A program made the translations under genes and the position numbers. A stretch of 64,000 nucleotides of DNA. Origin: an uncultured Chloroflexia bacterium (lineage in GTDB: Bacteria; Chloroflexota; Limnocylindria; Limnocylindrales; CSP1-4). The stretch lies in assembly GCA_963743855.1 (NCBI GenBank), contig CAVURK010000009.1:257956-321955 (forward strand), read 5' to 3'. Under the pieces are notes generated by a model. The model was not told where the DNA came from. It did no database searches and saw only the letters and a list, made by a program, of their open reading frames with translations. Shown here piece after piece: positions 1-64,000 of the stretch (position 1 is the first letter of the stretch; every line of letters starts with the position of its first letter).

Positions 1-837
1 TCGCCGACGCGCAGGCCGGCCTTGGCGGCCGGTCCGGGCTCGAGCAGCTGGACGATCTCGAGACCGCGCGATCCGGCCGAGGCGAGCGGCGACAGCGTCG
101 CCGAGCGGTCGCGTCCCGCCGACGATGCCGAGGAATGCACGGCGGACGCGGCCGTGGACGATCAGGTTGTCGAGGATCGCGCGGGTCGCGGCGTCGATCG
201 GCACGGCCAGCCCGAGACCGATCCCGGCGACCGCGGTGTTGATCCCGACCACCCGGCCGCGCGAGTCGGCCAGCGCCCCACCCGAGTTGCCGGGATTGAG
301 CGCGGCGTCGGTCTGGATGACGTTCTCGACGAGGCGACTCGCTCGCCCGTCCCGCGTCGCCAGCGAGCGGCCGAGGGCGCTGACGACGCCCGCGGTCACC
401 GACCCGGCGAAGCCGAGCGGGTTCCCGATCGCGACGACGAGCTGCCCGACGCGCAGCCGCTCGGCATGACCGAGCGGCGCCGGACGCGGGTTTCCACCCT
501 TGGTCCGGACGACCGCGAGGTCCGACAGCGGATCGCGACCGACGACCTCGAAGGCGAGCTCGGCGCCGTCGACGAAGGTGGCCGTGCCGCGATCCGATCC
601 CGCGACGACATGGGCCGAGGTGACGAGATGCCCGACCGGTTCGATGGCGACGGCCGAGCCTGCGCCGCTTCCGCTCCAGCCGCCGACCTGGCGCGTGACG
701 CGCAGGCTGGCGACCGACGGGATCAGCCGCTCGGCCGCCGTCGAGACGGCGACCGAGTAGGCGTCGAGAGCGTCGTCATCGGCGACGTCGTCGGGGTCGG
801 GGAGCGCCGCGAGACGCGGCGCGGGCGCGAGGGCCAC
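1..837 (-). CDS. HtrA/DegP-like trypsin-fold serine protease with PDZ domain. The 3' end runs off the window, and there is an apparent +1 frameshift near nt 72.
   Basis: Absent from the ORF track because no stop codon lies in the window. Minus-strand translation from GTG at 837 gives ...GHLVTSAHVV...DLAVVR...IQTDAALNPGNSGGAL...VVGINTA. A PDZ-like RGLEIVQLLEPGPAAKAGLRVGD follows in the neighbouring frame. It is a paralogue of the next gene and starts 3 nt after that gene's stop. Confidence 0.8.
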   Translation of the reverse strand, partial: MALAPAPRLAALPDPDDVADDDALDAYSVAVSTAAERLIPSVASLRVTRQVGGWSGSGAGSAVAIEPVGHLVTSAHVVAGSDRGTATFVDGAELAFEVVGRDPLSDLAVVRTKGGNPRPAPLGHAERLRVGQLVVAIGNPLGFAGSVTAGVVSALGRSLATRDGRASRLVENVIQTDAALNPGNSGGALADSRGRVVGINTAVAGIGLGLAVPIDAATRAILDNLIVHGRVRRAFLGIVGGTRPLGDAVAARLGRIARSRDRPAARARTGRQGRPARRR

Positions 838-839
838 GA

Positions 840-1739
840 TCAGGCCTCGCCGGTCGCCGTGGTGCCGCCGCCGACCTGGACGGTCCGCTCGTCGGTCCCA
901 CGGACCAGCTTGACCTCGAACGGGAGCTCGAGCGTGGCGAGGGCCGCGTGCAGGTCGTCCGCGTCGGTGATCGGCTTGCCACCGGCCTCGACGATGAGGT
1001 CGCCGGCCTGGATCCCGGCCGCCGCGGCGAGGCTGTCGTCCTCGACGCCACGGACCAGGATGCCGTCACGCTCCGGGAGGCCGACCGAGCGGCGCATCCG
1101 GCGCGCGACATGCGAGGGAGCGACGGCCACGCCGAGTCGCGGTCGCTGCGGCGACTCGCCACGCCCGAGGGCGTCGATGCGGGCGCGCAGCGCGGCGTCG
1201 GCCGGCAGGGCCAGGTAGAAGCCCTCGCCGATCCGGTTGGTGTTGATGCCGACGAGCTTTCCCGACGCGTCCAGCAGCGCGCCACCGGACGAGCCCGGGG
1301 CGAGGGGGGCGGTGTGCTCGACGCTGCCCTCGATGCGCCGGCCGCCCGGGCCACGGAACGCGCGGGCGACGGCCGAGACGAGACCGAACGTCACGCGGGT
1401 ACCGCCACCATGGCTGGCCCCTGCGCCGAAGACGGCGGTGCCGACGCTGAGCGCCTCACCGTCGCCCCATTCGAGGGGGGCCGCGGCCGCGGTGTCGACG
1501 TCGATCACGGCGAGGTCGCCGTCGCCGTCCCAGCCGGCGACGGTGCCGCGGAGGCTGCGGCCGTCGGCGAAGGTGACGGTGACCTCGTCACCGCGCAGGT
1601 TGTGGGCATTGGTCAGGACCTTGCCGGCGGCGATGACGACACCGGAGCCGCGCGTGCCGCGGCCGATCCCGACGATCGATGGGCCGGCCTGCTCGGCGAT
1701 GGAGGAGACGGCGGTCTGGAGTTCTTCGATGGCGGTCAT
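840..1739 (-). CDS. HtrA/DegP-like serine protease (S1C) with C-terminal PDZ domain
   Basis: Internal ATG (MTAIEEL...) of ORF 840..2015. Motifs: VLTNAHNL, DLAVIDVD, APLAPGSSGGALLD, and a PDZ-like GILVRGVEDDSLAAAAGIQAGD. The upstream part of the track ORF is Arg/Ser-rich and looks non-coding. Confidence 0.9.
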   Translation of the reverse strand: MTAIEELQTAVSSIAEQAGPSIVGIGRGTRGSGVVIAAGKVLTNAHNLRGDEVTVTFADGRSLRGTVAGWDGDGDLAVIDVDTAAAAPLEWGDGEALSVGTAVFGAGASHGGGTRVTFGLVSAVARAFRGPGGRRIEGSVEHTAPLAPGSSGGALLDASGKLVGINTNRIGEGFYLALPADAALRARIDALGRGESPQRPRLGVAVAPSHVARRMRRSVGLPERDGILVRGVEDDSLAAAAGIQAGDLIVEAGGKPITDADDLHAALATLELPFEVKLVRGTDERTVQVGGGTTATGEA

Positions 1740-1873
1740 TCGGTGTGTGCTCCTGGGCATGCTTGCGATGTGGGGATAGACTTGTGACTTGCAATCTACT
1801 ACTGACTGCCAGCGATGACAAGCCCCGATCCGACACCTACCATCGAAGCCATGCCTGAGCCCTCGCCAACTCC

Positions 1874-2286
1874 ATGAGCCCTCGCCACTCGAAGCCGCCC
1901 TCGAGCGGGTCGGCGACCGCTGGAGCCTCCTGCTGGTCGAGGCCTTGTTGGGCGGACCGCGGCGCTTCAACGAGCTGGGCGAGAGCGTGGCCGGGATCGC
2001 CCCCAACATCCTCACCGATCGCCTGCGCCGCCTCGAGCGCGAACGGATCGTGGTCGCGACCCCATACCAGGAGCGCCCGCCCCGGATGTCGTACGCGCTG
2101 ACCGCGGACGGTCACGACCTCGCCTCGGCCCTGCGGCTGCTCGCCGACTGGGGCGCCCGGCGGACCACGGACCACGAGCCGATCCGCCACGGTCGCTGCG
2201 GGACGCCGCTCGAGACGCGCTGGTATTGCCCCACCTGCGGTGTGGCCGTCGAGGACCCCGACGCCGAGGCCACGACCCGCTTCTGA
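1874..2286 (+). CDS. HxlR-family winged-helix transcriptional regulator. The start is unresolved: a probable 1-nt deletion lies just after ATG 1874.
   Basis: The frame containing TTG 1945 reads ...PLEAALERVGDRWSLLLVEALLGGPRRFNELGE...ILTDRLRRLERERIV, which is the HxlR signature. This frame has no ATG/GTG/TTG upstream of the conserved VGDRW block. ATG 1874 is one frame off, and one extra C in the CCC run at ~1879-1881 would join them. Confidence 0.75.
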
Positions 2287-2322
2287 GGGGAGTCGACGCC
2301 CAGTCCCGGTACACTCGCGGCG

Positions 2323-2772
2323 ATGGACGACGAGCGCTGGGAACCGGGGATGCCGGTCCTCGATCGGCAGGCGGTCGGGGTGCCGGCGGTCCCGCGCACG
2401 CCGACCCCGGGAACGCTCCCGCCGAGCCTCCAGGGGCTGCCGCCACGCTCGGTCCCCGAGGTCGCACCGACCCCGCTCCAGCGCCATTACATCAACCTCA
2501 GCGTGATCGTGCTGATCTGCGGGGCGATCGCGATCTCGGCTCTCGAGCTCGGGGCCGGGCTCGGCAGCCCGCTGGTCAAGCTGTGCGTCGTCATCGCCGC
2601 GCCGCTCCTGGTCGTCACCACCGCCGACGCGGTCCTGCGCATCTGGCGATCGGCGTGGGCGTGGATGCCGATCGACCGCGGGAAGGGTCTCTTCCGCCTG
2701 GCCTGGGTCGCGGTCAGCCTGATCGGGCTCGCGGCGCTGGTCGCGGCCGCGGTCCTGGTGATCCTCGCGTGA
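2323..2772 (+). CDS. Hypothetical membrane protein (about 3 TM helices)
   Basis: ORF with high third-position GC. The N-terminus is Pro-rich, followed by hydrophobic segments INLSVIVLICGAIAISAL, LCVVIAAPLLVV and LAWVAVSLIGLAALVAAAVLVIL. Confidence 0.6.
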   Translation: MDDERWEPGMPVLDRQAVGVPAVPRTPTPGTLPPSLQGLPPRSVPEVAPTPLQRHYINLSVIVLICGAIAISALELGAGLGSPLVKLCVVIAAPLLVVTTADAVLRIWRSAWAWMPIDRGKGLFRLAWVAVSLIGLAALVAAAVLVILA

Positions 2773-2800
2773 GCGCGGCATCGCGGCCGGGGCGCGCCTG

Positions 2801-3418
2801 ATGGACCAACGCTTCGAACGCGGTCCGGACGGACGCTCGACGGACCTGCCGTCGGGTCGCGGCGTTCCGGCGTGGCTCGCCGAGTCGCTCAACTTCTGCT
2901 CGCGGTGCGGCGCGCCGCTCGTCTTCGGGGCCATCGAGGGCGAGGACCGCGACCGTCTCCAGTGCGGCGCCTGCGGCCACATCGCCTACGTGAATCCGCG
3001 GCTCGTCGTGACGACCTTCCCGATCACAGACGACGGCGAGGTCGTCCTCATCCGCCGCGGGATCGAGCCGGGCAAGGGTCGCTGGGCGCAGCCGGGCGGC
3101 TTCCTCGAAGTCGACGAGACCGTCCACGAGGCGGCCATCCGCGAGACGCGGGAGGAGACCGGCCTGCTCGTCGAGCCGGGGGAGATCATCGGTCTCTACA
3201 CGCGTCTCGAGGCCAGCGTGGTGACCATCGCCTACGAGGCCCGGATCGTCGGTGGGACCGCGGCGCCCACTCCCGAGGCGAGCGAGATCGTCGCCTACGC
3301 CCCCGAGGAGATCCCGTGGACGGGGCTCGCCTTCAAGACCACGATGTTCGCGCTTCGCGATTGGCTGGCGCTGCGCCGGCCCGATGTCCAATGGCCCGAC
3401 ATCGTCGTGGGCCGCTGA
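2801..3418 (+). CDS. NUDIX hydrolase with N-terminal zinc-ribbon (NudC/ADP-ribose pyrophosphatase-like)
   Basis: Nudix box GGFLEVDETVHEAAIRETREETGL. Two CxxC pairs, CSRCG...CGACG, lie upstream of it. Confidence 0.85.
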   Translation: MDQRFERGPDGRSTDLPSGRGVPAWLAESLNFCSRCGAPLVFGAIEGEDRDRLQCGACGHIAYVNPRLVVTTFPITDDGEVVLIRRGIEPGKGRWAQPGGFLEVDETVHEAAIRETREETGLLVEPGEIIGLYTRLEASVVTIAYEARIVGGTAAPTPEASEIVAYAPEEIPWTGLAFKTTMFALRDWLALRRPDVQWPDIVVGR

Positions 3419-3447
3419 TCCATCGGCGGCCGCCGCCGTGGAGGCCG

Positions 3448-4920
3448 TCAGGTCAGGTCGATGAAGACGTTCTTCGTCTCGGTGTAGAGGTCGAGCGCCG
3501 ACATCCCGAGCTCCCGGCCGATCCCCGACATCTTGTAGCCGCCGAACGGCGCCTCGGTGTGGACCGACGAGTTCGAATTGACGCTGATGACCCCGGCCTG
3601 GAGGGCCTTCGCGGCACGCAGCGCCTTGCCGATGTCGCGGCTCCAGATCGAGCCCGACAGGCCGTATGGCGTCGCATTCGCGAGCCGCAGCGCCTCCTCC
3701 TCGGTATCGAAGGCGATGATCGAGACGACCGGGCCGAAGATCTCCTCGCGAGCGATGCGCATGTCGTTCGATACGCCGTCGAAGACGGTCGGCATCAGGT
3801 AGGCACCATCGGCCAGCGCCGGATCCGTCGGCGCCTCGCCACCGACCACGATCGTCGCGCCCTCGCCCAGACCGATCTCGATGTAGTCGCGAACGCGGTC
3901 GCGCTGCCTGGCGCTGACCAGCGTGCCGACCTCGGTCGCGTCGTCGGCCGGCAAGCCGACCTTGACGTTCCGCGTCGCCGCGGCGAACAGCTCGACCACC
4001 TCGTCGTGCGCGCTCCGTTCGACGAAGATCCGGCTCCGCGCGCAGCAGTCCTGGCCGGCGTTGTCGAAGACGGAATAGGGCGATTCGCGGGCGAACTTCT
4101 CGAGGTCCGCGTCGGCGAAGACGATGTTCGGGCTCTTGCCACCGAGCTCGAGCGAGATCTTCTTCACGTTCCCGGCGGCGAGCCGCATGATCTCCTGGCC
4201 GGTGGTGGTCTCGCCGGTGAAGGCCACCTTGCCGATCCCCGCGTGGCCCGCGATCGAGGCTCCGGCGGAGCCGCCCGGACCGGTGATGACGTTGAGGACG
4301 CCCGGCGGGATCCCCGCCTCGAGTGCCAGCTCGGCGAGCCGGATCGCCGTCAACGGGGAGTAGCTGGCGGGCTTCAGGATCGCGGTGTTGCCCGCCGCCA
4401 GAGCAGGCGCCACCTTCCACGAGGCCATCAGCAGCGGGAAGTTCCACGGCACGATCAGCCCGACAACGCCGATCGGCTCGCGCAGGGTGAGGTCGAGGCC
4501 GGGCTTCGAGACCGGGATCGTCTGTCCGAAGATCTTGTTGGCCGCGCCCGCGTAGTAGTCGAAGACGAGGCTGACGCCGGTGATCTCGCCGCGCGCCCCG
4601 CTGATCGGCTTGCCGACGTTGCGGCTCTCGAGCTGGGCCAGCTCCTCGGTGTGCTCCTTGACCAGCGCGGCGAGCTTGGCCAGCGACCGACCACGTTTGC
4701 CCGCCGCCCAGTTGGCCCAGCCCTTGCGGTCGTCGAACGCGCGCCGCGCTGCCTCGACCGCCCGGTCCACGTCGGCCGGTCCGCCCAATGGCGCGCTGGC
4801 GATCACCTTGCCGGTCGCGGGGTCGACGATATCGAAAGTCTGGCCGTCGGCGGCATCGACGGATTCGCCGCCGATGACCATCTGCGTCGCGGTCACATCG
4901 GCACGGGTATCGGTCGTCAT
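3448..4920 (-). CDS. NAD(P)+-dependent aldehyde dehydrogenase
   Basis: Starts at the internal ATG (MTTDTRADV...). Motifs: VPWNFPL, FTGETTTG, ELGGKSP and DNAGQDCCA (catalytic Glu and Cys), EEIFGPV, PFGGYKMSG. Confidence 0.95.
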   Translation of the reverse strand: MTTDTRADVTATQMVIGGESVDAADGQTFDIVDPATGKVIASAPLGGPADVDRAVEAARRAFDDRKGWANWAAGKRGRSLAKLAALVKEHTEELAQLESRNVGKPISGARGEITGVSLVFDYYAGAANKIFGQTIPVSKPGLDLTLREPIGVVGLIVPWNFPLLMASWKVAPALAAGNTAILKPASYSPLTAIRLAELALEAGIPPGVLNVITGPGGSAGASIAGHAGIGKVAFTGETTTGQEIMRLAAGNVKKISLELGGKSPNIVFADADLEKFARESPYSVFDNAGQDCCARSRIFVERSAHDEVVELFAAATRNVKVGLPADDATEVGTLVSARQRDRVRDYIEIGLGEGATIVVGGEAPTDPALADGAYLMPTVFDGVSNDMRIAREEIFGPVVSIIAFDTEEEALRLANATPYGLSGSIWSRDIGKALRAAKALQAGVISVNSNSSVHTEAPFGGYKMSGIGRELGMSALDLYTETKNVFIDLT

Positions 4921-5017
4921 GGGATGGCCTCTCGGGTGGTCTGACTCGGACCTCGATGATACGCCGGGACCGGTGAGGGACGGCCTGGCGCGGTCGCCGC
5001 CGGACCGCGAGCGCGGG

Positions 5018-5956
5018 TCAGGAAGGGGCGCCCGGGTCGGCCGTGGACGCGTCGCCGGCGGTCGCGCTGACGGCGGACCCGTCGCCGGTGGACGCATCGG
5101 CGGTCTCGGTTCGAGCGGCGGCGGCCGTCTCTTCGATCAGGTAGACCGGCGTCTCGGCCGGCCGGCCGAGCGGCGCCTCGGCCGCGATGATGGCGGCGCC
5201 GATGATCCCCGCGTCGTTGCGCAGGAGGGCCGGGACGACGGCCGTCTGGACGGTCAGCCGCGGCACGAACTTGTCGGCACTCTTGCTGACCCCGCCGCCG
5301 AGGATCATCAGGTTCGGCCAGACGAGCTGGTGGATCCGGTCGAGATGCTCGTCGAGGTCTGCCGCCCAGGCCTTCCACGACAGGCCGCGCCGGATCCGCG
5401 CGGCCGCCGCGGAGCGTTTTTCGGCGGCACGACCACGGATCTCCATCTGGCCGAACTCGCTGTTCGGGACGAGGACACCGTCGTTGAACAGGCCCGACCC
5501 GACCCCGGTCCCGAGCGTCAGGAAGATCACGACGCCGGGCTGGTCCTTGCCGACGCCGAAGCGCATCTCGGCGATCCCCGCTGCATCGGCGTCGTTGATG
5601 ATGAAGACCGGCCGCTTGAGCAGGCGGGACAGCCGGTCGACGACGGGGAAGTCGACCCACGTCGGGTCGATGTTGGCGGCAGTCTTGAGGACGCCGTCGA
5701 TGGCAACGCCGGGCAGGCCGATCCCGACCGGGGTGGCATCCCCGAGCCCGCCCGACTTGGCGAGACGCCGGACAAGCCGGGCGATCGAGGCAAGGATGGC
5801 GTCCGGCGTCGACGGGTTCGGCGTCGCGACGCGCAGCCTTTCCGAACGGATCCGGCCGGCTTCGACATCGACGATCGCCGCCTTGATCCCGCTCCCGCCG
5901 ACATCGATGCCGATGGCGATCCGCCCGCTTGCCATCTCGGTCGCCTCCTCCGTCAT
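5018..5956 (-). CDS. ppgK: ROK-family polyphosphate/ATP glucokinase
   Basis: Starts at the internal ATG (MTEEATEMASGRIAIGIDVGGSGIK). Contains FIINDADAAG, TLGTGVGSG and LILGGGVSK. The C-terminal tail is low-complexity Ala/Thr/Asp. Confidence 0.85.
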   Translation of the reverse strand: MTEEATEMASGRIAIGIDVGGSGIKAAIVDVEAGRIRSERLRVATPNPSTPDAILASIARLVRRLAKSGGLGDATPVGIGLPGVAIDGVLKTAANIDPTWVDFPVVDRLSRLLKRPVFIINDADAAGIAEMRFGVGKDQPGVVIFLTLGTGVGSGLFNDGVLVPNSEFGQMEIRGRAAEKRSAAAARIRRGLSWKAWAADLDEHLDRIHQLVWPNLMILGGGVSKSADKFVPRLTVQTAVVPALLRNDAGIIGAAIIAAEAPLGRPAETPVYLIEETAAAARTETADASTGDGSAVSATAGDASTADPGAPS

Positions 5957-5970
5957 CGGTCCCTCCGGGT

Positions 5971-6738
5971 TCAGAAGTAGTTGACGGTGATGCCGCCATC
6001 GACGACGAGCGACGCGCCGTTGGTCCAGCGCGACTCGTCGGAGGCGAGGTAGACCGCCATGTGGACGATCTCCTCGGGCTTGCCGAACCGGCCGGTCGGG
6101 TTGCGTGCCAGGCGGAGCTGCTTGGCTGCCTCGTCCTTGACCAGCCAGTCCATCAGCAAGGGTGTCTCGACGGGACCCGGGCAGATGGCGTTGGTGCGGA
6201 TGCCCTGCGGCCCGAACTGGACGGCGAGGCTCCGGGTCAGCGACAGGACCGCGCCCTTGGACGCCGTGTAGGCATCCTGGGGGACGCTGCAGCCGAGGAG
6301 CGCCACGAAGCTGGCGATGTTGATGATCGATCCGCCGCCGCCCTCGACCATGGCCGGGATGGCGTACTTGCAGCCGAGGAAGACGCCGCGGACATTGACC
6401 GCCATCACGCTGTCCCATGTCGCGACGTCGGTGTCGGTCACCGAGTGGTCGGCCTCGGGCATGATCCCGGCGTTGTTGTAGAGGGTGTCGAGCCGGCCAT
6501 AGGTCGTCAGCGCGTGATCGACCATGGCCTTCGCGTCCGCTTCCTTGGAGACGTCGACCTTGACGAACGACGCCTCGCCGCCGGCCGCCCGGACGATGTC
6601 GACCGTCTCGGCCCCGGCCGCCTCGCTGTATTCGGCGACAACGACCTTGGCGCCCTGCGCGGCAAACAGCTGGGCGGCGACGCGGCCCATCCCGCCGCCT
6701 CCGCCGGTGATGATCGAGACCTTGCCCTCGAGTCGCAT
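5971..6738 (-). CDS. Short-chain dehydrogenase/reductase (SDR)
   Basis: TGGGGGMG Rossmann motif, NNAG, and YTASKGAV (the YxxxK catalytic motif). It ends 14 nt upstream of ppgK, so the two probably form an operon. Confidence 0.9.
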   Translation of the reverse strand: MRLEGKVSIITGGGGGMGRVAAQLFAAQGAKVVVAEYSEAAGAETVDIVRAAGGEASFVKVDVSKEADAKAMVDHALTTYGRLDTLYNNAGIMPEADHSVTDTDVATWDSVMAVNVRGVFLGCKYAIPAMVEGGGGSIINIASFVALLGCSVPQDAYTASKGAVLSLTRSLAVQFGPQGIRTNAICPGPVETPLLMDWLVKDEAAKQLRLARNPTGRFGKPEEIVHMAVYLASDESRWTNGASLVVDGGITVNYF

Positions 6739-6832
6739 CGCACTCCCTCTCGACGTCCGTCGCGGTCAGAGTACCGCTCGGCAGGTGCCCCCGCGTGGCA
6801 CGATGTCAGCTGACGATACGAAGGAGCAGGCG

Positions 6833-7519
6833 ATGTCGAGCGCGGAACAGGACCTTCTGGACGCGGTCAGCGCCGACGATGCCGCGCGGGTGAGCGAGCT
6901 GGTCGCCGCGGACCCGTTCCTGGCAACGGTCCGCGATCGCGACGGCGTCTCCGCGATCATGCGGTCGCGCTACCGGTTCGACCGCGCCACGACCGACGCC
7001 CTGCTCGCAGTCGATCCCGAGCTCGACGTCTTCGAGGCGACCGCGCTCGGCTATATCGATCGCCTGCGCGAGCGTCTCGACGAGGATCCGGCGCGTGCTG
7101 CCGCCTTCTCCGCGGACGGATTCACGGCGCTCCATTTCGCGGCGTTCTTCGGCAAGGCCGAGGCTGCCAGGGTCCTGCTGACCGCCGGGGCCGACGTCGG
7201 CGTCATCTCCCGCAACGATCTGGCGTGCCAGCCGCTCCACTCGGCCGCGGCCGGTCTGCATCACGAGGTCTGTCGGGTGCTCATCGCGGCGGGCTCCGAC
7301 GTCGACGCCAGACAGAACGGCTCGGGTTCACGGCCGCTCCACGCCGCTGCCCAGCATGGGGACGACGAGCTGGTCGAGCTGCTCCTGTCCGCCGGCGCCG
7401 ATCCGTTCCTCCGCACCGATGCCGGGGATACCCCGGTCGACACGGCCGAGGCGGCGGGTCACGTGGATGTCGCGCGGCGGATCCGCCAGGTTGCCGACGC
7501 GCGGTCAGCGTCGGTCTAG
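6833..7519 (+). CDS. Ankyrin-repeat protein
   Basis: AAGGAG lies 6 nt before ATG 6833. Repeated G.TALH.AA..G....V..LL..GAD units are present (FTALHFAAFFGKAEAARVLLTAGADV; RPLHAAAQHGDDELVELLLSAGADP). Confidence 0.8.
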   Translation: MSSAEQDLLDAVSADDAARVSELVAADPFLATVRDRDGVSAIMRSRYRFDRATTDALLAVDPELDVFEATALGYIDRLRERLDEDPARAAAFSADGFTALHFAAFFGKAEAARVLLTAGADVGVISRNDLACQPLHSAAAGLHHEVCRVLIAAGSDVDARQNGSGSRPLHAAAQHGDDELVELLLSAGADPFLRTDAGDTPVDTAEAAGHVDVARRIRQVADARSASV

Positions 7520-7556
7520 CTCGGCCGCGGCCCGCCGCCCCGGGCGCAGTCGGCCG

Positions 7557-8964
7557 CTAGCCGCGCTCGAGGTAGCGCTCGCGCTCCCAGGGGTGGACCA
7601 CGGAGTCGTACGTCTCCTGCTCGACGCGGGCGGCGTTCAGGTAGTGGTCCACCACGTCCTGGCCGAAGATCTCGACCGCGGCCTCGGACCGCTCGAGCTC
7701 GGCGATCGCCTCGTAGAGCGCGCGCGGCATGCGGGGCACGCCGGTCGCCAGGTAGCCGTTGCCCTTGAACTCGGGCTGAAGCGGGAGCTCGTGCTCGATC
7801 CCGTACAGGCCGGCGCCGATCATCGCGGCATAGGTCAGGTAGGCGTTCATGTCGCCGCCGGGGAAACGATCCTCGACATGGAGCCCCGGCCCGCGCCCGA
7901 CCAGCCGGAAGCCGGTCGTCCGGTTGTCGCGTCCCCAGACGACGTTGACCGGCGCCCATGACAGCGATGCATAGCGCTTGTACGAGTTGATGAACGGCGC
8001 GATGAAGACGGCCAGCTCGCGCGACAGCTGCATCATCCCGGCCACGAAGTGCTGGCCGACCTCGGACAAGCCATATGGGCCTTCCGGGGCGCCCTCCGCC
8101 GCGTGCATCAGGGGCACGTCCTTGACGACGTCCCACAGGCTCATGTGGAGATGACCGGATGAGCCCGTCCAGTGATGGTCGGGCTTGGCCATGAAGGTGA
8201 TCCCCCAGCCGTTGAGGTAGGCGATCTCCTTCGCGCCGTGCTTGAAGACGACGCTGCGGTCGGCGGAGGTCGAGCACGTGGTCGTAGCGGATGTTGACCT
8301 CGTGCTGGCCGTTGGCGGCCTCGCCCTTGCTGAACTCGATCGGCACATCCGCCGCGGTCATCTGGTTGCGCAGCAGCCGGTGGAGCGGCTCGGCCTTGGT
8401 CGCCTGAAGGAGGTGGTAGTCCTCGTTGTAGTGACCGAACGGGCGGGGGACCGGCCAGCCCCGTTCGGCGAGCTCCTCCCAGGAATCCTTGAGCACGTAG
8501 AACTCGAATTCCGAGCCTGCCTTGAGCGCGTAGCCGGCCTTCGCCGCGCGCTCGACCTGGCGCTTGAGGATGGTCCGCGGCGCGACCGGGATCTCGAGCC
8601 CGGTCTCCTCGTCGACCGCGTCGGCGAGGACCATCGCGGTGCCGGGCAGCCACGGGAGGACGCGGAGCTGGTCCCAGACGGGCTCGGCGATCCAGTCGCC
8701 GTAGCCGGTCTCCCAGTTCATCAGCTTGAACCCCTCGGGCGTGTTCATCTCCATGTCCGTGCCCAGCAGGTAGGTGCAGAAGTGGGCGCCGTGGGAGATG
8801 ACCCCGTCGAGGAACGCCTGGCCCTGGACGCGCTTGCCCATCAGGCGGCCCTGCATGTCCGTGATGGCGACGACGATCGTGTCGATCTGGCCGTCGCGGA
8901 CCATCTCCTCGAGCTCGACCAGGCGATGGTGCTTCGCCGCGTGATCGGTGTCGTGGTCGCTCAT
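7557..8964 (-). pseudogene. Glutamine-synthetase-family ligase (GlnA-like, possibly a gamma-glutamyl-amine ligase), frameshifted at ~8268
   Basis: The N-terminal part (MSDHDTDH...GSEFEFYV...GEAANGQHEVNIRYDH) lies in ORF 7516..9165. The C-terminal part (ADRSVVFKHGAKEIA...ITFMAKP...SSGHLHMSLW...NSYKRY...RDNRT) lies in ORF 7557..8348. The span is 3n+1 nt. Confidence 0.85.
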
Positions 8965-9117
8965 GGTGCGGCTGGCCTCCCTCTGCCGAATTGCGATATT
9001 CGCGCGAGATGCCCCTTCGACCGTCGAGAATCGCGTCGAGCGCCGGAGTATGCTCCCGTGATCCCGGCGTCCGCGCGTCCCAAGCGACACATCGTAGCGT
9101 CGTGCAGGAGGGATCCG

Positions 9118-10729
9118 ATGATCGATTCGGAAGCGGTCAGCTCGCGAGACGAAGAGCAGCTCCATCGGCTGGGCTACGCCCAGGAGCTGCGCCGCGGGAT
9201 GAAGACATTCTCCAACTTCGCGGTCTCGTTCACGATCATCTCGATCCTGTCAGGCTGCCTCACCCTGTTCCTGTTCGCGATGAACACCGGCGGGCCGGCC
9301 GTGATGACGCTCGGCTGGCTGTTCGTCGGGTTCTTCGTGACCCTCGTGGCGCTCGGCATGGCCGAAGTCGCGTCCAGCTATCCGACCGCGGGTGGCCTGT
9401 ACTACTGGTCGGCCAAGCTCGCGCCGGCATCGGGCCGGAACCCCGCGACGTGGAGCTGGTTCGTCGGCTGGTTCAACCTCGTCGGGCAGGTCGCGGTCAC
9501 GGCCGGCATCGACTTCGGTCTCGCCCTGTTCACGACCGCGTTCCTGAACCTGGCGTTCGGGGTCACGGTCACGCCGACGATCACGATCGCGGTCTACGGG
9601 GTGATGCTCGTCCTGCACGCGCTGCTGAATACCTTCGGGATCCGCCTCGTCAAGCTCCTCAACGACGTCTCGGTGTGGTGGCACATCGTCGGCGTGAGCC
9701 TCATCGTCGTCGTCTGCGTCCTCCTCAACCAGCACACGACGACGAGCCTCGGAACGGTCTTCTCGACGACCGTCAACAACACAGGCTTCGACGGAAGCCA
9801 GAGCTTCAACCTCCTGTTCCTGGGCATCCCCCTCTACGTCGCCCTGGTCGGCCTGCTCAATGCGCAGTACACCCTGACCGGGTTCGACGCGTCGGCCCAC
9901 ATGTCCGAGGAGACGCACGACGCCGATACCTCTTCACCGAAGGGGATCGTCTGGTCGGTGGTCATCTCGGTGATCTTCGGGTTCATCCTCCTCGTCGCGA
10001 TGAACGTCGGGATCACGCCCGAGAAGATCTTCACCGGGACCGACGGCAGCCAGGTCGACGGCTACACGCACGCGCTCCAGTCGGCGACTGGCGTCCCGCC
10101 GGTCCAGATCTGGATCGATGCCGTCGGCCAGACGCTCGGCATGCTGGTCCTGCTCGTCGTCATCGGCGCGCAGTTCTACTGCGGGATGTCGTCGGTCACG
10201 GCGAACTCGCGGATGATCTACGCCTTCTCGCGCGATGGCGCGGTGCCGGGCAGCAGGTTCTGGCACCGGATCAACAAGCGGACCCGGACCCCGACGAACT
10301 CGATCTGGCTGGCGGCAGTCGGCGCGTTCATCCTGGGCCTTCCCTACCTGTACAGCCCGGTCGCCTACGCGGCGATCACCTCGATCGCGGTCATCGGGCT
10401 GTACGTCGCCTACATCGCGCCCGGTCTTCCTGCGATTGCGTGCCGGCGACAAGTTCCAGGCAGGCCCGTGGAGTCTCGGCCGGTGGAGCCGGCCGATCGG
10501 GATCGTGGCGACCATCTGGGTGGTCTTCATCTTCGTCCTGTTCATGCTCCCGCAGGTCTACCCGATCACGATCCAGACCTTCAACTACACGCCGGTGGTC
10601 TTCCTCGTGGTCCTCGGCGGCGCGGCGATCTGGTACTACGTCTCGGCGAAGCACTGGTTCACGGGCCCGCGGGTCCAGGGCGACCCCGACGAGCTGCGCG
10701 CGATCGAGAAGGACCTCGAGGTCATCTAG
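9118..10729 (+). pseudogene. APC-superfamily amino acid/polyamine permease, frameshifted at ~10421
   Basis: A GGAGGG Shine-Dalgarno sequence precedes ATG 9118. About 12 TM segments are present (AEVASSYPTAGGLYYW, GFDASAHMSEE). The C-terminus continues in ORF 10235..10729 (VFLRLRAGDKFQAGPW...). The junction is at a CCC run and the span is 3n+1. Confidence 0.85.
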
Positions 10730-10778
10730 GGAGCGACCGACCCGTCGGGAGCGACTGACCCTGGGCACGCGCCCTGGG

Positions 10779-11562
10779 TCAGTAGAGCATCGTCGTCCCG
10801 GTCGGGAAGATGAAGGTGAACGCGGCCGGTGGCAGGGGCACGTCGGGCGACAGCTCGACGACCTCTGCGTGCCGGGTGATCGCGCCGCCGATCGTCTCGA
10901 CCAGTCGCAGGATCACTCCGGTGTCGCGATCGACCGCGATCGAGATGTGGAAGTCCGGGCGATCGCCCGACAGCTCGGTCGTCCGCGGATGGTCGCACTC
11001 GACCAGGATCGCCTCGCGCCCGATCACGACCTCGGTGCCGGTCACCATGCAGCGACCGGTGGCGAGCACGTTCTGGCAGTACCCCGCGGGGTGGAGGAAC
11101 GTCTCGGGGAGCGTCTCCGCCGGCAGCGCCGTGACCGGCACGTAGACCTTGGCCGTCCCGGGGAAGTCGTGGTCGCCGAGGCCGCGCGGCCGGTTGCGGA
11201 TCGGCCGTTGCGTGCCGAGCCTGTGGGTGCTCGAGTAGGTCCGGACGATGTCTCCGTCGGAGATCCAGACCTCGTATTCGGTCCGGCGCTCCCTCGCCGG
11301 GCCGCGTCGTGGTGACCTTCGCGTCGCCAGGGTGCCGCAGGACCGTGTCCATCAGCGTCGCCTCTTCGCCGCGCGAGGTCCTGGCGCGCTCCTCGATCCG
11401 CAGCCGGAGCGTCGCGAACCGCAGCTCGGCATCGCGCATGAAGTCGAACAGCTCGCCGACGGTCGGCAGACCGGCCTCGAGGGCGACGATCTCCGGCAGC
11501 CGCGTGCCATCGGTGCGGGCGGGCAGGGCAGCGGCGCGGTCCCACAGGCGGGTCTCGGTCAT
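10779..11562 (-). pseudogene. Hypothetical protein, frameshifted at ~11290
   Basis: The N-terminus (MTETRLWDRAAALPA...LRHPGDAKVTTTRPGEG) lies in ORF 10726..11562. The remainder (EYEVWISDGDIVRTY...VPVTALPAETLPETFLHPAGY...) lies in the frame of ORF 10779..11141. I recognise no family. Confidence 0.6.
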
Positions 11563-11623
11563 CGGGCGGATTGTAGCCGCCGGTCGAGGGCGGCGGACGC
11601 ATCCTCGCGCTCGGCGAGCGTGC

Positions 11624-13034
11624 TCAGCCTCCGGCCGGCCCGCCGCCGAGCCCGGGCTCGGTCATCGCGGCCGGATCGAGCAGCCGGTCGAGCTCGGCCG
11701 GATCCATCCCGCGCTCGAGGGCGAGCTCGCGGATCGTGCGCCCCGACTTGAGCGCTTCCTTGGCCAGCTTGGCTGCCTCGTCGTAGCCCAGCACCGGCGC
11801 CAGCGCCGTGGCGAGCATCAGCCCCTGCTCGACCAGCTGCGGCCCGCGGTCCGTGGCCTCCAGGCCCTCGACCAGGCGGCCGCTCAGGTTCCCGGCCGCC
11901 GCCGCGAGGAGCGAGATCGATTCGAGCAACGCCGCCGATGTCACCGGCAGCATCACGTTGAGCTCGAGCAGGCTGCCGGTCTGCGCGAAGCCGATCGTCG
12001 CGTCGTTCCCGACGACCCGGGCGACCACCATCGTCAGGCTCTCGACGATGACCGGATTGACCTTGCCGGGCATGATGCTCGACCCCGGCTGGGTCTCCGG
12101 CAGGGCGAGCTCGCCGAGACCGGCGCGCGGGCCCATCCCCATCAGCCGGATGTCCGATGCGATCTTCCAGAGGCTGAGCGCGATCGTCCTGATCGCCCCG
12201 TGCGCGGCGATCGCCGCGTCGAGCGTCGCCTGGGCGTGGAAATGGTTGCTCGTCTCGCGGACCGCCAGCCCGGTCAGCGCCGACAGGCGGGCGCAGGCAC
12301 GGAACGCGAACTCCGGGTGCGCGTTGATCCCGGTCCCGACCGCCGTCCCGCCGAGCGGCACCTCGAGCAGCTCGGTCTGGGCGGTCCGCGCCCGACGGAG
12401 CGATTCCTCGACCTGGCCGGCGTAGCCGCGGAACTCCTGCCCGAGCCGGATCGGCGTCGCATCCTGGAGGTGCGTCCGGCCGGTCTTGATGATCGGCCAG
12501 AACGCCTGCTCCTTGGCGACCAGCGCGGTATGGAGCCGCTCGAGGGCGGGGAGCAGCTCCTCCTCGATCGCCACCGCGGCCGACAGCTGGAGCGCGGTCG
12601 GGACAGTGTCGTTCGAGCTCTGGCAGCGGTTGACGTCGTCGTTCGGGTGGACCTTCCGCCCGCCCAGCCGGGCCGACGCGAGATGCGCGACGACCTCGTT
12701 CATGTTGGTGTTGGTCGAGGTGGCCGAGCCAGTCTGGTAGATGTCGATCGGGAACTGGTCGTCGTGGTCGCCGTCGGCGACCGACGCGGCCGCGGCCGCG
12801 ATCGCCCCGGCGACCTCGGGGTCGAGCAGGCCGAGCGCCCCGTTCGCCTCGGCCGCGGCCAGCTTGACCAGCGCCAGCGCCCGCAGGAAGCGCGCGGGCA
12901 TCGGCTGGCCGGAGATCGGGAAGTTGTTGACGGCCCGCTGGGTCGACGCGCCGTACAGGGCGTCGACCGGGACCTGCCATCTCGCCCATCGAATCGCGCT
13001 CGGTTCGGGTGGCCGCGGCCGGTGTCTCGGGCAT
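11624..13034 (-). pseudogene. fumC: Class II fumarate hydratase (fumarase/aspartase family), frameshifted at ~12976
   Basis: Contains the GSSIMPGKVNP signature, HPNDDVNRCQSSNDTVPTA and TGRTHLQDATP. The true N-terminus MPETPAAATRTERDSMGEM is one frame off from QVPVDALYGASTQRA. The span is 3n+1. Confidence 0.85.
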
Positions 13035-13097
13035 GGTCCGATTGTAGGGCGGCGCGCGGACTCGAACGCGTAGAGCGGGGGCGCTAGCATCGACCCG

Positions 13098-13901
13098 ATG
13101 CCCACCATCGACGCGAACGGCCTGTCGATCGCCTACGAGACGGTCGGCGACGGCGAGCCGCTGGTCATGCTCCACGGCGCGTCGACGACGGGGCGCGGCT
13201 CGTTCGGTGCCCAGATCCCGTCGCTCGCCGAGGCGTTCCGCCTCTATCTGCCGGATGCTCGCGGTCACGGCGCGACGCGCTGGGATGCCGCGAACGGGTT
13301 CGAGGCCGGCTGGCTGGTCGACGATCTCGAGGCGTTCGCCGACGCGCTCGGGCTCGCGACATTCCACCTGGCCGGCTACTCGATGGGAGCGATGACAGCG
13401 CTCGGGTTCGCCGTGCGAGCGCCGGCCCGCGTCCGGACCCTGGTCGTCGTGGGGATCACGACGGCCCGCGAGCCGCGCGCGAGCGTCGGTCGCCGGCTGA
13501 TGGATCCCGAGCGGATCGCCCGCGACGATCCGGCCTGGGCGGCCGAGATGGATCGGACGATCGACCCGACGCAGGGAGCCGGAGCCTGGCGACGCCTCCT
13601 GCCGGCGATCGCGCAGGACATCGCCGACCAGCCGCTCCTGACCCCGGGCGAGCTCCGGTCGATCACGGCACCGACCCTCGTGGCCTGCGGCGACCACGAC
13701 CCGCTCGTCTCCGTCGGGCAGGCCTGGGAGCTGTCGCGCCAGGTCCGCGACGGACGCCTCTTCGTCGCCCCCGACAGCGGACATGATGTGCTGACCCGCC
13801 GGCCCGCCCTCGCGCTCGAGGCGATCCGCGGCTTCTACCGCTCGACGACCGGAGCGGCAGCCGCCGCCCGGACCGACCGATCATCGGAGGTACGCCCATG
13901 A
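13098..13901 (+). CDS. Alpha/beta-fold hydrolase
   Basis: HG oxyanion motif (VMLHGAS), nucleophile elbow GYSMGA, and a C-terminal DSGHD. Confidence 0.85.
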   Translation: MPTIDANGLSIAYETVGDGEPLVMLHGASTTGRGSFGAQIPSLAEAFRLYLPDARGHGATRWDAANGFEAGWLVDDLEAFADALGLATFHLAGYSMGAMTALGFAVRAPARVRTLVVVGITTAREPRASVGRRLMDPERIARDDPAWAAEMDRTIDPTQGAGAWRRLLPAIAQDIADQPLLTPGELRSITAPTLVACGDHDPLVSVGQAWELSRQVRDGRLFVAPDSGHDVLTRRPALALEAIRGFYRSTTGAAAAARTDRSSEVRP

Positions 13902-14251
13902 CCACGTTGCTCGCCCTGTTCCGCCGTCCCGAGGGCGGCCCCGACGCGCTGGCGACCTTCGAGCGGCGCTATGCCGCGGAGCACCTGCCGCTCGTCGCGC
14001 AGACACCGGGGCTGCGCGAGACCCGCGTCCGACGCGTCAGCGAGGCGCTCGGTGCCGAGACGGATCTCGTCCTCGTCACGACGATGGTCTTCGACGACCG
14101 AGCGTCGCTCGACGCCGGACTCGGGTCTGATCCGATGCGCGCAGCAGGGCGGAATCTGCGCGAGATCGCTCCCGGGCTGGCCACGCTCATCGTCCTCGAC
14201 GACGCACCGGAAATGGATGCCGCCGCTTCCCGCGGCGTGGATACTGTCTGA
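13898..14251 (+). CDS. EthD-domain protein (Dabb-fold)
   Basis: About 117 aa. FRRPEG...FERRYAAEHLPLV...V.R is typical of the EthD family. Its start overlaps the upstream stop as ATGA. Confidence 0.7.
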   Translation: MTTLLALFRRPEGGPDALATFERRYAAEHLPLVAQTPGLRETRVRRVSEALGAETDLVLVTTMVFDDRASLDAGLGSDPMRAAGRNLREIAPGLATLIVLDDAPEMDAAASRGVDTV

Positions 14252-14272
14252 ACGAACCGTCGAGGAGCCCGG

Positions 14273-15140
14273 GTGACCGACAGCGCGCCGCCGAACGATC
14301 GGCTCCAGGAGACACAGGCCGACGCCGACGCCGTCCTCGTCCGCGTCGAGTACCCGTCGCACGCGCCCCGATCGGCAGCGCCGGACGTCTCACTCGACGG
14401 CGTCGCGCTCGTCACCCTCGACCGGCCGAAGGCCCTCAACGCCCTCAGCTTCGACCTGCTCGACCAGCTCGTCGGCGCGCTCGAGCGGCTCGACGCCGAC
14501 CCGGCCTGTCGCGTGATCGTGCTGACCGGCGCCGGTGACCGCGCATTCGCGGCCGGGGCCGATATCCGCGAGCTCGCGACGCAGACCTCGGCTTCGCTCG
14601 CCGCGGGCGGACGGTTCGGAGCGTGGGACCGGCTGGCCGCGATCGGCCTCCCGCTGATCGCCGCGGTCCGTGGGTTCGCCCTCGGCGGTGGCTGCGAGCT
14701 CGCGATGGTCTGCGACATGGTCGTGGCCGCCGACGATGCCACCTTCGGCCAGCCCGAGATCATGCTCGGGGTCATGCCCGGTGCAGGTGGCACGCAGCGG
14801 CTGACCCGGGCGATCGGCAAGGCACGGGCGATGGACCTGATCCTCACCGGCGGGACGATGACCGCCCAGGAGGCGCTGGCGCGCGGGCTCGTCAGCCGGG
14901 TCGTCCCGGCCGAGGCCACTCTCGACGCGGCGCTCGAGCTGGCCGAGGTCATCGCGGCGAAGCCGCCGCTGGCCGTCCGCGCGGCGAAGGCCGCGATCCT
15001 CGACGCGGCGGAGCGTACCCTGAGCGACGGACTCGACCGCGAGCGCGACGGCGTTCTTCGGGCTCTTCGATACCGATGACCAGGCCGAGGGGATGGCGGC
15101 CTTCACCCAGAAACGCCCGCCCGTCTGGTCGGGACACTGA
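14273..15140 (+). pseudogene. Enoyl-CoA hydratase (crotonase family, PaaF-like), frameshifted at ~15050
   Basis: Contains LDRPKALNAL, FAAGADI and GGGCELAMVCD. The conserved C-terminus FFGLFDTDDQAEGMAAFTQKRPPVW lies in the +1 frame after ...LDRERD. The span is 3n+1. Confidence 0.85.
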
Positions 15141-15166
15141 CCTCGAGCGCGCAGGAGGAGGACGCG

Positions 15167-15958
15167 ATGGAGCGAGATCCCGACGGCGGGACGGATGTCG
15201 GACTCGATCTCGAGCGCGAGCTCAGCGACGACGCGCCCGCGTCGCTCCGTGACGCCGCGCCGAACTACCTCGCGCCGATCGACGAGTCCTCGCCGGTCAG
15301 TGGCCATTCGCCCGCGCCCGAGTCGAGCGGATCACCCGCCGACAGCCCGGAACAGGACTGGACGCATGCCCGCGACATCATCTACCCGGCCTTCCGCCCG
15401 GTCGGGACCCAGGGCCTCTCGATCGAATCGATCGATCGCAACGTGCTCGCGGCACACGCCGCCCAGAGCCACGCCCAGCCGCTGATCGACGTCGGGCCGG
15501 CCGAGCTGCCGATCGTCTACACCATCGACGCCGGCGCCTACGACATCATCGTGAACGGCGACCACCTGCTGTCGTGGGGCGTCGAGCCATCCGAGGTCCA
15601 GGACGCGGCGATGCGCAATCTCGCGCGCTGGTCGGCGACGGCACCGTGGACCGACGAGGTATCCGGCGACCGCCGGCTGATCAGCTCGGACACCGGTCAC
15701 GGCTGGGATGCCGCCCGGATCCTGCTGCCCGATGTCGTCGCCCACCTGACGACCGAGCTCGGGGCGACCGGGCGGATCCTCGTCGGCCTTCCAGAACGTC
15801 ACCTGATGACGGCCGGTTCGTTGCTCCCGGGCGACGACGATTTCGCGACGCTCTTCGCGGAGTTCATCGTCGAGCACTCGGGAGGCGCCGACGAACCGAT
15901 CGACCGGCGCGTCTTCGAGCTCGTCGACGGCCGGCTGGTCGAGTTCGCCGGCGTCTGA
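15167..15958 (+). CDS. Hypothetical protein (acidic N-terminus)
   Basis: Intact ORF with coding-like third-position GC. I recognise no family. Confidence 0.55.
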   Translation: MERDPDGGTDVGLDLERELSDDAPASLRDAAPNYLAPIDESSPVSGHSPAPESSGSPADSPEQDWTHARDIIYPAFRPVGTQGLSIESIDRNVLAAHAAQSHAQPLIDVGPAELPIVYTIDAGAYDIIVNGDHLLSWGVEPSEVQDAAMRNLARWSATAPWTDEVSGDRRLISSDTGHGWDAARILLPDVVAHLTTELGATGRILVGLPERHLMTAGSLLPGDDDFATLFAEFIVEHSGGADEPIDRRVFELVDGRLVEFAGV

Positions 15959-15967
15959 CGCGGCCCG

Positions 15968-16768
15968 ATGACCGCGGACGCACGGCCGGCATTCGCGTCG
16001 CTGCGCTACGAGGTCGCCGACGCGATCGCCACGATCACCCTCGACCGGCCCGCTGCGCTCAATGCGCTGACCGTCCCGCTCAAGCTCGAGCTGCTGGCGG
16101 CGTTTCGGGCGGTCGCGCGCGATCGCGCTGTCCGGGCGGTCGTCCTGACCGGTGCGGGCCGGGCGTTCTGCGCCGGGCAGGACCTCAAGGAACGGCTCGA
16201 ACCGGACGCCGCGCCGCTCGAGGTCGAGGTCCGCGAGCGCTACAACCCGATCATCGCGGCGATGCGCCGGCTCGACCAGCCGATCGTCGGGGCGATCAAC
16301 GGGGTCGCGGCCGGCGCGGGTGCATCGCTCGCGTTCGCGTGCGACATCCGCGTCGCGGCCGAGGGCGCGAGCTTCGTCCTGGCCTTCGGGCGGATCGGGC
16401 TGGTGCCCGACAGCGGCGCGACCTGGTTCCTGCCGCGCCTCGTCGGACCGGCCAAGGCCGCCGAGCTGGCGCTGCTCGGCACGTCCCTGACGGCGGCCGA
16501 GGCGGAGCGGTTCGGGCTCGTGACGCGGGTCGTCCCCGCCGACGCGCTCGCGGCCGAGGCACGAGACGTGGCGGCCACCCTGGCCGGACTGGCCCCGCAG
16601 GCCCTGGCGCTGACCAAGCACGCCCTCGACGCGAGCTGGTCGGCCGACCTCGAAACGACCCTCCGCGATGAGGCGTACCGGCAGGGGATCGCCGGCGCCA
16701 CGGCCGACCACGCCGAGGGTCTGGCCGCCTTCGTCGAGAAGCGGCCGCCGCGGTTCACCGGGGAGTAG
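15968..16768 (+). CDS. paaG: Enoyl-CoA hydratase/isomerase, PaaG-like (1,2-epoxyphenylacetyl-CoA isomerase)
   Basis: Contains LDRPAALNAL, FCAGQDL, NGVAAGAGASLAFACD and EGLAAFVEKRPP. It lies adjacent to paaR-paaABCD. Confidence 0.8.
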   Translation: MTADARPAFASLRYEVADAIATITLDRPAALNALTVPLKLELLAAFRAVARDRAVRAVVLTGAGRAFCAGQDLKERLEPDAAPLEVEVRERYNPIIAAMRRLDQPIVGAINGVAAGAGASLAFACDIRVAAEGASFVLAFGRIGLVPDSGATWFLPRLVGPAKAAELALLGTSLTAAEAERFGLVTRVVPADALAAEARDVAATLAGLAPQALALTKHALDASWSADLETTLRDEAYRQGIAGATADHAEGLAAFVEKRPPRFTGE

Positions 16769-16776
16769 CCCTCGCC

Positions 16777-16805
16777 TTGACGACACGGGCCCGCAGCCGT
16801 AGGCT
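16777..16805 (+). promoter_or_regulatory. Candidate sigma-70-type promoter for paaR-paaABCD...
   Basis: TTGACG (16777-16782), a 17-nt spacer, then TAGGCT (16800-16805), in the 75-bp gap upstream of the TetR gene. Confidence 0.4.
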
Positions 16806-16808
16806 GCG

Positions 16809-16832
16809 CCCCTAACAAGCGTTAGTTAGGGG
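16809..16832 (+). promoter_or_regulatory. Candidate PaaR (TetR) operator palindrome
   Basis: The sequence is CCCCTAACAAGCGTTAGTTAGGGG, with core CTAAC-AAGC-GTTAG at 16812-16825. It sits just downstream of the putative -10, 12 nt before the ATG of the TetR gene. Confidence 0.4.
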
Positions 16833-16843
16833 CATCGTCAGGC

Positions 16844-17446
16844 ATGGTCGAGATCACGCGCCGGCAGGCGATCGAGGACGCCGCCAGCGCGCTGTTCCAC
16901 AAGCAGGGCTACTCGGCGACGAGCGTGCGCGACATCGCGCGCGCGGTCGACATCCAGGGGGCCAGCCTGTACGCCCACGTGGCCTCGAAGCAGGACGTCC
17001 TGTGGTCGATCGTGGCGCACACGGCCACTCGCTTCGAGGAAGCCGCCGAGACGGTCGAGGCCGGCGACCCGGGCGCCCTCGTGTTCGGGCCCGGCGTCCA
17101 GCTCATCTCGCTGGTCCGGGCGCACGTCGGCGTGGTCACCGACGACATCGAGCGGGCCAGCGTCTTCGTCCACGAGTGGCGAGCCCTCGACCGCGTCCAT
17201 CGGGACGAGATCGCCCGCCGGCGCGACGCCTACGAGGCCCGCTTCCGCGCGACGATCGAGCACGGCGTCCAGACCGGTGCCTTCGCCGCGGTCGACCCCG
17301 TCGTGACCGCCGCGTACATCCTGTCCGCCGCGAACGGCCTGGTCGCCTGGTATCGCCCCGGCGGCCGAGTGTCGGCCACGACGATCGCCGAGACCTATGC
17401 CGATCTGTCGCTGCGAGCCGTCCAGGCCTTCGGACCGCGACCATGA
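16844..17446 (+). CDS. paaR: TetR-family transcriptional regulator (PaaR-like)
   Basis: N-terminal HTH FHKQGYSATSVRDIARAVDIQGASLYAHVASKQDVL. Its stop overlaps the paaA start as ATGA. Confidence 0.8.
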   Translation: MVEITRRQAIEDAASALFHKQGYSATSVRDIARAVDIQGASLYAHVASKQDVLWSIVAHTATRFEEAAETVEAGDPGALVFGPGVQLISLVRAHVGVVTDDIERASVFVHEWRALDRVHRDEIARRRDAYEARFRATIEHGVQTGAFAAVDPVVTAAYILSAANGLVAWYRPGGRVSATTIAETYADLSLRAVQAFGPRP

Positions 17447-18430
17447 CCGATCCGCTCGCGCTCGAGCCGATCCTCGGGCCGCTCGAACGCGGCCGTCCGG
17501 CCTTCAACGACGACCTGCCCGCACGACGAGCGCTTCGCCCTGTTCGAGGAGCACATCGCGGCCGGGCTCAAGGTCGAGGCGACCGACTGGATGCCCGACG
17601 AGTACCGGACCGCCGTCCTGCGCTTCGTCGAGATGCACGCGAACAGCGAGCTGATGGGCGTCCTGCCCGAGCGCGAGTGGCTGATGCGGGCACCGACCCT
17701 GCGCCGCAAGCTGGCCCTGACCGCCAAGGTCCAGGACGAGGTCGGCCATGCCCAGCTGCTCTACCGGGTGGCCGAGGACCTCGGCAAGCCACGCGAGGCG
17801 ATGTTCGACGACCTGCTCGCCGGGAAGACCAAGTTCCACAACGTCTTCCACTACCCGACCGTCGGCTGGGCCGACGTCGGGATGATCGCCTGGCTCGTCG
17901 ATGCCGCCGCGATCGTCGCCCAGCAGGCCCTCCGCGACTCGTCCTACGCCCCGTACGCCCGGACGATGCGCAAGATCTGCTGGGAGGAATCGGTCCACAT
18001 CATGCACGGCCGCGACGTGGTCGTGACCATGGCCACCGGCTCGCCGGGACAGCGCGCCGCGATCCAGGACGCGCTCGACCGCTGGTGGGGGCCGTTGATG
18101 CAGATGCACGGCCCGCGCTCACCGCGCGAGAAGGACCGCGACATCCACTGGCGGATCAAGGCCAAGACGTCCGAGGAGCTCCGCCAGGAGTTCCTGACCA
18201 TCTACGTGCCACGGATCCGCGAGCTCGGGCTGGTCATCCCGGACCCGGAGCTCGACTACGACGCCGACGCCCGCGAGTGGCGCTACGCCGAGCCCGACTG
18301 GGACGAGCTCCGGACCGTCGTGACCAACCACGGCCCGCGGTCGCAGGCTCGGCTCGAGTTCCGCAGGCTCGCCCGCGAGGAGACGCGCTGGGTGCGCGAA
18401 TCGATCCTGGGCGTGCCCCGAGCGGCATGA
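17443..18430 (+). pseudogene. paaA: 1,2-phenylacetyl-CoA epoxidase subunit A, frameshifted at ~17519
   Basis: Contains ERFALFEEHIAAGLKVEATDWMPDEYR, HANSELMG, DEVGHAQLLY and EESVH (di-iron ligand motifs). ATG 17443 with MTDPLALEPILG... is one frame off. The junction is at a CCC run and the span is 3n+1. Confidence 0.9.
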
Positions 18431-18762
18431 CCGACGACACGACGACCACCCCCGAGCTCGAGGCCTGGGAGGTCTTCCGCCAGGAGAAGGACGGCGACCC
18501 GATGCGCCACGGCGGCAGCGTCATGGCCCCCGACGCCGAGCTCGCGGTCCACTACGCCCGCGAGATGTACGGCCGCCGCCAGGAGAGCGTCCGGCTGTGG
18601 GTCGTCCGCCGCGCCGATGTCCTCGACCTCGACGACCCGGACCTGCTCCAGCCGCCGCTCGATCGCTCGTTCAAGAAGCCCGGCGGGTACGTGATGCGCG
18701 ACAAGCTGGCCGCGGCGCGGGCGTTGTCGGGCCAGGCCAAGCCGAAGGCCCGTTCGGGATGA
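18427..18762 (+). CDS. paaB: 1,2-phenylacetyl-CoA epoxidase subunit B
   Basis: 111 aa: WEVFRQEKDGDPMRHGGSVMAPDAELAVHYAREMYGRR...LWVV. ATGA overlaps link it to both paaA and paaC. Confidence 0.9.
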   Translation: MTDDTTTTPELEAWEVFRQEKDGDPMRHGGSVMAPDAELAVHYAREMYGRRQESVRLWVVRRADVLDLDDPDLLQPPLDRSFKKPGGYVMRDKLAAARALSGQAKPKARSG

Positions 18763-19532
18763 GCGGGACCGCCGCCATCTCCCCGCCCGCGACCGCGTTG
18801 GCCGAGCTCCTCCTGTCGATGGCCGACGACGAGTTCGTCATCGGCTTCTCCGATTCGGAGTGGACGGGGATCGCGCCGCTCCTCGAGGAGGACGTGGCGA
18901 TGAGCTCGATCGCCCAGGACGAGCTGGGCCACGCTGCCGCGCTCTACGGCCTCCTCGCCACGCTGACCGACAGCGACGCCGACGCTCTGGCCTACGATCG
19001 AGAGCCCGTCGACTACCGCCACTGCCGTCTGCTCGACCACGGCCGCGGCGACTGGGCGATGACGATCGCCCGGCGCTTCCTGTACGACACGGCCGACGTC
19101 GTCCGGCTCGACGCGCTGGTCGGCGGATCGTGGGCGCCGCTGGCCGAGCTCGTCGCGAAGCTGATCCGCGAGGAGCGCTATCACCGGATGCACGCCGGCG
19201 CGTGGCTCGACCGCCTTGCCCGTACCGAGGGCGAGCCGCGTGACAGGCTGCTGGCCGCCCTCGCCGAGCTCGCTCCGGACGCGGCCACGGTCTTCACGCC
19301 ACTCCCCGGCGAGCCGGCACTCCTCGAGGCCGGCATCCTGGCGGCTCCGATGACCGACCTGGAGACCCGCTGGCGCGCCACGATCGACCCGGCGTTCGCG
19401 GACCTCGACCTGCCGATGCCGCCACCTGCCCTCGATCCGGAGCGCGGCCGCCTCGACCATGGCGAGGCCTTCCGCTGGCTGTGGGGCGAGTTCACCTCGG
19501 TCCGCCGATCCGACCCGGGAGCGACCTGGTGA
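18759..19532 (+). CDS. paaC: 1,2-phenylacetyl-CoA epoxidase subunit C
   Basis: Starts at the internal ATG (MSGTAAIS...). Contains LLSMADDEFVIGFSDSEW, IAQDELGHAAALY and EERYHRMH. Confidence 0.9.
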   Translation: MSGTAAISPPATALAELLLSMADDEFVIGFSDSEWTGIAPLLEEDVAMSSIAQDELGHAAALYGLLATLTDSDADALAYDREPVDYRHCRLLDHGRGDWAMTIARRFLYDTADVVRLDALVGGSWAPLAELVAKLIREERYHRMHAGAWLDRLARTEGEPRDRLLAALAELAPDAATVFTPLPGEPALLEAGILAAPMTDLETRWRATIDPAFADLDLPMPPPALDPERGRLDHGEAFRWLWGEFTSVRRSDPGATW

Positions 19533-20095
19533 GCGAGTCCGGGATCCAGATCGGTGTCGCCCGGATCCGGGCAGGCGACGGTCGCGCCGCCGTCCTCCCC
19601 TCGACGAGCCGGCGATCCGCGCCGCCCTGACCGAGGTGATGGATCCCGAGCTCCCGATGCTCTCCGTCGTCGACCTCGGCATCGTCCACCGGGTCTCGGT
19701 CGCCCCCGATGGCGGTCCGATCCGGGTCGAGATCCTGCCGACCTTCGTCGGCTGCCCGGCGCTCGAGCTCATCAAGACGCGCGATCGCGGACCGTCTCGC
19801 GGCCTTCGGGCGTCCGGTCGAGGTCGACGCCACTTTCGAGATCCCGTGGACCAGCGATCGGATCAGCCCGGCGGGGCGCGCGGCGCTGCTCGCGGCGGGG
19901 ATCGCTCCACCGGCTGGACCCGGCCAGGACCGCGTCACCATGAGCACCCTCATCGACCTCGAGCCGCGCGTCCCGTGCCCGCATTGCGGCTCGCGGCGGA
20001 CGTCGATCGAGAACCTGTTCGGCCCGACGCAGTGCCGGACGATCCGCTACTGCGCCGATTGCCGCCAGCCGTTCGAAGCCATCAAGTCGGTCTGA
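19529..20095 (+). pseudogene. paaD: Phenylacetate-CoA oxygenase subunit PaaD, frameshifted at ~19780, with a tentative second shift at ~19598
   Basis: The conserved core IRAALTEVMDPELPMLSVVDLGIVH...PTFVGCPALELIK lies in one frame. AIADRLAAFG...PWTSDRISPAGRAALLAAGIAPP...CPHCGS...CADCRQPFEAIK lies in the next frame. The only coupled start (GTG 19529, a GTGA overlap with paaC) is in a third frame. Confidence 0.8.
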
Positions 20096-21219
20096 TGGGC
20101 GAGCCCGCGCCGGGGTCGTCGGGCGAGGTGCTGCCGGCCGTCGTCGGCATCGTCGGGGCCGGGACGATGGGCGCCGGGATCGGGCAGGTCGCGCTCGAGG
20201 CCGGCTGCGAGGTCGTGCTCTATGACGTCGACGACGCCGCCGTCGAGGGTGGCCGCGAGCGGATCCGCGACGGGCTGACGCGGCGCGCCCGGAAGCTGGA
20301 CCTCGATCCGGTCGGGATCGACACATGGGTGACCGAGCGCCTCGACCGTGTCCGCGACGTTCCGACCGTCGACGCGCTGGCCGACGAGGCCGACCTCGTG
20401 ATCGAGTCTGCGCTCGAGGATCTCGCCTTGAAGCAGGCGATCTTCCGGACGCTCGACGCGGTCGCCGGCGGCGACGTCATCCTCGCCACCAACACGAGCG
20501 CACTGTCGGTCGCCGAGATCGCCGAGGCCACAGAGAAGCCGGATCGCGTGGTCGGCCTCCACTTCTTCAATCCGGCACCGGTCATGGCCCTCGTCGAGGT
20601 CGTCGCGCCGCCGCTCGCGGATCCGCGGATCGTCGCCCGTGCCGCCGCGATCGTGACGGCCTGGGGCAAGACACCGGTCATCTGCGCGGATCGCCCGGGC
20701 TTCATCGTCAACCGGGTCAATCGGCCGTACACGATCGAGGCCCTGCGCATCCTCGAAGCGGGGGCGGCGACGGTGGCCGGGATCGACGCGGCGCTCCGCG
20801 ACGGCAGGCTTTCCCGATGGGCCCCTTCGAGCTCATGGACCTGACCGGCATCGACGTCACGCTGGCGGCGGCGACCGGGGTCTGGGAGGGCCTCGGGCGT
20901 CCCGACCGGCTGCGTCCGTCGCCGATCCAGGAGGGTCTCGTGTCCGCCGGTCACCTGGGACGCAAGACCGGCCAGGGCTTCTACCGGTACGACGACGGCA
21001 CGCGCGGTCGGCGAGGGAGATCTCCCGCCGATCTCCGGCTCGGGCGAGCGCCTGACCGCAGCACAGATCCGGACGCGGATCCTCGCGGCGATCGCCGCGG
21101 AGGCGCGGCTGGCCGCCGCGGAGGGCGTCGCTCCTCCGGATGTCATCGACCTCGCTCTGCGACTCGGCGCGGGACATCCGCGAGGGCCATTCGAATCCGC
21201 GCTCGACGCGCTGCCATAG
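20095..21219 (+). pseudogene. paaH: 3-hydroxyacyl-CoA dehydrogenase (PaaH-like), two frameshifts at ~20805 and ~21014
   Basis: Contains VGIVGAGTMGAGIG, LATNTSALS and HFFNPAPVM. FPMGPFELMDLTGIDV...GRKTGQGFYRY then follows in the -1 frame. The C-terminal repeat ...AEGVAPPDVIDLALRLGAGHPRGPFE returns to the first frame. Confidence 0.85.
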
Positions 21220-21249
21220 CCGCGGCCGACACCCCCCTACAATCGAGTC

Positions 21250-22475
<1,226 letters not shown>

Positions 22476-22477
<2 letters not shown>

Positions 22478-22497
22478 GGCCTCCCGGCGGAGGCCTC
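22476..22497. terminator. Perfect 9-bp GC-rich hairpin between convergent paaJ and the peptidase gene
   Basis: GAGGCCTCC-cggc-GGAGGCCTC overlaps the paaJ stop codon. No U-tract follows, so it is a weak intrinsic-terminator candidate. Confidence 0.4.
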
Positions 22498-22550
22498 AGA
22501 CCAGCCCATCTCGCTTCCGATCGCCGCCTAGCGGCTCTGGGGAAGGCGGA

Positions 22551-23639
22551 TCAGTTCGTCCAGCTCCCGCGTCCGGTGACCAGGTCGTAGCCGGGACGAC
22601 ACGACAGCCCGTTGTTGCCGGACGTGATGTCTCGATAGGTGATGCTGCTGCCGTAGACGTACGAGCTGTTGACGACGACACCGGCGACTGCCGACCGGGC
22701 GGCGATCATCGGCGACGAGGCGCTCGTCCCTCCGACCTGGAACCAGCCGCTTCGGCCCTGGGTGCGAGTGCTGTCATAGACGGAGACACCCGAGTTCGGG
22801 TCGGCGTCGAGCGAGATGTCCGGCGTGCCTCGCTTGTTGCCGCAGGCGACCTGACCGATGCCATAGCCCGCCTGGCCAGATGGCTGGATCTCGTACGCGC
22901 TGCAGCCTCCGCCCGAGCCACTCCAACCCGTCTCAGAGCTGACGGTGCCACCGCTGAAGTGAAGCGTGGTGCCACCCACCGAGATGACGTTGGGCGAGGC
23001 GGACGGGTACTCGGCCGGTGTCCCGGCGTCACCTGATGACACGAAGTAGCTGACGCCTGGAACGGCAAAGTGGCTGTCGTAGGCGTTCTCTCCGCTGAAC
23101 TCGGCGCCGCCCCAGCTGTTCGAGACGTAGCCCGCGTGAGCCCCGGCGTAATCCTCGGCGGCCAGGAGGTCGGTGAAGCTGTTGCTCGTGGCCTCGACGA
23201 GAAGGATCTTGGCACCTGGCGCGATCGCGTGAGCCCACTGGACGTCGAGGCTGATCTCGAGCGCCCAGCCGGCGTTCGTCTTCGGAAGCGCCGTTCCACC
23301 GGTCTGATTGACCTGGTTGAAGCAGCCGTTGGTTTTCGTGCATGCCGGCAGGCCGTACTGGCTGTCGAAGACAGCGAGGTCGGCCTCGGCAGTCGGGTCG
23401 TTGTAGGCATCGACGATGGCGATCGTCTTGCCCGCGCCGGCCGTCAGGCTCGTCGGGAAGGTGTACGCACTCTTGATGGTCGCAGGCGACAGGCCCGTCG
23501 GCGCCTTGGACGCATTCGGCTTCGCATGCAGGGGATGCGAGGCGTAGTGCTCGTGGGCGGAGCCGGCCAGAACGGTGGCCTGTCCGGCGAGGCTCAGGGC
23601 CAGAAAGAGGCCCGCGGCCAGAGCGAGTGGGCGTCGCAC
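22551..23639 (-). CDS. Secreted S8/S53-family (sedolisin-like) serine peptidase
   Basis: GAGGAG lies 8 nt before GTG 23639. The signal peptide is RRPLALAAGLFLALSLAGQATVLA. Motifs: TIAIVDAYNDP, SNSWGG and GGTSASSPM. Confidence 0.85.
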   Translation of the reverse strand: MRRPLALAAGLFLALSLAGQATVLAGSAHEHYASHPLHAKPNASKAPTGLSPATIKSAYTFPTSLTAGAGKTIAIVDAYNDPTAEADLAVFDSQYGLPACTKTNGCFNQVNQTGGTALPKTNAGWALEISLDVQWAHAIAPGAKILLVEATSNSFTDLLAAEDYAGAHAGYVSNSWGGAEFSGENAYDSHFAVPGVSYFVSSGDAGTPAEYPSASPNVISVGGTTLHFSGGTVSSETGWSGSGGGCSAYEIQPSGQAGYGIGQVACGNKRGTPDISLDADPNSGVSVYDSTRTQGRSGWFQVGGTSASSPMIAARSAVAGVVVNSSYVYGSSITYRDITSGNNGLSCRPGYDLVTGRGSWTN

Positions 23640-23943
23640 GCGATGTTCTCCTCGTATACCACTTGGGATCGCAGCTGAAGTAGCGGGATCGTACGCCGCG
23701 GCAGGGGCGATGGCCAGACACGCGGTGCGGCTTGACACCAGGCATTCGTGGCTCCAGCCGACCCCTGTTGGCTCGTCCCTAGGACGCCGTCGGGGAAGGG
23801 CTCGACTGCGTGGTTCTGAAATCGATCTCCCGCTTGGGGTCGGAGTCGCCATCGCGACACGGGGGAAGATGGAACGACGACCTTGCTGCGCGACTCATGA
23901 TGGGTAACGGCGGTCACCGAGGCCACCATGAGCCGGATGTCCG

Positions 23944-24504
23944 ATGCAGCGAGACCTCGTCCTTCGCGCCAGCAACGGTGACCACGACGCCTTCACGGTG
24001 CTCGCGGCCGACGCGTTCGACCGACTGCACCGGACCGCGAGGCTGATCCTGCGAAGCGACGAGCTGGCGGCCGATGCCGTCCAGGAGACGCTCCTTGCCG
24101 CCTGGCTGCATATCCGCGCCGTCCGCGACCCCGATCGCTTCGACGCCTGGCTCCATCGGCTGCTCGTCAACGCGTGCTATCGGGAGGCACGGCGAGGCAA
24201 GCGGCGCAACGTCGTGGAGATCCACATGACGACCCCGCCCGAAGCGCCCGGGGATGGCGACACACAGGACCGCACCGCGACGCGCGATCTGTTGGAGCGT
24301 GGCTTTCGTCGCCTGACACCCGAGCAGCGCGCCGTCCTCGTCGTCCACCATTACTTGAGCCTGTCGGACGCCGAGGCGGCAGTCGTCCTCGACATCGCGC
24401 TGGGCACGTTCAAGTCGAGGCTCAACCGAGCCTCCGCAGCCCTTCGCGCAGCGATCGACGCGGATGAGCGCGCACCGATCGTCGTCAGGGAGTCGATCGC
24501 ATGA
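23944..24504 (+). CDS. ECF-type RNA polymerase sigma-70 factor
   Basis: Region 2 (DAVQETLLAAW...FDAWLHRLLVNAC) and region 4 (LTPEQRAVLVVHHYLSLSDAEAAVVLDIALGTFKSRLNRA). Confidence 0.9.
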   Translation: MQRDLVLRASNGDHDAFTVLAADAFDRLHRTARLILRSDELAADAVQETLLAAWLHIRAVRDPDRFDAWLHRLLVNACYREARRGKRRNVVEIHMTTPPEAPGDGDTQDRTATRDLLERGFRRLTPEQRAVLVVHHYLSLSDAEAAVVLDIALGTFKSRLNRASAALRAAIDADERAPIVVRESIA

Positions 24505-25850
24505 CCGATCACGACGACTTCGATCGGACCCTGGGCGGCTGGTTCGAAGCCGAGGCCTTGTCGCCCGCGCCGCTCGGGGATCTCGACCGCGTCCTCGACG
24601 CCACGCGTCGCCGCCGGCCACGACCCGGGTGGTTGTCCGGTCTCGGGAGCGACTGGGTGGGGGAGGCGCCCGATGCCGCCTCGACCTTCGGCGGGCGCTC
24701 GCTCACGCGAACGGGAATGCCCTGGCCGGTCTTCCTCGTCCTGCTGCTGGTGGTCGCAGCCCTCGTGGGTGGCGCGATCCTCATCGGAGCCCGACTGTTC
24801 CAGCCCTCGCCACTGCCCACGGGAGGGATCGGGCACCTTGCCTATGGCGTCGACGGCGACATCTTCATTTCGGACTGGGATGGCCGGAACCCGGTCAAGA
24901 TCGCGGATGGCGCCTCCGATGGCGGGCCGACGGTATGCGACAGCGACTGGGGTGAAGGTTCCATGTGGTCGCCCGACGGCCGCCATCTCGCCTATCGATC
25001 ATCTTCGGGCGAGCGTTCAGCCTCGGGCGACCCTTGTGGCGGGGTCGTGGTGATCACCGACCCGGTGAACAAGTCGGTTGCCTCATTCCCAGGCGACGGC
25101 TGGCTCGTCTCCTGGTCGCCTGATTCGACCCGCGTGGCCACTTGGGTCGACCTGGGGAAGACCATCGGCATCTACGGGTTCGATGGCGGCCGTCAGGCGC
25201 TGCTCACGGTGCCTACGGGCTGTGCGGACCCGGGCGATTTCGACCCCGTGTGGTCCGCCGATGGGACGTCGCTCGTGATCGCCGGCTGCGTGGTGCCCCT
25301 AGACGGTGGCCCACCAGGTCGCGCACCCGCGAATGACCCACGTTCGCATTGGGACTTGGCTGGTTCCAGCGACGGGTCTCGGTTCGCATACATCGACTAC
25401 CCGGGGTCGGTGTCCCTCGTGATCGCCAAGGCAAGTGGCACCCAGCTCCGAGTCCTTGCTGGAGCCCGAACCCCGGACAGCGGCGGAGGTCCCGGGGCCG
25501 CCTACGAGCACCCGGTGTTTTCCGCGACAGGCGACCGTGTCACGTTCATCTGGAGCCCTGCCCTCTACGACGAGGCGTCAAACCCATCGTTGATCGTCGA
25601 CGAGATCTTCGAAGTCCGCGTGGTCGACGTCGCGACTGGAGAGATGACGACGCTTGCCAGCGCGAGTGGTGGCAACCACCTCGATGTCCTTGGATTTTCA
25701 CCGGAGGGGGACCGCGTCCTTTTCTCCAGATCGGACGTCAACTACCAAGGGACGTCTCTCTGGAGCGCCAAGACGGACGGCTCCGACCCCCAGGAGCTCG
25801 TCACGGGGACCAACTGGGGCGACTGGCAAACGGTGCAGGCCGGGCGGTGA
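24501..25850 (+). CDS. Membrane-anchored anti-sigma-like protein with extracytoplasmic PD40/TolB-type beta-propeller repeats
   Basis: ATGA overlap with the sigma gene. There is one TM helix (WPVFLVLLLVVAALVGGAILIGA) and six repeats: WSPDGRHLAY, WSPDSTRVA, WSADGTSLV, SSDGSRFAY, SATGDRVTF and FSPEGDRVLF. Confidence 0.7.
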   Translation: MTDHDDFDRTLGGWFEAEALSPAPLGDLDRVLDATRRRRPRPGWLSGLGSDWVGEAPDAASTFGGRSLTRTGMPWPVFLVLLLVVAALVGGAILIGARLFQPSPLPTGGIGHLAYGVDGDIFISDWDGRNPVKIADGASDGGPTVCDSDWGEGSMWSPDGRHLAYRSSSGERSASGDPCGGVVVITDPVNKSVASFPGDGWLVSWSPDSTRVATWVDLGKTIGIYGFDGGRQALLTVPTGCADPGDFDPVWSADGTSLVIAGCVVPLDGGPPGRAPANDPRSHWDLAGSSDGSRFAYIDYPGSVSLVIAKASGTQLRVLAGARTPDSGGGPGAAYEHPVFSATGDRVTFIWSPALYDEASNPSLIVDEIFEVRVVDVATGEMTTLASASGGNHLDVLGFSPEGDRVLFSRSDVNYQGTSLWSAKTDGSDPQELVTGTNWGDWQTVQAGR

Positions 25851-26002
25851 CACGTCTGAGGCGGAGCGATGGCGCCTTGCCTGGTACGAGAGTTTCGGCG
25901 CGTACGCTTGTCGAAACCCGTTGTCGTGCGTACGATGTGCGTGCACCGGAGATCCGGAGCCACTGAACGCAGCTTTCCATCCCTCCCGGAGGAGCAAGCC
26001 CG

Positions 26003-26386
26003 ATGATCGAACAGCAGCCGACGACCGTGGTCTCGCTCACCGACGCCGCGATCGGGAAGCTCACCGAGCTCACCCGTGAAGAGACCAATCCGGCGATCGG
26101 GCTGCGCGTCTACGTCTATTCCGGCGGCTGCTCCGGCTTCCGCTACGGGATGATGCTCGAAGACGCCCCGACCCCCGAGGACCGCGTCATGGACGTGAGC
26201 GGGATCAAGGTCTACGTCGACGGCCAGAGCGTCGACCTCCTCAGCGGATCGCAGATCGACTACGTCGACACGCTGATGGGCGCCGGCTTCACGGTCAACA
26301 ACCCGAACGCGGTCGCCGCCTGCGGCTGCGGCTCGAGCTTCCGGACCGCCGACGACGGTGGCGCACCAAAGGGCTGCTCGCACTGA
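26003..26386 (+). CDS. erpA: Iron-sulfur cluster insertion protein (HesB/IscA/ErpA family)
   Basis: Contains GGCSGFRYGM and the C-terminal NPNAVAACGCGSSF. Confidence 0.9.
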   Translation: MIEQQPTTVVSLTDAAIGKLTELTREETNPAIGLRVYVYSGGCSGFRYGMMLEDAPTPEDRVMDVSGIKVYVDGQSVDLLSGSQIDYVDTLMGAGFTVNNPNAVAACGCGSSFRTADDGGAPKGCSH

Positions 26387-26590
26387 CGACCGCCGGCCGG
26401 GAGGCCGGAGCCACGAATGACGACCACGACCCACGAGCCGCCGGGCGACCGGCGGCTTCGTCGTTTCTGGCAGACGCGCGGTGATCGGCAGGACCATCGG
26501 GGCCGCGCCCGCCTGCCGCGACCGGGCTAGACTCCGGTTCGGAGGCCGCCCGGGCCATCCGTCTCATACCGAAGCGCGAGGGGAAGGCCG

Positions 26591-27439
26591 ATGCAGATCC
26601 CGCTCTTCCCGCTGCACACGGTCCTCTGTCCGGGCATCGTCCTGCCCCTCCACATCTTCGAGGATCGCTACCGCGCACTGACGCGCCACTGTCTCGATAA
26701 CGGGGCGCCGTTCGGCGTCGTCCTGATCCGCGAGGGCCTCGAGGCCGGTCCCGGGCGGACGCTCGCGCTGGCCGGTGTCGGAGCCCTGGTCGAGATCCGC
26801 GAAGCGGGCCGTTATCCGGACGGCCGCTACGACCTGCTGGCGGCGGCGACGGGCCGATTCGCCATCGATGCGGTCGATCCCGGGCGTGAGCCCTACCTGG
26901 TCGCCGACGTCACGCCGCTCGAGGACGAGATCGGTGACGAAGCGCGCGCCGAACGCTTGGCAGCCTCGGCCATCCGCCGTTTCGTCCGCTACCTCGAGCT
27001 GATGCGGGCTCGCGACGGCGAGACGACCGAAGCGCTCGACATCCGCGTCGAGGTCGACGCCAGCCGCTCCGACGATGACATCGAATCCGACGACGACGAT
27101 GACGACGCCGACGACGAGTCGATCGTCGATGACGTCCCCGATGACGACGTCGAGGCCCAACCGGGGGCATTGGAGATCGAGTCCATCGGACGGAGCGCCG
27201 GGACGGAACGGCGGAGCGATCTCGTCATCCCCGACGACCCGACCGTGCTGTCGTACCTGCTGTCGGGGATCGTCCAGATCGAGCTGCCGCGCCGCCAGGC
27301 ACTGCTCGAGGCGGCCACGACGGTCGAACGTCTCGGGGCCCTGATCAAGCTCCTCGATCGCGAGGTCCTGCTGCTCGGGAGCCGGCTGCGGTTGTTCGCG
27401 CCTGATCCTCGGCTGCTTCGCGGTGCGCGTCGGAGCTAG
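26591..27439 (+). CDS. LON N-terminal substrate-binding-domain protein with an acidic insertion
   Basis: IPLFPLHTVLCPGIVLPLHIFEDRYR...FGVVLIREG is the Lon-N/PUA-like fold. A tract of about 33 aa rich in Asp/Glu lies at nt 27056-27154. Confidence 0.8.
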   Translation: MQIPLFPLHTVLCPGIVLPLHIFEDRYRALTRHCLDNGAPFGVVLIREGLEAGPGRTLALAGVGALVEIREAGRYPDGRYDLLAAATGRFAIDAVDPGREPYLVADVTPLEDEIGDEARAERLAASAIRRFVRYLELMRARDGETTEALDIRVEVDASRSDDDIESDDDDDDADDESIVDDVPDDDVEAQPGALEIESIGRSAGTERRSDLVIPDDPTVLSYLLSGIVQIELPRRQALLEAATTVERLGALIKLLDREVLLLGSRLRLFAPDPRLLRGARRS

Positions 27440-28224
27440 CGCGCCTCGAACGAGCGCTTGGAGAGGCCGTAGAAGTAGCCCTCGATCGTGAAATCGGGAG
27501 CGTCGTCCGGCTTCGCGACGGCGCCGAGCGTGACGAACAGCGGGGCGAAGTGTTCGACGGTCGGGTGCGCGAACGGCATCCCGGGCGCCTTCTCGCGGAA
27601 GGCGAACAGCTCGTCGATGTCGCCGCGGACAAGCGCCTCGGTCGCCCACTGGTCGAAGTCGATCGACCACTGGGGCGCCCCCGGCTTGCCCATGAAGTAC
27701 TCGTGGACGAACGGCAGCCCGTGGGTCAGGAACCCGCTCCCGACGATCAGCACGCCCTCGTCCCGGAGCGGAGCGAGCCGTCGCCCGACGTCGAACAGGT
27801 GCTGCGGATCGAGGTCGGGCATCGACATCTGGAGGACCGGGATGTCGGCATCGGGGTACATCGCCTTGAGCGGGACCCAGGCGCCGTGGTCGAGGCCGCG
27901 CGTCTCGCGCTCGAGGACCGGCTCATTGGCGGGCATCAGGCCCCGGACCTTGGCGGCCAGGTCGGGCGCGCCGGGCGCGTCGTAGGTCATCTCGTAGTAG
28001 TGCTGCGGGAACCCGTAGAAGTCGTAGACGAGCGGGACCGGCCGCGTTGCGCTCAGGGCGATCGGCGCCGTCTGCCAGTGGGCACTGACGATGAGGATCG
28101 CGCTCGGACGGGGGAGCGAGCCGCCCCAGTCGCCGAGCTCGCCCATCCATTCGGCGTCCTCGAGGAGCGGCGGGGCGCCGTGGCCCAGGTAGATGGCCGG
28201 CATCGGCTTTGTCTGTTCGGTCAT
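27436..28224 (-). CDS. Class III extradiol dioxygenase (4,5-DOPA dioxygenase/YgiD-like)
   Basis: Starts at the internal ATG (MTEQTKPMPAIYLGHGAPP). Contains VSAHWQT, LDHGAWVPL and GSGFLTHG. Confidence 0.85.
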   Translation of the reverse strand: MTEQTKPMPAIYLGHGAPPLLEDAEWMGELGDWGGSLPRPSAILIVSAHWQTAPIALSATRPVPLVYDFYGFPQHYYEMTYDAPGAPDLAAKVRGLMPANEPVLERETRGLDHGAWVPLKAMYPDADIPVLQMSMPDLDPQHLFDVGRRLAPLRDEGVLIVGSGFLTHGLPFVHEYFMGKPGAPQWSIDFDQWATEALVRGDIDELFAFREKAPGMPFAHPTVEHFAPLFVTLGAVAKPDDAPDFTIEGYFYGLSKRSFEAR

Positions 28225-28290
28225 CGCCGTAGTCTGCCAGCAGATCGGACCGAGCGCTCCCGGACCGGCCCCTGCACAGCGCCGCAAACC

Positions 28291-28316
28291 GTTGTCAAGA
28301 ATTTGCATACAATGTT
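28291..28316 (+). promoter_or_regulatory. AT-rich promoter/operator island upstream of the LacI gene (possible leaderless start)
   Basis: The sequence is GTTGTCAAGAATTTGCATACAATGTT. TACAAT (28308-28313) ends 6 nt before ATG 28320. It shares TTGCAT and CAAGAA/TTCTTG cores with the island at 29383-29412. Confidence 0.35.
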
Positions 28317-28319
28317 GGC

Positions 28320-29330
28320 ATGACACGACGGCTTGCAGAGGTGGCGCGCAAGGTCGGGGTGAGCGAGGCGACGGTCAGTCGCGTGCTCAACGGCAAGCCC
28401 GGCGTCGCTGAGCCCACCCGCCAGGCGGTGCTCACCGCCCTCGATGTCCTCGGGTACGAGCGTCCATCCAAGCTGCGTGGCGAGCGGGCCCGACTGGTCG
28501 GTCTCGTCCTGCCCGAGCTGCAGAACCCGATCTTCCCGGCATTCGCCGAGGTGATGGGCGTCGCCCTCGCCCAGCGCGGCTTCACCCCGGTCCTGTGCAC
28601 GCAGACCGCGGGTGGCGTGTCCGAGGCGGACTACGTCGAGCTCCTGCTCCAGCAGCAGGTCTCGGGCGTCGTCTTCGCGGGCGGCCTGTACGCGCAGGAG
28701 GATGCGCCGCACGGCCACTACGCCCGTCTCGCCGAACGCGGTCTGCCGACGGTCCTGGTCAATGCCTCGATCGATGGCCTCGGCTTCCCACGCGTCTCGT
28801 GCGACGATTCGGTCGCCGTCGAGCAGGCGATGGGCCATCTCCTGTCGCTCGGTCATACCCGGATCGGCGTCCTGGCCGGCCCGGCCGACCACATCCCCTC
28901 GCGCCGCAAGCTGGCGGCCGCCCATGTCGTCGCGAAGAAGGCCGGCCTCCCGCTCGGACCGGATCGGATCGCCCATGCCTGGTATTCGATCGAGGCCGCG
29001 CAGGCCGGAGCCGCCCGGCTGATCGACGCGGGGATGACCGGGATCCTGTGCGCCAGTGACCTGATGGCGCTCGGCGCGATCCGCGCGGCGAAGAGGGCAG
29101 GGCGCAGCGTGCCGGGTGACGTCTCGATCATCGGCTTCGACGATTCGTTCCTGATGAACTGCACCGAGCCGCCGCTGACCACGGTCCGGCAACCGATCGA
29201 GCCGATGTCGCGCATGGTGATCGAGCTGCTCGCCCAGCAGGTCGCGGGGCAGGCGATCCAGCACGACGAGCTGCTGTTCGAACCCGAGCTCGTGGTTCGC
29301 GCCTCGACCGGCCCCGCCCCGGCCCTGTAG
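28320..29330 (+). CDS. LacI-family transcriptional regulator
   Basis: HTH LAEVARKVGVSEATVSRVLNGKPGV, followed by a periplasmic-binding-protein-like effector domain (IIGFDD). Confidence 0.9.
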   Translation: MTRRLAEVARKVGVSEATVSRVLNGKPGVAEPTRQAVLTALDVLGYERPSKLRGERARLVGLVLPELQNPIFPAFAEVMGVALAQRGFTPVLCTQTAGGVSEADYVELLLQQQVSGVVFAGGLYAQEDAPHGHYARLAERGLPTVLVNASIDGLGFPRVSCDDSVAVEQAMGHLLSLGHTRIGVLAGPADHIPSRRKLAAAHVVAKKAGLPLGPDRIAHAWYSIEAAQAGAARLIDAGMTGILCASDLMALGAIRAAKRAGRSVPGDVSIIGFDDSFLMNCTEPPLTTVRQPIEPMSRMVIELLAQQVAGQAIQHDELLFEPELVVRASTGPAPAL

Positions 29331-29382
29331 GCGCCCGCCTCTCGCCCCTGTTTGCGGCGGGATTTCTGCCAAGTTTCCCCCG

Positions 29383-29412
29383 GTAAATGTTTAGTTCTTG
29401 CATTGTGTTGTC
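29383..29412 (+). promoter_or_regulatory. AT-rich candidate operator/promoter upstream of the alpha-glucosidase gene
   Basis: GTAAATGTTTAGTTCTTGCATTGTGTTGTC is a conspicuous AT-rich patch in ~70% GC DNA. It shares TTCTTG and TTGCAT with the lacI-upstream island. Confidence 0.3.
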
Positions 29413-29434
29413 GAGTCGTGTACCTTGCCGACCC

Positions 29435-31234
29435 ATGACGACCAGATTGCGGTCCGGTGACGACGGCCGAACGAACAGCCCAGTCGATCGTTCGTCCTCC
29501 GCGATGACCGCCGCCGCGTCCGTCGAGATCGGCCGCCATGAAGCCGTCGGCTCCGTTCGGGACGAGAGCGCCTGGTGGCGTGACGCCGTCATCTACGAGC
29601 TCTACATCCGGAGCTTCGCCGACGGCAACGGGGACGGCATCGGCGACATCGCTGGGGTCCGGTCCCGGCTGCCCTATCTGGCGTCCCTCGGGATCGATGC
29701 CATCTGGTTCACCCCCTGGTATCGCTCACCGTTGGCCGATGGCGGCTACGACATCGCGGATTACCGCGCGATCGACCCGGCCTTCGGCACGCTCGAGGAG
29801 GCGGAGGAGCTGATCGCCGAGGCTGCCGCCCTCGGGATCCGGACCATCGTCGATGTGGTCCCCAATCACGTTTCTGACCAACACCCCTGGTTCCAGGCCG
29901 CGCTCGCGTCTCCTCCCGGCTCTGCCGAGCGAGCGCGGTTCTGGTTCCACCCCGGTCGTGGTCCAAACGGCGACGAGATGCCCACGGGCTGGCCGTCCAA
30001 CTTCTCCGGTCCGTCCTGGACGCGCACCACGAACCCGGACGGCACGCCGGGCGAGTGGTACCTGCACCTGTTCTCGGCGGCCCAGCCCGATCTCAACTGG
30101 GGCCACCCCGACGTCCGTCGCGAACACGAGGAGATCCTGCGGTTCTGGCTGGACCGCGGCGCGGCCGGGATCCGGATCGACTCGGCGGCCCTCCTGGTCA
30201 AGGATCCGGCCCTGCCCGAGATCCCGTCCCAGCCGGGCCCCGGCGAGCATCCCAATACCGACCGCGATGAGCTGCATGACATCTATCGCAGCTGGCGAGC
30301 GATCGCCGACGAATACCCGGGGACCCGCATCCTCGTCGGTGAGCTGTGGCTGCCCGATGCCGAGCGGTTCGCGATGTACCTCCGACCCGGCGAGCTCCAC
30401 ACGGCCTTCAATTTCGACTTCATGTCCCGGCCCTGGGATGCGCGCGGCATGCGCGATTCGATCGACGCGACGCTGGCCGCCCACGCGCCGGTCCGCGCGC
30501 CCGCGACGTGGCTGATCTCGAACCACGACGTCACCCGACCGGTCACCCGATATGGCCAGGAGGACACGTCGTTCGCGTTCGTACGCAAGCGTCGCGGCAC
30601 GCCGACCGACCTCGCCCTGGGACTGCGCCGGGCGCGGGCCGCCGCGCTGCTGGTCGCCGCGCTCCCGGGCTCGCTCTACATCTATCAGGGAGATGAGCTC
30701 GGCCTCGAGGAGGTGCAGGACCTGCCCGAGCACCAGATCGAGGACCCGATGCATTTCCGTTCCGGTGGCGCGGACCCGGGCCGCGACGGCTGCCGCGTCC
30801 CGCTGCCGTGGTCTGGCGACGAGCGGCCGTTCGGGTTCAGCGCGGCGGGCGCCCTGGCCGAGCCGTGGCTCCGCCAACCGGCAGCCTGGAGCGCCACCAC
30901 CGTCGATGTCCAGCTCGGCGATCCGGGCTCGACCCTGAACCTGTATCGCGACGCGCTGCGTATCCGCCGGCTCGAGCGCGACCTCGGGGATGGCCCGTTG
31001 CGCTGGCTCGACGCGCCGGACGGCGTCCTGGCGTTCGCCCGCGGCGATGGCTTCATCGCGATCACCAACCTGTCAGGCGACTGCGTGGAGCTCCCGACCG
31101 GGGGCGACGCCCTTCTCCTGGCAAGCGCTGAGCTCGACGACGGCCGGCTGCCACCCGACGCGTCGGCGTGGCTTCGGCTCGATCCGGACACTCTCGCCCG
31201 ATCGCCCGGGTGGCCGACAAGGGAAGCGGAATGA
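29435..31234 (+). CDS. GH13 alpha-glucosidase (oligo-1,6-glucosidase/trehalose-6-P hydrolase-like)
   Basis: Contains WWRDAVIYELYIRSF, DGNGDGIGD, DVVPNHVS, GIRIDSA, VGELW and SNHD. The start is ambiguous (ATG 29435 or 29504). ATG 29387 lies inside the AT-rich operator, so I did not prefer it. Confidence 0.9.
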   Translation: MTTRLRSGDDGRTNSPVDRSSSAMTAAASVEIGRHEAVGSVRDESAWWRDAVIYELYIRSFADGNGDGIGDIAGVRSRLPYLASLGIDAIWFTPWYRSPLADGGYDIADYRAIDPAFGTLEEAEELIAEAAALGIRTIVDVVPNHVSDQHPWFQAALASPPGSAERARFWFHPGRGPNGDEMPTGWPSNFSGPSWTRTTNPDGTPGEWYLHLFSAAQPDLNWGHPDVRREHEEILRFWLDRGAAGIRIDSAALLVKDPALPEIPSQPGPGEHPNTDRDELHDIYRSWRAIADEYPGTRILVGELWLPDAERFAMYLRPGELHTAFNFDFMSRPWDARGMRDSIDATLAAHAPVRAPATWLISNHDVTRPVTRYGQEDTSFAFVRKRRGTPTDLALGLRRARAAALLVAALPGSLYIYQGDELGLEEVQDLPEHQIEDPMHFRSGGADPGRDGCRVPLPWSGDERPFGFSAAGALAEPWLRQPAAWSATTVDVQLGDPGSTLNLYRDALRIRRLERDLGDGPLRWLDAPDGVLAFARGDGFIAITNLSGDCVELPTGGDALLLASAELDDGRLPPDASAWLRLDPDTLARSPGWPTREAE

Positions 31235-31333
31235 GGAGGAGCCGATGACTTCCGGGTCACCGCGTCGCGATGGACGCGGGGATGCGCCCCAGAATGGTCC
31301 CGCTACGATGCATGGAAAGTGAGTGAACGAGTG

Positions 31334-32776
31334 ATGACAGCCTCCCACCCGCGACGACTCGCGGCCCTCGCCCTCGCGGCGACGGCAGCGATCCTCGTCA
31401 CCGCGTGCGGGTCCACCGCAACCTCGTCGGCCCCGGCGAGCGCCCCAGCGGCGACGTCGGCGGCCGTGGCCAGCCCGTCCACCGACCCGAATGCCGGCCA
31501 TGAGCCGGTGACCATCAGCGTCGGCGTCCTGCGCCCCGGCGCAACCCAGGAAGCGGTCGATGCGCTGAACCTCCAGATCAGCGAGTTCGAGGCCAAGTAC
31601 CCGTGGGTCACCGTGACCCCCCAGGAGTACAACTGGACCGCTCCGACATTCACTGCGGCGCTCGCCGCGGGGACGCTTCCGGTCGTGTTCACGATCCCGT
31701 TCACCGATGGCAAGGGCCTCATCGCCCAGCACCAGATCGTGAACATCAATGACCGTGTCCAGGCGCTTCCCTACGTCGCCAAGTTCAACAAGAACGTCCT
31801 CGTCAACGGGCAGGACGCCGACGGCAAGATCTGGGCGCTCCCGATCCAGGCCTACGGCATGTCCCTGACCTACAACCGGACCCTGTTCAAGGCGGCCGGC
31901 CTCGATCCCGACAAGCCGCCGACCACCTGGGACGAGGTCCGTGCCGATGCCAAGGCGATCGCCGAGAAGACCGGCGTCGCCGGCTACGCCGAGATGGCGA
32001 CCGAGAACACCGGTGGCTGGCAGCTGACCACCGCGACCTATGCCCTTGGTGGGCGGATGGAAACGGTCGGTGCCGACGGCAAGGTCACCGCGACCCTCGA
32101 CAACGCTGCCACCAAGCAGGCCCTCGCCAACCTCAAGACTCTCCGCTGGGATGACAACTCCATGGGGTCGACCTTCGACTACGCGTGGGGCACGATCAAC
32201 CAGGCCTTCGCGTCAGGGCAGATCGGCATCTTCACCGGTGGCTCCGACCTGTACACGGCGATGGTCCAGAACAACAACCTGAACCCCGACGACTACGGTG
32301 TCTCGATCATCCCGCTCGCCAGCGACCCCAACGCGGGCGTCCTCGGTGGCGGCACGCTCGCGGCCGTCAACGTCGTCACGACGGAAGCCCAGCGCGACGC
32401 GGCGGTGCAGTGGATCGACTTCTACTACATGCAGAAGCTGCTGACCGAGGATGGCGCCGTGGCCGATGCCAAGGCTCTCCAGGCCAACAAGCAGCCGGTC
32501 GGCGTGCCGGCCCTGCCGATCTTCGACAAGGCCACCTACGACGAGTCGCAGACGTGGATCAAGGACTACATCAACGTCCCGACCGCCCAGATGACCAACT
32601 TCACGTCGAAGATCTTCGACCAGCCGCTCGTCAACGAACCAACCGTCCATACCCAGGACCTGTACGCCGCGCTCGACCCCGTCGTGCAGGCAGTGCTGAC
32701 TGACAAGAACGCCGACGTCGACGCTCTGCTCAAGGCAGCCAACACCCAGGTCCAGGCCATCCTCGACAAGCCCTGA
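31334..32776 (+). CDS. ABC sugar transporter substrate-binding lipoprotein (CUT1, family 1)
   Basis: The signal/lipobox is RRLAALALAATAAILVTAC. The rest has typical family-1 SBP composition. It lies between the GH13 gene and the MalF/MalG-type permeases. Confidence 0.85.
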   Translation: MTASHPRRLAALALAATAAILVTACGSTATSSAPASAPAATSAAVASPSTDPNAGHEPVTISVGVLRPGATQEAVDALNLQISEFEAKYPWVTVTPQEYNWTAPTFTAALAAGTLPVVFTIPFTDGKGLIAQHQIVNINDRVQALPYVAKFNKNVLVNGQDADGKIWALPIQAYGMSLTYNRTLFKAAGLDPDKPPTTWDEVRADAKAIAEKTGVAGYAEMATENTGGWQLTTATYALGGRMETVGADGKVTATLDNAATKQALANLKTLRWDDNSMGSTFDYAWGTINQAFASGQIGIFTGGSDLYTAMVQNNNLNPDDYGVSIIPLASDPNAGVLGGGTLAAVNVVTTEAQRDAAVQWIDFYYMQKLLTEDGAVADAKALQANKQPVGVPALPIFDKATYDESQTWIKDYINVPTAQMTNFTSKIFDQPLVNEPTVHTQDLYAALDPVVQAVLTDKNADVDALLKAANTQVQAILDKP

Positions 32777-32787
32777 CCGGTGCGGTC

Positions 32788-32820
32788 GGTGGGGTCCCCA
32801 TCCCCCAGGGGGACCCCACC
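32788..32820 (+). other. Intercistronic 12-bp perfect stem-loop after the SBP gene
   Basis: GGTGGGGTCCCC-(9 nt)-GGGGACCCCACC starts 12 nt after the SBP stop and lies upstream of the first permease gene. Confidence 0.5.
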
Positions 32821-32896
32821 ACCGCCGCACGCCGGATCCCGGCCAGCCTGTCATGCTCCGGCCGGCGAGCCCATGGGACAGAGGTGAAGCGACGGG

Positions 32897-33844
32897 ATGG
32901 GTGCATACACTGAGGCAGGAGTGCGAGCGAGAGACGTCGGCAAGCGTCGCTCCCTTCGCTGGCGCGTCTCCCGCGACGGGCTGAGCACGCTCGTCTTCCT
33001 GCTGCCATTCCTGATCGTCTTCGGGGTCTTCGCCTGGTTCCCGATCGTCCGGGCGTTCGTCATGAGCGTCCAGGAGACGAACCTGGTCTCCGCCCCGACG
33101 TTCGTCGGGCTCGACAACTTCGCCCGCGTCCTCGCCGATCCGCTGCTCGGCATCGCCGTTCGGAATACGGCGTGGTTCGCACTTCTTGCGCTGGTGATCG
33201 GCTTTCCGATCCCGATCATCCTGGCCGTTCTCATCAGCGAGACGCGGCGTCATCGCGGGCTCTACAGCGCCCTCGTCTACCTGCCCGTCGTCGTCCCGCC
33301 GGTCGTCTCCGTGCTGCTCTGGCGGTTCTTCTTCAACGCGGCACCGACCGGGGTGTTCAACACGATCCTCGGCTGGTTCGGGATGCACCCGTTGCCGTGG
33401 CTGCAGGAGGCGGGGAGCGCGATGCCGTCGATCGTGATCGAGGCGACGTGGGCGGCGGCTGGCGGGACCGTGATCATCTACCTGGCCGCGCTGTTGAGCG
33501 TCCCGCCCCAGCTGTACGAGGCCGCCGAGGTGGACGGCGCGTCGATCTGGCAGAAGATCTGGCACATCACCCTGCCGCAGATGCGCGCGATCCTGTTCGT
33601 GACGCTCATCCTCCAGCTGATCGCGACGTCGCAGCTGTTCACCGAGCCGCTCCTGTTCACCGGCGGTGGGCCGGCCAACTCGACGATGACGGTCCTGCTC
33701 CTCATCTATCGCTACGCGTTCCAGAACAGCCTGGGCGGCGACTACGGGATGGCGGCCGCGTTCAGCGTCATGCTCGCTGGATTCCTGGCCGTGTTCACCG
33801 CGGTCTACTTCTGGCTGACCCGCTCGTGGAGCACGAGCGCATGA
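32897..33844 (+). CDS. ABC sugar transporter permease (MalF-like)
   Basis: Six TM segments and the EAA loop YEAAEVDGASIWQKIWHITLPQM. Confidence 0.9.
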   Translation: MGAYTEAGVRARDVGKRRSLRWRVSRDGLSTLVFLLPFLIVFGVFAWFPIVRAFVMSVQETNLVSAPTFVGLDNFARVLADPLLGIAVRNTAWFALLALVIGFPIPIILAVLISETRRHRGLYSALVYLPVVVPPVVSVLLWRFFFNAAPTGVFNTILGWFGMHPLPWLQEAGSAMPSIVIEATWAAAGGTVIIYLAALLSVPPQLYEAAEVDGASIWQKIWHITLPQMRAILFVTLILQLIATSQLFTEPLLFTGGGPANSTMTVLLLIYRYAFQNSLGGDYGMAAAFSVMLAGFLAVFTAVYFWLTRSWSTSA

Positions 33845-34764
33845 GGATCCGGCGACGCCGCGGTGGAACGGCCCAACCGAGCGCCGCGGACCGCGGGATG
33901 ATCTCCGCCGCCGACTGGCGCGGTCGACGGTTCCGCTGGACGATGAATGCCATCCATGGCGGATCACCCTCGTCGTCCTGCTGATCGTCGGGCTCGGGCC
34001 GCTGATCTGGATGGCCAAGTCGTCGATCACGCCGACGCAGGACACGCTTCGGGCGCCGATGGCCCTCTTCCCGCACGGCTTCGACCTGGCGAACCTTGAC
34101 ACGGCCTGGTCGCGAACGCACATCGACCGCTACCTGTGGAACACCGTGTTGATCGCGTTCGGCTCGTGGGTCGTCCAGATCACGGTCGCGACGACCGCCG
34201 GGTTCGCGTTGTCGGTGCTCCGTCCGCGCTTCCGGCGGGTGCTGCTCGGGCTCGTGATCGCGACGCTGTTCGTCCCGCCGATCGTGCTGCTCGTGCCGCT
34301 CTACCTGACCGTCGTCGACATGCCGCTCGTCCACGTCAGCCTGATCGACTCGTTCTGGGGGGTCTGGCTGCCGGCCGGCGCCAGCGCGGTGAACATCGTC
34401 CTGATGACACGCTTCTTCGACAGCCTGCCGCGCGAGATCTTCGAGGCCGCGAAGGTCGATGGGGCCGGGCCGTTCCGGCTCTTCTGGTCCGTCGTGCTGC
34501 CGATGTCGCGCCCGATCCTGGGCGTCGTGTCCGTCTTCGCGGTGATCGCCACCTGGAAGGACTACCTGTGGCCGCTGCTCGTGCTCCGCAACCCTGACCT
34601 GCAGCCGCTATCGGTTCGGCTGCCGACCCTCCAGCCGACCACCGAGCTCGACGTCTTCATCGCCGCGCTGACGATCTCGAGCATCATCCCGATCGCCCTG
34701 TTCCTCGTCTTCCAGCGGATGTTCCTGAGCGGCGCGGGATCTCAGCGGCGCCATCAAGGGCTGA
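33841..34764 (+). pseudogene. ABC sugar transporter permease (MalG-like), frameshifts at ~33961 and ~34737
   Basis: ATGA overlap with the upstream permease. The N-terminus MRIRRRRGG...WTMNAIH lies in one frame. The core ITLVVLLIVGLGPLIWMAKSS...EAAKVDGAGPFRLFWSVVLPM lies in the -1 frame. The C-terminus LSGAIKG-stop returns to the first frame. Confidence 0.85.
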
Positions 34765-35492
34765 GTCGTGGGCCGGAGCTCGTCGCGCAGGGGCGACAAG
34801 GCAAGTGGACCCGAGCACCGGAGCGAGCAGGCTTCAAGGCCGTGAGCGAGGAGCGCAGGTCGAACGCAGCCATGTCGTTCCTGCGCGACAGCTTCGCTGA
34901 AGCGTTCCTCTTTCCACGGGTCAGCGTCGTTGTTGTAGCCGTAGCGCTCCCAGAAGCCGAGCTGGTCGTGGTCGAGGAACTCGAGCCCGCGGACCCACTT
35001 GCTGCTCTTCCAGAAGTAGCGCTTGGGGATGAGCAGGCGGAGCGGGTAGCCGTGCTCGAGCTCGAGCGGCGCGCCGCCGAACGTGTCGGCGAGCAGGACG
35101 TCGTCGTCATCGAGGACGGACAGCGGGACGTTGGCGGTGTAGCCCTGCTCGGCGTGCGAGACGACGTGGGTCGCGTTCGGCCGGACGCCGGCCATCTCCA
35201 GGATCGTCTGGATCGGGACGCCTTCCCAGGTCGTGTCGAGCTTGGTCCAGCGGGTGACGCAGTGGATGTCGGTGTTGACGGTCTTGCGCGGCAGGGCCTT
35301 GAACGCGTCCCAGGTCAGGGTGAACGGCGAGTCCACCTCGCCCCACACCTTGAAGTCCCAGGTGGCGAGGTCCGTGTGCGGGACGGATCCGTAGTGGAGG
35401 ACCGGGAACTTGTCGGTCTTGTACTGGCCGGGCGGGATCCGGCCGGCGATGGCGGGATCCTGCTCCTTGGCGCCAAAGAGACGTTCGAACAT
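34608..35492 (-). CDS. Sulfite-oxidase-like molybdopterin oxidoreductase. The conserved core ends at ~34899 and the 3' end is unresolved.
   Basis: Starts MFERLFGAKE. Contains IHCVTRWTK (Mo-ligand Cys context), LEHGYPLRLLIP and FWERYGYNNDADPWKEERF. After that point, third-position GC collapses, yet the frame stays open for 97 more codons and overlaps the convergent permease gene. Confidence 0.7.
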   Translation of the reverse strand: MFERLFGAKEQDPAIAGRIPPGQYKTDKFPVLHYGSVPHTDLATWDFKVWGEVDSPFTLTWDAFKALPRKTVNTDIHCVTRWTKLDTTWEGVPIQTILEMAGVRPNATHVVSHAEQGYTANVPLSVLDDDDVLLADTFGGAPLELEHGYPLRLLIPKRYFWKSSKWVRGLEFLDHDQLGFWERYGYNNDADPWKEERFSEAVAQERHGCVRPALLAHGLEACSLRCSGPLALSPLRDELRPTTQPLMAPLRSRAAQEHPLEDEEQGDRDDARDRQRGDEDVELGGRLEGRQPNR

Positions 35493-35597
35493 GGTGGGCG
35501 TCGTCCTCGAGGGGTGGGCTGCTGCCGAAATCCTCTCACAGACGACGCGACAGTCCCGTGCACAGGGGGCGGCCCGTGCTGCGGTACCCTTCGCGGG

Positions 35598-36368
35598 ATG
35601 CCCACGCCGGAGCCCACCGCCAGCCCGCGTCTCATCATCGTGATGCCGGCCTACAACGCCGCCCGGACCCTCGAGCGGACGTACGCCGATATCCCGCACC
35701 AGCTCGTCGACAAGATCATCCTCGTCGACGACGTGTCGCGCGACGAGACGGTCGAGATCGCCGAGCAGCTCGGGCTCGACGTCATCATCCACAGCCAGAA
35801 CCGCGGCTACGGCGGCAACCAGAAGACCTGCTATGACGCCGCGCTCGCGGCAGGCGCCGACATCGTCGTCATGCTCCACCCGGACTACCAGTACGACGCG
35901 ACCCGGATCCCGGACCTGATCGCTCCGATCGCAGCCGGCAAGCGAGACCTGATGCTCGGCAGCCGGTTCCTGGGCGATCCGTTGGCCGGCGGGATGCCGC
36001 GCTGGAAGTACGTCAGCAATCGCTTCCTGACCGGCCTCGAGAACTTCGCCTTCGGTCTCCACCTGTCCGAGTACCACACCGGGCTGCGGGCCTACAGCCG
36101 GCACCTCCTCGAGACCGTGCCGTACGAGCTCAACAGCGACGACTTCGTGTTCGACCAGGAGCTGATCGCCCAGGTCGTGGCAGCCGGGATGTCCGCCCGG
36201 ATCGGCGAGATCGCGGTCCCGACCCGCTACTTCGAGGAGGCATCGTCGGTCGGCTTCCGGCGCAGCGTCGTCTACGGCTTGTCCACCCTCCGCGTCGTCG
36301 CCCGCTACCTGCTCCACCGGCTGCGCGTCAGGCGGTCGCCGAAGCTGTCCGCCCGCCGCCCGGACTGA
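35598..36368 (+). CDS. GT2-family glycosyltransferase (polyprenol-phosphate glycosyltransferase-like)
   Basis: Contains IIVMPAYNAARTL, ILVDDVSRDET and the NRGYGGNQ motif. Confidence 0.85.
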   Translation: MPTPEPTASPRLIIVMPAYNAARTLERTYADIPHQLVDKIILVDDVSRDETVEIAEQLGLDVIIHSQNRGYGGNQKTCYDAALAAGADIVVMLHPDYQYDATRIPDLIAPIAAGKRDLMLGSRFLGDPLAGGMPRWKYVSNRFLTGLENFAFGLHLSEYHTGLRAYSRHLLETVPYELNSDDFVFDQELIAQVVAAGMSARIGEIAVPTRYFEEASSVGFRRSVVYGLSTLRVVARYLLHRLRVRRSPKLSARRPD

Positions 36369-36372
36369 ATCG

Positions 36373-37365
36373 ATGCGGATCAGCCGGAGCGCGTTGCTGC
36401 GTGGGACGCTCGGCATCGCGATCAGCGTCTTCTCGATCTGGATCCTCATCCATTCGGTCGATCTCGACGCGGCGTTCGCGGTCCTGCGGACCGCCTCGCC
36501 GGCCTGGATCGTGGTGATGCTGGTGACGGCGACGCTCGACATCGCCGCTCGCGGAGCGCGCTGGCGCGCGCCTGCTCGCCCCGATCGCGCCGCTGCCGCT
36601 ACCGGCGCGTCCTCGGCTACACGTACATCGGCTATCTCGCCAACAACGTCCTGCCGGCACGGCTCGGCGAGCTGTACCGGAGCCACGCCCTGGGCGAGAG
36701 CGAGGGGGTCAGCCGGACGACGGTGCTGGGCACGGTCGTCGTCGAGCGGGTCGTCGACACCGTGATGGTCGTGGCGATCGCCGCGGTGGCCGTCCTCGTC
36801 CTGAGCGTCCGGGGCGCGATGAGCAGCGCGGTCCTGCTCGGGCTGGCCTTCGTCGCGCTGCTGGTCATCGTCCTCGGGCTCGGGATCGCGGCACATCGTC
36901 TTCCGGGCGCCGCCCGCGTGACCGAGCTGATCGCCCGGCGCCCGCGGCTCCTCGAGCTCGCTCGTCGGTTGCGCGAGGGCCTCGCCGTCGCCGGTCAGCC
37001 GAAGGTCATCGTCGCCGCGCTGGCGTTCAGCGGCCTCGCCTGGTCCGCCTCGACGCTCACCTTCCTGGCGGCGGGCCAGGCGGTCAACGTCCCAGCTGAC
37101 GGTCGCCCAGGGCGCCCTGCTGACCAGCGGTGTCGCGCTCGCCTCGATCGTCCCGGCCGGGCCAGGGTTCGTCGGCACGTTCGAGCTGACCGTGGTGGCC
37201 ATCGCCGACACCCTCGGGATCCCGCGCGACTCGGCGTTCGCGCTCGGTCTCCTCGTCCACCTCGTGATCCTCGGGACGACCTCGATCGGTGGCGGAATCG
37301 CCATGCTCGCGCGACGCGGCTGGGAGCGAGAGCGGAAGCAGGTCGAGGAAGCCGGGGTCGCCTGA
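36373..37365 (+). pseudogene. Flippase-like / lysyl-PG-synthase-TM-domain (UPF0104) membrane protein, three +1 frameshifts (~36571, ~36598, ~37092)
   Basis: MRISRSALLRGTLGIAISVFSIWIL...ARGARWR, then ALLAPIAPLP, then YRRVLGYTYIGYLANNVLPARLGE..., then LTVAQGALLTSGVALASIVPAGPGFVGTFE.... The segments lie in successive frames, and the net span is 3n. Confidence 0.75.
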
Positions 37366-37366
37366 C

Positions 37367-39359
37367 GTGGCCGCGCAGTTTCCCCACGTCTTCGAGCCGC
37401 TGACGCTCCGCCACAAGACGTTGCGCAGTCGGATCACGTTCGGGGCGCACACCGCGAACATGGCCGAGGACGGCCTCCCCGGCGAGCGCCACATCGGCTA
37501 CTACCGGGAACGCGCGCTCGGCGGCGCCGGGATGATCGTGGTCGAGCCCGTCCCGATCCATCGGACCGGCGTCCTGACCCGGGGCAACTTCCGCCACGAC
37601 GACGACGCGATCATCCCGGCGTTCCGCCGCGTCACCGACGCCTGCCGCGAGGCGAACCCCGACGTCGTGTTGATCCACCAGCTCTATCACGTCGGCCAGC
37701 ACGGGGACGCCGACAACTCGTTCGCGCCGAACTGGTCGCCGTCGGGGCTGCCCTCGTACCACGACGCCGATGGCAGCCACGCGATGACGACCGATGAGAT
37801 CGAGGAGCTGATCGGCGGGTTCGTGGCCGCCGCCGGCCGCGCCCAGGCGTCGGGCTTCGACGGCGTCGAGATCTTCGCCGCGTACCACGCGGTCGTGGAC
37901 CAGTTCTGGACGACCTGGTCGAACCGGCGCACGGACGAGTGGGGAGGCAGCTTCGAGAACCGGATGCGCTTCTCGTCCGAGATCCTGCGCCGGATCCGGG
38001 AGCGCTGCGGGGACGACTTCATCATCGGGCTGGCGATCAGCGCAGACCCCGGCTCGGAGGCCTTCCCGTCGATCGAGGAGCTCGCCGAGATCGTGGCCTG
38101 GCACGACGAGCGGCGGCTGATGGACTACGTGACCTGCGGGACCGGCTCGTACTTCGACTTCCACCAGATCATCCCGCCGTCGCTCTACCCGCAGCGGCTT
38201 GGCGAGCCGTTCGCGGCAGCGCTCAAAGCCGTCGTCCGGCATGCGCGGGTCCAGGCCGAGAGCCACATCCGGACGCCCGAGGCGGCCGAGGCGGTCCTCG
38301 CCGCCGGCCACGCCGACATGGTCAGCATCGTGCGAGGCCAGATCGCGGATCCGCACCTGGTCGCCAAGACCCGTGACGGCCGCGCCGACGAGGTCCGACC
38401 GTGCATCTCGTGCAACCAGCTGTGCTGGGGCCGCCGCTCACGCGACTACTGGATCTCGTGCCTGGTCAACCCGTCGGCCGGGCGCGAGTTCGCATGGGGA
38501 GGCGACCGGTTCGAGCCGGCGGCGACGCCGCGTCGGGTGCTGGTCGTCGGCGGCGGCCCCGCCGGGCTCGAGGCCGCGCGGGTCGCGGCGGAGCGCGGTC
38601 ACGCCGTGACACTCCTCGAACGCGGCGAGGCACTCGGCGGTCAATTCCGCCTCGCCGGGCGACAGCCGTCGCGCGACCAGATCACCGACCTGATCGCCTG
38701 GTTCGGGCGACGGCTCGATGCGCTCGGGGTCGAGGTCCGGCTCGGCGTGGAGGCGAGCGCGGACGAGGTGGCCGCCGCAGCCGCCGACGAGGTCATCGTC
38801 GCGACCGGGTCCCGGCCGGCACGCGCCGGTTTCCAGCGTGCGCTCCCGATGGTCGATCGGCTCCCCGGCGTGGATGGCGCCGACGTCTTCGCGATCCACG
38901 ACGTGCTGGACGGCACGGCCGAGCCGGGCCGGCGCGTCGTCCTCCTCGACGACCTCGGCGACTGGCGGGGTCTCGGGACGGCGCTCCACCTCGTCGAGCA
39001 CGGTCACGACGTGACGCTCGTCACCTCGGCGGCCGTCGTCGCGGGCGGCCTGTTCCACAGTGCGGCCGACGGACCCTTGCGCAAGCGATACGCGCTGGCC
39101 GGTGGCCGGTCGATCACCTCGGCGTCGATCGCGGGCTGGCGGGACGGCATCGCCCTGGTCGTCTCGTCGCCATCGGGCGAGATCACCAGCATCGCGGCAG
39201 ACGCCCTCGTCATCGCCGAGACGCCCGTTGCCGAGACCGGGCTGGCGAGCGCGCTCACCGGAACGTGGCATCGCCTTCCACCTGGTCGGGGACGCTGTCG
39301 CCCCACGGCGGGCCAGCCTCGCCTTCTTCGAGGGCCGCGAGCTCGCCCTTCGCCTCTGA
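37367..39359 (+). pseudogene. FMN (OYE-fold)/[4Fe-4S]/FAD-NAD(P) flavoprotein of the TMADH/2,4-dienoyl-CoA reductase/amine demethylase architecture, frameshifted at ~39260
   Basis: GTG 37367 lies 1 nt after the upstream stop. The OYE N-terminal domain contains GGAGMIVVEP...HQLYHVGQ. The Cys cluster is RPCISCNQLCWGRRSRDYWISCLVNP. The ADP-binding motif is VLVVGGGPAGLEAA. The C-terminus ERGIAFHLVGDAV... lies in the +1 frame. Confidence 0.85.
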
Positions 39360-39428
39360 ACTGCGCGGAGCGCCGTACCATGGGGGCGGCACGATCTCGG
39401 CGCTGGCGCCCGCACCCGAGGAGATCAG

Positions 39429-40976
39429 ATGGCGGTCCCGGACCTCGAACACCCCACGGTGCGGCGCGGCCGGGCCGCGCGCCAGACCGAGCGACTGGCA
39501 CGTCACATGGACACGCTGCCCTTCCTGACGAGGAAGCTGCCGCCGGTCGAAGTCATCGGGGTCGGCGGTCTCGAGCAGATCGAGGCCAACGCCGACACGC
39601 TCCTCGAGCAGGTCGGCATCGAGATCGTCAACTTCCCGGAGGCGACCGAGATCTTCCGCGGCGCCGGCGCGGATGTCGACGGCCAACGGGTCCGCTTCCC
39701 GCGCGGGATGTGCCGCTCCCTGGTCCAGGCCACGGCCCCCCGGATCTTCACCCAGCTCGCCCGCAACCCGGCGCGGAGCGTGGAGATCGGCGACCCGTAC
39801 ATGGTCCTCGTCCCGACCTATGGCTCGCCGTTCATCCACAACCTCGACGAGGGCCGCCGCTACGCGACGATCGAGGACTTCCGCAACTTCGTGAAGCTGA
39901 CGTACACGAGCCTGACCCTCCACCACGGCGGCGGGACGCTGTGCGAGCCCGTCGACCTGCCGGTCAACAAGCGCCATTTCGAGATGGTCTACAGCCACAT
40001 CCGCTACTCGGACCGGGCGTTCATGGGCTCGGTCACCCATCCGAGCCGAGCCCAGGACTCGGTCGAGATGGCGAGGATCGTGTTCGGGGCCGAGACCATG
40101 GAACGCGAGCACGTGATCATGGGCCTGGCCAACGCCAACTCACCGATGTCGTGGGACTTCAACATGCTCGGCTCGGCCAAGGTCTACGCCGAGAACAACC
40201 AGATCATGCTGATCACGCCGTTCATCCTCGGTGGCGCGATGGCCCCGGTGACGGTCGCGGCCCAGGCCACCCAGACGCTCGCCGAGGCACTCGCCGGGAT
40301 GGCGTTCTGCCAGATCGTCCGGCCTGGTGCGCCGGTCATCTTCGGGTCGTTCGCGTCCTCGATGTCGATGCAGTCGGGTGCCCCGACGTTCGGGACCCCC
40401 GAGCCGCAGCTGGTCCTGTTCGTGCTCGCCGCCCTCGCCCGCCGGCTCGGCGTCCCGTTCCGGAGCGGTGGCAACTTCACGGCATCCAAGCTGCCCGACT
40501 ACCAGGCCGCCTACGAGAGCGCCATCAGCTACATGGCCACGATGCAGGCGGGGGTCAACTTCAACCTCCACACCGCGGGCTGGCTCGAGGGCGGGCTGGC
40601 GATCGGCTACGAGAAGTTCATCCTCGACGAGGACCAGGCATCGATGACCGGCGCCTACGTCGGCGGCGTCGACCTGACCGACAACGGCTACGCCCTCGAC
40701 GCGATGCTGGCGGGCGGCCCCGGCCAGCATTTTCTGGGTTCGCCGCACACGCTGGCCAACTTCGAGAACGCCTTCTGGCGCTCCGAGATCTCCAACAACG
40801 ACAGCTTCGAGCAGTGGGAGATCGACGGCGGGCTCGATGCCGCCCAGCGGGCGAACGTCCGCTGGAAGCGCCGGCTCGCCGAGTACGAGATGCCGCCGCT
40901 CGACGAGGGGATCCACGAGGAGCTCCTCGACTGGCTGGGGCGGCGCAGGGCGAGCTTCCCCGATTCGGACGTCTAG
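39429..40976 (+). CDS. MttB-superfamily (trimethylamine methyltransferase family) protein without pyrrolysine: a putative quaternary-amine methyltransferase
   Basis: Intact 515-aa ORF with no in-frame TAG. Family blocks: ITPFILGGAMAPVT, RPGAPVIFGSFASSMSMQSGAPTFGTPE, AAYES and HTAGWLEGGLAIGYEKFILD. GAGGAG lies 5 nt before the ATG. Confidence 0.9.
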   Translation: MAVPDLEHPTVRRGRAARQTERLARHMDTLPFLTRKLPPVEVIGVGGLEQIEANADTLLEQVGIEIVNFPEATEIFRGAGADVDGQRVRFPRGMCRSLVQATAPRIFTQLARNPARSVEIGDPYMVLVPTYGSPFIHNLDEGRRYATIEDFRNFVKLTYTSLTLHHGGGTLCEPVDLPVNKRHFEMVYSHIRYSDRAFMGSVTHPSRAQDSVEMARIVFGAETMEREHVIMGLANANSPMSWDFNMLGSAKVYAENNQIMLITPFILGGAMAPVTVAAQATQTLAEALAGMAFCQIVRPGAPVIFGSFASSMSMQSGAPTFGTPEPQLVLFVLAALARRLGVPFRSGGNFTASKLPDYQAAYESAISYMATMQAGVNFNLHTAGWLEGGLAIGYEKFILDEDQASMTGAYVGGVDLTDNGYALDAMLAGGPGQHFLGSPHTLANFENAFWRSEISNNDSFEQWEIDGGLDAAQRANVRWKRRLAEYEMPPLDEGIHEELLDWLGRRRASFPDSDV

Positions 40977-41006
40977 GCCGCCGCGATCCAGCCGACCGAG
41001 CCCGAG

Positions 41007-43058
41007 ATGACCGCCGGCGATCCGCTGCTCCAGCCGTTCCAGCTGCGGCACCTCACGCTCCGCAACCGGATCATGAGCCCCAGCCATGAGCCGGCCTACG
41101 CCGAGGACGGCAAGCCCAAGCTCCGGTACCAGCTCTACCACGAGGAGAAGGCGAAGGGCGGCATCGCCCTGACGATGTTCGGTGGGTCCACGAACGTGGC
41201 GCCCGACTCGCCGCCGGTCTTCGGTCAGCTGTACGCGGGGGACGACGACATCATCCCGTGGTTCCGCCAGATGGCGGACCGGATGCATGCCCACGGCACG
41301 GCCACCATGGTCCAGCTGACCCATCTCGGGCGGAGGACCGTGGCAGACGATGGCGACTGGCTGCCGACGATCTCGGCGTCATCCGTCCGCGAGCCTGCCC
41401 ACCGGAGCTTTCCCAAGGAGATGGAGGAAGGCGACATCCGGCGCGTCGTCCGCTCCTTCGGAGCGGCGGCCCGTCGCTGCAAGGAGGGCGGCCTCGACGG
41501 CCTCGAGCTGGAGGCCTACGGCCACCTGATCGACCAGTTCTGGTCGCCTCTCGTCAATGCGCGGACGGACCGGTACGGCGGCTCGCTCGAGAACCGGATG
41601 CGCTTCTCCATCGAGGTGCTCGAAGCAGTCCGCAGGGAAGTCGGCGACGAGTTCATCGTCGGCATCCGGATGAGCGGAGCGGAGGACCTGCCGGGCGGCC
41701 TGACCGAGTCCGACTGTCTCGCGATCGCGACGGCCCTTTCGCGGACCGGGATGATCGACTTCATCAACGTCATCAAGGGTTCGATCGCGACCGACGAGGC
41801 GCTGTCCCACGTCATCCCGGGGCTCGGGACGCCGCTCGGGCCGGGCCTCGAGCTGGCCGGACGGTTCCGCGAGCGTCTCGACCTGCCGATCTTCCACGCC
41901 GCCCGGATCGCGGACGTCGCGACCGCTCGATACGCCATCGCCGAGGGGCTGGTGGACATGATCGGGATGATGCGAGCGCACATGGCCGACCCGCACATCG
42001 TCCGGAAGCTGGAGGCAGGGGAGGCGGACCGGATCCGGCCGTGCGTCGGGGCGTCGTACTGCCTCAACCGGATCTACGTCGGTCTCGACGGCCTGTGCAT
42101 CCACAACGTCGCGACCGGGCGCGAGGAGACCGTCCCGCAGCTCACGGTCCCGAGCACGGGTCCGCGCCGGACGGTCGTCGTCGTGGGCGCGGGGGCCGCC
42201 GGCCTCGAGGCCGCCCGGGTCGCGGCCGAGCGCGGCCATCGGGTCATCCTGGTCGAGGCGGCCTCGGATCCGGGCGGGCAGATCCGCCTCGCAGCGCGGG
42301 CGACTCCGAGGCACGCGGATCTCATCGGGATCGTCGACTGGCTCGTCGCGGAATGCCGGCATGCTGGAGTCGAGATTCGCTTCGACACCGTCGCCGACGT
42401 GGCCGACATTCTCGCCCTCGACCCGGACGTCGTGATCGTCGCGACCGGCGGAGTGCCACGGATGCCCGCCCTGACCGAGGGCGAGGACCTGGTCGTGAGC
42501 ACCTGGGACGTCATCGGCGGGGCGGTGACGCCGTCACGTGGCGAGGTCCTGGTGTTCGACGACCACGGCGCCGAGGCAGCGCTGTCGTGCGCCGAGCGGA
42601 TGGCCTCCTCGGGTTCGACGGTCGAGATCGTGACCCCCGACCGCCATGTCGGGCTCGAAGTGACCGGGACCGACTACCCGGCCTACCTCGCCGCGTTCTA
42701 CGCCGCGGGCGTCCGGCTGACCACCGATCACCGGGTGGTCGCCGTGCGCCGGACCGCGGACCGCCGCCTCGAGGTCGACCTGCAGAGCGATTACACCTCA
42801 ACGACGACGCATCGCGTGGTCGACCAGGTCGTCGTCGAGCACGGGACCGTGCCGAACAGCGAGCTCTACCTCGGCCTGCGTCCCGGGTCGTCGAACGGCG
42901 GCGAGCTCGACCTCGACGCGTATCTCGCCGGTCGGCCGCAGACGCTCATGGTCGACGACGCGGGCACTTACCAGCTGTTCCGGATCGGTGACGCAGTCGC
43001 GAGCCGGAACATCCACGCCGCGATGTACGAGGCACGACGCCTCGCGATGGCGCTGTGA
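41007..43058 (+). CDS. DgcA/StcD-like FMN+FAD flavoprotein (N-methyl amino acid demethylase family)
   Basis: Intact 683 aa. The OYE domain contains KGGIALTMFGG and VQLTHLGR. Also present: RPCVGASYCLNRIYVGLDGLCIHN and VVVVGAGAAGLEAARVAAERGH. The length and architecture match StcD/DgcA-type demethylases. Confidence 0.85.
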   Translation: MTAGDPLLQPFQLRHLTLRNRIMSPSHEPAYAEDGKPKLRYQLYHEEKAKGGIALTMFGGSTNVAPDSPPVFGQLYAGDDDIIPWFRQMADRMHAHGTATMVQLTHLGRRTVADDGDWLPTISASSVREPAHRSFPKEMEEGDIRRVVRSFGAAARRCKEGGLDGLELEAYGHLIDQFWSPLVNARTDRYGGSLENRMRFSIEVLEAVRREVGDEFIVGIRMSGAEDLPGGLTESDCLAIATALSRTGMIDFINVIKGSIATDEALSHVIPGLGTPLGPGLELAGRFRERLDLPIFHAARIADVATARYAIAEGLVDMIGMMRAHMADPHIVRKLEAGEADRIRPCVGASYCLNRIYVGLDGLCIHNVATGREETVPQLTVPSTGPRRTVVVVGAGAAGLEAARVAAERGHRVILVEAASDPGGQIRLAARATPRHADLIGIVDWLVAECRHAGVEIRFDTVADVADILALDPDVVIVATGGVPRMPALTEGEDLVVSTWDVIGGAVTPSRGEVLVFDDHGAEAALSCAERMASSGSTVEIVTPDRHVGLEVTGTDYPAYLAAFYAAGVRLTTDHRVVAVRRTADRRLEVDLQSDYTSTTTHRVVDQVVVEHGTVPNSELYLGLRPGSSNGGELDLDAYLAGRPQTLMVDDAGTYQLFRIGDAVASRNIHAAMYEARRLAMAL

Positions 43059-43721
43059 CTACCGGAACGAGATGACGAGCAGGACCAGCGAGAGCGCCAG
43101 AAGGCAGGCGGCCAGCACGGCGGGCAGGACGATCCGGATCGTCAACGATCGCAATCGACTGCCCCCGAAACGCATCCGGTAGTCGGCGTCGAGGGCGAGC
43201 ATGTCCGCCATCGAGCGGATCGGCCGCGGGTCACCGTGGACCGACCGCAGTCGCATCGATCCGGCTCTGTGCGCGTCGACTGCATCGGCGATCGTGGTCG
43301 GGACGATCCGCACCTGGAGACGTGACTGGTCCGTCGGACTCCCGATGGGATGGATGGTGCCGAGCCACATGCCGTCCTCCCAGGCCGAATAGATCCCGGT
43401 CAGGGGAACGCCACCCAGGCCGCCGGCAAGGATCGCGTACGACTCTGCGTCGTCGGCAGCCATGATCCATGCAAAGCGTTCCCCGACAGGAAGATCCAGG
43501 CTGGTCTCACCCAGCTCCCGATAGCCCGCCTCGGTGAGCAGCGCCTGACGATCGCGGATCCCGGCGGGCGCTGCCGGTGCGCGACCCGTCGCGTCGCGCT
43601 GGCGGCGACGCCCGGTGCCTGCGTAGATCTGCCAGCTGCGCACCGCACCCGGACCGAGCCTGAGAAGGAGGATGCCCGACACGATCGCAAGCAACAGAGC
43701 CACGATCCGTTCGATCGGCAT
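43059..43721 (-). CDS. Hypothetical membrane protein (N- and C-terminal TM helices)
   Basis: Intact ORF with TM segments IVALLLAIVSGILLL and IVLPAVLAACLLALSLVLLVI. Its stop abuts the convergent flavoprotein stop. Confidence 0.5.
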   Translation of the reverse strand: MPIERIVALLLAIVSGILLLRLGPGAVRSWQIYAGTGRRRQRDATGRAPAAPAGIRDRQALLTEAGYRELGETSLDLPVGERFAWIMAADDAESYAILAGGLGGVPLTGIYSAWEDGMWLGTIHPIGSPTDQSRLQVRIVPTTIADAVDAHRAGSMRLRSVHGDPRPIRSMADMLALDADYRMRFGGSRLRSLTIRIVLPAVLAACLLALSLVLLVISFR

Positions 43722-43745
43722 GCACCGAATCCTCCTCAGCGCCGG

Positions 43746-44438
43746 TCAGGCGACGGGCCGCTCGTAGATCGCGAGCTGCCAGATCAACGTCGTGCGGTGC
43801 ATCCGTTTCACGAGGCCATGCGCCGCGAGGATGTCATCGACGTCGACAGTGCGATGCACGTAGACGCGGAAGGGTGAACGGACGATGCGGAACCTGGCGT
43901 TCAAGAGCGTGGTGCCGAGCCGGCCGAACCACGAGTCGCGAGGATAGATGAGGCCGAATCGCCGGCGCGCGAGGGTCGCCGAACGACCGACCAGCGACGC
44001 CATGTCCGCGTAACAGCAGACGACGCGATCGAGCGCGACGAGGTCCGCCGTCTGGATCTCGTCTGCAAGCGCGACGAAGTCGCCGGTGACGTATCGGACA
44101 CGATCGCCGTGGCCCTGCGCCTCCGCTTCCTCGCGCGCTACGGCGATGTAGGCACGAGACGCATCGACATCGACTGCGGACGCTGCTCCCGCCAGCAACA
44201 GTCCGAGGTGGACCGCACCGACGCCGGCGCCGATGTCGAGCACGGTATTCCCGTCGACGCCGCCAGCAGCGAGCCCATCGATCAACGCCCTCGTCAGACC
44301 CATCGGGCCATTCTCGCGGTAGGCGCGAAGCTGCCTCGCGGCGTGGCGGTCGTCGAACTGATGGTCGAGCGGGGAGTCGCCGGGCGAGCAGCAATCCATC
44401 TCAACGATCGTAGCAGCAGGTCGGCTGCGGCCGACCAC
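43746..44438 (-). CDS. Class I SAM-dependent methyltransferase
   Basis: Motif I VLDIGAGVGAV and post-I VDVDAS. The start could be GTG 44438 or ATG 44399. Confidence 0.7.
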   Translation of the reverse strand: MVGRSRPAATIVEMDCCSPGDSPLDHQFDDRHAARQLRAYRENGPMGLTRALIDGLAAGGVDGNTVLDIGAGVGAVHLGLLLAGAASAVDVDASRAYIAVAREEAEAQGHGDRVRYVTGDFVALADEIQTADLVALDRVVCCYADMASLVGRSATLARRRFGLIYPRDSWFGRLGTTLLNARFRIVRSPFRVYVHRTVDVDDILAAHGLVKRMHRTTLIWQLAIYERPVA

Positions 44439-44447
44439 GCAACCTCG

Positions 44448-46553
44448 TCAGTCCGGCACGAACTCCGGGTCGGCGAGCGCTGTCGGTTCGTCGGGCCGGG
44501 GCGGCGGTGCCTTGCGCTGGAGGACGCGCAGCTCCTCGAGCGGGATATGGCAGCTCATCAGGTGGCCCGGCTCGACCTCGACCAGCGGCGGCTCGGTCAC
44601 CTCGCACAGGCCGCGGATCACGCGTGGGCAGCGGGTGTTGAAGACGCACCCGCTCGGCGGATTGGCCGGGCTCGGGATCTCTCCCTCGAGGATGATCCGC
44701 TTGCGGTCCTCGCCGTCCACGTTCGGGACCGCGGACAGCAGGGCTTCGGTGTACGGGTGGTTCGGGCCGCGGAAGACGGTCTCGGAGTCGCCGACCTCCA
44801 TGATCCGGCCGAGGTAGAGGACCGCGATCCGGTCGGCGAGGTAGCGCACCACGCCGAGGTCGTGCGAGATCAGCAGGTAGCTCGTCTTGCTCTTGGCCTG
44901 CAGCTCCGAGAGCAGGTTGAGGATCGCGGCCTGGACCGAGACATCGAGCGCGCTGGTCGGTTCGTCGGCGACGACGATCCGCGGGTCGCCCGCGAACGCC
45001 CGGGCGATCGCCACGCGCTGCTTGAGCCCGCCCGACAGCTGGCGCGGCTTGAGGTCGAGATGACGCTGCGTGAGCCGCAGGTCGGCAGCGAGCTTGTCGA
45101 CCCGTTCGTTGACCGCCTTGCCCTTGAGCCCGGTCAGCTTGCTGACCGACCGCTGGAGGATGTGGCGCGCGGTCCAGCCGCGATTGAGCGCCGAATCCGG
45201 GTTCTGGAAGACCATCTGGATCGAGCGCTTGTCGGCCGTCGGCCGGCCCGCCGATCGGGCCGCGAGGGCGTGCTCATCGAGCTCGAGACTGCCCCCGACG
45301 TCCGGGCTCTCGATGCCGAGGATCGTCTTGGCCAAGGTCGACTTGCCGGAACCCGATTCGCCGACCAGCCCGAGGGTCTCGCCATCGAACAGCTTGAGAT
45401 CGACCTTGACCAGGGCGGGGATATCGTGGCCGCTCTGGTGGAAGGTCTTCGACACGTGGTCGACAGTCAGGGACAGATCGCCGTGGACGGTGTCCGTGCC
45501 GACGATCGGCGGCGCCTCGACGAGCTGCCCGAGGCGGTCGCGATGATGGCAGCGCGTCCAGCGACCGCCCCCGACGTCGACGATCGGCGGGATCACGGTC
45601 CGGCACAGCTCGTCGGCCAGCGGGCAGCGATCGACGAAGACGCAGGTCGGCAGGTCCGTCCCGATCTGCGGCAGGTTGCCCGGGATCGTCGACAGCGCGC
45701 GCTCGGTCTTGCGGATGCCGCGACGCGGCAGCGAGCGCAGGAGCCCGAGGGTGTACGGATGCTCGGGATGTTCGAAGACCGCGGCCGCATCGCCCTCCTC
45801 GACGATCTTGCCCGCGTACATGACCCCGACCCGGTCGCACATCGTGCGGATGACGCCGAGGTTGTGGGCGATCAGCAGGACGGCCGCGTTGGTCTCCGCC
45901 TGGAGCGAGCGGACGAGGTCGAGCACGCTCGCCTCGACGGTCGCGTCGAGACCGGTCGTCGGCTCGTCGAGGACCAGCAGCTTCGGGTCCGAGGCGAGGG
46001 CGATGGCGATGACGACGCGCTGCTGCATCCCGCCCGACAGCTGGTGCGGATAGCGCTGCGCGACAGCCTCCGGGTCGGCGATCTGGACGCGGCTGAGGGC
46101 CTTGAGCGCGTTCGCCTCGGCCTCTTTCTTGCCCTGGCCCAGGACGGTGAACGCCTCGACGACCTGCGGCCCGATCTTGGTCGACGGGTTGAGCGCCGCG
46201 CCCGGGTCCTGGTAGACCATCGAAGCGTGATGGATCCGGAACTGGCGGACGGCCTCGTCGTTCATCTTCGTGATGTCGTTGCCGTCGACGAGGATCCGCC
46301 CGCCGGTGATGACGCCGTTACGCGGCAGGTACCGGACGGCGGCGTATGCGGTGGTCGACTTGCCGCAGCCGGACTCGCCGACCAGCCCGTACGACTCGCC
46401 GGGCCGGACCTCGAACGAGACGCCGCGCAGGACCGGGCGCCGGATGCCGCGGACGACATAGGCCAGCGACAGGTCCTCGACCTTGAGTGCGGCGGGTGGT
46501 GTCGGCGGCTCCGAGGGGGGCGGCCCGCCGGTCGGCGCGATCGTGGTCGTCAT
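44448..46553 (-). CDS. Fused double ATP-binding subunit of an Opp/Dpp-type ABC transporter (DppD-DppF fusion)
   Basis: Two Walker A motifs (GESGCGKST; GESGSGKST), two LSGG signatures (LSGGMQQR; LSGGLKQR) and C-terminal oligopeptide-type extensions (HPYT...). ATGA overlap with the permease gene. Confidence 0.9.
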   Translation of the reverse strand: MTTTIAPTGGPPPSEPPTPPAALKVEDLSLAYVVRGIRRPVLRGVSFEVRPGESYGLVGESGCGKSTTAYAAVRYLPRNGVITGGRILVDGNDITKMNDEAVRQFRIHHASMVYQDPGAALNPSTKIGPQVVEAFTVLGQGKKEAEANALKALSRVQIADPEAVAQRYPHQLSGGMQQRVVIAIALASDPKLLVLDEPTTGLDATVEASVLDLVRSLQAETNAAVLLIAHNLGVIRTMCDRVGVMYAGKIVEEGDAAAVFEHPEHPYTLGLLRSLPRRGIRKTERALSTIPGNLPQIGTDLPTCVFVDRCPLADELCRTVIPPIVDVGGGRWTRCHHRDRLGQLVEAPPIVGTDTVHGDLSLTVDHVSKTFHQSGHDIPALVKVDLKLFDGETLGLVGESGSGKSTLAKTILGIESPDVGGSLELDEHALAARSAGRPTADKRSIQMVFQNPDSALNRGWTARHILQRSVSKLTGLKGKAVNERVDKLAADLRLTQRHLDLKPRQLSGGLKQRVAIARAFAGDPRIVVADEPTSALDVSVQAAILNLLSELQAKSKTSYLLISHDLGVVRYLADRIAVLYLGRIMEVGDSETVFRGPNHPYTEALLSAVPNVDGEDRKRIILEGEIPSPANPPSGCVFNTRCPRVIRGLCEVTEPPLVEVEPGHLMSCHIPLEELRVLQRKAPPPRPDEPTALADPEFVPD

Positions 46554-47440
46554 TCGTTGAGCACCGATTGCAGGCTGTCGGCGATGAGGTTGACCGCGAT
46601 GACCGTGCTGGCGATGGCCAGCGCCGGGAAGAGGGTCGGCCACCAGATCCCGGAGATCATGTTCGTGTATTCCTGGCTGACGCTGAGGCCCCAGTCGGGC
46701 GATGGCGGCTGGAGGCCGACGCCGAGGAACGACAGGGTGGCGACGGTGAAGATCGCGTAGCCGAAGCGGACCGTCATCTCGACGACCGTCGGCCCAAGGA
46801 CATTCGGGAAGATCTCGCGCGACAGGATGAACAAGCCCGACTCGCCGCGCAGCTTGGCCGCGGTCACGTAGTCGAGCTCACGCTCGGACAGGACCGCCGA
46901 ACGCACCGTCCGGGCGACGATCGGCGTGAACAGGATCCCGACGACCGCCACCACGACGAGTGGCGAGGTGCCGAGGACGACGAGCGTCAGCAGGGCGACG
47001 AGGACGACCGGCAAGGCCAGGAAGGCCTCGATGATCCGGCCCAGGACGTCATCGACCTTCCCGCGGTAGTAGCCCATCGTCAGCCCGAGGAGGGTTCCGC
47101 ACGTCACGCCGAGGAGTGCCGCCAGCGGAGCCACGATCAGCACGTCCCGCGAGCCGACCATCACTCGCGACAGGACGTCGCGCCCGATCCGGTCCGTTCC
47201 CATCCAATGCTCCGGGCTCGGCGGCAGGTGTCCCGTGGTGAAGTAGTTGAACGGGTCGTACGGCGTGATCCGCTGGCCGAGGACCGCGCAGATGATCCAG
47301 CCGATGATGATGATGTTGCCGATGATGAACGCCGGGCGGTGGAGCAGGAGCCGGATGGTCTCGCGGCGCGCCTGCGACCGCTCCGAGACGGGTGCTGCCA
47401 CGGTGGGTCCGAGCGGGGTCGGCTCGACGATGACGTCCAT
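46550..47440 (-). CDS. Opp/Dpp-type ABC transporter permease (DppC-like)
   Basis: Starts at the internal ATG (MDVIVEP...), overlapping the upstream stop as TGATG. Contains the HWMGTDRIGRDVLSR motif and six TM segments. Confidence 0.9.
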   Translation of the reverse strand: MDVIVEPTPLGPTVAAPVSERSQARRETIRLLLHRPAFIIGNIIIIGWIICAVLGQRITPYDPFNYFTTGHLPPSPEHWMGTDRIGRDVLSRVMVGSRDVLIVAPLAALLGVTCGTLLGLTMGYYRGKVDDVLGRIIEAFLALPVVLVALLTLVVLGTSPLVVVAVVGILFTPIVARTVRSAVLSERELDYVTAAKLRGESGLFILSREIFPNVLGPTVVEMTVRFGYAIFTVATLSFLGVGLQPPSPDWGLSVSQEYTNMISGIWWPTLFPALAIASTVIAVNLIADSLQSVLNE

Positions 47441-48393
47441 CAGCCTTGGGTATCGAGCCGGATCCGCGGGTTCATCCATGCCGTGATCAGGTCGGCCGTC
47501 AGGGTCGCCAGCATGTAGACGACCCCGATGACGATGACGCCCGCGGTGAGCATCGGCAGGTCCTTGTGCTGGGCGGCCTGCAACATCGTCGCGCCCATCC
47601 CGTTGTAGTTGAAGATCTTCTCGACCGCGATGATCCCGCCGAACAGGTAGCCGATCTGGACGGCGATGACCGCGATCGTCGGGACCAGCGCGTTACGCAG
47701 GACGTGGCGCCGCATCGTCTGGCTCGTGGTCAGCCCTTTCATCGTGGCCGTCCGCGTGTAGTCGGACTGGAGCGCCTCGATCGCGCCGGCGCGGGTCATC
47801 CGGGCGATGTAGCCGAAGTAGACGATCGCCATCGCGATCGCCGGCATCAGCAGGTAGCGGACCTGGGTCGGGATGTCCGCGTTCGGCGGCGGCGTGGCGA
47901 GCACGGGTAACCAGCCGAGCTGGACGCCGACGACCACGACGAGGATCGTGCCTGTGATGAACTCCGGGATCGACGACGTGGTGACCCCGAGCAGAACGAT
48001 CGCCCGATCCGCCTTGCGGTCACGCCGTCTCGCGGCATAGAGCCCGGCGATGATGCTGAGCGGGATGGTGATGAGCAGGGCCAGGAAGGCCAGCTTGGCC
48101 GATCTCCCGACCGCGCCCAGGATCTGCGGCAGGACATCCTGCTGCGAGGCAAACGATTCGCCGAAATCGAGCGTGACCAGGCGGCGCATCTGGTCGACGT
48201 ACTGGACGATGAGCGGCCGGTCCGTTCCGAGCCGCTGGTTCAGGGCGTCGACGCTCTCCTGCGGCGCGAACGGGCCCAGGATCGTCCTGCCGACGTTGGA
48301 CGGCAGCATGTTCGTGATGACGAAGACGATCGAGGCGAGCAACCACAGTGTGACCAGGGACAGGGCCAACCTGCGCGCAAAGTAGCGGGTCAT
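47440..48393 (-). CDS. Opp/Dpp-type ABC transporter permease (DppB-like)
   Basis: Begins MTRYFARRLALSLVTLWLLASIVFVI. The EAA-type loop is DYTRTATMKGLTTSQTMRRHVLRNAL. Confidence 0.9.
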   Translation of the reverse strand: MTRYFARRLALSLVTLWLLASIVFVITNMLPSNVGRTILGPFAPQESVDALNQRLGTDRPLIVQYVDQMRRLVTLDFGESFASQQDVLPQILGAVGRSAKLAFLALLITIPLSIIAGLYAARRRDRKADRAIVLLGVTTSSIPEFITGTILVVVVGVQLGWLPVLATPPPNADIPTQVRYLLMPAIAMAIVYFGYIARMTRAGAIEALQSDYTRTATMKGLTTSQTMRRHVLRNALVPTIAVIAVQIGYLFGGIIAVEKIFNYNGMGATMLQAAQHKDLPMLTAGVIVIGVVYMLATLTADLITAWMNPRIRLDTQG

Positions 48394-48425
48394 GCCCCCA
48401 CCAAAGCGGGCCGCGCGACGTCAGG

Positions 48426-48451
48426 CATGGGGCGCTGGCTGGCGCCCCATG
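48426..48451 (-). other. Intercistronic 10-bp perfect stem-loop between the SBP and permease genes
   Basis: CATGGGGCGC-tggctg-GCGCCCCATG lies in the 68-nt gap downstream of the SBP stop (48462). Confidence 0.5.
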
Positions 48452-48461
48452 CCGTGGTCGT

Positions 48462-50199
48462 TCAGGCTGTCTTGGACGCGGACGACAGGAACATCTGCCC
48501 GAGCGCGGACGTGTAGACGCCGGTGAACGTCTTCGCGTTGCCGGACAGGTAGTTGTAGTAAGTAGGCGATCCCGGCCGGGACGTCTTCGTTCATGATCGG
48601 CTCGATCTTGGCGCAGGCCGCCTTCTGGGCGTCGACGCCGACCGCCGTCTGGAACTCCGTGAACGCCGCGTCGAACGCGGGCGAGGAGTACTGCGACGCG
48701 TTCCAGACGCCATGCGTCTTGAACGCCGAGTTGAGGAAGACGTCCGGGGTCGGCCGGTGGCCGTAGTCGACGATGCCGAACTCGGCGGCTCCGGAGCACG
48801 GCGGATCCTTGGGGGTGTCCGGGCACCACTGCGCCCCGTAGAAGGCGCCGTTGTCCATGCCCTGGGGAGTGATCGTGATCCCGGCCGGTGCGGCCTGGCT
48901 CTGGAGCAGGACGGCGAGGTCCGGGATCTCGTTGAGCTGGCCGTACTGGAGCGTCACCTTGAGGTCCGTCACGCCGGCCGCCGACAGGAGCGACTTCGCC
49001 ATGTCGATGTTCTGGGCACGCTGCGGGACCGTGTCGCTGAAGTACGGGTAGAACGGGGCGATGACGTGGTCGTTGGCGAGGACCGCCTTGCCCTTGAACA
49101 GCTGCGTGATCAGGGCCGGGCGATCGATCGACAGGGCGAAGGCCTGGCGCACGCGCTTGTCGGCGAACGCGCCCTTGTCGCAGCGCATCCAGATCTGGCG
49201 GTGGTTGGTGGTCGGCGTCTCGACGACCGTGAAGTTCGCGTCGGTGAAGAGAGCCGCGCCCGACAGGACGTCGAACTGGACGAGGGCGTCGATCTGGCCG
49301 CCCTGGTAGGCGGTGACCATCGCGCCGGTGTCGTCGAAGAACGTGAATTCCACGCCGTCGAGCGGGGTCTTGCCGCCCCACCAGGCGTCGTTCCGGACGA
49401 ACGAGGCGCCCGATGCGACGTCGTACTTGGTGAGCTTGAACGGACCGGTCCCAGCGGGCACCTTGTCAAGGGTCGTCCCGGCCACGTACGCCTTCGGCGT
49501 GATGAGCGATTGGGCGTTGAAGACCGACACGAGGTACGGGAAGTTGCCGTTCGCGCTGACCAGCGTGAAGGTGACCGTGTTCGCGTCCGTGGCGACCGCC
49601 GATCCGGAGGCGATGACGCCCTTCAGGCCCGAGTTCCCGGCCGTGACCAGGCGCTCCATCGTGGCCACCACGTCGTCGGCGGAGAACGGCGTCCCGTCGT
49701 GCCAGGTCACGCCCTGGCGGAGCTTGAAGGTCCAGACCTTATTGGTGCTGTCCGGTGTCCAGGAGAGCGCCAGCCCGGGCGCGATGTCCGAGGCGTTCGC
49801 GCTCAGCGTGCACAGGAACTCGAGCGACTGGGCGGTGATCCCGTAGCTCGACAGGTCGACCATGGCGACCGGGTCGAGAGCGCCCTTGGGGCGCTGGGCA
49901 GCGACCCGGATCGTGCCGCCCGTGATCCCGCCGCCCGAGGCGGCTGCGCTCGCGCTTGCCGCCGCCGACCCGCCGGCCGAGGCCGGGGGCGCACTGGCCG
50001 CGACCGTCGCGCTCGGGCTCGAGGAGGTGCTGCTGCAGGCCGCGATGACCATGCTGACCGACGCCATCGACAGCCCGACGACGGTCGCCCGCTTGATGAA
50101 TTCGCGGCGGCCGATCCGGCCGCTGGCGAAGGCCTCGACCGTGTCGAGTTGGAGTGGCGTTGTCTCTCGGCGAACCTTGTCCAGCTGGGAATAGTCCAT
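48462..50199 (-). pseudogene. Family-5 (Opp/Dpp/Nik-type) substrate-binding lipoprotein with Tat-like signal, frameshifted at ~48560
   Basis: A GGAGGA Shine-Dalgarno sequence precedes the start. The signal is RREFIKRATVVGLSMASVSMVIAAC (twin-Arg plus lipobox). The C-terminus YNYLSGNAKTFTGVYTSALGQMFLSSASKTA-stop lies in the +1 frame. The span is 3n+1. Confidence 0.85.
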
Positions 50200-50320
50200 C
50201 GTCCTAGTTCCTCCGGGCGAGACCACCTGACGGCGACGAGCACCTTTGACGGCATCGATCGCGAATGCACCACGCCGCCCGGACACCGATTCCTCCAGCC
50301 GGGCAACGGGATGTCTCGGA

Positions 50321-50349
50321 ACGGTACTGGCGGCCCGTTCGACTGTCAA
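50321..50349 (-). promoter_or_regulatory. Candidate promoter for the Opp/Dpp-type operon
   Basis: The minus strand reads TTGACA (50349-50344), a 17-nt spacer, then TACCGT (50326-50321). The -35 is embedded in the inverted repeat GTTCG...CGAAC. Confidence 0.3.
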
Positions 50350-50367
50350 CGAACCCCCGGGTTGCGC

Positions 50368-50382
50368 CTGAGTGATACTCAG
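50368..50382 (+). promoter_or_regulatory. Inverted repeat CTGAGT-gat-ACTCAG immediately upstream of the enolase-family gene
   Basis: Perfect 6-bp arms with a 3-nt spacer, ending 3 nt before GTG 50386. It is a possible operator or translational element. Confidence 0.3.
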
Positions 50383-50385
50383 CAC

Positions 50386-51495
50386 GTGCGCATCACCGGC
50401 ATCCGGCTCGATCGGCTCGTGGTCCCGCTCGACCCCGCCTTCCCGGCCGCCTGGGACCCGGTCCCGCGGCGCTCGTTCGGGGCGACGGTCGTCAGGGTCG
50501 AGACCGACGAGGGCGTCGTCGGGATCGGTTCGGGCGACACGATGGACGGCTTCGAGGCCTACCAGCACCTGTTCGTCGGCGGCGATCCACTGGCCATCGC
50601 CCGGCACGTCCGCGCGCTCGAGACGATCGATTTCCACGCCGGCCGCTACTGGCCGCTCGAGGTCGCCCTGTGGGACATCCTCGGCCAGGTCGCCGGGCTG
50701 CCGGTCGCGACGCTTTTCGGCGGAGCGAGCGAAGGGATCGCTGCGTATGCCTCGTGCGGGATGCTCCTGCCGCCGACCGCTCGCGCGGAGTCTGCGCTCC
50801 GCCTCCGCGCCGAAGGGTTCGGCGCGCTCAAGATCCGGATCGATCCGCGACAGCTCGAGGACGGGCTCGCCGCGGTCGCGGCCACGCGCGATGCCGTCGG
50901 CGACTCGATGGCGATCATGGTCGACCTCAACCAGGGCTGGCGGATGGCCGGCGACACGACCCGCTCGCTCGACCCGGTCGCTGCCCGTGAGATCGCCGTC
51001 CGGCTCGCCGAGTTCGGCGTCCTGTGGGTCGAGGAGCCGCTGGCCGGCACGGACCTGCAGGGGCTGGCGGCGTTGCGGGCGTCCGCGCCGGGCATCCGGA
51101 TCGCCGGCGGCGAGATGACCCGGACATTCGCCGAGCTCGTCGCGGCGGTCGAGGCGGACGCGTTCGACGTCCACCAGCCCGACGTCGTCCTGGCCGCAGG
51201 GATGCTCCGGACGCGGACCGTCGCCGAGCTCGCGCTTGCGCGGAACCGCTGGTTCACGCCGCACACGTGGACCAATGGCATCGGGCTGCTGGCCAACCTG
51301 CATGTCGCGGCCGGTGTCGGTGGCGGGCCGTTCATCGAGTTCCCCTACGATCCGCCCGGCTGGACCCCGGAACGTCGCGACTTCATGCTCGCGGAGCCGG
51401 TCCGGCCCGGACCCGACGGGATCCTGCGCGTGCCGTCGGCGCCGGGCCTCGGGATCGTGCTCGACGAGGCCGCCGTGCGGCGGTACGCGGCGTGA
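50386..51495 (+). CDS. Enolase-superfamily enzyme (mandelate racemase/muconate-lactonizing family; epimerase, racemase or dehydratase)
   Basis: Starts at GTG: MRITGIRLDRLVVPL. Contains WDILGQVAGLPVATLFGG, LKIRI, VDLNQGW (metal Asp), WVEEP (Glu) and HQPDV. It is divergent from the ABC importer. Confidence 0.85.
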   Translation: MRITGIRLDRLVVPLDPAFPAAWDPVPRRSFGATVVRVETDEGVVGIGSGDTMDGFEAYQHLFVGGDPLAIARHVRALETIDFHAGRYWPLEVALWDILGQVAGLPVATLFGGASEGIAAYASCGMLLPPTARAESALRLRAEGFGALKIRIDPRQLEDGLAAVAATRDAVGDSMAIMVDLNQGWRMAGDTTRSLDPVAAREIAVRLAEFGVLWVEEPLAGTDLQGLAALRASAPGIRIAGGEMTRTFAELVAAVEADAFDVHQPDVVLAAGMLRTRTVAELALARNRWFTPHTWTNGIGLLANLHVAAGVGGGPFIEFPYDPPGWTPERRDFMLAEPVRPGPDGILRVPSAPGLGIVLDEAAVRRYAA

Positions 51496-53019
51496 CGAGC
51501 GGGGCGACCGGCGGAGCCGCCAAGCCGACGGCCGCCGACTGGCTCGCGCGCGCGGCGGCCGTCGACCCGCGGACCGAGCTGTTCATCGATGGGGCGTTCG
51601 TGCCTGCCGCGTCGGGCCGGACCTTCGACGACATCGCCGGGCGCGACGGCTCGCGGATCGCGCAGGTCGCCGAGGGCGACACGGAGGACGTGGAGCGGGC
51701 GGTCGCGGCGGCCCGTCGTTCGTTCGACGACAGACGCTGGAGCGACCAGCCGCCGATGGCGCGCAAGAAGGTCCTGCTCAGGCTCGCCGAGCTCGTCCGC
51801 GAGCATCTCGACGAGCTCGCGCTGCTCGAGTCGCTCGATGTCGGCAAGCCGATCCGCGACGCCTTGAACGTCGACATCCCGAGCGCCGCGACGACCCTCC
51901 AGTGGTACGCCGAGACGATCGACAAGGCGTACGGCGAGATCGGCCCGACCGGACCCGATGCCCTGTCGCTCGTGACCCGCGAGCCGATCGGCGTGGTCGC
52001 CGCGATCGTGCCCTGGAACTACCCGATGATCATCACCGCCTGGAAGCTGGGCGCCGCGCTCGCGACGGGCAATTCGGTCGTGCTCAAGCCTGCCAGCCAG
52101 TCGCCGCTGACCGCGCTCCGTCTTGCCGAGCTGGCCGCCGAGGCCGGTCTCCCCGACGGCGTGCTCAACGTCGTCACCGGTCCGGGCGCCGTGATCGGCG
52201 ACGCCCTGGCCCGTCACCCGGGCGTCGACAAGATCGCCTTCACCGGGTCCACCGAGGTCGGCAAGTCGCTCCTCCGCGCCGTCGGCGGATCGGACGTCAA
52301 GGCGATCTCGCTCGAGCTCGGCGGCAAGAGCCCGCAGGTCGTCCTGGCCGATGTCGGCGACCTCGAGGCGGCGGCCTCGGCGATCGGCTGGGGGATCTTC
52401 TACAACAGCGGCCAGACCTGCAACGCGGGCTCACGGCTCGTCGTCCACAGCTCGGTCCGCGAGGAGCTCGTCGAGCGGATCGCGGCGCTCGGCCGAAAGC
52501 TCGCCCCGGCGAGCCGCTCGATCCGCGGACACGCCTCGGCTCGATCGTGGACGACCGCCAGATGGCCAAGGTCCTCGGCTACGTGGACCTCGGGCGGCAG
52601 GAGGGCGCGACCGGTCGTCTCAGGCGGCGAGCGGGTGCGCGAGGACTCGGGCGGCTATTTCATCGAGCCGACGATCCTCGACGGCGTCGCGAACACCATG
52701 CGGGTCGCGCGCGAGGAGATCTTCGGGCCGGTCCTGACCGTCACCGAGTTCGACGATGAGGACGAGGCGATCGCCATCGCCAACGACACGCCCTACGGCC
52801 TCGCGGCCGGCGTGTGGACCCGCGACGTGAACCGGGCCCACCGGCTGTCGCGACGCGATCCGGGCCGGGATCGTCTATGTGAACACGTTCGACACCGCCG
52901 ACATCACCGTGCCGTTCGGTGGCTACAAGCAGTCGGGCTTCGGGCGCGACAAGAGCCTGCACGCGCTGGACGGCTACACCCAGCTCAAGACGACCTGGCT
53001 CGACCTGTCCGGTCGCTGA
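51492..53019 (+). pseudogene. NAD(P)+ aldehyde dehydrogenase, three frameshifts (~52505, ~52613, ~52853)
   Basis: GTGA overlap with the enolase-family gene. Contains VPWNYPM, FTGSTEVG, ELGGKSP and GQTCNAGSR. GEPLDPRTRLGSIVDDRQMAKVLGYV lies in the -1 frame. The sequence then returns to the first frame (YFIEPTIL...EEIFGPV) and finishes in +1 (AIRAGIVYVNTF...PFGGYKQSGFGRD). Confidence 0.85.
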
Positions 53020-53127
53020 AACGTGCAGGCCCGTCGAGGGTTCACGCGGCCGAAGCACTGAGGCGTACACTCGTCGTCCGCAAGAGGCCGATTCGCTGTC
53101 TTGCGACGAGGTCCAGGGGTGGGTGAC

Positions 53128-53538
53128 ATGACAGATCCAGCGCCCAAGGCGTCGGCGGACGCCGGGATGGCAGGGACCGATCCGCTCGAGCCGACGCAGG
53201 CCGAGATCGACGCGTGGGTCGCACGCGAACGGAAGCGCCGCCAGGAGTGGCTCAACGGCCCGTCCGACGAGGAACGGACCGCGTACGCGCATGGTCTTCG
53301 CCACCGTCGCCTCGCCGACGCGTTCGACGAAGGCGAGAGCCGGATCCAGGAGGGCGTCCGGACCGGCGTTCGCTACGGTCGCGAGAGCCAGCTGGCCGCC
53401 GAGGGGGCGGTGAGCCTGTTCTATCGCTGGTCGCGCCGGACGATGGCCGAGCTGGTCCGCGCGGGCCGAGAATGGGAGGAGGAGACCTCGCTCCCGAACC
53501 GCCGCCGCCGCGTCTCCATGGATGACGAGGGATCCTGA
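53128..53538 (+). CDS. Hypothetical protein
   Basis: ORF with coding-like third-position GC. I recognise no family. The start could be TTG 53101 or ATG 53128. Confidence 0.45.
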   Translation: MTDPAPKASADAGMAGTDPLEPTQAEIDAWVARERKRRQEWLNGPSDEERTAYAHGLRHRRLADAFDEGESRIQEGVRTGVRYGRESQLAAEGAVSLFYRWSRRTMAELVRAGREWEEETSLPNRRRRVSMDDEGS

Positions 53539-53631
53539 GGGCTCCAGTCCTGCGAGTGGGATCCGGGTAGCGCTCGAATCCCGGCCCCCGACCTGGCGGC
53601 ACCGCGATGTCGCTGATCGGGTCGGTGCCGG

Positions 53632-55341
53632 ATGAGAACGCTGTTCCGACACCCGCGCCGGGTTTGGCACGTCCTCTCCGTCTTCTTCACATTCTTCATC
53701 GCCCCGGCCCTCCACCTGCCCGGTGGCGACCGGCGCCCCGGGCCGGTCCGACTGCGGCTCGCCTTCGAGCGCCTGGGCGGCGCCTGGATCAAGTTGGGCC
53801 AGATGCTGGCCCTTCGCTTCGACCTTCTGCCGGCCGCCTACTGCGACGAGCTGTTCAAGCTCCTCAACCAGGTCGAGCCGTTCTCGTACGACGAAGTCCG
53901 GCTGATCATCCAGCAGGAGCTCGGAGCCGACCCGGAGACGATCTTCCAGTCGTTCAGCCACGCGTCATTCGCGGCCGCGTCGATCGGCCAGGTCCATCGC
54001 GCGGTGCTGCACAGCGGCGAGGCAGTGGCGGTGAAGGTCCAGCGTCCGGGGATCCGAACGACCCTCGCTGCCGATATCGCGCTGATGTATTCGACGACCC
54101 GGATCCTGGACTGGACCCACGTCTTCGGGGCGACGCGCAGCCGCGAGGTCATCGACGAGTTCGCGCGCTGGACCGCCGACGAGCTCGACTATCTCGTCGA
54201 GGCGCGCCAGGCCGTCCTGCTCTACCAGAACGCCCAGGGCGCACAAGGGCGAGCGCATCGCCCGCGTCCACCGCGACTACACGACGTCGCGCGTCCTGAC
54301 GACCGAGCTGATCGTCGGCATCCCGCTGATCGACATCATGATCGCGAAGCGCGAAGGCAACACCGCCTATCTCGAGGCGCTCGCGGCACAGCGGCCACGA
54401 CCTGGACCGGATCATCCGCACCCTCGACTGGAACATGCTCAACCAGGTCTACGTGTTCGGCTACTTCCACGCCGACCTGCACCCGGCCAACCTGTTCGTC
54501 CTGCCGGGCGACGCGATCGGCTACGTCGACTTCGGGATCGTCGGCCAGCTGCCCGACCGCGTCCGGGACTCGCTGACCCGCTACAGCTGGCTGCTCTTCC
54601 GGGGCGAGGTCGAGTCCGCCGTCCTGGAGCTGATGCGCTGGCTGGCGCCCGGGCCTGCGACGGACATCGGGACCACGCGCTGGCAGCTGATCCGCGTCCA
54701 CCAGGCGTTCCTGTACGACACCGTCGCCGACCGGCTGCGGACGACGACCGAGGCCCCCGGCCCGGCTCGACACGCGGAGAACCCGTATTCGAAGCTGGCG
54801 GTCGACATCCTCGACACGATCCGCGTCCAGCAGCTGACGATGTCGTCGAGCATCGTCGGCTATCTCAAGATGCTGGTCACGCTCGGCACGCTGCGCCACT
54901 CGCTCGCCGTCGACTACGACCTGCAGGACAACGTCCGGCGCTTCGTCCGCCGCCTGGCGCGACAGCAGGGGATGGCGTTGCTCGACCCGCGCCGGACGTT
55001 CGACCGGCTGTACGCCGGCACCGGGCGCATCTCAGCGCGCGCTCGAGTTCATGGAGTTCATCGAGGCCCAGGAGCCGGTCATCACCGAGGCGACGACCAT
55101 GCTGTTCGGCTACCGGAACCGGATCCGGCGGGTCAAGCAGCGCTTGATCGGGTTCGGGACCGCGGTCCTGGTGGTCGGCGGCCTGCTCTACCTGGTCCTC
55201 GTCTTCCCGGACGACACCCGGCGGATCATGCCGCCGGAGGTGGACTACACGTGGTTCCAGCTGGGCCTTCTGGCGGTCCTCCTGGTCCTGATCGTCAACC
55301 TCATCCGGAACATGCGGAGCATGGGCGGGCCCGGCGATTAG
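53632..55341 (+). pseudogene. ABC1/UbiB-family atypical kinase with C-terminal TM helices, three +1 frameshifts (~54241, ~54392, ~55035)
   Basis: Contains WIKLGQMLALRFDLLP, AAASIGQVHRAVL..GEAVAVKVQRPG, HKGERIARVHRDYTTSRVLTTELIVG, FHADLHPANLFV and GYVDFGIVG. The terminal block is MEFIEAQ...LLAVLLVLIVNLI. Segments lie in successive frames, and the net span is 3n. Confidence 0.8.
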
Positions 55342-55403
55342 GCCTTCCTCGGCCGACCCGGTCGCGAAACGCGGTTCCCGCTAGAGTTGGCCGGGTGACG
55401 GAC

Positions 55404-56961
55404 ATGGACACGACGGCGGGCGAAGGGCTCCGTCGTCGCCGGGGTGGCGGCCGCGAGGGCCATGCCCGGAACGCCGCCCCACAGCAACCGCCGTGGGCGC
55501 AGCCGCGGATGCGCTACCGGCCGACGGAGATCATCTCGGCCGATGAGCTCGAGTCGATCCATCTCGGCTCGCTGCGGGTCCTGTCCGAGATCGGGATGGA
55601 CTTCCTCGACGCCGATGCGCGCGAGGTCCTGCGCGCGGCCGGGGCGCAGACTCGAGCCCGATTCGCAGCGGGTTCGATTCGACCCGGCGATGGTCACCGA
55701 GCTGATCCGGACGGCGCCGGCGAGCTTCACCCTCCACGCCCGCAACCCGGCCTATGACGTCCAGCTGGGCGGCGACTGGGTCGCGTTCGGGACCGTCGGC
55801 AGCCCGCCCAACGTGTCCGACCTCGATCGCGGCCGACGGATCGGCAACCGGGCCGACTACCAGAACCTGTTGCGGATCGCCCAATCGCTCAACGCCATCC
55901 ACTTCCTGTCGGGCTACCCGGTCGAGCCGGTCGACCTCCACCACGGCGTCCGTCACCTGTGGGCCACCTACGACGCGCTGACCCTGATGGACAAGGCGAT
56001 CCATTGCTACAGCCTCGGCCGCCAGCGCAACGTCGACGTGCTCGAGATGGTCCGCATCGCCCGCGGCGTGGACGCCGCGACGATCGACCGCGAGCCGTCG
56101 GTCTTCACGGTCGTCAACTCGAGCTCGCCGCTCCGGCTCGATGCGCCGATGCTGCAGGGGATCATGGAGTTCGCGGCCCACAACCAGGTCGTGTGCATCA
56201 CGCCGTTCACCCTCGCCGGGGCGATGGCTCCGGTCACCCTCGCCGGCGCGCTCGTCGAGCAGAACGCCGAGGCACTGGCCGGGATGGTCCTGACCCAGGC
56301 GGTCAATCCCGGGGCGCCGGTGATCTACGGCGGCTTCACCTCGAACGTCGACATGCAGTCGGGTGCGCCCGCGTTCGGGACCCCGGAGTACATGCGGACT
56401 GCGATGATCGGCGGCCAGCTCGCCCGGCGCTATGGCGTGCCGTATCGGTCGTCGAACGTGTGCGCTGCGAACGCGCTCGACGCGCAGGCCGCCTACGAAT
56501 CGGTCTTCTCGCTGTGGGGCGCGATCATGGGCGGTGTCAACCTGCTGATGCACGGCGCCGGCTGGATGGAGGGCGGACTCCACGCCAGCTACGAGAAGAT
56601 GATCCTCGACGCCGAGCTGCTCGGGATGGTCGCCTCGTTCCTCGACCCGGTCGTCGTCGACGAGGAGACCGTCGCGTACTCCGCGATGCAGGAGGTCGGA
56701 CCGGGCGGCCACTTCTTCGGCGCCGAGCACACCCAGTCGCGCTACCGCACTGCGTTCCACAAGCCGATGCTCAGCGACTGGCGCAACTACGAGACCTGGG
56801 AGGAGGCGGGCTCGCCCGAGCTGCCGGCCAAGGCCAACCGGATCTGGAAGGAGCTGCTCGCGGCCTACGAGCCGCCGCCGATGGACCCGGCGATCCACGA
56901 GGAGCTCGAGGCGTTCGTCGCGCGCCGCGTCGCCGAGGGCGGCGTCCCGACCGACTATTGA
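55404..56961 (+). pseudogene. Second MttB-superfamily protein without pyrrolysine, frameshifted at ~55649
   Basis: The N-terminus MDTTAGEGLRRRRGGGREGHARNA...YRPTEIISADELESIHLGSLRVLSEIGMDF...AAGAQ lies one frame off from LEPDSQRVRFDPAMV.... Blocks ITPFTLAGAMAPVT, NPGAPVIYGGFTSNVDMQSGAPAFGTPE and HGAGWMEGGLHASYEKMILD are present. There is no in-frame TAG. Confidence 0.85.
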
Positions 56962-56989
56962 GGCGACCTCGGTCGCGGAGGGGAGCTGG

Positions 56990-59458
56990 ATGAAGTCTTC
57001 GGCCCAGGTCGTGGTCATCGGCGGAGGCGTCGTCGGTGCCAGCGTGCTCTACCACCTGACGAAGGCCGGCTGGACCGACGTCATGCTGCTCGAGCGCCGC
57101 GAGCTGACGGCCGGATCGACGTGGCATGCCGCGGGCGGGATGCACACCCTCAACGGCGACCCGAACGTCTCCAAGCTCCAGCAGTACACGATCAAGCTGT
57201 ACGAGGAGATCGAGCGGATCTCCGGCCAGGACTGCTCGATCCACCTGCCCGGCGGGCTGATGCTGGCCGACACCGAGGTCCGGATGGACTTCCTGCGGAT
57301 GGCCGTCGCGCGCGGCCGCTATCTCGGGATGGACCTCGAGCTGATCAGCGCCCGGGAGGCAGCGGACCTCTTTCCGTTGATGGATCCGCAGTACTTCGTC
57401 GGGGCGCTGTACGACCCGGTCGAGGGCCACGTGGACCCGACCGGTGTCACGCGCGCGTACGTGAAGTGTGCCCAGCTGGCCGGCGCGGAGGTCCACCAGC
57501 ACACGCCGGTCGTCGGGCTGTCGCAACGCGCCGACGGGACATGGGACGTGCGAGTGGAGTCGGGCGACGTCATCCACGCGGAGCACGTCGTCAACGCCGG
57601 CGGACTGTGGGCGCGCGAGGTCGGGCGGATGGTCGGCATCGAGCTGCCGGTCCTCGCCATGGAGCACATCTACCTCATCACGCAGGACATGCCCGAGGTG
57701 GCCGCCCACGTCGCCTCCACCGGCCACGAGATGCCGATGGCGCTCGACTTCGGCGGCGAGATCTACATCCGCCAGGAGGGCGGGGCCATGCTGCTCGGCA
57801 CGTACGAGCAGGCCTGCGTCCCGTGGTCGCCGCGCGAGACGCCGTGGGACTTCGGGTCGCAGCTCCTCAAGCCGGACATGGATCGGATCACGCCGGAGCT
57901 CGAGGTCGCCTTCCGGCACTACCCGGCGATGGGTACGACCGGGATCCGCCGCATCGTCAACGGGCCGTTCACGTTCTCACCTGATGGGAATCCGCTCGTC
58001 GGCCCGGTTCGCGGCCTGCGCGGCTTCTGGGTCGCCTGCGGGGTGATGGCCGGGCTGTCGCAGGGCGGCGGCGTCGGGCTCGCACTGGCGACGTGGATGA
58101 CCGCCGGCGATCACGGCGACTCGGGGATGGATGTCTGGGCGATGGATGTCGCGCGCTACGGCGACTACGCGACGCTCGCCTATACGAACGCCAAGGTCCA
58201 GGAGAACTACCGGCGTCGGTTCCGGATCACCTTCCCGAACGAGGAGCTGCCGGGCGCCCGGCCGCTGCTCACGACGCCGATCTATGACCGGCTGACCGCG
58301 GCCAACGCGGTCTGGGGCGCGACCTTCGGCCTCGAGCATGCGCTCTGGTTCCAGGAGCCTGGTCTCGAGCCCAAGGAGGACGTGACGTTCCGGCGGTCGA
58401 ACGCGTGGTCGCAGGTCGCAGCGGAGGTCGCGGCGGTCCGCGAGCGGGTCGGCATGACCGAGATCTCCAACTACGCCAAGTACCGGGTGACCGGTCCGGG
58501 CGCCGAGGCATGGCTCTCGTCGCTGCTGACCGCGCGGATGCCGGCCCCCGGCCGGATCACGCTGACCGCGATGCTCAATGACGCCGGTCGGATCGTCGGC
58601 GAGTTCACGGTCGCGCGTGCATCCGAGGCCGATGAGTACTTCCTGTTCGGGTCACTGCCCGCCGAGGTCCACCACTCGCGCTGGTTCCGCCACCATCTGC
58701 CGGCCGACGGCTCGGTGCGATTCGAGGTCCTGGGGCTTGGCCTGGTCGGGCTGTCGGTGGCCGGGCCGCGATCGCGCGACGTGCTCCAGGCGGTCGCACC
58801 CGACCTGGACCTGTCGACCCAGGCGTTCCCGTTCATGACCTTCCGCCAGGTCGACCTGGGCATGACGCCCGTCCACCTGGCCCGCATCAACTACGCCGGC
58901 GACCTCGGCTACGAGCTGTGGGTGAGCCCCGAATACCAGCGCGAGCTGTTCGATCGGATCGTTGCCGCGGGCGAGCCCCACGGCCTTCGGCTCTTCGGCA
59001 TGCGGGCGCTGATGTCGCTCCGCCTCGAGAAGTCGTATGGGACGTGGTTCCGCGAATACCGGCCGATCTACACGCCGCTCGAAGGCGGGATCCCGCGCTA
59101 CCTGAAGCTCGACCACGAATTCATCGGGCGCGCGGCGCACGAGGCGGAGGCAGCGGCAGGTGGCCCCGCCCGGCGGCTCGTCGCGTTCGTCGTCGACCCG
59201 GACCCGGACGACCCGGCCGATGTCATCGGCGACGAGCCGATCTGGCATGACGAGGCGGTCGTCGGCTGGGTGACCTCCGGCGGGTACGGGCATCACGTCA
59301 AGCAGTCGATCGCGCTGGGATACGTGCCGACCGAGCTCGCCACCCCGGACGGTCCCGGCGGGAGCGGCTTCGAGATCGAGATCATCGGGCGGCGACGTCC
59401 GGCGCGGCTCCAGCCCGAGCCGTTGTTCGACCCGGGTGGTCTCCGGATGCGCGCGTGA
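56990..59458 (+). CDS. Dimethylglycine/sarcosine dehydrogenase-family enzyme (FAD oxidoreductase fused to a GcvT folate-binding domain)
   Basis: Intact 822 aa. Contains VVVIGGGVVGASVLYHL and GSTWHAAGG (covalent-FAD His context). The C-terminal aminomethyltransferase-like domain contains YAGDLGYELW and LRLEKSY. Confidence 0.9.
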   Translation: MKSSAQVVVIGGGVVGASVLYHLTKAGWTDVMLLERRELTAGSTWHAAGGMHTLNGDPNVSKLQQYTIKLYEEIERISGQDCSIHLPGGLMLADTEVRMDFLRMAVARGRYLGMDLELISAREAADLFPLMDPQYFVGALYDPVEGHVDPTGVTRAYVKCAQLAGAEVHQHTPVVGLSQRADGTWDVRVESGDVIHAEHVVNAGGLWAREVGRMVGIELPVLAMEHIYLITQDMPEVAAHVASTGHEMPMALDFGGEIYIRQEGGAMLLGTYEQACVPWSPRETPWDFGSQLLKPDMDRITPELEVAFRHYPAMGTTGIRRIVNGPFTFSPDGNPLVGPVRGLRGFWVACGVMAGLSQGGGVGLALATWMTAGDHGDSGMDVWAMDVARYGDYATLAYTNAKVQENYRRRFRITFPNEELPGARPLLTTPIYDRLTAANAVWGATFGLEHALWFQEPGLEPKEDVTFRRSNAWSQVAAEVAAVRERVGMTEISNYAKYRVTGPGAEAWLSSLLTARMPAPGRITLTAMLNDAGRIVGEFTVARASEADEYFLFGSLPAEVHHSRWFRHHLPADGSVRFEVLGLGLVGLSVAGPRSRDVLQAVAPDLDLSTQAFPFMTFRQVDLGMTPVHLARINYAGDLGYELWVSPEYQRELFDRIVAAGEPHGLRLFGMRALMSLRLEKSYGTWFREYRPIYTPLEGGIPRYLKLDHEFIGRAAHEAEAAAGGPARRLVAFVVDPDPDDPADVIGDEPIWHDEAVVGWVTSGGYGHHVKQSIALGYVPTELATPDGPGGSGFEIEIIGRRRPARLQPEPLFDPGGLRMRA

Positions 59459-60696
59459 CCATCGCGATCCGCTGCGGCAGCCTCATCGACGTCGAGGCCG
59501 GAAGCACTGCCGCCGACCGGATCATCCACGTCGACGATGCCGGCCGGGTCACAGGTATCGGCACCGGTTCGGATGGGGTCCCGGACGGGGCCGTTGTCGT
59601 CGACTTGTCGGGGCTGAGCGTCTTGCCCGGGCTGATCGACACGCACACCCACCTCGTCGGCGACATCCAGACAGCATTCGTCCCCTCGGTCACGACCTCG
59701 GCCGCGGAGGAAGTCCTGGTCGGAGTCCGCCATGCCCGGCAGACGCTCGAGGCTGGGTTCACGACCGTCCGCGACCTCGGGTCGTTCCGGGCCTTCACCG
59801 ACTGCGCCCTGCGCGACGCGATCGACCGCGGCGACGTCATCGGCCCGCGGATGCGCTGCGCGGGCGCCTTCATCACCGCGCCGTGGGGCGGCGGCGATGT
59901 CGTCGGACTGGCGCGGGACGTCACCCTGCCCGAGGACCTTCGGTTCGGTGTCGTCCGGTCGCCAGACGAGGTGCGCGAGCGGGTCCGTCGGCTCCTCATC
60001 GGCGGCGCGGACGTCATCAAGTGCATCGGGACCGGGGCAGTGCTGACTCGCGGTGGCGTCCCGGGCGCGCCGGAACTCTCCGCGGCCGAGCTCCGGGCGG
60101 CCGTCGAGGAAGCTGCCTGGTACGGCGCGTTCGTCGCCGTTCACGCCCATGCCGCCGAAGGAGCCAAACGGGCGATCCGGGCAGGCGTCCGATCCGTGGA
60201 GCACGGGTCATACCTCGACGCCGAGGCGATCGCGATGCTCGCCGACACCGGGACGTACTTCAGCGTCGACCTGTATGACGGGGAGTGGGCGCTCGAGCAC
60301 GGCGCCCTGGAGGGCTGGCCTGCCGAGACCATGCGCAAGCTCGAGGAGTCGCAGGTCGGCGCGGAGGCCGTCGTGCGTTCAGCGGTCGAACAGGGTGTCC
60401 GGATCGTCTTCGGGACGGACAGCGGCGTCTACCCGCATGGCTTGAACGCCCGCCAGTTCGCCTGGTATCTCCGCTGCGGGATGTCGCCGCTCGCGGCGAT
60501 CCGGAGCGCCACGGTCGTCGCGGCGGACTGCCTCGGCTGGGCCGATCAGGTCGGGACGCTCGCGCCCGGACGGTTCGCCGACCTGGTCGCGGTCGACGGT
60601 GACCCACTGTCGGATCCGACCATTCTCGAACGGCCCGTCGTCGTCGCGAAAGGCGGCTCCGTCGTCATCGAGCGACGCCGAGACCGCGCGGCATGA
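59455..60696 (+). CDS. Amidohydrolase-superfamily metallohydrolase
   Basis: GTGA overlap with the upstream gene. Contains PGLIDTHTHL, VAVHAHA, SVEHG and the FGTDSGV metal-ligand pattern. Confidence 0.85.
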   Translation: MTIAIRCGSLIDVEAGSTAADRIIHVDDAGRVTGIGTGSDGVPDGAVVVDLSGLSVLPGLIDTHTHLVGDIQTAFVPSVTTSAAEEVLVGVRHARQTLEAGFTTVRDLGSFRAFTDCALRDAIDRGDVIGPRMRCAGAFITAPWGGGDVVGLARDVTLPEDLRFGVVRSPDEVRERVRRLLIGGADVIKCIGTGAVLTRGGVPGAPELSAAELRAAVEEAAWYGAFVAVHAHAAEGAKRAIRAGVRSVEHGSYLDAEAIAMLADTGTYFSVDLYDGEWALEHGALEGWPAETMRKLEESQVGAEAVVRSAVEQGVRIVFGTDSGVYPHGLNARQFAWYLRCGMSPLAAIRSATVVAADCLGWADQVGTLAPGRFADLVAVDGDPLSDPTILERPVVVAKGGSVVIERRRDRAA

Positions 60697-62953
60697 CTGC
60701 CGAGGTCGGGCTCGGGGCCGACGCCGCCACCATCGACGGGCGAATCGTCGTCGACGGGTCGCCGGTCGCGTTCGAGGCGGGGGACTCGGTCGCCGTCGCG
60801 ATCCTCCGGGGCGGGAAGGTGCCGGGGCGCGGCGGGACGCTGTGCCTGGCCGGCGACTGCGGGAACTGCCTCGCCGAGGTCGATGGCATCTCCTACCTCA
60901 GGACGTGCCAGACCGCGGCCCGACCGGGGTTGCGAGTCGTGCGGCATCCCGCTGGCGCGAACCCGCCACTCCCAGTTGTGGCCGCCACGGACCTGACGGC
61001 GACGCCGCTCGCGACGACCGTGCCGCTGCACCACCTCGAGATCGATGTCGCGGTGATCGGCGGCGGTTCGAGCGGGCTGGCCGCGGCCGCCGAGGCAGAA
61101 CGGGCGGGCAAGCGCGTGCGCGTCCTGGATGCGCATGCGGGCGAGGAGGTCGTCGCCATCTACGCCGGCCCGATGATCGTGGTCCGAACCGCGCACGGCA
61201 TGCTCCACGTCCATCCACATGAGATCGTCATCGCCACGGGGGCGGCGGAGATCCACCCGGTCGTTCCAGGCAATCGACTGGCCGGGATCGTGACAGCACG
61301 AGCCGCCCAGAAGCTGCACGCGGCAGGTGTGGAACTCGGTCGGGTCGTCGCAGTCGGCACGGCCCCCGCCGGCGTCCCGGCGACCTCGGTCGGCGGACTG
61401 ACTCGTCCGCTTCGAAGGTGAGGACGGCCGGGTTCAGGCGGTCGTCACCGCGGATCCCGCGACGGGCGCCGAGACGACCACCTCAGCCGACACCGTCGCG
61501 GTCGGCCTCGGCCTGGCCCCGCGCGATCTCCTTGCCCGGATGGCCGGCGAGGTGCCCGTCACCGTGGTCGGCGACGCGGCCACCGAACAACCCCTTCCTC
61601 CTCCACCGACCGACGGCGTCGTCTGCGGCTGCATGGGCACGACCGTCGCCGATCTCGCCGACGCGTGGGACCGTGGCTTCACCGAGCTCGAGCTGCTCAA
61701 GCGAGCCAGCCAGGCCTGTCTCGGCACGTGCCAGGGCGGTGCCTGCCTGCCGCAGGTCCGCTCCTGGATCGCCGCACGGACCGGCGAGGTGCCCGCGCCG
61801 TTCACTGCCCGGCCCGCCTCGCGCCAGATCACGCTCGCCGAGGCCGCCGCCGACGGCTACGTCGACGCATTCCGTCGGACCCCGCTCCACGACGAGCATC
61901 TCGCGGCGGGCGCCCGGATGGACCGGTTCGGTGGCTGGTGGCGGCCGTGGCATTACGGCGATGCCGTGTCGGAATACTGGGCGGTCCGCGAGGGCGTCTC
62001 GATCGGCGACGTGTCGACGCTCGGCAAGCTGGTCGTCTCCGGGCCTGACGTCGTCGAGCTCCTGGAGCGCCTCTACCCGTGCCACGTGGCGGACATCAAG
62101 CCCGGGCGCTCGCGCTACGCGCTCCTCCTGAACGAGCGCGGCCACGTGATGGACGACGGCATGATCCTGCGCGAGAGCGAGACGCGGTTCGTCCTGTCGT
62201 TCACGTCCGGTGGCGCCGCGAATGCCGAGATGTGGCTGCGCGACTGGATCGAGGTCTGGGGCCTCCGCGTCCATGTCCTCGACCGGACGATGTCGCTCGC
62301 CGCGATCAACGTGACGGGGCCCCTGGCACGGAAGCTGATGATCCGAGCCGGCGTTGCCGAGCCGCCTCGGTTCCTCGGGCATCTCCACGCGGACGTCGCC
62401 GGCGTCCCGTGCCACGTCATGCGCCTGTCGTTCACGGGCGAGGCGGCCTTCGAGCTCCACCACCCGGTCGATCGCTCGGTCGAGCTATGGCGCGCGCTCC
62501 TCCACCTCGGCGCCGACCTCGGGATCCGGCCGCACGGCCTCCAGGCCCTGTTCGGGTGTCGGCTCGAGAAGGGCCACGTCATCATCGGGATGGATACCGA
62601 GCTCGACACGACGCCGCGCCGTCTCGGGATGGACTGGGCGGTGCGGATGGAGAAGCCGCGCTTCATCGGCCGCGGCGTCGCTCGAACGGACGGCGAAGCT
62701 GCCCGATGAGCGACGCTGGCTCGGCTTCTCGATGGACGGTCAGGCGCCAGCCGAGGGAACGCCGATCTGGAGCGGCGGCGACGTGGTCGGCAACGTGACG
62801 GGGAGCTGGACCTCCCCGCTGCTCGGGAAGGCGCTGATGCTCGGCTGGCTGCGGCGGACGCCGTTCCCGGAACGGGTCGAGATCGATGGTCGCGAGGCGG
62901 TCGTCACGCCGACGCCGTTCTACGACCCGGAGGGCCTCCGTGCCCGCGCTTGA
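60693..62953 (+). pseudogene. soxA: Sarcosine-oxidase-alpha-like subunit with a Cys-containing N-terminal 2Fe-2S-type domain, two +1 frameshifts (~61401, ~62677)
   Basis: ATGA overlap with the upstream gene. Contains CLAGDCGNCLAEVDG...C, VAVIGGGSSGLAAA, the BFD-like CGCMGTT...CLGTCQGGAC, and a GcvT domain (HLAAGARMDRFGGWWRPWHY...GDVSTLGK...LRLEKGH). The segments lie in three successive frames. Confidence 0.85.
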
Positions 62954-63314
62954 GCCGTTGCATGGACTGCGGGTCGTCGCCGATCCGGCGGCGCTCGACG
63001 CCGCGCGCTGGGGCGGCACCGACGTGACCGTGCTCCGCCTCGCGCCCGATGACGCGTTCGCGATCGGGGCCGATGGTGTCGACGTCGACGACGCCGACGC
63101 GATCGTCGAATCGGAGGTCGGCTTCTCGGGCGGCTGGGTCGCCATCGAGGAGGTCGCTCATCACGTCGAGTGGTCGATCCCCGTCGAGCGCCCGGTCCTC
63201 GCCCAGGGATCGATCGCGAGCGTGCCCGCCAAGCTCTGGCTCCCCGACGATCGCGAGGCACTCCTCCTCACCGCCACCGCGTACGCGGACGAGCTCGCGA
63301 GTCGCCTCCGATGA
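62940..63314 (+). CDS. soxG: Sarcosine-oxidase-gamma-like small subunit
   Basis: It sits between the soxA-like and soxB genes, and the GTG start overlaps the end of soxA. The sequence VLRLAPDDAFAIG...AQGSIASVPAKLW is consistent with the SoxG family. The start (62940 or TTG 62958) is uncertain. Confidence 0.6.
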   Translation: MPALEPLHGLRVVADPAALDAARWGGTDVTVLRLAPDDAFAIGADGVDVDDADAIVESEVGFSGGWVAIEEVAHHVEWSIPVERPVLAQGSIASVPAKLWLPDDREALLLTATAYADELASRLR

Positions 63315-64000
63315 GCGCATACACCGACACGCTCCCCGAGATCCGCTGGCCCGACGCGCCGAAACGGAGCTACGACGTCGTGATCATCGGCGGCGGCGGG
63401 CACGGGCTCTCGACCGCGTACTACCTGGCGACCCGCCACGGGATCACCAACGTGGCCGTCCTCGAGGCCGACTACATCGCGTCGGGCAACACCGGCCGGA
63501 ACACGACGATCATCCGTGCCAACTACGGCATCCCGGAGGCGATCCGCTTCTACCAGCACTCCCTCGAGCTGTACCAGGGTCTCGAGGCGGAGACCGGCGC
63601 CGAGATCCTCCACCAGACCAAGGGCATCTTCTGGATCGCCCATACCGAGATGGCGATGCGCACTGAACGCGCGCGCTGCCTGATGAACACGGCCTGCGGC
63701 GCGAAGACGTTCATGGTCACCCCCGCCGAGCTCAAGGAGATGGTCCCGCAGGTCGACCTCACCGGTGGCGGCCGGTATCCGGTGCTCGGTGCCTCGCACC
63801 ATGTCGAGGGTGCGACGGCCCGGCACGACCGGGTCGCGTGGGCGTTCGCATCGGGCGCCGCCGCGCGCGGCGTCGACATCGTCCAGCACACGCCGGTGAC
63901 CGGCCTCCTTCGCGACGGCGAGCGCGTGGTCGGCGTCGAGACCGCCGGCGGCCCGATCGCCGCGGGTGTCGTCCTGTCTGCGGTCGGTGGCAGGGTGACC
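63311..64000 (+). CDS. soxB: Sarcosine oxidase beta subunit (FAD-dependent), 3' end beyond the window
   Basis: Absent from the ORF track because no stop lies in the window. ATGA overlap with soxG. Translation gives MSAYTDTLPE...YDVVIIGGGGHGLSTAYYLATRHGITNVAVLE...SGNTGRNTTIIRANY. Confidence 0.9.
   Translation, partial: MSAYTDTLPEIRWPDAPKRSYDVVIIGGGGHGLSTAYYLATRHGITNVAVLEADYIASGNTGRNTTIIRANYGIPEAIRFYQHSLELYQGLEAETGAEILHQTKGIFWIAHTEMAMRTERARCLMNTACGAKTFMVTPAELKEMVPQVDLTGGGRYPVLGASHHVEGATARHDRVAWAFASGAAARGVDIVQHTPVTGLLRDGERVVGVETAGGPIAAGVVLSAVGGRVT

Follow-up and report, generated by a model that had tools for sequence, protein, structure and literature searches.

The window analysed here, a 64-kb stretch of DNA from a soil Limnocylindrales (Chloroflexota) genome, contains a real and conserved chromosomal gene cluster for the breakdown of methylated amines. 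This cluster probably comprises two modules for the catabolism of betaine-type quaternary amines, each with its own pyrrolysine-free MttB-superfamily methyltransferase, while an unlinked B12 core would be shared by the MttB paralogues. The gene content given in the first-pass annotation was recovered by Pfam at or near the positions listed there. Its description of the region as an island did not hold, as the GC profile is flat along the region, with no compositional or mobile island, and identical gene order with identical housekeeping flanks recurs in dozens of Limnocylindrales genomes. For comparison, 80 genome loci and 80 metagenome loci of relatives (160 in all) were used. In relatives L081 and L082, soxD and an Fe-ADH gene follow 3' of soxB, which extends the cluster approximately 2-3 kb beyond the window end. 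None of the cluster's genes passes an NCBIfam equivalog cut-off and, hence, substrate assignments are weak. The following features were assigned, the first ten to module 1 (37367-53019) and the remaining ones to module 2 (55404 to past the window end):

37367..39359, plus strand: flavoprotein A (Pfam Oxidored_FMN, 176 bits, and Pyr_redox_2; frameshift near 39257)
39429..40976, plus strand: MttB1 (PF06253 positions 2-500 of 500, 683 bits; intact, pyrrolysine-free, 515 aa)
41007..43058, plus strand: flavoprotein B, a second OYE/FMN and FAD/NAD enzyme (Pfam)
44448..50199, minus strand: Opp/Dpp-type ABC importer (Pfam ABC_tran x2 with oligo_HPY, BPD_transp_1, SBP_bac_5), made up of the next four genes
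44448-46553, minus strand: fused double ATPase of the importer (ABC_tran x2 with oligo_HPY)
46550-47440, minus strand: importer permease (BPD_transp_1)
47440-48393, minus strand: second importer permease (BPD_transp_1)
48421-50199, minus strand: SBP_bac_5 binding protein of the importer, with a C-terminal frameshift
50362..51495, plus strand: enolase-superfamily enzyme of the MR/MLE type (Pfam MR_MLE_C, 168 bits, and MR_MLE_N)
51492..53019, plus strand: NAD(P)-dependent aldehyde dehydrogenase (Pfam Aldedh, 569 bits for the frame-corrected protein; three frameshifts, near 52506, 52610 and 52854)
55404..56961, plus strand: MttB2 (PF06253 positions 1-500 of 500, 665 bits; pyrrolysine-free; extra base near 55650)
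56990..59458, plus strand: DMGDH/SARDH-type FAD dehydrogenase (Pfam DAO, FAO_M, GCV_T, GCV_T_C; THF-binding GcvT domain)
59455..60696, plus strand: amidohydrolase-superfamily enzyme (Pfam Amidohydro_1)
60693..62956, plus strand: short SoxA-like alpha subunit of ~750 aa (Pfam Fer2_4, FAD fold, BFD, SO_alpha_A3, GCV_T, GCV_T_C; frameshifts near 61398 and 62677)
62940..63314, plus strand: SoxG-like small subunit, assigned by position only (no Pfam match)
63311..64000, plus strand: SoxB-like beta subunit (FAD, DAO family; Pfam DAO), cut by the window end

MttB1 and MttB2 are approximately 40% identical. The nearest solved structure to MttB1 is 4YYC from S. meliloti ('putative trimethylamine methyltransferase'), which aligns with it end to end at 610 bits, whereas the anaerobic quaternary-amine:corrinoid methyltransferases are distant, with 366 bits for MtgB (2QNE/9YCE) and 341 bits. 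Nevertheless, MtgB of Desulfitobacterium hafniense as well as MtpB, MtcB and MtyB of Eubacterium limosum belong to the same superfamily and likewise have the full-length, pyrrolysine-free domain. MtgB residues Y97, R312 and H348 are retained in MttB1; R312 and H348 are carboxylate ligands and Y97 is the aromatic residue (PMC13080624). At the position of MtgB F356, both MttB proteins carry Gly, with a Trp four residues upstream, which is a point against the two-module explanation. 4YYC shares the AGWLEGG motif at this position with MttB1, a likeness that allows no transfer of function.

In module 1, the Opp-like ABC system would take up a carboxylate-bearing quaternary amine, which would lose its first methyl group to MttB1 through B12-dependent chemistry like that of MttB2. 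Here, MttB1 is flanked by its two flavoproteins at tight distances of 30-70 bp. Flavoprotein A combines an FMN domain of the OYE type with an FAD/NAD(P) domain and carries a canonical C-x2-C-x3-C-x11-C 4Fe-4S motif. This Fe-S flavoenzyme architecture of OYE FMN barrel, Cys cluster and FAD/NAD domain is shared with DgcA (Pseudomonas dimethylglycine demethylase), StcD (S. meliloti N-methylproline demethylase), TMADH, histamine dehydrogenase and 2,4-dienoyl-CoA reductase. Neighbourhood profiling confirmed that the pairing of MttB with a flavoprotein recurs, since an orthologue of flavoprotein A lies immediately 5' of MttB1 in 44 of 80 loci. Flavoprotein B lacks the second Cys of the Fe-S motif, an absence conserved among its orthologues, and is found at ≥50% identity in 17 of 80 loci. 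In the PDB it matches naphthoyl-CoA reductase best, with 212 bits, and then dienoyl-CoA reductase, with 203 bits, versus 146 bits for TMADH, so that by sequence it is at least as near to enoyl- or aryl-CoA reductases as to TMADH. Among NCBIfam models, a mycofactocin-associated OYE fits the OYE/Fe-S flavoproteins best but stays below cut-off, and no DgcB or ETF partner is present in the window. Placed beside an enzyme producing a tertiary amine, a demethylase role of the flavoproteins fits, and one or both may oxidatively demethylate the tertiary or secondary amine left by MttB1.

The enolase-superfamily enzyme, with weak matches only to acid-sugar dehydratases and a cycloisomerase, and the aldehyde dehydrogenase, which comes nearest to the NCBIfam models for PuuC and betaine-aldehyde dehydrogenase but reaches neither cut-off, may process the carbon skeleton. 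While MttB1 and the importer are kept in 50-61 of 80 genome loci, the enolase-superfamily gene is kept in 29/80 genome loci and 24/80 metagenome loci, and in relatives the aldehyde dehydrogenase gene follows it. The nearest NCBIfam models of the family 5 binding protein, all below cut-off, are nickel, opine and peptide binders. Together with the similarity of the enolase-family enzyme to acid-sugar dehydratases and of the module 2 amidohydrolase to Xaa-Pro dipeptidase (431 bits versus a cut-off of 500), this could mean that module 1 does not serve a quaternary amine at all and that MttB1 uses another methyl donor, with a peptide-like or opine-like substrate. Such a function is unlikely, however, as all these NCBIfam matches fall below cut-off, the amidohydrolase is matched in 0 of the 160 related loci, and the carboxylate ligands of MtgB are kept in MttB1. 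Moreover, proline betaine has a known Opp-like importer, Prb of S. meliloti. The pyrrolysine-free MttB members named in PMC12478193 and PMC13080624 all act on quaternary amines.

In module 2, MttB2 most likely transfers one methyl group of glycine betaine, or of a very similar betaine, to the Co(I) of a corrinoid protein, while the DMGDH-type enzyme and the SoxA-G-B(-D) oxidase would convert the other two into methylene-THF. The DMGDH-type gene comes after MttB2 in 51 of 80 metagenome loci. In terms of the oxidase, the partial SoxB-like protein matches the NCBIfam soxB family with 235 bits, SoxA-like orthologues of 743-753 aa are intact in L109 and L147, and a conserved ORF of 129-130 aa lies between soxA and soxB in L109, L147 and L134. 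Hence, it resembles SoxBDAG in its DAO beta subunit, its alpha subunit with GcvT/THF domain, the small gamma-like ORF and the SoxD found in relatives. It differs from SoxBDAG in its gene order A-G-B-D, its N-terminal 2Fe-2S domain (Fer2_4) and the short alpha subunit, which usually measures ~1000 aa in sarcosine oxidases. The amidohydrolase lacks conservation in relatives, which makes it a doubtful member of the pathway.

No B12-binding, pterin-binding, RamA or Rieske gene occurs in the 64-kb window, in agreement with the first-pass annotation; neither does a DUF1638 gene, and none of the corrinoid-core genes is visible in its upstream part. A six-frame motif scan of the window yielded neither a Rieske CxH...CxxH nor a B12 DxHxxG...SxL...GG motif, and tblastn of the window with corrinoid, pterin-methyltransferase, RamA, DUF1638, S-methyltransferase and MetF queries gave no match. 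Similarly, corrinoid, pterin, RamA and DUF1638 genes are all missing from the 10-kb neighbourhood of MttB1 in approximately 60 Limnocylindrales loci, and the two closest relatives (L081, L082) carry no core gene 3' of soxB. That the core genes leave no trace in the window counts against the two-module explanation. Because they are absent from the window and from the relatives' loci checked, it is by analogy with aerobic Ruegeria and Phaeobacter that we infer a B12 core encoded elsewhere in the source genome. It would consist of MtgC, the pterin-binding MtgD, RamA/RACo, DUF1638 and MetF in one copy common to all MttB paralogues.

In relatives, both MttB clades are linked to a B12 core, and the corrinoid/pterin-methyltransferase pair is found alongside MttB orthologues. 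Ten loci from bacteria that are unclassified or belong to Acidimicrobiia or Actinomycetota hold MttB1 orthologues with 72-78% identity; the gene order there is GntR, corrinoid protein (B12-binding and B12-binding_2), DUF1638, PF13769, Pterin_bind, RACo, MttB, MTHFR and IclR, with a DMGDH-like gene and ETF genes on a divergent transcript. MttB2 orthologues with 76-77% identity lie in L109 and L147 in a cluster of OpuAC-type betaine ABC importer, MttB2, DMGDH, SoxA-G-B-D and IclR, followed by a core of corrinoid protein, DUF1638, PF13769 and Pterin_bind. L134 has RACo, MTHFR and FTHFS 5' of a matching MttB2 cluster. L173 harbours a complete core operon (IclR, MtgC, DUF1638, Pterin_bind, RACo, a third MttB paralogue and a MetF-like gene), the MtgC of which is 91% identical to that of L109. 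By tetranucleotide signature, GC content and gene phylogeny, L109, L147, L134 and L173 look like Limnocylindrales. The tetranucleotide correlation of the first three is 0.85 to the Limnocylindrales mean versus 0.57-0.66 to the Acidimicrobiia mean, in a test that separated labelled controls (55/55 and 9/9), and their MttB2 proteins nest in the tree between the clade of the window and a clade with a labelled Limnocylindrales sequence. For L173, GC is 0.724 and the correlation is 0.891 versus 0.618.

Hence, the absence of a corrinoid partner from the window is no sign of novel chemistry. The first-pass annotation had alternatively suggested a corrinoid-independent role of the MttB proteins, which might hand the methyl group straight to THF or another carrier, perhaps in a complex with the Fe-S flavoproteins. 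The tight pairing of MttB1 with OYE-type flavoproteins, the changed F356 and the lack of a linked corrinoid gene at the Limnocylindrales loci speak for it. Nonetheless, this role is highly improbable. With orthologues at 72-78% identity embedded in complete corrinoid operons, including DUF1638, pterin, RamA and MetF genes, a change of chemistry is unlikely. Additionally, the identical F356-to-Gly/Trp motif is present in 4YYC, Limnocylindrales-like contigs carry the core beside MttB2 or the third paralogue, substrate hand-over simply explains the adjacency of the flavoproteins, and no corrinoid-independent member is reported in the MttB-superfamily literature examined.

A variant of the two-module explanation, which differs solely in the core used, would have both MttB proteins borrow their B12 module from a split methionine synthase (MtgC, MtgD, MtgE with RamA). 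This mechanism has been published for the aerobes Ruegeria and Phaeobacter (PMC12478193; bioRxiv 10.64898/2025.12.19.695462), and K00548 is found in KO lists of Limnocylindria genomes (supplement, PMC13212565). Loci with Pterin_bind / RamA, DinB, corrinoid protein and S-methyl_trans occur in L089 and L090, ENA assemblies whose ERZ accessions lie near, and whose contig naming is as in, those of L081 and L082; corrinoid proteins of this type bear the names Anaerolineae or Caldilineales in Chloroflexota. In contrast, GC of L089 and L090 is lower (0.65) and their Limnocylindrales-like signature borderline (0.80-0.81), while the cores of L109, L147 and L173 are of the catabolic type (DUF1638, PF13769, MetF) without S-methyl_trans. 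Borrowing thus deserves tentative consideration, with odds clearly against it.

At least 11 frameshifts occur within the 27 kb of the cluster, among them the 1-bp insertion in MttB2, a gene that is present where the first-pass annotation placed it, albeit with coordinates spanning this frameshift. They might suggest that the MttB genes are decaying relics of a pathway with lost B12 core, but this is scarcely credible. The frameshifts number approximately one per 2.5 kb and look like long-read assembly errors; neither in-frame stops nor deletions accompany them, and codon bias is normal. The related assembly L081, with the same contig naming, has the same genes frameshifted at different sites, short-read contigs contain intact ORFs, and 518-aa MttB2 orthologues are intact in L093 (96%) and L096. 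MttB1 itself is intact. Both proteins are under strong purifying selection, with dN/dS values of 0.09-0.11 (MttB1) and 0.06-0.15 (MttB2) versus close relatives, likewise without a linked core.

Overall, the two-module explanation resembles the cobalamin-dependent glycine betaine demethylase MtgBCD(E) of Ruegeria pomeroyi DSS-3 and Phaeobacter inhibens, with which an aerobe starts demethylation by means of a pfam06253 methyltransferase. The components of that system include RamA, DUF1638 and a MetF paralogue, and DMGDH-type and sarcosine-oxidase genes complete the pathway. In contrast to the anaerobic systems, oxidative enzymes neighbour the methyltransferases in the window, and the methyl group should be routed into oxidation via THF instead of acetogenesis or methanogenesis. 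We know of no counterpart of the Opp-type importer and the enolase-family gene in the betaine systems of D. hafniense and E. limosum. Neither do these genes have a counterpart in the Ruegeria betaine pathway (Mausz et al. 2025, PMC12478193). The first-pass annotation had proposed an undescribed hybrid route; a route from MttB to oxidative demethylases is indeed the best reading, but it has already been published, on genetic and proteomic evidence for aerobic R. pomeroyi (PMC12478193) and likewise for aerobic P. inhibens (bioRxiv 10.64898/2025.12.19.695462). Hence, the premise that the characterised pyrrolysine-free MttB homologues all stem from anaerobes is out of date. In both organisms, MtgC and MtgD are unlinked to the mttB-family genes and one core serves several paralogues (PMC12478193; bioRxiv 10.64898/2025.12.19.695462), with mtgB1-4 and single mtgC and mtgD genes in P. 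inhibens (bioRxiv 10.64898/2025.12.19.695462). Aerobes carry up to seven pfam06253 paralogues per genome, and genes for DMG and sarcosine demethylation are often co-located (PMC12478193).

With B12 carriers encoded elsewhere, as in aerobic marine bacteria, the cluster would therefore be much less unusual than first thought. Unlike MtgBCD(E), its core is not seen in the window, and its hosts are soil Chloroflexota (Limnocylindrales) instead of marine Proteobacteria. The remaining novelty is modest and lies in the wide spread of the system in soil Chloroflexota and in the gene combination of module 1, where MttB1 is joined, beyond MtgBCD(E), by two OYE/Fe-S flavoproteins, an Opp-like importer, an enolase-family enzyme and an aldehyde dehydrogenase.

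Gene calls in the window were derived from third-position GC bias, and Pfam searches confirmed every gene that the first-pass annotation had listed for the cluster at 37367-64000: two full-length PF06253 proteins (MttB1 and MttB2), two flavoproteins (A and B) with OYE-type FMN and FAD/NAD domains, a DMGDH-type enzyme, a SoxA-G-B set, an amidohydrolase, an enolase-superfamily enzyme, an aldehyde dehydrogenase and an Opp/Dpp-type importer. These genes form two modules. Module 1 (37367-53019) comprises both flavoproteins, MttB1, the importer, the enolase-family enzyme and the aldehyde dehydrogenase, and module 2 (55404 to past the window end) comprises MttB2, the DMGDH-type enzyme and SoxA-G-B, with the amidohydrolase gene lying between the latter two.

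Selected features of the cluster (window positions)
37367-39359: flavoprotein A, OYE FMN domain, 4-Cys Fe-S motif and FAD/NAD domain (DgcA/StcD/TMADH architecture)
39429-40976: MttB1
41007-43058: flavoprotein B, with C-x5-C-x12-C near residue 345 vs. the canonical C-x2-C-x3-C-x11-C (4Fe-4S)
43059-43721, minus strand: 220-aa ORF without Pfam match, between flavoprotein B and the importer
43746-44399, minus strand: SAM-dependent methyltransferase, between flavoprotein B and the importer
53632-55341: ABC1/UbiB-type atypical kinase, between modules 1 and 2
55404-56961: MttB2

At least 11 single-base frameshifts lie within these 27 kb of otherwise well-conserved genes (examples at 39257, ~48540, 52506, 52610, 52854, 54241, 54392, 55032, 55650, 61398 and 62677). 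Affected are flavoprotein A (near 39257), the C-terminus of the binding protein, the aldehyde dehydrogenase (three), the ABC1 kinase (three), MttB2 (near 55650) and SoxA (two); the 96-aa 'gene' called at 55051-55341 probably represents the C-terminal membrane segment of the kinase. Similar breaks were seen upstream, for example in a glutamine-synthetase-like gene (near 7557-9058) and a permease ending near 34750. Compared with intact 518-aa orthologues in short-read contigs (L093, 96% identical, and L096), MttB2 differs in frame by one extra base only, and L081, a related assembly whose contigs are named alike, carries frameshifts in MttB2 and DMGDH that are distinct from those of the window. 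Hence, the frameshifts are ascribed to assembly errors and not to gene decay, and their pattern fits an unpolished long-read assembly. The first-pass annotation had allowed for the MttB homologues being relics; this reading was rejected, since the frameshifts, dense as they are, come without stops or deletions, are different in L081 and absent from the short-read contigs, and dN/dS against close relatives is low for MttB1 (0.09-0.11) and MttB2 (0.06-0.15) alike. Fragmentation is to be expected in automatic gene calls on the source contig.

The cluster was compared with 80 related genome loci (at least 50% identity and at least 50% coverage), in which the pairing of MttB with a flavoprotein of DgcA/StcD architecture recurs: flavoprotein A precedes MttB1 in 44 of the 80. 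A divergent Opp-type importer follows MttB1 in 50-61 loci and 29 contain the enolase-family gene, beyond which the order in relatives runs through the aldehyde dehydrogenase, sometimes an ABC1 kinase (at this position in few relatives only: L013, L035, L081, L093, L114), MttB2 and DMGDH. Even the upstream flank of the window (glycosyltransferase, membrane protein, sulfite-oxidase-like gene) consists of the commonest flanking families of the relatives (28-32 of 80 loci). The cluster had originally been termed an island, but with a window GC content of 70% and no compositional break, conserved synteny and housekeeping flanks, a mobile or compositional island was rejected. The amidohydrolase was found in no relative, be it a genome or a metagenome locus. 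The SAM-dependent methyltransferase and the 220-aa ORF (43059-44399) have no counterpart in any of the 80 related genome loci and thus look like a lineage-specific insertion. Altogether, the genome scan returned 268 MttB1 relatives; those with 80-95% identity come from dozens of soil MAGs, many of them long-read, labelled Candidatus Limnocylindrales, Chloroflexia or Chloroflexota (the closest MAGs, behind L003, L006 and L038, at 94-95%), and those with 72-78% identity from Acidimicrobiia and Actinomycetota. This places the window in a Limnocylindrales (Chloroflexota) genome; an exact look-up of its MttB1 gave no record. One locus labelled Verrucomicrobiia (L048, DATLVO010000367.1) displays the Limnocylindrales arrangement of MttB1, Opp importer, enolase-family gene and MttB2 at 77-87% identity, a label that is probably a binning error in a public MAG.

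Both MttB proteins cover the PF06253 domain almost completely (MttB1 over 2-500 of 500, 683 bits; MttB2 over 1-500 of 500, 665 bits, after frame correction). Neither contains an in-frame UAG (pyrrolysine) codon, the MttB1 ORF being uninterrupted and MttB2 free of internal stops after removal of one base, and with 227 and 320 bits both stay below the cut-off of 525 for TIGR02369, the equivalog of Pyl-type MttB. Among the substrate-binding residues of Desulfitobacterium hafniense MtgB (Y97, R312, H348 and F356; PMC13080624), the first three are kept in MttB1, and Gly takes the place of F356, four residues after a Trp. The same motif around this position, GAGWMEGG, was read by eye in MttB2, and the Gly and upstream Trp are shared by the Sinorhizobium meliloti protein 4YYC, the closest solved structure to MttB1. 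The retained carboxylate ligands would fit a betaine or another carboxylate-bearing quaternary amine, and the altered aromatic cage loosens any call on specificity.

The first-pass annotation had recognised no B12-binding protein, pterin-binding methyltransferase, RamA-type activase or Rieske oxygenase, and motif scans and tblastn bear this out across the whole 64 kb. The Rieske 2Fe-2S motif CxH-x15-20-CxxH of betaine demethylases such as GbcAB and Stc2/HpbBC has no match in the six frames of the window, nor was a Rieske domain among the Pfam results; a B12-binding motif is likewise missing from all six frames, and tblastn of the window with corrinoid protein, pterin-methyltransferase, RamA, DUF1638, S-methyltransferase and MetF queries gave no match. 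Among the upstream genes of the window no gene of B12-core type is visible, Rfam returned no match in the window, and the riboswitch search found none in the window and six related loci. By eye, a PaaABC-like phenylacetyl-CoA oxygenase cluster accompanied by a thiolase, a 3-hydroxyacyl-CoA dehydrogenase and several enoyl-CoA hydratases was read from the upstream translations (17591-19532 and 14273-22389), which fits an aerobic lifestyle and has no relation to the betaine finding.

Given these absences, an undescribed hybrid route had been proposed, in which an MttB-type enzyme acts first and oxidative demethylases follow. The order of steps is right, but the route is already published (Mausz et al. 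2025; PMC12478193). There, the pfam06253 proteins SPO2108 and SPO2134 of aerobic Ruegeria pomeroyi go up on glycine betaine, and the bacterium needs an unlinked corrinoid protein (MtgC, SPO2160) and an unlinked pterin methyltransferase (MtgD, SPO1863) both to use glycine betaine and to make methionine. The system also takes in RamA, DUF1638 and a MetF paralogue, and pfam06253 genes, numbering up to seven per genome, often have genes for DMG and sarcosine demethylation nearby. For Phaeobacter (mtgB1-4), knock-out data on mtgB1 and mtgC are contained in a 2025 preprint (bioRxiv 10.64898/2025.12.19.695462), and mttB/mtgB annotations in Limnocylindria MAGs have been noted by surveys (PMC11264602). 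As the hybrid route is published with unlinked MtgC and MtgD, a window without an adjacent corrinoid gene is normal. Judged by its genes, module 2 would be a member, in another phylum, of the MtgBCD-linked pathway by which aerobes use glycine betaine, and module 1 is a putative, uncharacterised variant of this route.

In relatives, the B12-dependent core, i.e. corrinoid protein, Pterin_bind methyltransferase, RACo/RamA and DUF1638 genes, is found in orthologous clusters (L064-L080, L109, L134, L147, L173). Ten of the 80 genome loci, from Acidimicrobiia, Actinomycetota or unclassified organisms (L064, L066, L068, L071, L073, L075, L076, L078-L080), carry an operon in the order GntR, corrinoid protein (B12-binding and B12-binding_2), DUF1638, PF13769, Pterin_bind, RACo/RamA, the MttB1 orthologue, MTHFR and IclR, with a DMGDH-like gene and ETF genes divergent from it; the genes adjoining the Acidimicrobiia operon give no substrate clue. 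Since MttB1 is 72-78% identical to these orthologues from complete corrinoid operons, a changed catalytic mechanism is improbable, and the corrinoid-independent role that had been put forward as the second explanation is unlikely. For MttB2, a metagenome scan yielded at least 547 relatives, and its commonest neighbours among 80 metagenome loci are DMGDH (51), SoxA (40) and SoxB (28). Two of these contigs (L109 and L147) hold the whole of module 2 at 76-82% identity to the window; their clusters start with an OpuAC-type betaine ABC importer and continue after soxD with IclR, corrinoid protein, DUF1638, PF13769 and Pterin_bind, and in L134 the stretch upstream of the cluster encodes RACo, MTHFR and formate-THF ligase. 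Owing to the betaine-type importer and the three demethylases, glycine betaine is the most economical substrate for module 2. In the closest relatives, reached through SoxB matches, soxD and an Fe-ADH gene lie 3' of soxB; the genes beyond these are unrelated, and none is of corrinoid type.

In four loci checked, a PF13769 ('Virulence_fact') protein of ~105 aa is located between DUF1638 and the pterin methyltransferase (L066:6715-7029, L080:6751-7065, L109:15928-16248, L147:16961-17311). These loci cover both operon kinds, Acidimicrobiia-type and Limnocylindrales-like, and the protein, of which the excerpted text of Mausz et al. (2025) makes no mention, may be an unrecognised component. MttB2 relatives with 69-70% identity were also met in low-GC (48-53%) metagenome contigs (L159-L163, L166, L171, L172), and in the two mapped (L160 and L163) an Opp-type ATPase and a pair of DMGDH-type genes adjoin it; irrespective of substrate, MttB and DMGDH are paired across widely differing genomes.

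Whether the Limnocylindrales lineage itself carries the core was addressed by a tetranucleotide comparison (z-score TETRA with labelled controls), which separates labelled Limnocylindrales loci (55/55; mean 0.906, minimum 0.813) from Acidimicrobiia loci (9/9). For L109 and L147 the correlation with the Limnocylindrales mean is 0.85, vs. 0.57-0.66 with the Acidimicrobiia mean, and 0.80 vs. 0.57-0.66 without the homologous genes. In a neighbour-joining tree of MttB2, L109, L147 and L134 form a clade between that of the window and one with the labelled Limnocylindrales locus L032. A 175-kb ENA contig named in the style of close relatives (L173; GC 0.724, TETRA 0.891 vs. 0.618) encodes IclR, MtgC, DUF1638, Pterin_bind, RACo, a third MttB paralogue ~67% identical to MttB1 and a MetF-like gene; the MtgC proteins of L173 and L109 share 91% identity. 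Taken together, these indirect lines, with the core itself seen in relatives, point to its presence in Limnocylindrales, and the likely arrangement would be one core operon on one paralogue, with other MttB genes beside substrate-specific enzymes. Supplements of the Limnocylindria literature include K14083 and K00548 in their KO lists. With Acidimicrobiia MtgC as query, the best 120 matches were all Acidimicrobiia-like and none was labelled Limnocylindrales; with the corrinoid query P0269, the best 120 matches were Anaerolineae or Caldilineales, again none labelled Limnocylindrales. It is very improbable that the lineage truly lacks MtgC, MtgD and RamA and that MttB1, with its flanking Fe-S flavoproteins, demethylates a quaternary amine corrinoid-free, with another methyl acceptor or by direct flavoprotein coupling; if it were so, a reaction mode new to the MttB superfamily would be at work in aerobes.

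Other corrinoid loci (L083, L084, L087, L088, L091, L092) were set aside for their different gene contexts or non-Limnocylindrales signature. In one of these (L084:80-5402, contig of 68% GC), the gene immediately upstream of RamA, a corrinoid protein and S-methyl_trans belongs to the enolase superfamily; although not closely related to that of the window, it makes a second instance of the family adjoining a corrinoid system. A divergent Pterin_bind gene and genes for RamA (carrying a Fer2 domain), DinB_2, a corrinoid protein and S-methyl_trans at L089:6011-11585 and L090:4616-11570 look like a split methionine synthase. Both loci lie on large contigs (65% GC) from ENA assemblies with neighbouring accession numbers, and their corrinoid protein type is named from Anaerolineae and Caldilineales.

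Regarding the accessory enzymes, flavoprotein B has DgcA/StcD/TMADH-type domains but only three of the four cysteines, and its altered motif is kept in all orthologues checked (L002, L003, L010, L012, L015, L051); it may hold another cluster type or none. By PDB bit scores, with DgcA and StcD outside the comparison (no solved structure or NCBIfam model), flavoprotein B is not nearer to amine dehydrogenases or demethylases (TMADH 146, histamine dehydrogenase 143) than to enoyl-CoA reductases (NCR 212, dienoyl-CoA reductase 203). For the enolase-family enzyme, no betaine epimerase was among the PDB and NCBIfam matches at E <= 1e-20, the best being a galactarolactone-cycloisomerase-like protein and acid-sugar dehydratases (~100-112 bits); hence, an HpbD-type (hydroxy)proline betaine epimerase role is not supported. 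SoxABDG is represented by alpha (GCV_T, short) and beta (DAO; soxB family 235 bits, partial protein), with gamma assigned by position only; the delta subunit (soxD) lies past the window end in relatives. None of the accessory enzymes passed an NCBIfam equivalog cut-off, so that naming any cluster enzyme from one is unsupported. The literature searched contains no case of an MttB combined with OYE-type flavoproteins, an aldehyde dehydrogenase, an enolase-family enzyme and an Opp-like importer. There is roughly an even chance that the substrate specificity of MttB1 is one still undescribed in the MttB superfamily, which is far likelier than the corrinoid-free reading.

On present evidence, the cluster does not open a new kind of chemistry. 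The MtgBCD-plus-demethylase route appears to be strongly conserved and very common in Limnocylindrales. If this reading is right, the B12-dependent route of MtgBCD plus oxidative demethylases is not just marine proteobacterial, cobalamin supply would be a control point for the turnover of betaine and osmolytes in soils, and the practice of taking mttB annotations in such MAGs for anaerobic methylotrophy would be corrected, with module 1 as a defined, widespread candidate for a new MttB substrate.

Follow-up and report, generated by a model that had tools for sequence, protein, structure and literature searches.

The window analysed here, a 64-kb stretch of DNA from a soil Chloroflexota genome, contains three co-directional genes on the + strand, flav1, MttB-1 and flav3. 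They are separated by intergenic gaps of 69 nt (39360–39428) and 30 nt (40977–41006), in agreement with the coordinates given in a first-pass annotation, and the GAGGAG which that annotation placed before MttB-1 was found at 39418–39423. The features of the locus are as follows:

37367–39359, + strand: flav1, an iron-sulfur flavoprotein of the "F1" subfamily with an OYE-like FMN domain and an FAD domain; frame broken
39418–39423, + strand: Shine-Dalgarno-like GAGGAG, read from the sequence, 5 nt before the MttB-1 ATG (39429)
39429–40976, + strand: MttB-1, 515 aa, uninterrupted; a predicted MtgB-like quaternary amine:corrinoid methyltransferase of the non-pyrrolysine MttB superfamily
41007–43058, + strand: flav3, 683 aa; a predicted HpbA/StcD/DgcA-family Fe-S flavoprotein N-demethylase ("F3")
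44448–46643, − strand, convergent on the trio: fused double ATPase of an Opp/Dpp-type ABC importer (Pfam ABC_tran twice, plus oligo_HPY)
46550–48393, − strand: two permeases of the same importer (46550–47479 and 47440–48393; Pfam BPD_transp_1, OppC_N, BPD_transp_1_N)
48421–50100, − strand: family-5 solute-binding protein of the same importer (Pfam SBP_bac_5, residues 507–821 of a 960-codon ORF); the open frame reaches 51303, which leaves the start uncertain and makes 50100 an approximate limit

Both flav1 and flav3 contain the Pfam domains Oxidored_FMN and Pyr_redox_2. No promoter or terminator signals delimiting a transcription unit for the trio were found; the three genes may be co-transcribed.

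The first gene had been annotated as one reading frame, but its span of 1993 nt is not divisible by three. Read from 37367, the frame passes 39359 without a stop and continues to 41089. Residues 1–630 lie in this frame, while the conserved C-terminus (ERGIAFHLVGDAVAPRRASLAFFEGRELALRL and the stop), comprising the last 31 codons, lies in the +1 frame; two frames had thus been joined unmarked, and there is no single intact ORF. Alignment with seven intact orthologues places an extra base at about 39258–39262, 33 codons ahead of the stop, and the homologues are mostly 661–667 aa long, most commonly 663 aa, among the 120 matches listed. This 1-nt insertion is probably an assembly error, as judged from the sequence, since a number of further genes in the window are interrupted or cut short. 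Six show frame breaks or truncated domain matches (MttB-2, LPG-synthase-TM-like, SoxA-like, ABC1 kinase, aldehyde dehydrogenase and GlnA-like), and matches at several loci in related long-read MAGs are similarly fragmented. That flav1 is a genuine pseudogene, in a decaying trio of which MttB-1 and flav3 alone are functional, would fit the separation of the last 31 codons, including the conserved GD(A/C)V/IAPRR segment, from the rest of the gene, and the differing flavoprotein content of related genomes; as the widespread frame breaks point to assembly indels, we consider it unlikely.

The two flavoproteins differ in their cluster motifs. Flav3 carries three cysteines (346/352/364) in RPCVGASYCLNRIYVGLDGLC, a variant that had been noticed before but is not peculiar to this protein, being present in every aligned HpbA-type protein and in the one aligned DgcA. 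Over its full length flav3 is 51–55 % identical to alphaproteobacterial proteins, including PGAP-named HpbA (N-methyl-L-proline demethylase), and 44 % identical to Ralstonia DgcA, which was defined by synteny (pepD-hp-dgcA-dgcB-etfAB-gbcAB context). In a neighbour-joining (NJ) tree it joins the HpbA-type group of Alphaproteobacteria, and DgcA branches outside that group. These values bear out the initial view of flav3 as a demethylase of the StcD/DgcA kind, a family in which HpbA has been genetically validated in Paracoccus denitrificans (PMC3950512). Flav1 has four cysteines (346/349/353/365) in RPCISCNQLCWGRRSRDYWISC and is 56–59 % identical to rhizobial and roseobacter F1 proteins, compared with 32 % to flav3. 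The full CxxCxxxC...C motif, from which a TMADH/FadH-type enzyme had been proposed, is indeed present, but the active-site motifs differ, and on sequence comparison flav1 belongs to a separate four-Cys subfamily related to the family of flav3. Its orthologues at 56–59 % identity sit in betaine and imino-acid clusters, in many cases with an F3 gene only a few kb away, and rhizobial proline/hydroxyproline-betaine-like clusters contain the subfamily. Neighbours of F1 genes include proline-racemase-family, ornithine-cyclodeaminase, Ldh-family, P5C-reductase-like, MR/MLE (HpbD-like) and hydroxyproline-catabolism-type genes.

Some matches would suit NAD(P)H-dependent enoate or 2,4-dienoyl-CoA reductases of the FadH/OYE type, in which case the adjacency to MttB-1 would be coincidental. 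The top solved structures for flav3 are 2-naphthoyl-CoA reductase (E about 1e-61) and FadH (about 1e-59), with TMADH at about 1e-41; "mycofactocin FadH/OYE oxidoreductase 2" is the top NCBIfam match of both flavoproteins, and the cysteine spacing of flav1 is FadH-like. However, at 523 and 507 bits both NCBIfam scores lie far under the cut-off of 793, and the identities of 51–59 % to HpbA-type and F1-type proteins are much above the similarity to FadH. Moreover, the Tyr of the FadH segment EGYLINEF, which we take to be catalytic, aligns with His in flav3 (AYGHLIDQF) and Ala in flav1 (AYHAVVDQF), and the linkage to MttB is conserved. A reductase function is therefore highly improbable, and both proteins group on the amine demethylase-type side, a distinction that the first-pass annotation had put forward as decisive for its proposal.

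MttB-1 has a full-length MTTB domain (PF06253, 683 bits), scores 227 bits against TIGR02369 (cut-off 525), and matches the structures 4YYC (E=3e-182) and Desulfitobacterium hafniense MtgB (1e-108). Its Y131, R345 and H381 correspond to Y97, R312 and H348 of the latter, which contact glycine betaine (PMC13080624). Orthologues with 72–78 % identity belong to MtgC-DUF1638-MtgD-RamA-MttB-MTHFR operons in Acidimicrobiia, an operon type that is the aerobic cobalamin-dependent glycine-betaine system, and a DMGDH-like gene also lies upstream in 7/10 of the Acidimicrobiia/Actinomycetota loci. A Sinorhizobium meliloti homologue (56 %) is part of the published MtgBCDE cluster, and an Azoarcus homologue (62 %) sits with betA, betB, folD and ETF-QO.

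MttB-family enzymes require a corrinoid protein, a methyl-corrinoid:THF methyltransferase and a reductive activase, which had initially been passed over. Because its relatives occur in MtgC/MtgD/RamA operons, MttB-1 is expected to need corrinoid partners encoded elsewhere. In the whole 64 kb, tblastn (E<=1e-3) and Pfam scans detected no homologues of DgcB, ETF, corrinoid protein, MtgD or RamA, the lack of the first two having been correctly noted at the outset; every partner is consequently assumed from other genomes. Such genes do exist in related genomes: in MAG VAR_78_metabat_359, flav1-MttB lies on one contig and MtgC-DUF1638-MtgD-RamA-MttB on a second.

The linkage itself is conserved. 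Among 55 species-level loci of related Chloroflexota, the trio is found in 16, flav1-MttB without flav3 in 26 and MttB-flav3 in 3, and MttB-1 stands without either flavoprotein in 10; the intergenic gaps are mostly 6–80 nt. In the proposed check of the triad in related genomes, the trio is kept at 16/55 loci and the flav1-MttB pair at 42/55 (trio included); the trio is not universal. In Proteobacteria, F3 lies immediately downstream of MttB in 18/66 species-level loci. Shinella and Roseinatronobacter have self-contained two-gene units, MttB followed by F3 beside a LysR gene, with no further amine genes close by. In S. fredii NGR234 an MttB gene is found next to an F1 gene in convergent orientation and an OpuAC gene. 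Aliiroseovarius combines the three families in one operon, in another order (MttB, F3, F1, beside TetR). No description of an MttB paired with an Fe-S flavoenzyme was found in the literature searched.

The most constant neighbour of the MttB-1 orthologues is the importer ATPase, present at 54/55 Chloroflexota-clade loci; PDB relatives of the solute-binding protein are distant (nickel, dipeptide and opine binders, E about 1e-27). The window also holds a second module, MttB-2 with a DMGDH-like demethylase, which appears by analogy to obey the same logic as the trio, and a SoxA-like gene. This setting might reflect a methylated-amine catabolic island without a common pathway, where MttB-1 would be a second glycine-betaine MtgB beside the importer and the flavoproteins would act on independently acquired N-methyl amino acids, in line with the ten loci that contain neither flavoprotein. 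Against this, MttB is repeatedly linked to F3, F1 or both in Chloroflexota and Proteobacteria, with differing MttB clades and gene orders and very short gaps, and the two-gene units have no other amine genes around them. We therefore regard mere clustering as quite improbable.

In our view, the trio is fairly probably an operon-like module that removes N-methyl groups step by step from an imported betaine, a quaternary ammonium compound that carries a carboxylate. Sequential demethylation had been suggested before and is still the best reading, given the demethylase-type flavoproteins, the conserved trio or pair and the Aliiroseovarius operon, while the removal of three methyl groups from a single substrate is possible. 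In the first step, MttB-1 would take a single methyl off the quaternary nitrogen and load it onto the Co(I) corrinoid that an MtgC-type protein carries, from which an MtgD-type enzyme would hand it to tetrahydrofolate, with a RamA-type activase holding the corrinoid reduced; these three partners would be encoded elsewhere in the genome. In steps 2 and 3, the flavoproteins would oxidatively demethylate the resulting tertiary amine and perhaps also the secondary amine formed from it. Flav3 would work in the manner of HpbA and DgcA, a family known to use the tertiary amines N-methylproline and dimethylglycine. Electrons would presumably pass to an ETF that is not linked to the trio or to some other acceptor, and the convergent Opp-type importer probably brings in the substrate. 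Counting against this module are the lack of any corrinoid-protein, MtgD, RamA, ETF or DgcB gene in the window, the missing promoter and terminator signals, the absence of the trio from many of the 55 loci, the frameshift in flav1, substrate clues that disagree, and an importer that is of Opp/Dpp type and not a typical betaine transporter.

The clues to the substrate diverge, since MttB-1 has the pocket of a canonical aerobic MtgB whereas the relatives of the flavoproteins occur in proline-betaine-type clusters. Judged from sequence, glycine betaine is the likeliest single substrate of MttB-1, with a chance approaching even; other betaines, e.g. proline or hydroxyproline betaine, are in sum about as likely. 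A module degrading proline betaine or a related N,N-dimethyl imino-acid betaine rather than glycine betaine is a rather unlikely alternative. MttB-1 would then replace the Rieske oxygenase HpbBC in converting proline betaine to N-methylproline, flav3 as HpbA would yield proline, and the target of flav1 would be either a hydroxylated or epimeric analogue or the imino acid so formed, which it would oxidise. The HpbA-type affiliation of flav3 and the neighbours of F1 genes favour such a route, as does a related MAG in which a canonical MtgC-linked MttB (67 % identical) is already present and the MttB-1 orthologue is an extra paralogue. G268 and the "GNF" after R345 are also common to MttB-1 and the flavoprotein-linked proteobacterial MttB clade. 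However, the pocket is altered in those proteobacterial MttBs, whereas by tree and pocket-residue comparison MttB-1 keeps the WLEGG pocket, with only four positions fixed differently from its MtgC-linked relatives. Its close relatives in glycine-betaine operons, the DMGDH-like gene upstream in 7/10 of the Acidimicrobiia/Actinomycetota loci and the lack of hpbD, putA or proline-catabolic genes in the window (Pfam scans) likewise argue against the proline-betaine route.

Flav1 and flav3 share the OYE-like FMN barrel, the Cys cluster motif and the FAD/ADP-type domain with TMADH, histamine dehydrogenase and FadH, but this similarity is far below that to the HpbA-type and F1-type groups. At the column of TMADH residue 30, which we take to be the Cys that covalently links FMN, flav3 has Glu (SHEPAY) and flav1 Thr (AHTANM). 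We know of no anaerobic MttB-superfamily system in which the product is demethylated further by adjacent flavoproteins. MttB-1 shares its fold, and a presumed methyl transfer from quaternary amine to cob(I)alamin, with D. hafniense MtgB (PMC13080624) and E. limosum MtpB/MtcB/MtyB; unlike in D. hafniense MtgB, the F356 equivalent in MttB-1 is Gly, with a Trp four residues earlier, a feature common to all aerobic MtgB-like proteins examined.

The DgcA-DgcB-ETF system of Pseudomonas, Vibrio and Ralstonia, where DgcA demethylates dimethylglycine, the tertiary amine left by the first glycine betaine demethylation (PMC12093977), resembles the trio in flavoprotein family and three-Cys motif, but flav3 branches with the HpbA-type group, DgcA lying outside it, and no dgcB or etfAB adjoins flav1 or flav3 in the window or at 80 related loci. 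HpbA/StcD enzymes (PMC3950512) agree with flav3 in length, domain order and the SHEPAY, EAYGHL and CVGAxYC...C motifs. In the Paracoccus proline-betaine pathway, the Rieske oxygenases HpbB/C demethylate before HpbA (Kumar et al. 2014, PMC3950512), whereas an MttB-family methyltransferase fills their place at the trio locus, without hpbD, hpbBC or putA nearby. Close to MttB-1 is the aerobic cobalamin-dependent MtgBCD(E) system of Ruegeria pomeroyi and S. meliloti (Mausz et al. 2025, PMC12478193), in whose description downstream demethylation genes in the vicinity of mtgBCD are mentioned, HpbA/DgcA-type neighbours not. The S. meliloti relative lies beside MtgC, DUF1638, MtgD, MTHFR and RamA, and the pocket residues of MttB-1 agree with this clade. 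In contrast to that system, the MttB-1 gene is separated from mtgC, mtgD and ramA, at least one related genome has its orthologue on top of another MttB paralogue, and it lies between two OYE-type Fe-S flavoproteins, facing an Opp-type importer.

The first-pass annotation had placed a methyltransferase gene (MttB-1) between two flavoprotein genes (flav1 and flav3), and this layout was confirmed except for the reading frame of the first gene. The three genes and the convergent tail of the neighbouring Opp-type ABC importer operon are:

37367-39359, + strand: flav1, four-cysteine Fe-S flavoprotein
39429-40976, + strand: MttB-1, 515 aa
41007-43058, + strand: flav3, 683 aa, HpbA/StcD/DgcA-type flavoprotein
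43059-43721, - strand: ORF without family match, tail of the importer operon
43746-44438, - strand: class-I SAM methyltransferase, tail of the importer operon

The gaps of 69 nt and 30 nt, the GAGGAG at 39418-39423 (5 nt ahead of the MttB-1 ATG) and both cysteine strings (Cys346/349/353/365 in flav1, Cys346/352/364 in flav3) were as first described, and Pfam assigned Oxidored_FMN and Pyr_redox_2 domains to both flavoproteins and MTTB (683 bits) to MttB-1. The claim that gene 1 is a single ORF could not be upheld, as its 1993 nt occupy two frames. The frame opening at 37367 has no stop until 41089, the conserved C-terminus of flav1 sits in the +1 frame, and alignment with seven intact orthologues locates one surplus base at about 39258-39262. 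A large protein search with the repaired flav1 returned orthologues of 76-91 % identity with generic names only, which gave no functional clue; their lengths were informative, being mostly 661-667 aa among the 120 homologues listed, with 663 aa commonest. A programmed frameshift was ruled out, because the orthologues compared are each in one frame. The surplus base could also mark a genuine pseudogene in this genome, which we consider improbable, since many other genes of the window are split or truncated as well. A second MttB gene (MttB-2) is split over two frames, an LPG-synthase-TM-like gene, an ABC1 kinase gene and a SoxA-like gene are also split, and the domain matches of an aldehyde dehydrogenase and a GlnA-like gene are shortened. 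This excess looks more like an indel-rich assembly than true pseudogenes, and the flav1 frameshift is therefore read as a probable assembly indel. The places are 7557-8357 (GlnA fragment), 34011-36368 (permease and GT2 'fusion'), 36373-37403 (LPG-synthase-TM-like), 39258-39262 (flav1), 51024-53126 (aldehyde dehydrogenase), 53632-55757 (ABC1 kinase), 55640-55660 (MttB-2) and 60693-62709 (SoxA-like).

With regard to expression, an Rfam scan of the whole window (G+C about 70 %) detected neither a cobalamin riboswitch nor any other riboswitch, and a promoter and terminator scan of 36000-44600 was likewise negative, so that the transcription unit is read solely from gap sizes and synteny. The region upstream of flav1 (29387-37403) encodes an alpha-amylase-family protein, a GT2 glycosyltransferase, a sugar ABC importer and a flippase-like membrane protein. 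Many related loci likewise carry the GT2 gene ahead of flav1, although it probably has nothing to do with the trio. On the other side, the 43059-43721 ORF ends exactly at the flav3 stop (43058/43059). This ORF and the SAM methyltransferase gene were ruled out as parts of the system, having no counterpart in 80 related loci.

MttB-1 belongs to the superfamily defined by Pfam PF06253, which it matches with 683.5 bits (cut-off 25) over profile positions 2-500 of 500, and the protein is 94-95 % identical to those of genes in Limnocylindrales/Chloroflexota MAGs. It is not the pyrrolysine-containing trimethylamine methyltransferase MttB: the TIGR02369 score of 226.8 bits lies under the equivalog cut-off of 525, and the ORF 39429-40976 contains no internal stop codon (in-frame UAG). 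The best PDB match was 4YYC (E=3e-182), followed by MtgB of D. hafniense (E=1e-108), which binds glycine betaine via Y97, R312, H348 and F356 (PMC13080624). The first three are kept in MttB-1 as Y131, R345 and H381, whereas F356 corresponds to G389, with a Trp (W385) four residues before. Since this three-of-four pattern is common to all the MtgC-linked aerobic relatives and other aerobic MtgB-like proteins examined, it does not discriminate, and a substrate assignment from these residues was dropped. In a neighbour-joining tree, the Chloroflexota orthologues of MttB-1 formed one clade, with or without an adjoining flavoprotein or importer gene, nested among the MtgC-linked MtgB-like proteins; its pocket residues are canonical, and only four positions (N138, H228, I259 and G268) are fixed differently.

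The most informative evidence on MttB-1 came from related loci. No homologue of the corrinoid protein MtgC, the methyl-corrinoid:THF methyltransferase MtgD or the reductive activase RamA is encoded in the 64-kb window. In ten Acidimicrobiia/Actinomycetota loci, an orthologue 72-78 % identical to MttB-1 has MtgD and RamA homologues upstream, and 8-9 of these loci have MtgC and DUF1638 homologues there too; in the remainder a contig end intervenes or there is no MtgC match. In the two loci inspected for it, MTHFR follows the orthologue; farther upstream, 7/10 carry a DMGDH-like gene. A homologue 56 % identical to MttB-1 is part of the S. meliloti Mtg cluster, and one from Azoarcus (62 % identical) adjoins betA, betB, folD and ETF-QO. 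On the basis of these loci, MttB-1 is called a corrinoid-dependent methyltransferase with high confidence. Limnocylindria/Chloroflexota MAGs also hold MtgC-DUF1638-MtgD-RamA clusters, two of which adjoin ETF genes. One MAG, VAR_78_metabat_359, encodes flav1-MttB on one contig (MttB 83 % identical to MttB-1) and MtgC-DUF1638-MtgD-RamA-MttB on another (MttB 67 % identical), and MttB-1 is therefore an additional paralogue in that genome. The two clusters with ETF beta and alpha genes are those of the Chloroflexota MAG loci L098 (1-13448) and L096 (19-7769); the L098 locus includes a DMGDH-like gene as well, and its cluster closes with a canonical MttB. These two look like the canonical glycine-betaine pathway of the Chloroflexota lineage.

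The flavoproteins had been proposed to be of the amine-demethylase type, and they did not group with enoate/dienoyl-CoA reductases. flav3 has OYE-FMN and FAD-type domains, about 680 aa and the motifs SHEPAY, AYGH and CVGAxYC...C, which place it in the HpbA/StcD family, as judged by Pfam and by alignment with a PGAP-named HpbA and six other proteins of the flav3 family (F3). It is 51-55 % identical over the full length to alphaproteobacterial proteins including this 'N-methyl-L-proline N-demethylase HpbA', and the function of HpbA in Paracoccus denitrificans has been genetically validated (PMC3950512). For dimethylglycine demethylase we took a Ralstonia DgcA defined by its synteny pepD-hp-dgcA-dgcB-etfAB-gbcAB, a cluster as in PMC12093977. 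It is 44 % identical to flav3 and likewise to HpbA, indicating that flav3 is nearer to HpbA than to DgcA (51-55 % vs 44 %); DgcA also fell outside the group of flav3 and HpbA-type proteins in a neighbour-joining tree, the support of which is modest as it has no bootstrap values and a single DgcA sequence. The three-cysteine variant pointed out in the first-pass annotation is indeed present in flav3, but it is common to all aligned HpbA-type proteins and DgcA (CVGAxYC...C) and hence not peculiar to it. The reported lack of DgcB and ETF genes also held, as tblastn with Ralstonia DgcB, EtfA and EtfB gave no match in the window or in 80 related loci. Of the proline-betaine context, no hpbD, hpbBC, putA or betaine transporter gene was found in the window.

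flav1 shares only 32 % identity with flav3 and 34 % with DgcA. It is 56-59 % identical to a discrete rhizobial/roseobacter group, referred to here as F1, whose members are annotated as 'FAD-dependent oxidoreductases' and have the complete CxxCxxxC...C motif. Genes of this subfamily occur in betaine and imino-acid clusters. The Shinella F1 cluster encodes a ProU-type ABC transporter, an Ldh-family oxidoreductase, a P5C-reductase-like protein, an HpbA-type protein, ETF and a Rieske oxygenase; Pseudosulfitobacter has a single operon of F3, proline-racemase-family, NAD-binding and F1 genes; and F1 adjoins an MR/MLE enzyme gene in Mesorhizobium and hydroxyproline-catabolism-type genes in Rhizobium ACO-34A. 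Likeness of flav1 and flav3 to FadH, 2-naphthoyl-CoA reductase, TMADH and the mycofactocin OYE was much weaker and under the family cut-offs; for TIGR03997 (mycofactocin FadH/OYE oxidoreductase 2) they scored 522.9 and 506.7 bits, respectively, against a cut-off of 793. In FadH, the segment EGYLINEF has a conserved Tyr that serves as proton donor; flav3 (AYGHLIDQF) has His in its place and flav1 (AYHAVVDQF) has Ala. The position of TMADH Cys30, which forms 6-S-cysteinyl-FMN, is occupied by Glu in flav3 and by Thr in flav1. The FadH-type four-cysteine [4Fe-4S] motif is complete in flav1, while the second Cys is Ala in flav3. We also considered the flavoproteins as corrinoid reactivators but set this aside, given the homology of flav3 to demethylases with genetic validation and the presence of RamA-type activases in the lineage.

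We then counted the linkage in those Chloroflexota-clade loci (55 at species level) whose flanking DNA was long enough. The complete triad, predicted to be conserved in related genomes, is kept in 16/55; the other loci keep flav1-MttB (26), MttB-flav3 (3) or MttB alone (10), so the prediction stood in part. A convergent Opp-type ABC ATPase gene is present in 54/55, and most flav1-MttB gaps measure 23-80 nt and most MttB-flav3 gaps 6-46 nt. Moreover, a separate proteobacterial MttB clade shows the same flavoprotein linkage. Its pocket is changed (RCAGNF and HxAGF[V/L]DGLL, elsewhere R[ST]GG and HxAGWLEGGL; related loci L086, L087, L173 and L174-L253), and this clade is a candidate for a new substrate specificity. 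An HpbA-type gene is frequently next downstream and a divergent LysR gene often upstream, as in Shinella PSBB067 and Roseinatronobacter; among 66 proteobacterial species-level loci, F3 lies directly downstream of MttB in 18 and within 6 kb in 28. In S. fredii NGR234, MttB adjoins a convergent F1 gene and then an OpuAC gene; on pNGR234b (L087, 11610-13689), this F1 gene is spread over two overlapping frames and was matched by tblastn as two pieces, possibly a frameshift or pseudogene of that record. Aliiroseovarius crassostreae (L246, 5298-11641) has the trio families in another order and another phylum, in a compact MttB-F3-F1 operon with a divergent TetR gene. That the linkage recurs across phyla, MttB clades and gene orders speaks strongly for a shared pathway.

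A second methylated-amine module of the window spans 54435-62709:

54435-55757 (frame holding the N-terminus) and 55444-56961 (remainder): MttB-2, 41 % identical to MttB-1
56990-59458: DMGDH-like DAO+GCV_T protein, after MttB-2
59455-60696: amidohydrolase, after the DMGDH-like gene
60693-61421 and 61540-62709: SoxA-like protein, split, after the amidohydrolase gene

The residue of MttB-2 aligned with MtgB Y97 is not aromatic, being Val in the PDB alignment. By analogy, MttB-2 followed by a DMGDH-like enzyme would follow the same two-stage logic as the trio.

In the pathway suggested by orthology, MttB-1 would take the first methyl group off an imported betaine and pass it via MtgC and MtgD to THF. 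From family membership and context, flav3 would then oxidatively demethylate the tertiary amine product and flav1 would work on another intermediate of N-methyl or imino type; electrons would presumably be taken up by an ETF encoded elsewhere or by a different acceptor. The first-pass suggestions that the three enzymes may take up to three methyl groups off one substrate, or may form a physical complex, stand as hypotheses. The clues to the substrate are split. The canonical pocket and the 72-78 % identity to MtgC-linked orthologues favour glycine betaine as the predicted substrate, whereas paralogy, the Opp-type importer and the F1/F3 neighbours point to a different betaine, for instance that of proline or hydroxyproline. 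A PDB search with the solute-binding protein of the importer returned distant nickel, dipeptide and opine binders only, and thus no substrate clue.

Taken more widely, we tentatively propose, as a possibility somewhat short of an even chance, that MttB-family corrinoid methyltransferases and HpbA/DgcA-type flavoproteins form a widespread hybrid betaine pathway with new MttB specificities. The first methyl may be kept as methyl-THF through B12 chemistry and the others removed oxidatively; the flavoprotein-linked MttB paralogues, meaning the changed-pocket proteobacterial clade and possibly the Limnocylindrales MttB-1 clade, may have specificities new for aerobes (proline, hydroxyproline or another betaine); and the F1 group may represent a new family of amine dehydrogenases. 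In soil, rhizosphere and sea, betaines, glycine betaine and proline betaine among them, are of major importance as osmolytes and as C and N sources. If the pairing is true, Chloroflexota and many Proteobacteria would have an oxygen-sparing, methyl-conserving first step, the cobalamin demand of betaine turnover would reach new lineages and possibly new substrates, and function candidates would be at hand for two large groups that lack annotation and go by the generic names "FAD-dependent oxidoreductase" and "trimethylamine methyltransferase family protein".

Described proline betaine routes use Rieske oxygenases, and it was not until 2025 that the aerobic B12-dependent route for glycine betaine came to be recognised (PMC12478193). 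The Acidimicrobiia/Actinomycetota operons with MttB-1 orthologues are of the type of the aerobic MtgBCD/MetF2 system reported for Ruegeria and S. meliloti in that work. In the literature searched, no paper tied MttB-family genes to DgcA, StcD (stachydrine) or HpbA-type genes. The components, aerobic MtgB-like and HpbA/DgcA-like proteins and an uncharacterised sister family, are known and their combination is what is new; the trio is therefore a new combination of betaine-demethylation parts and not a new kind.

Follow-up and report, generated by a model that had tools for sequence, protein, structure and literature searches.

A divergent unit of Opp-type importer, enolase-superfamily enzyme and aldehyde dehydrogenase beside betaine-demethylation genes in a soil Chloroflexota bacterium

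Three described systems of betaine metabolism invite comparison with the locus considered here. First, the GbsB/GbsA pathway of Bacillus subtilis converts choline to glycine betaine with an iron alcohol dehydrogenase and a betaine-aldehyde dehydrogenase. Second, HpbD of Pelagibaca bermudensis and Paracoccus denitrificans is described as a hydroxyproline betaine 2-epimerase/proline betaine racemase; the P. denitrificans enzyme is reported there to have two lysine bases, Lys164 and Lys266, and D/E/D metal ligands (PMC3950512). Third, aerobic glycine betaine demethylation by the MttB-type, cobalamin-dependent MtgBCD route is presented as established (PMC12478193).

How does the present locus compare? 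The window, a 64,000-nucleotide stretch of DNA from a soil Chloroflexota bacterium, carries importer genes transcribed leftwards and, diverging from them, an enolase-superfamily gene and an aldehyde dehydrogenase (ALDH) gene transcribed rightwards. A preliminary description had set out this layout, and open reading frames, Pfam, and translations place every part where it was put, including the 186-bp spacer and the GTGA overlap, in which the ALDH GTG at 51492 overlaps the enolase TGA. The features are as follows.

44448..46643, minus strand: fused OppD/OppF-type double ATPase (ABC_tran plus oligo_HPY)
46550..47479, minus strand: permease, OppC-like (BPD_transp_1 99 bits, OppC_N 21 bits)
47440..48393, minus strand: permease, OppB-like (BPD_transp_1 133 bits, BPD_transp_1_N 36 bits)
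48421..50199, minus strand: family-5 solute-binding lipoprotein with a Tat signal (SBP_bac_5 248 bits)
50200..50385, between the two gene sets: divergent control region, 186 bp (alignment of 11 orthologous spacers)
50386..51495, plus strand: enolase-superfamily gene with a GTG start (Pfam, PDB alignments, AlphaFold2, Foldseek)
51492..53019, plus strand: ALDH, GTGA-coupled to the enolase gene (Aldedh 462 bits, confined to profile positions 2-414)

The leftward genes have the makeup of an Opp/Dpp-type importer: a family-5 binding protein, two BPD_transp_1 permeases, and ATPases with an oligo_HPY tail. In the ATPase, ABC_tran (198 bits) and oligo_HPY (120 bits) each match in two stretches, and dipeptide/oligopeptide ATP-binding models of NCBIfam also match. 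Its reading frame is open to 46643, but the N-terminal translation points to a later start, likely the true one, at position 46553, where the ATG and the permease stop together read ATGA. Both permeases are syntenic in relatives, with the OppC-like one 80-85% identical there. The binding protein begins at an ATG at 50199 preceded by a GGAGGA ribosome-binding site, and its translation shows GRREFIK as the twin-arginine motif and IAAC as the lipobox. Thus, Pfam and translation bear out the Tat lipoprotein, two permeases, and fused double ATPase proposed earlier. Comparison with relatives reveals a one-base insertion near 48559 that shifts the reading frame over the last ~45 codons; the conserved C-terminus continues in another frame to a stop at about 48462.

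What does the importer carry? The best PDB relative of the binding protein reaches E 2.5e-27, and the protein passes none of the NCBIfam equivalog models tried, scoring below the curated cut-offs for DppA (74/1005 bits), OppA (56.4/947), and NikA (113-156 against 393-600). The Opp/Dpp-type architecture would suit peptide salvage, in which an ordinary di- or oligopeptide importer works with a dipeptide epimerase and has nothing to do with the neighboring genes. A Xaa-Pro-dipeptidase-like amidohydrolase at 59455-60696 (430/500 bits) and an M20 peptidase in one related locus are in keeping with this. The DppA and OppA scores argue against it, as does the occupation of the same place by an OpuAC-type importer in relatives. 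The preliminary description had named clustering of the enolase-superfamily protein with dipeptide epimerases as the sign of such a locus, but the protein scores just 28.3/500 and 26.3/343 bits against the two dipeptide epimerase models (NF041118 and NF011708). Peptide salvage is the most improbable of the readings weighed here.

The control region contains conserved blocks in an otherwise variable sequence. On the minus strand, facing the importer, TTGACA (reverse complement of 50344-50349) is followed after 17 nt by TACCGT (reverse complement of 50321-50326). On the plus strand, GATACT lies at 50374-50379, 6 nt ahead of the enolase GTG. All three are invariant or nearly so among the 11 aligned spacers, and it is from this alignment that they are read as promoter-like; a consensus scan of the spacer returned no promoters. 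The position of GATACT suggests that the enolase message is leaderless.

The enolase-superfamily gene has no frame break, and its product has the two domains that define the superfamily: an N-terminal capping domain (MR_MLE_N PF02746, 23.6 bits against a cut-off of 22) and a C-terminal barrel domain (MR_MLE_C PF13378, 165 bits). An AlphaFold2 model (pLDDT 90.7) aligns with superfamily structures at TM 0.8-0.87 (Foldseek). The mandelate racemase subgroup is defined by a strand-7 His/strand-6 Asp pair and a strand-2 K-x-K, and in mandelate racemase a D-x-N motif binds the alpha-hydroxyl. Here, D180, E216, and E243 on strands 3, 4, and 5 align with the metal ligands of 4ggb, 3sjn, and 5olc; QPD266 on strand 6 and PH293 on strand 7 align with the His-Asp pair of 4ggb and 5olc; and the D-x-N motif is retained. 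The whole pattern, K149-I-R151, D180-x-N182, E216, E243, D266, H293, and E318, is invariant among 12 orthologues of 43-86% identity and aligns with the K-x-K/D/E/E/QPD/H of 4ggb and 5olc. The exception is strand 2, where K-x-K is replaced by K149-I-R151, and K-x-R is found in 12/12 orthologues. More widely, 316 representatives match at E 1e-30 or better; full-length proteins (340-450 aa) make up 67 of the 150 best listed, and these have K-x-R in 57 cases, K-x-K in 3, and both the Asp266 and His293 counterparts in 51. By its sequence, then, the protein represents an uncharacterized family with mandelate-racemase-subgroup anatomy, and it passes none of the curated NCBIfam equivalog models against which it was scored.

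The active site bears directly on the earlier proposal that an enolase-superfamily epimerase acts first and a semialdehyde dehydrogenase last, as in the proline-betaine and hydroxyproline-betaine pathways. An HpbD-like 2-epimerase, or a cis-3-hydroxyproline dehydratase, might be expected from the betaine-type importers and demethylases among the neighbors and from the OCD/mu-crystallin genes that adjoin the family in some Chloroflexota, and the cis-3-hydroxy-L-proline dehydratase model (NF043002) aligns over the full length, if weakly. The residues are wrong for HpbD, however: in place of two lysine bases and D/E/D ligands there are K-x-R, the Asp266/His293 pair, and D/E/E. An assignment as an HpbD-type betaine epimerase was rejected, with Arg151, Asp266, and Glu243 at the HpbD positions as placed by standard strand positions. 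The hydroxyproline dehydratase model gives 62.6/500 bits, and among the best 60 of 86 PDB matches no description names an epimerase of proline betaine or hydroxyproline betaine. The comparisons suggested earlier with HpbD, cis-3-hydroxyproline dehydratase, and dipeptide epimerases thus yielded no match, and we consider an HpbD-like start to the pathway very unlikely. Either Arg151 or the invariant His84 could still serve as a second base, hence permitting epimerization.

The last step of that scheme fares no better. As assembled, the ALDH frame runs to 53126; comparison with three relatives and a frame map against an intact orthologue locate single-base indels near 52507, 52611, and 52856, and once the frame is read through them, the gene ends at 53019, as first described. 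These three breaks and the one in the binding protein are probably errors of a long-read metagenome-assembled genome. The intact orthologue comes from a related locus (L013) that has an equivalent four-base overlap between the enolase and ALDH genes. It scores 608/850 bits for PuuC (NF007352), 530.5/668.6 for betaine-aldehyde dehydrogenase (TIGR01804), and 364.3/770 for alpha-ketoglutaric semialdehyde dehydrogenase (NF042993), which is accordingly not the closest class. All three scores lie below their curated cut-offs, leaving membership of Pfam Aldedh only, and the ALDH appears to resemble amino-aldehyde dehydrogenases most.

A stronger alternative is that the locus serves acid-sugar or sugar-lactone catabolism, with a dehydratase or cycloisomerase, an ALDH and dehydrogenases acting on its products, and betaine genes as incidental neighbors. 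The best PDB matches are a proposed galactarolactone cycloisomerase (4ggb/4hpn, E 1.6e-31), an entry for galactonate dehydratase, and a talarate/galactarate dehydratase; Foldseek returns the same set, and one data source labels homologues D-galactarolactone cycloisomerase. The top NCBIfam scores likewise belong to talarate/galactarate (NF047820), arabinonate (NF040866), and galactonate (NF010624) dehydratases, but at 109.1/500, 99.1/650, and 95/311 bits, all far below cut-off. At some loci there are HIBADH-like (10/80), GFO/IDH/MocA, and xylose-isomerase-like neighbors, the last two together at locus L072, where the xylose-isomerase-like one is a barrel. A betaine-type substrate is disfavored by the nearest relatives with a solved structure or a curated model, which are acid-sugar dehydratases and cycloisomerases, by the retained D-x-N, and by the sugar-type neighbors of some relatives. 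Against acid sugars, none of 132 neighboring ORFs (65 + 67) is a 2-keto-3-deoxy-acid aldolase, DHDPS-like protein, or PfkB kinase at the thresholds used; the importers are Opp- or OpuAC-type, unlike the usual sugar-acid importers; the nearest kin of the ALDH are amino-aldehyde dehydrogenases; and many distant loci have a formaldehyde-activating enzyme homologue (Fae) directly upstream. On balance, the acid-sugar reading seems unlikely, although it is the best of the alternatives.

What do the neighbors of the family indicate? Enolase orthologues of 54-91% identity occur in Chloroflexota and Actinomycetota. Across 80 species-representative loci, counting neighbors within 9 kb, an ALDH or alcohol dehydrogenase is present in 71, an Opp-type binding protein in 23, an OpuAC-type one in 21 (either type in 43), an IclR regulator in 42, and Fae in 29. 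In the 21 loci with OpuAC domains (Pfam), a betaine/choline-class ABC importer replaces the Opp-type one; its binding proteins are related to solved binders of betaine, choline, carnitine, and ergothioneine (PDB). Binding proteins that adjoin enolase orthologues in other families and another phylum were compared with the genome that contains the window, and 9/10 tested matched the window's binding protein by far the best, at 267-366 bits against at most 108. These Opp-type proteins are orthologous across phyla. The lineage of the window is represented by 36 loci of at least 72% identity; MttB follows the pair in 27 of them and a dimethylglycine-dehydrogenase-like gene in 23. Elsewhere in Chloroflexota, the enolase gene instead has a BHMT-like methyltransferase gene and one of dimethylglycine-dehydrogenase type as neighbors. 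Genes for betaine, dimethylglycine, and sarcosine demethylation adjoin the family only in Chloroflexota, and beyond the window's lineage they lie within 9 kb in only 2/44 loci, which counts against a betaine-type substrate; there, the betaine link comes down to OpuAC importers and Fae.

Fae lies directly upstream of the enolase gene in 28 of those 44 distant loci, and it takes this position in acI, Gaiellaceae, Rubrobacterales, and Nonomuraea loci. Its presence raises the possibility that the enolase-superfamily protein, Fae, alcohol dehydrogenases, and ALDH deal with aldehydes from N-demethylation rather than with the substrate skeleton. Demethylating flavoenzymes, such as those encoded nearby, can release formaldehyde, and the Zn-dependent dehydrogenase beside the enolase gene in relatives scores best for NDMA-dependent and class III/S-(hydroxymethyl)mycothiol dehydrogenases. 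Nevertheless, we know of no enolase-superfamily reaction that handles formaldehyde, the window's genome (64.8% complete) gives no Fae match, and a co-inherited dedicated importer and IclR regulator better fit a substrate-specific pathway. We regard accessory aldehyde handling as improbable.

The gene unit is real, widely conserved, and located beside betaine-demethylation genes. Its arrangement is far beyond chance: members of two phyla repeatedly combine this enolase family with the same subfamily of binding protein and with an ALDH or an alcohol dehydrogenase. Of the earlier interpretation, the functional unit stands, supported by the orthology of the binding proteins, as does the tie to methylated-amine or betaine metabolism, supported by the OpuAC exchange and by the MttB and dimethylglycine-dehydrogenase-like genes of the lineage; the HpbD-type order of steps does not. 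We put at about an even chance the reading that the locus takes up and catabolizes a small N-methylated compound, with a quaternary-ammonium carboxylate, or the amino alcohol from which one arises, as the likeliest candidate. We infer this substrate class, the order of steps, and an elimination chemistry as follows. The Opp-type ABC system would import the compound. The enolase-superfamily enzyme would hold the substrate carboxylate on Mg2+ via D180/E216/E243, and the His293-Asp266 pair would take the alpha-proton, expelling a group on the beta-carbon. Such a beta-elimination would make the enzyme a dehydratase, lyase, or cycloisomerase rather than a two-base epimerase. The coupled ALDH would oxidize an aldehyde of the same route, and the adjoining MttB, OYE-type, dimethylglycine-dehydrogenase-like, and sarcosine-oxidase-like genes would strip the methyl groups. 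The importer may instead serve MttB1 rather than the enolase-superfamily enzyme, because within the genus it always travels with MttB1, and many genomes with the enolase-ALDH pair lack it.

The acid-sugar enzymes 4ggb/4hpn (Agrobacterium tumefaciens), 5olc, 2pp0, and 3ozm, the best matches by sequence and fold, share the barrel, metal ligands, and Asp-His pair with the present enzyme, and beta-elimination is the likely common ground. They differ in having only ~25-30% identity, a second strand-2 lysine where there is arginine here, and entirely different genomic company; the capping-loop residues W23, D24, R28, and H84 are specific to the present family. A likeness to GbsB/GbsA is seen in relatives, in which the enolase gene is found with an Fe-type alcohol dehydrogenase, ALDH, OpuAC-type importer, and regulator. 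However, the curated GbsB (251/550 bits) and betaine-aldehyde dehydrogenase models are both missed, in the window no alcohol dehydrogenase gene lies alongside, and the GbsB/GbsA pathway is not known to include an enolase-family or Fae component. The flanking MttB-family genes followed by dimethylglycine- and sarcosine-oxidizing genes fit the MtgBCD route, and the contig also carries genes for B12-binding proteins, with their domains 30-42 kb upstream. This is a likeness of neighbors and not of the unit itself; the MtgBCD route is described without an enolase-family member, an ALDH, or an importer of Opp type (PMC12478193). The HpbD pathway differs in its Rieske demethylase, where MttB, OYE-type, and dimethylglycine-dehydrogenase-like genes are found here, and the present importer is Opp- or OpuAC-type and the ALDH apparently of the amino-aldehyde class. 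Nonetheless, HpbD too is described as a member of the enolase superfamily whose gene lies next to those for an importer and betaine N-demethylases (PMC3950512), and the chemistry proposed here would share with it the Mg2+-assisted removal of a proton next to a carboxylate.

The enolase-superfamily gene at 50386-51495 belongs to a well-delimited enzyme family whose partners are fixed and to which no reaction can be assigned. The preliminary description had set out an Opp/Dpp-type importer transcribed leftwards, and an enolase-superfamily gene and an aldehyde dehydrogenase (ALDH) gene transcribed rightwards, across a shared spacer. A Pfam scan of the long frames and direct reading of the sequence (window G+C ~70%) confirmed the placement of all these parts.

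Genes in and around the importer-enolase locus (window coordinates)
37289-39358 (+), OYE-type flavoenzyme, upstream of MttB1
39429-40976, MttB1, the first MttB gene (610 bits to PDB 4yyc)
41007-43058 (+), second OYE-type enzyme, downstream of MttB1
43059-44438 (-), two genes between the second OYE-type gene and the ATPase: a 220-aa protein and a SAM-dependent methyltransferase
44448-46643 (-), fused ATPase in which ABC_tran and oligo_HPY domains each occur twice
46550-47479 (-) and 47440-48393 (-), two permeases (Pfam)
48421-50199 (-), family-5 binding protein with an N-terminal GRREFIK, an IAAC lipobox and a GGAGGA ribosome-binding site before the ATG
186 bp, spacer between the binding-protein and enolase genes
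50386-51495 (+), enolase-superfamily gene, GTG start
from 51492 (+), ALDH gene, its GTG start overlapping the enolase stop (GTGA)
after the ALDH gene, an ORF of unknown kind, an ABC1 kinase, a second MttB, and dimethylglycine-dehydrogenase-like, amidohydrolase and sarcosine-oxidase-like genes

A more probable start for the ATPase is the ATG at 46553, which overlaps the stop codon of the permease gene. For the binding protein, a sequence search of the PDB turned up no close relative. The OYE-type enzymes flanking MttB1 combine OYE/FMN and FAD/NAD(P)-binding domains, the architecture of trimethylamine and histamine dehydrogenases; a GC3-based gene pick had placed broken minus-strand pieces at 36.6-39.4 kb, where the plus-strand OYE-type gene was found. 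None of the related loci compared contains a counterpart of either gene at 43059-44438. The 220-aa protein (43059-43721) matches only unnamed clusters in the protein atlas, and its neighbor weakly matches a model of corrinoid-protein-associated methyltransferases. Aerobic glycine betaine demethylation of the MttB type requires a corrinoid protein, according to an excerpt of PMC12478193. Two proteins with B12-binding domains, encoded 30-42 kb before the window on the same contig (C9:215963-216304 and C9:227191-227373), are candidate corrinoid partners of both MttB proteins.

As assembled, the ALDH translation leaves its frame twice, and an intact orthologue maps onto three frames of the window. 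In nucleotide alignments, all three relatives compared indicate that the window lacks one base near 52507 and has one base too many near both 52611 and 52856; reading through these indels recovers the ALDH end at 53019 that had been proposed. The binding-protein gene has a one-base insertion near 48559, with its conserved tail in another frame and a stop near 48462. In the same comparisons, lone single-base indels lie at 54242, 54390 and 55032 in the ABC1-kinase gene and at about 55651 in the second MttB gene, giving a density across the four genes of ~1 per 2 kb relative to two or three relatives. Such a pattern is that of an unpolished long-read assembly. The genome assembly has 10 contigs, 3.28 Mb and 64.8% completeness, and enolase matches are split in several few-contig relatives. 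The breaks are probably long-read assembly errors, a real pseudogene being the less likely alternative. The best word share of public sequencing runs with the window is only 0.16, meaning that these runs contain relatives only. Elsewhere in the window, a phenylacetate-type catabolic cluster at 14252-22389(+) encodes enoyl-CoA hydratases, a TetR regulator, PaaA/PaaC-like proteins, a 3-hydroxyacyl-CoA dehydrogenase and a thiolase; its fused-looking frames suggest indel errors again.

What kind of enzyme is the enolase member? Among solved structures it best matches a proposed galactarolactone cycloisomerase (4ggb/4hpn, a full-length match at E 1.6e-31); next come 3sjn, 5olc (entered as a galactonate dehydratase), a talarate/galactarate dehydratase and mandelate racemase. 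None of the best 60 of 86 PDB matches is a betaine epimerase by its entry description. In alignments with the PDB relatives, K149-I-R151 falls on K-x-K, D180, E216 and E243 on the metal ligands, QPD266 on QPD, and PH293 on PH. Across 12 orthologues (43-86% identity), K149/R151, D180, N182, E216, E243, D266, H293 and E318 are invariant. More broadly, a search of a 50%-identity library gave 316 representatives at E 1e-30, and residues were read in the 67 full-length proteins among the best 150 listed. K-x-R is found in 57 of these 67 and K-x-K in three. All seven catalytic positions are conserved in 45, and 10 additionally share the capping-loop residues W23, D24, R28 and H84, a mark of the narrower orthologous group. 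The AlphaFold2 model (pLDDT 90.7) again has mandelate-racemase-type structural neighbors, the first dipeptide epimerase appearing at rank 49; TM scores of 0.77-0.87 for all neighbors listed are too even to separate subgroups.

All curated NCBIfam models tried on the enolase member missed by a wide margin: talarate/galactarate dehydratase (109 bits) and cis-3-hydroxy-L-proline dehydratase (62.6 bits) against cut-offs of 500, and dipeptide epimerase models at 28 and 26 bits. Nor did any NCBIfam equivalog pass for the binding protein, the ALDH, the Fe- and Zn-dependent alcohol dehydrogenases, the OCD, the lyase or the BHMT-like protein. An acid-sugar substrate, the chemistry of the nearest solved relatives, is unlikely given the genes that accompany the enzyme.

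Enolase orthologues occur in 28 of the 36 other genomes of the genus, in none of the 24 genomes searched from the sister family, and, across the phylum, in 48 of the 401 genomes sampled (E 1e-50 or better; the count includes the window's own genome and the unpublished G262, which no other result depends on). Among 12 genus loci chosen for long contigs, the ALDH gene comes after the enolase gene in 10, and the second MttB and dimethylglycine-dehydrogenase-like genes lie downstream in 11. Six carry the Opp-type importer, always with MttB1. In locus L018, an OpuAC-type (betaine/choline-class) ABC importer and an IclR regulator occupy its place; L014-L017 and L020 have no importer there and carry IclR (L014 by Pfam, the other four by tblastn). 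Loci from other Chloroflexota families (64-68% identity) run from the binding-protein gene through enolase and ALDH to an Fe alcohol dehydrogenase, and 10 bp separate the first two genes. Around them lie genes for Opp permeases and ATPase and for OCD/mu-crystallin, and genes resembling histidine ammonia-lyase, BHMT methyltransferase and dimethylglycine dehydrogenase.

A scan of species-representative genomes gave 598 related stretches. For the best 80, genes within 9 kb of the enolase gene were counted by tblastn, using 37 proteins as queries. Some of these loci are the same places as the earlier ones, so the sets are not pooled, and many are short, so all counts are lower bounds. An ALDH or alcohol dehydrogenase is present in at least 71 of the 80, an Opp-type binding protein in at least 23, an OpuAC-type in at least 21 (either type in at least 43), IclR in at least 42, and Fae, a formaldehyde-activating-enzyme homologue, in at least 29. 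The 36 loci at ≥72% identity include MttB in at least 27, dimethylglycine-dehydrogenase-like genes in at least 23, and Fae in at least one. The 44 loci below 72%, from Actinomycetota, other Chloroflexota and a few others, include alcohol dehydrogenase in at least 38 and Fae in at least 28, with a demethylation gene of any kind seen within 9 kb in only two (a lower bound). Pfam-confirmed examples are FeADH< IclR< / OpuAC-ABC> Fae> enolase> ALDH> HIBADH-like> in an acI genome, ZnADH> Fae> enolase> in Gaiellaceae, Fae> enolase> ALDH> FeADH> in Rubrobacterales, and enolase> FeADH> followed by a membrane di-iron oxygenase-like gene in Actinomycetospora. This Fae-rich company could reflect a role in aldehyde or formaldehyde handling, which is quite improbable. 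It is established that the enolase member keeps fixed companions (importer, ALDH or alcohol dehydrogenase, IclR) and that the Opp-type importer interchanges with a betaine-class importer. Peptide salvage, which an Opp-type importer might bring to mind, is extremely unlikely.

Two further features of these loci were seen. In cultured Pseudonocardiales, oxygenase-type genes adjoin the enolase-FeADH pair (L084:4752-6800, L100:12360-13799, L107:12453-13703, L112:12377-14719): a flavin monooxygenase-like gene in Amycolatopsis, a fatty-acid-desaturase/AlkB-like membrane oxygenase in Actinomycetospora, and in L112 also a ferredoxin-reductase-like gene. These are candidate oxidative demethylases or hydroxylases. 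In 23 of the 80 loci, the gene for a conserved protein of ~180-194 aa lies beside IclR and points away from the enolase gene in divergent orientation (e.g., L014:9425-9964, L028:2576-3160); the protein has no hit in the Pfam copy used, and the protein atlas assigns it to PF27604 (PB2B2.08-like) with a weak ABM-monooxygenase-like fold.

Binding proteins from ten distant loci served as queries against all of the window's own genome. For nine, the window's binding protein was by far the best match (267-366 bits, the next 108 or less), meaning that the subfamily is co-inherited with the enzyme across phyla; the tenth query, an extraction overrunning into the neighboring permease, was uninformative. 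Against this tie, within the genus the Opp-type importer is gained or lost jointly with MttB1 while the enolase-ALDH pair stays, and it may also, or instead, feed MttB1. Eleven orthologous spacers align as fixed blocks in a variable background: TTGACA, 17 nt and TACCGT on the minus strand, oriented toward the importer, and GATACT on the plus strand, 6 nt ahead of the enolase start codon, a position that suggests a leaderless message. Scanning the spacer for consensus promoters and terminators gave no sites, so the promoter reading is an inference from the alignment. The only repeats are short two-copy matches.

Taken together, we consider it an even call that the substrate is a small N-methylated compound, probably a quaternary ammonium. 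The enolase member would abstract a proton from it, with beta-elimination following, and the ALDH would oxidise an amino-aldehyde of the same route. This ALDH is closest to PuuC and betaine-aldehyde dehydrogenases. A second, intact ALDH at 3448-5136(-) (Aldedh, 573 bits) has ~66% nucleotide identity to an orthologue of the first; with SDR, truncated glutamine-synthetase-like and amino-acid permease genes nearby (5971-6765(-), 7557-8357(-), 8221-10758(+)), it may form a gamma-glutamyl-amine (Puu/GmaS-like) route.

A more specific and speculative version, which we hold to be rather doubtful, is that the enzyme would be the enolase superfamily's first carbon-nitrogen (onium) lyase acting on betaines, expelling trimethylamine from an acid that is substituted at the beta position. 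Alcohol dehydrogenase and ALDH would convert a quaternary amino alcohol, once imported, to the acid, the His-Asp pair would remove the alpha-proton, and the trimethylammonium (or related) group would depart from the beta-carbon without an acid catalyst, which would explain the loss of the second strand-2 lysine. Candidate substrates would be of the beta-alanine betaine or 3-trimethylammonio-lactate type. To our knowledge, no enzyme is known for the C-N-cleaving step of homocholine breakdown, and the literature titles and abstract openings found name none for homocholine or beta-alanine betaine. Literature searches found nothing linking the enolase superfamily with MttB, only an other-topic match, by title and abstract, for Fae with mandelate racemase, and, among the titles and abstract openings listed for enolase superfamily, betaine and genome neighborhood, nothing on this family.

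What are the implications? First, the enolase superfamily is a classic test case in enzyme function assignment. Second, methylated amines are major osmolytes and sources of nitrogen and one-carbon units, and the company of betaine-class importers, amino-aldehyde-type ALDH, Fae and demethylases points to an undescribed step in their turnover, in a family that extends across soil Chloroflexota, many Actinomycetota and the abundant freshwater acI lineage. Third, cultured carriers exist (by record titles, Actinomycetospora, Amycolatopsis echigonensis, Nonomuraea antimicrobica, Pseudonocardia and Kribbella), making the question of function directly testable. The preliminary description had instead looked to hydroxyproline betaine 2-epimerase (HpbD), with an epimerase or dehydratase acting ahead of demethylases and an ALDH, an order of steps that it read in the neighboring genes. 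This logic is very unlikely to apply. In Paracoccus denitrificans HpbD, as described in an excerpt of PMC3950512, the bases are Lys164 and Lys266 and the metal ligands Asp194, Glu219 and Asp242; against these residues the pattern is absent from the enolase member, whose predicted active site is established by alignment as the Asp-His, mandelate-racemase type without the second lysine.
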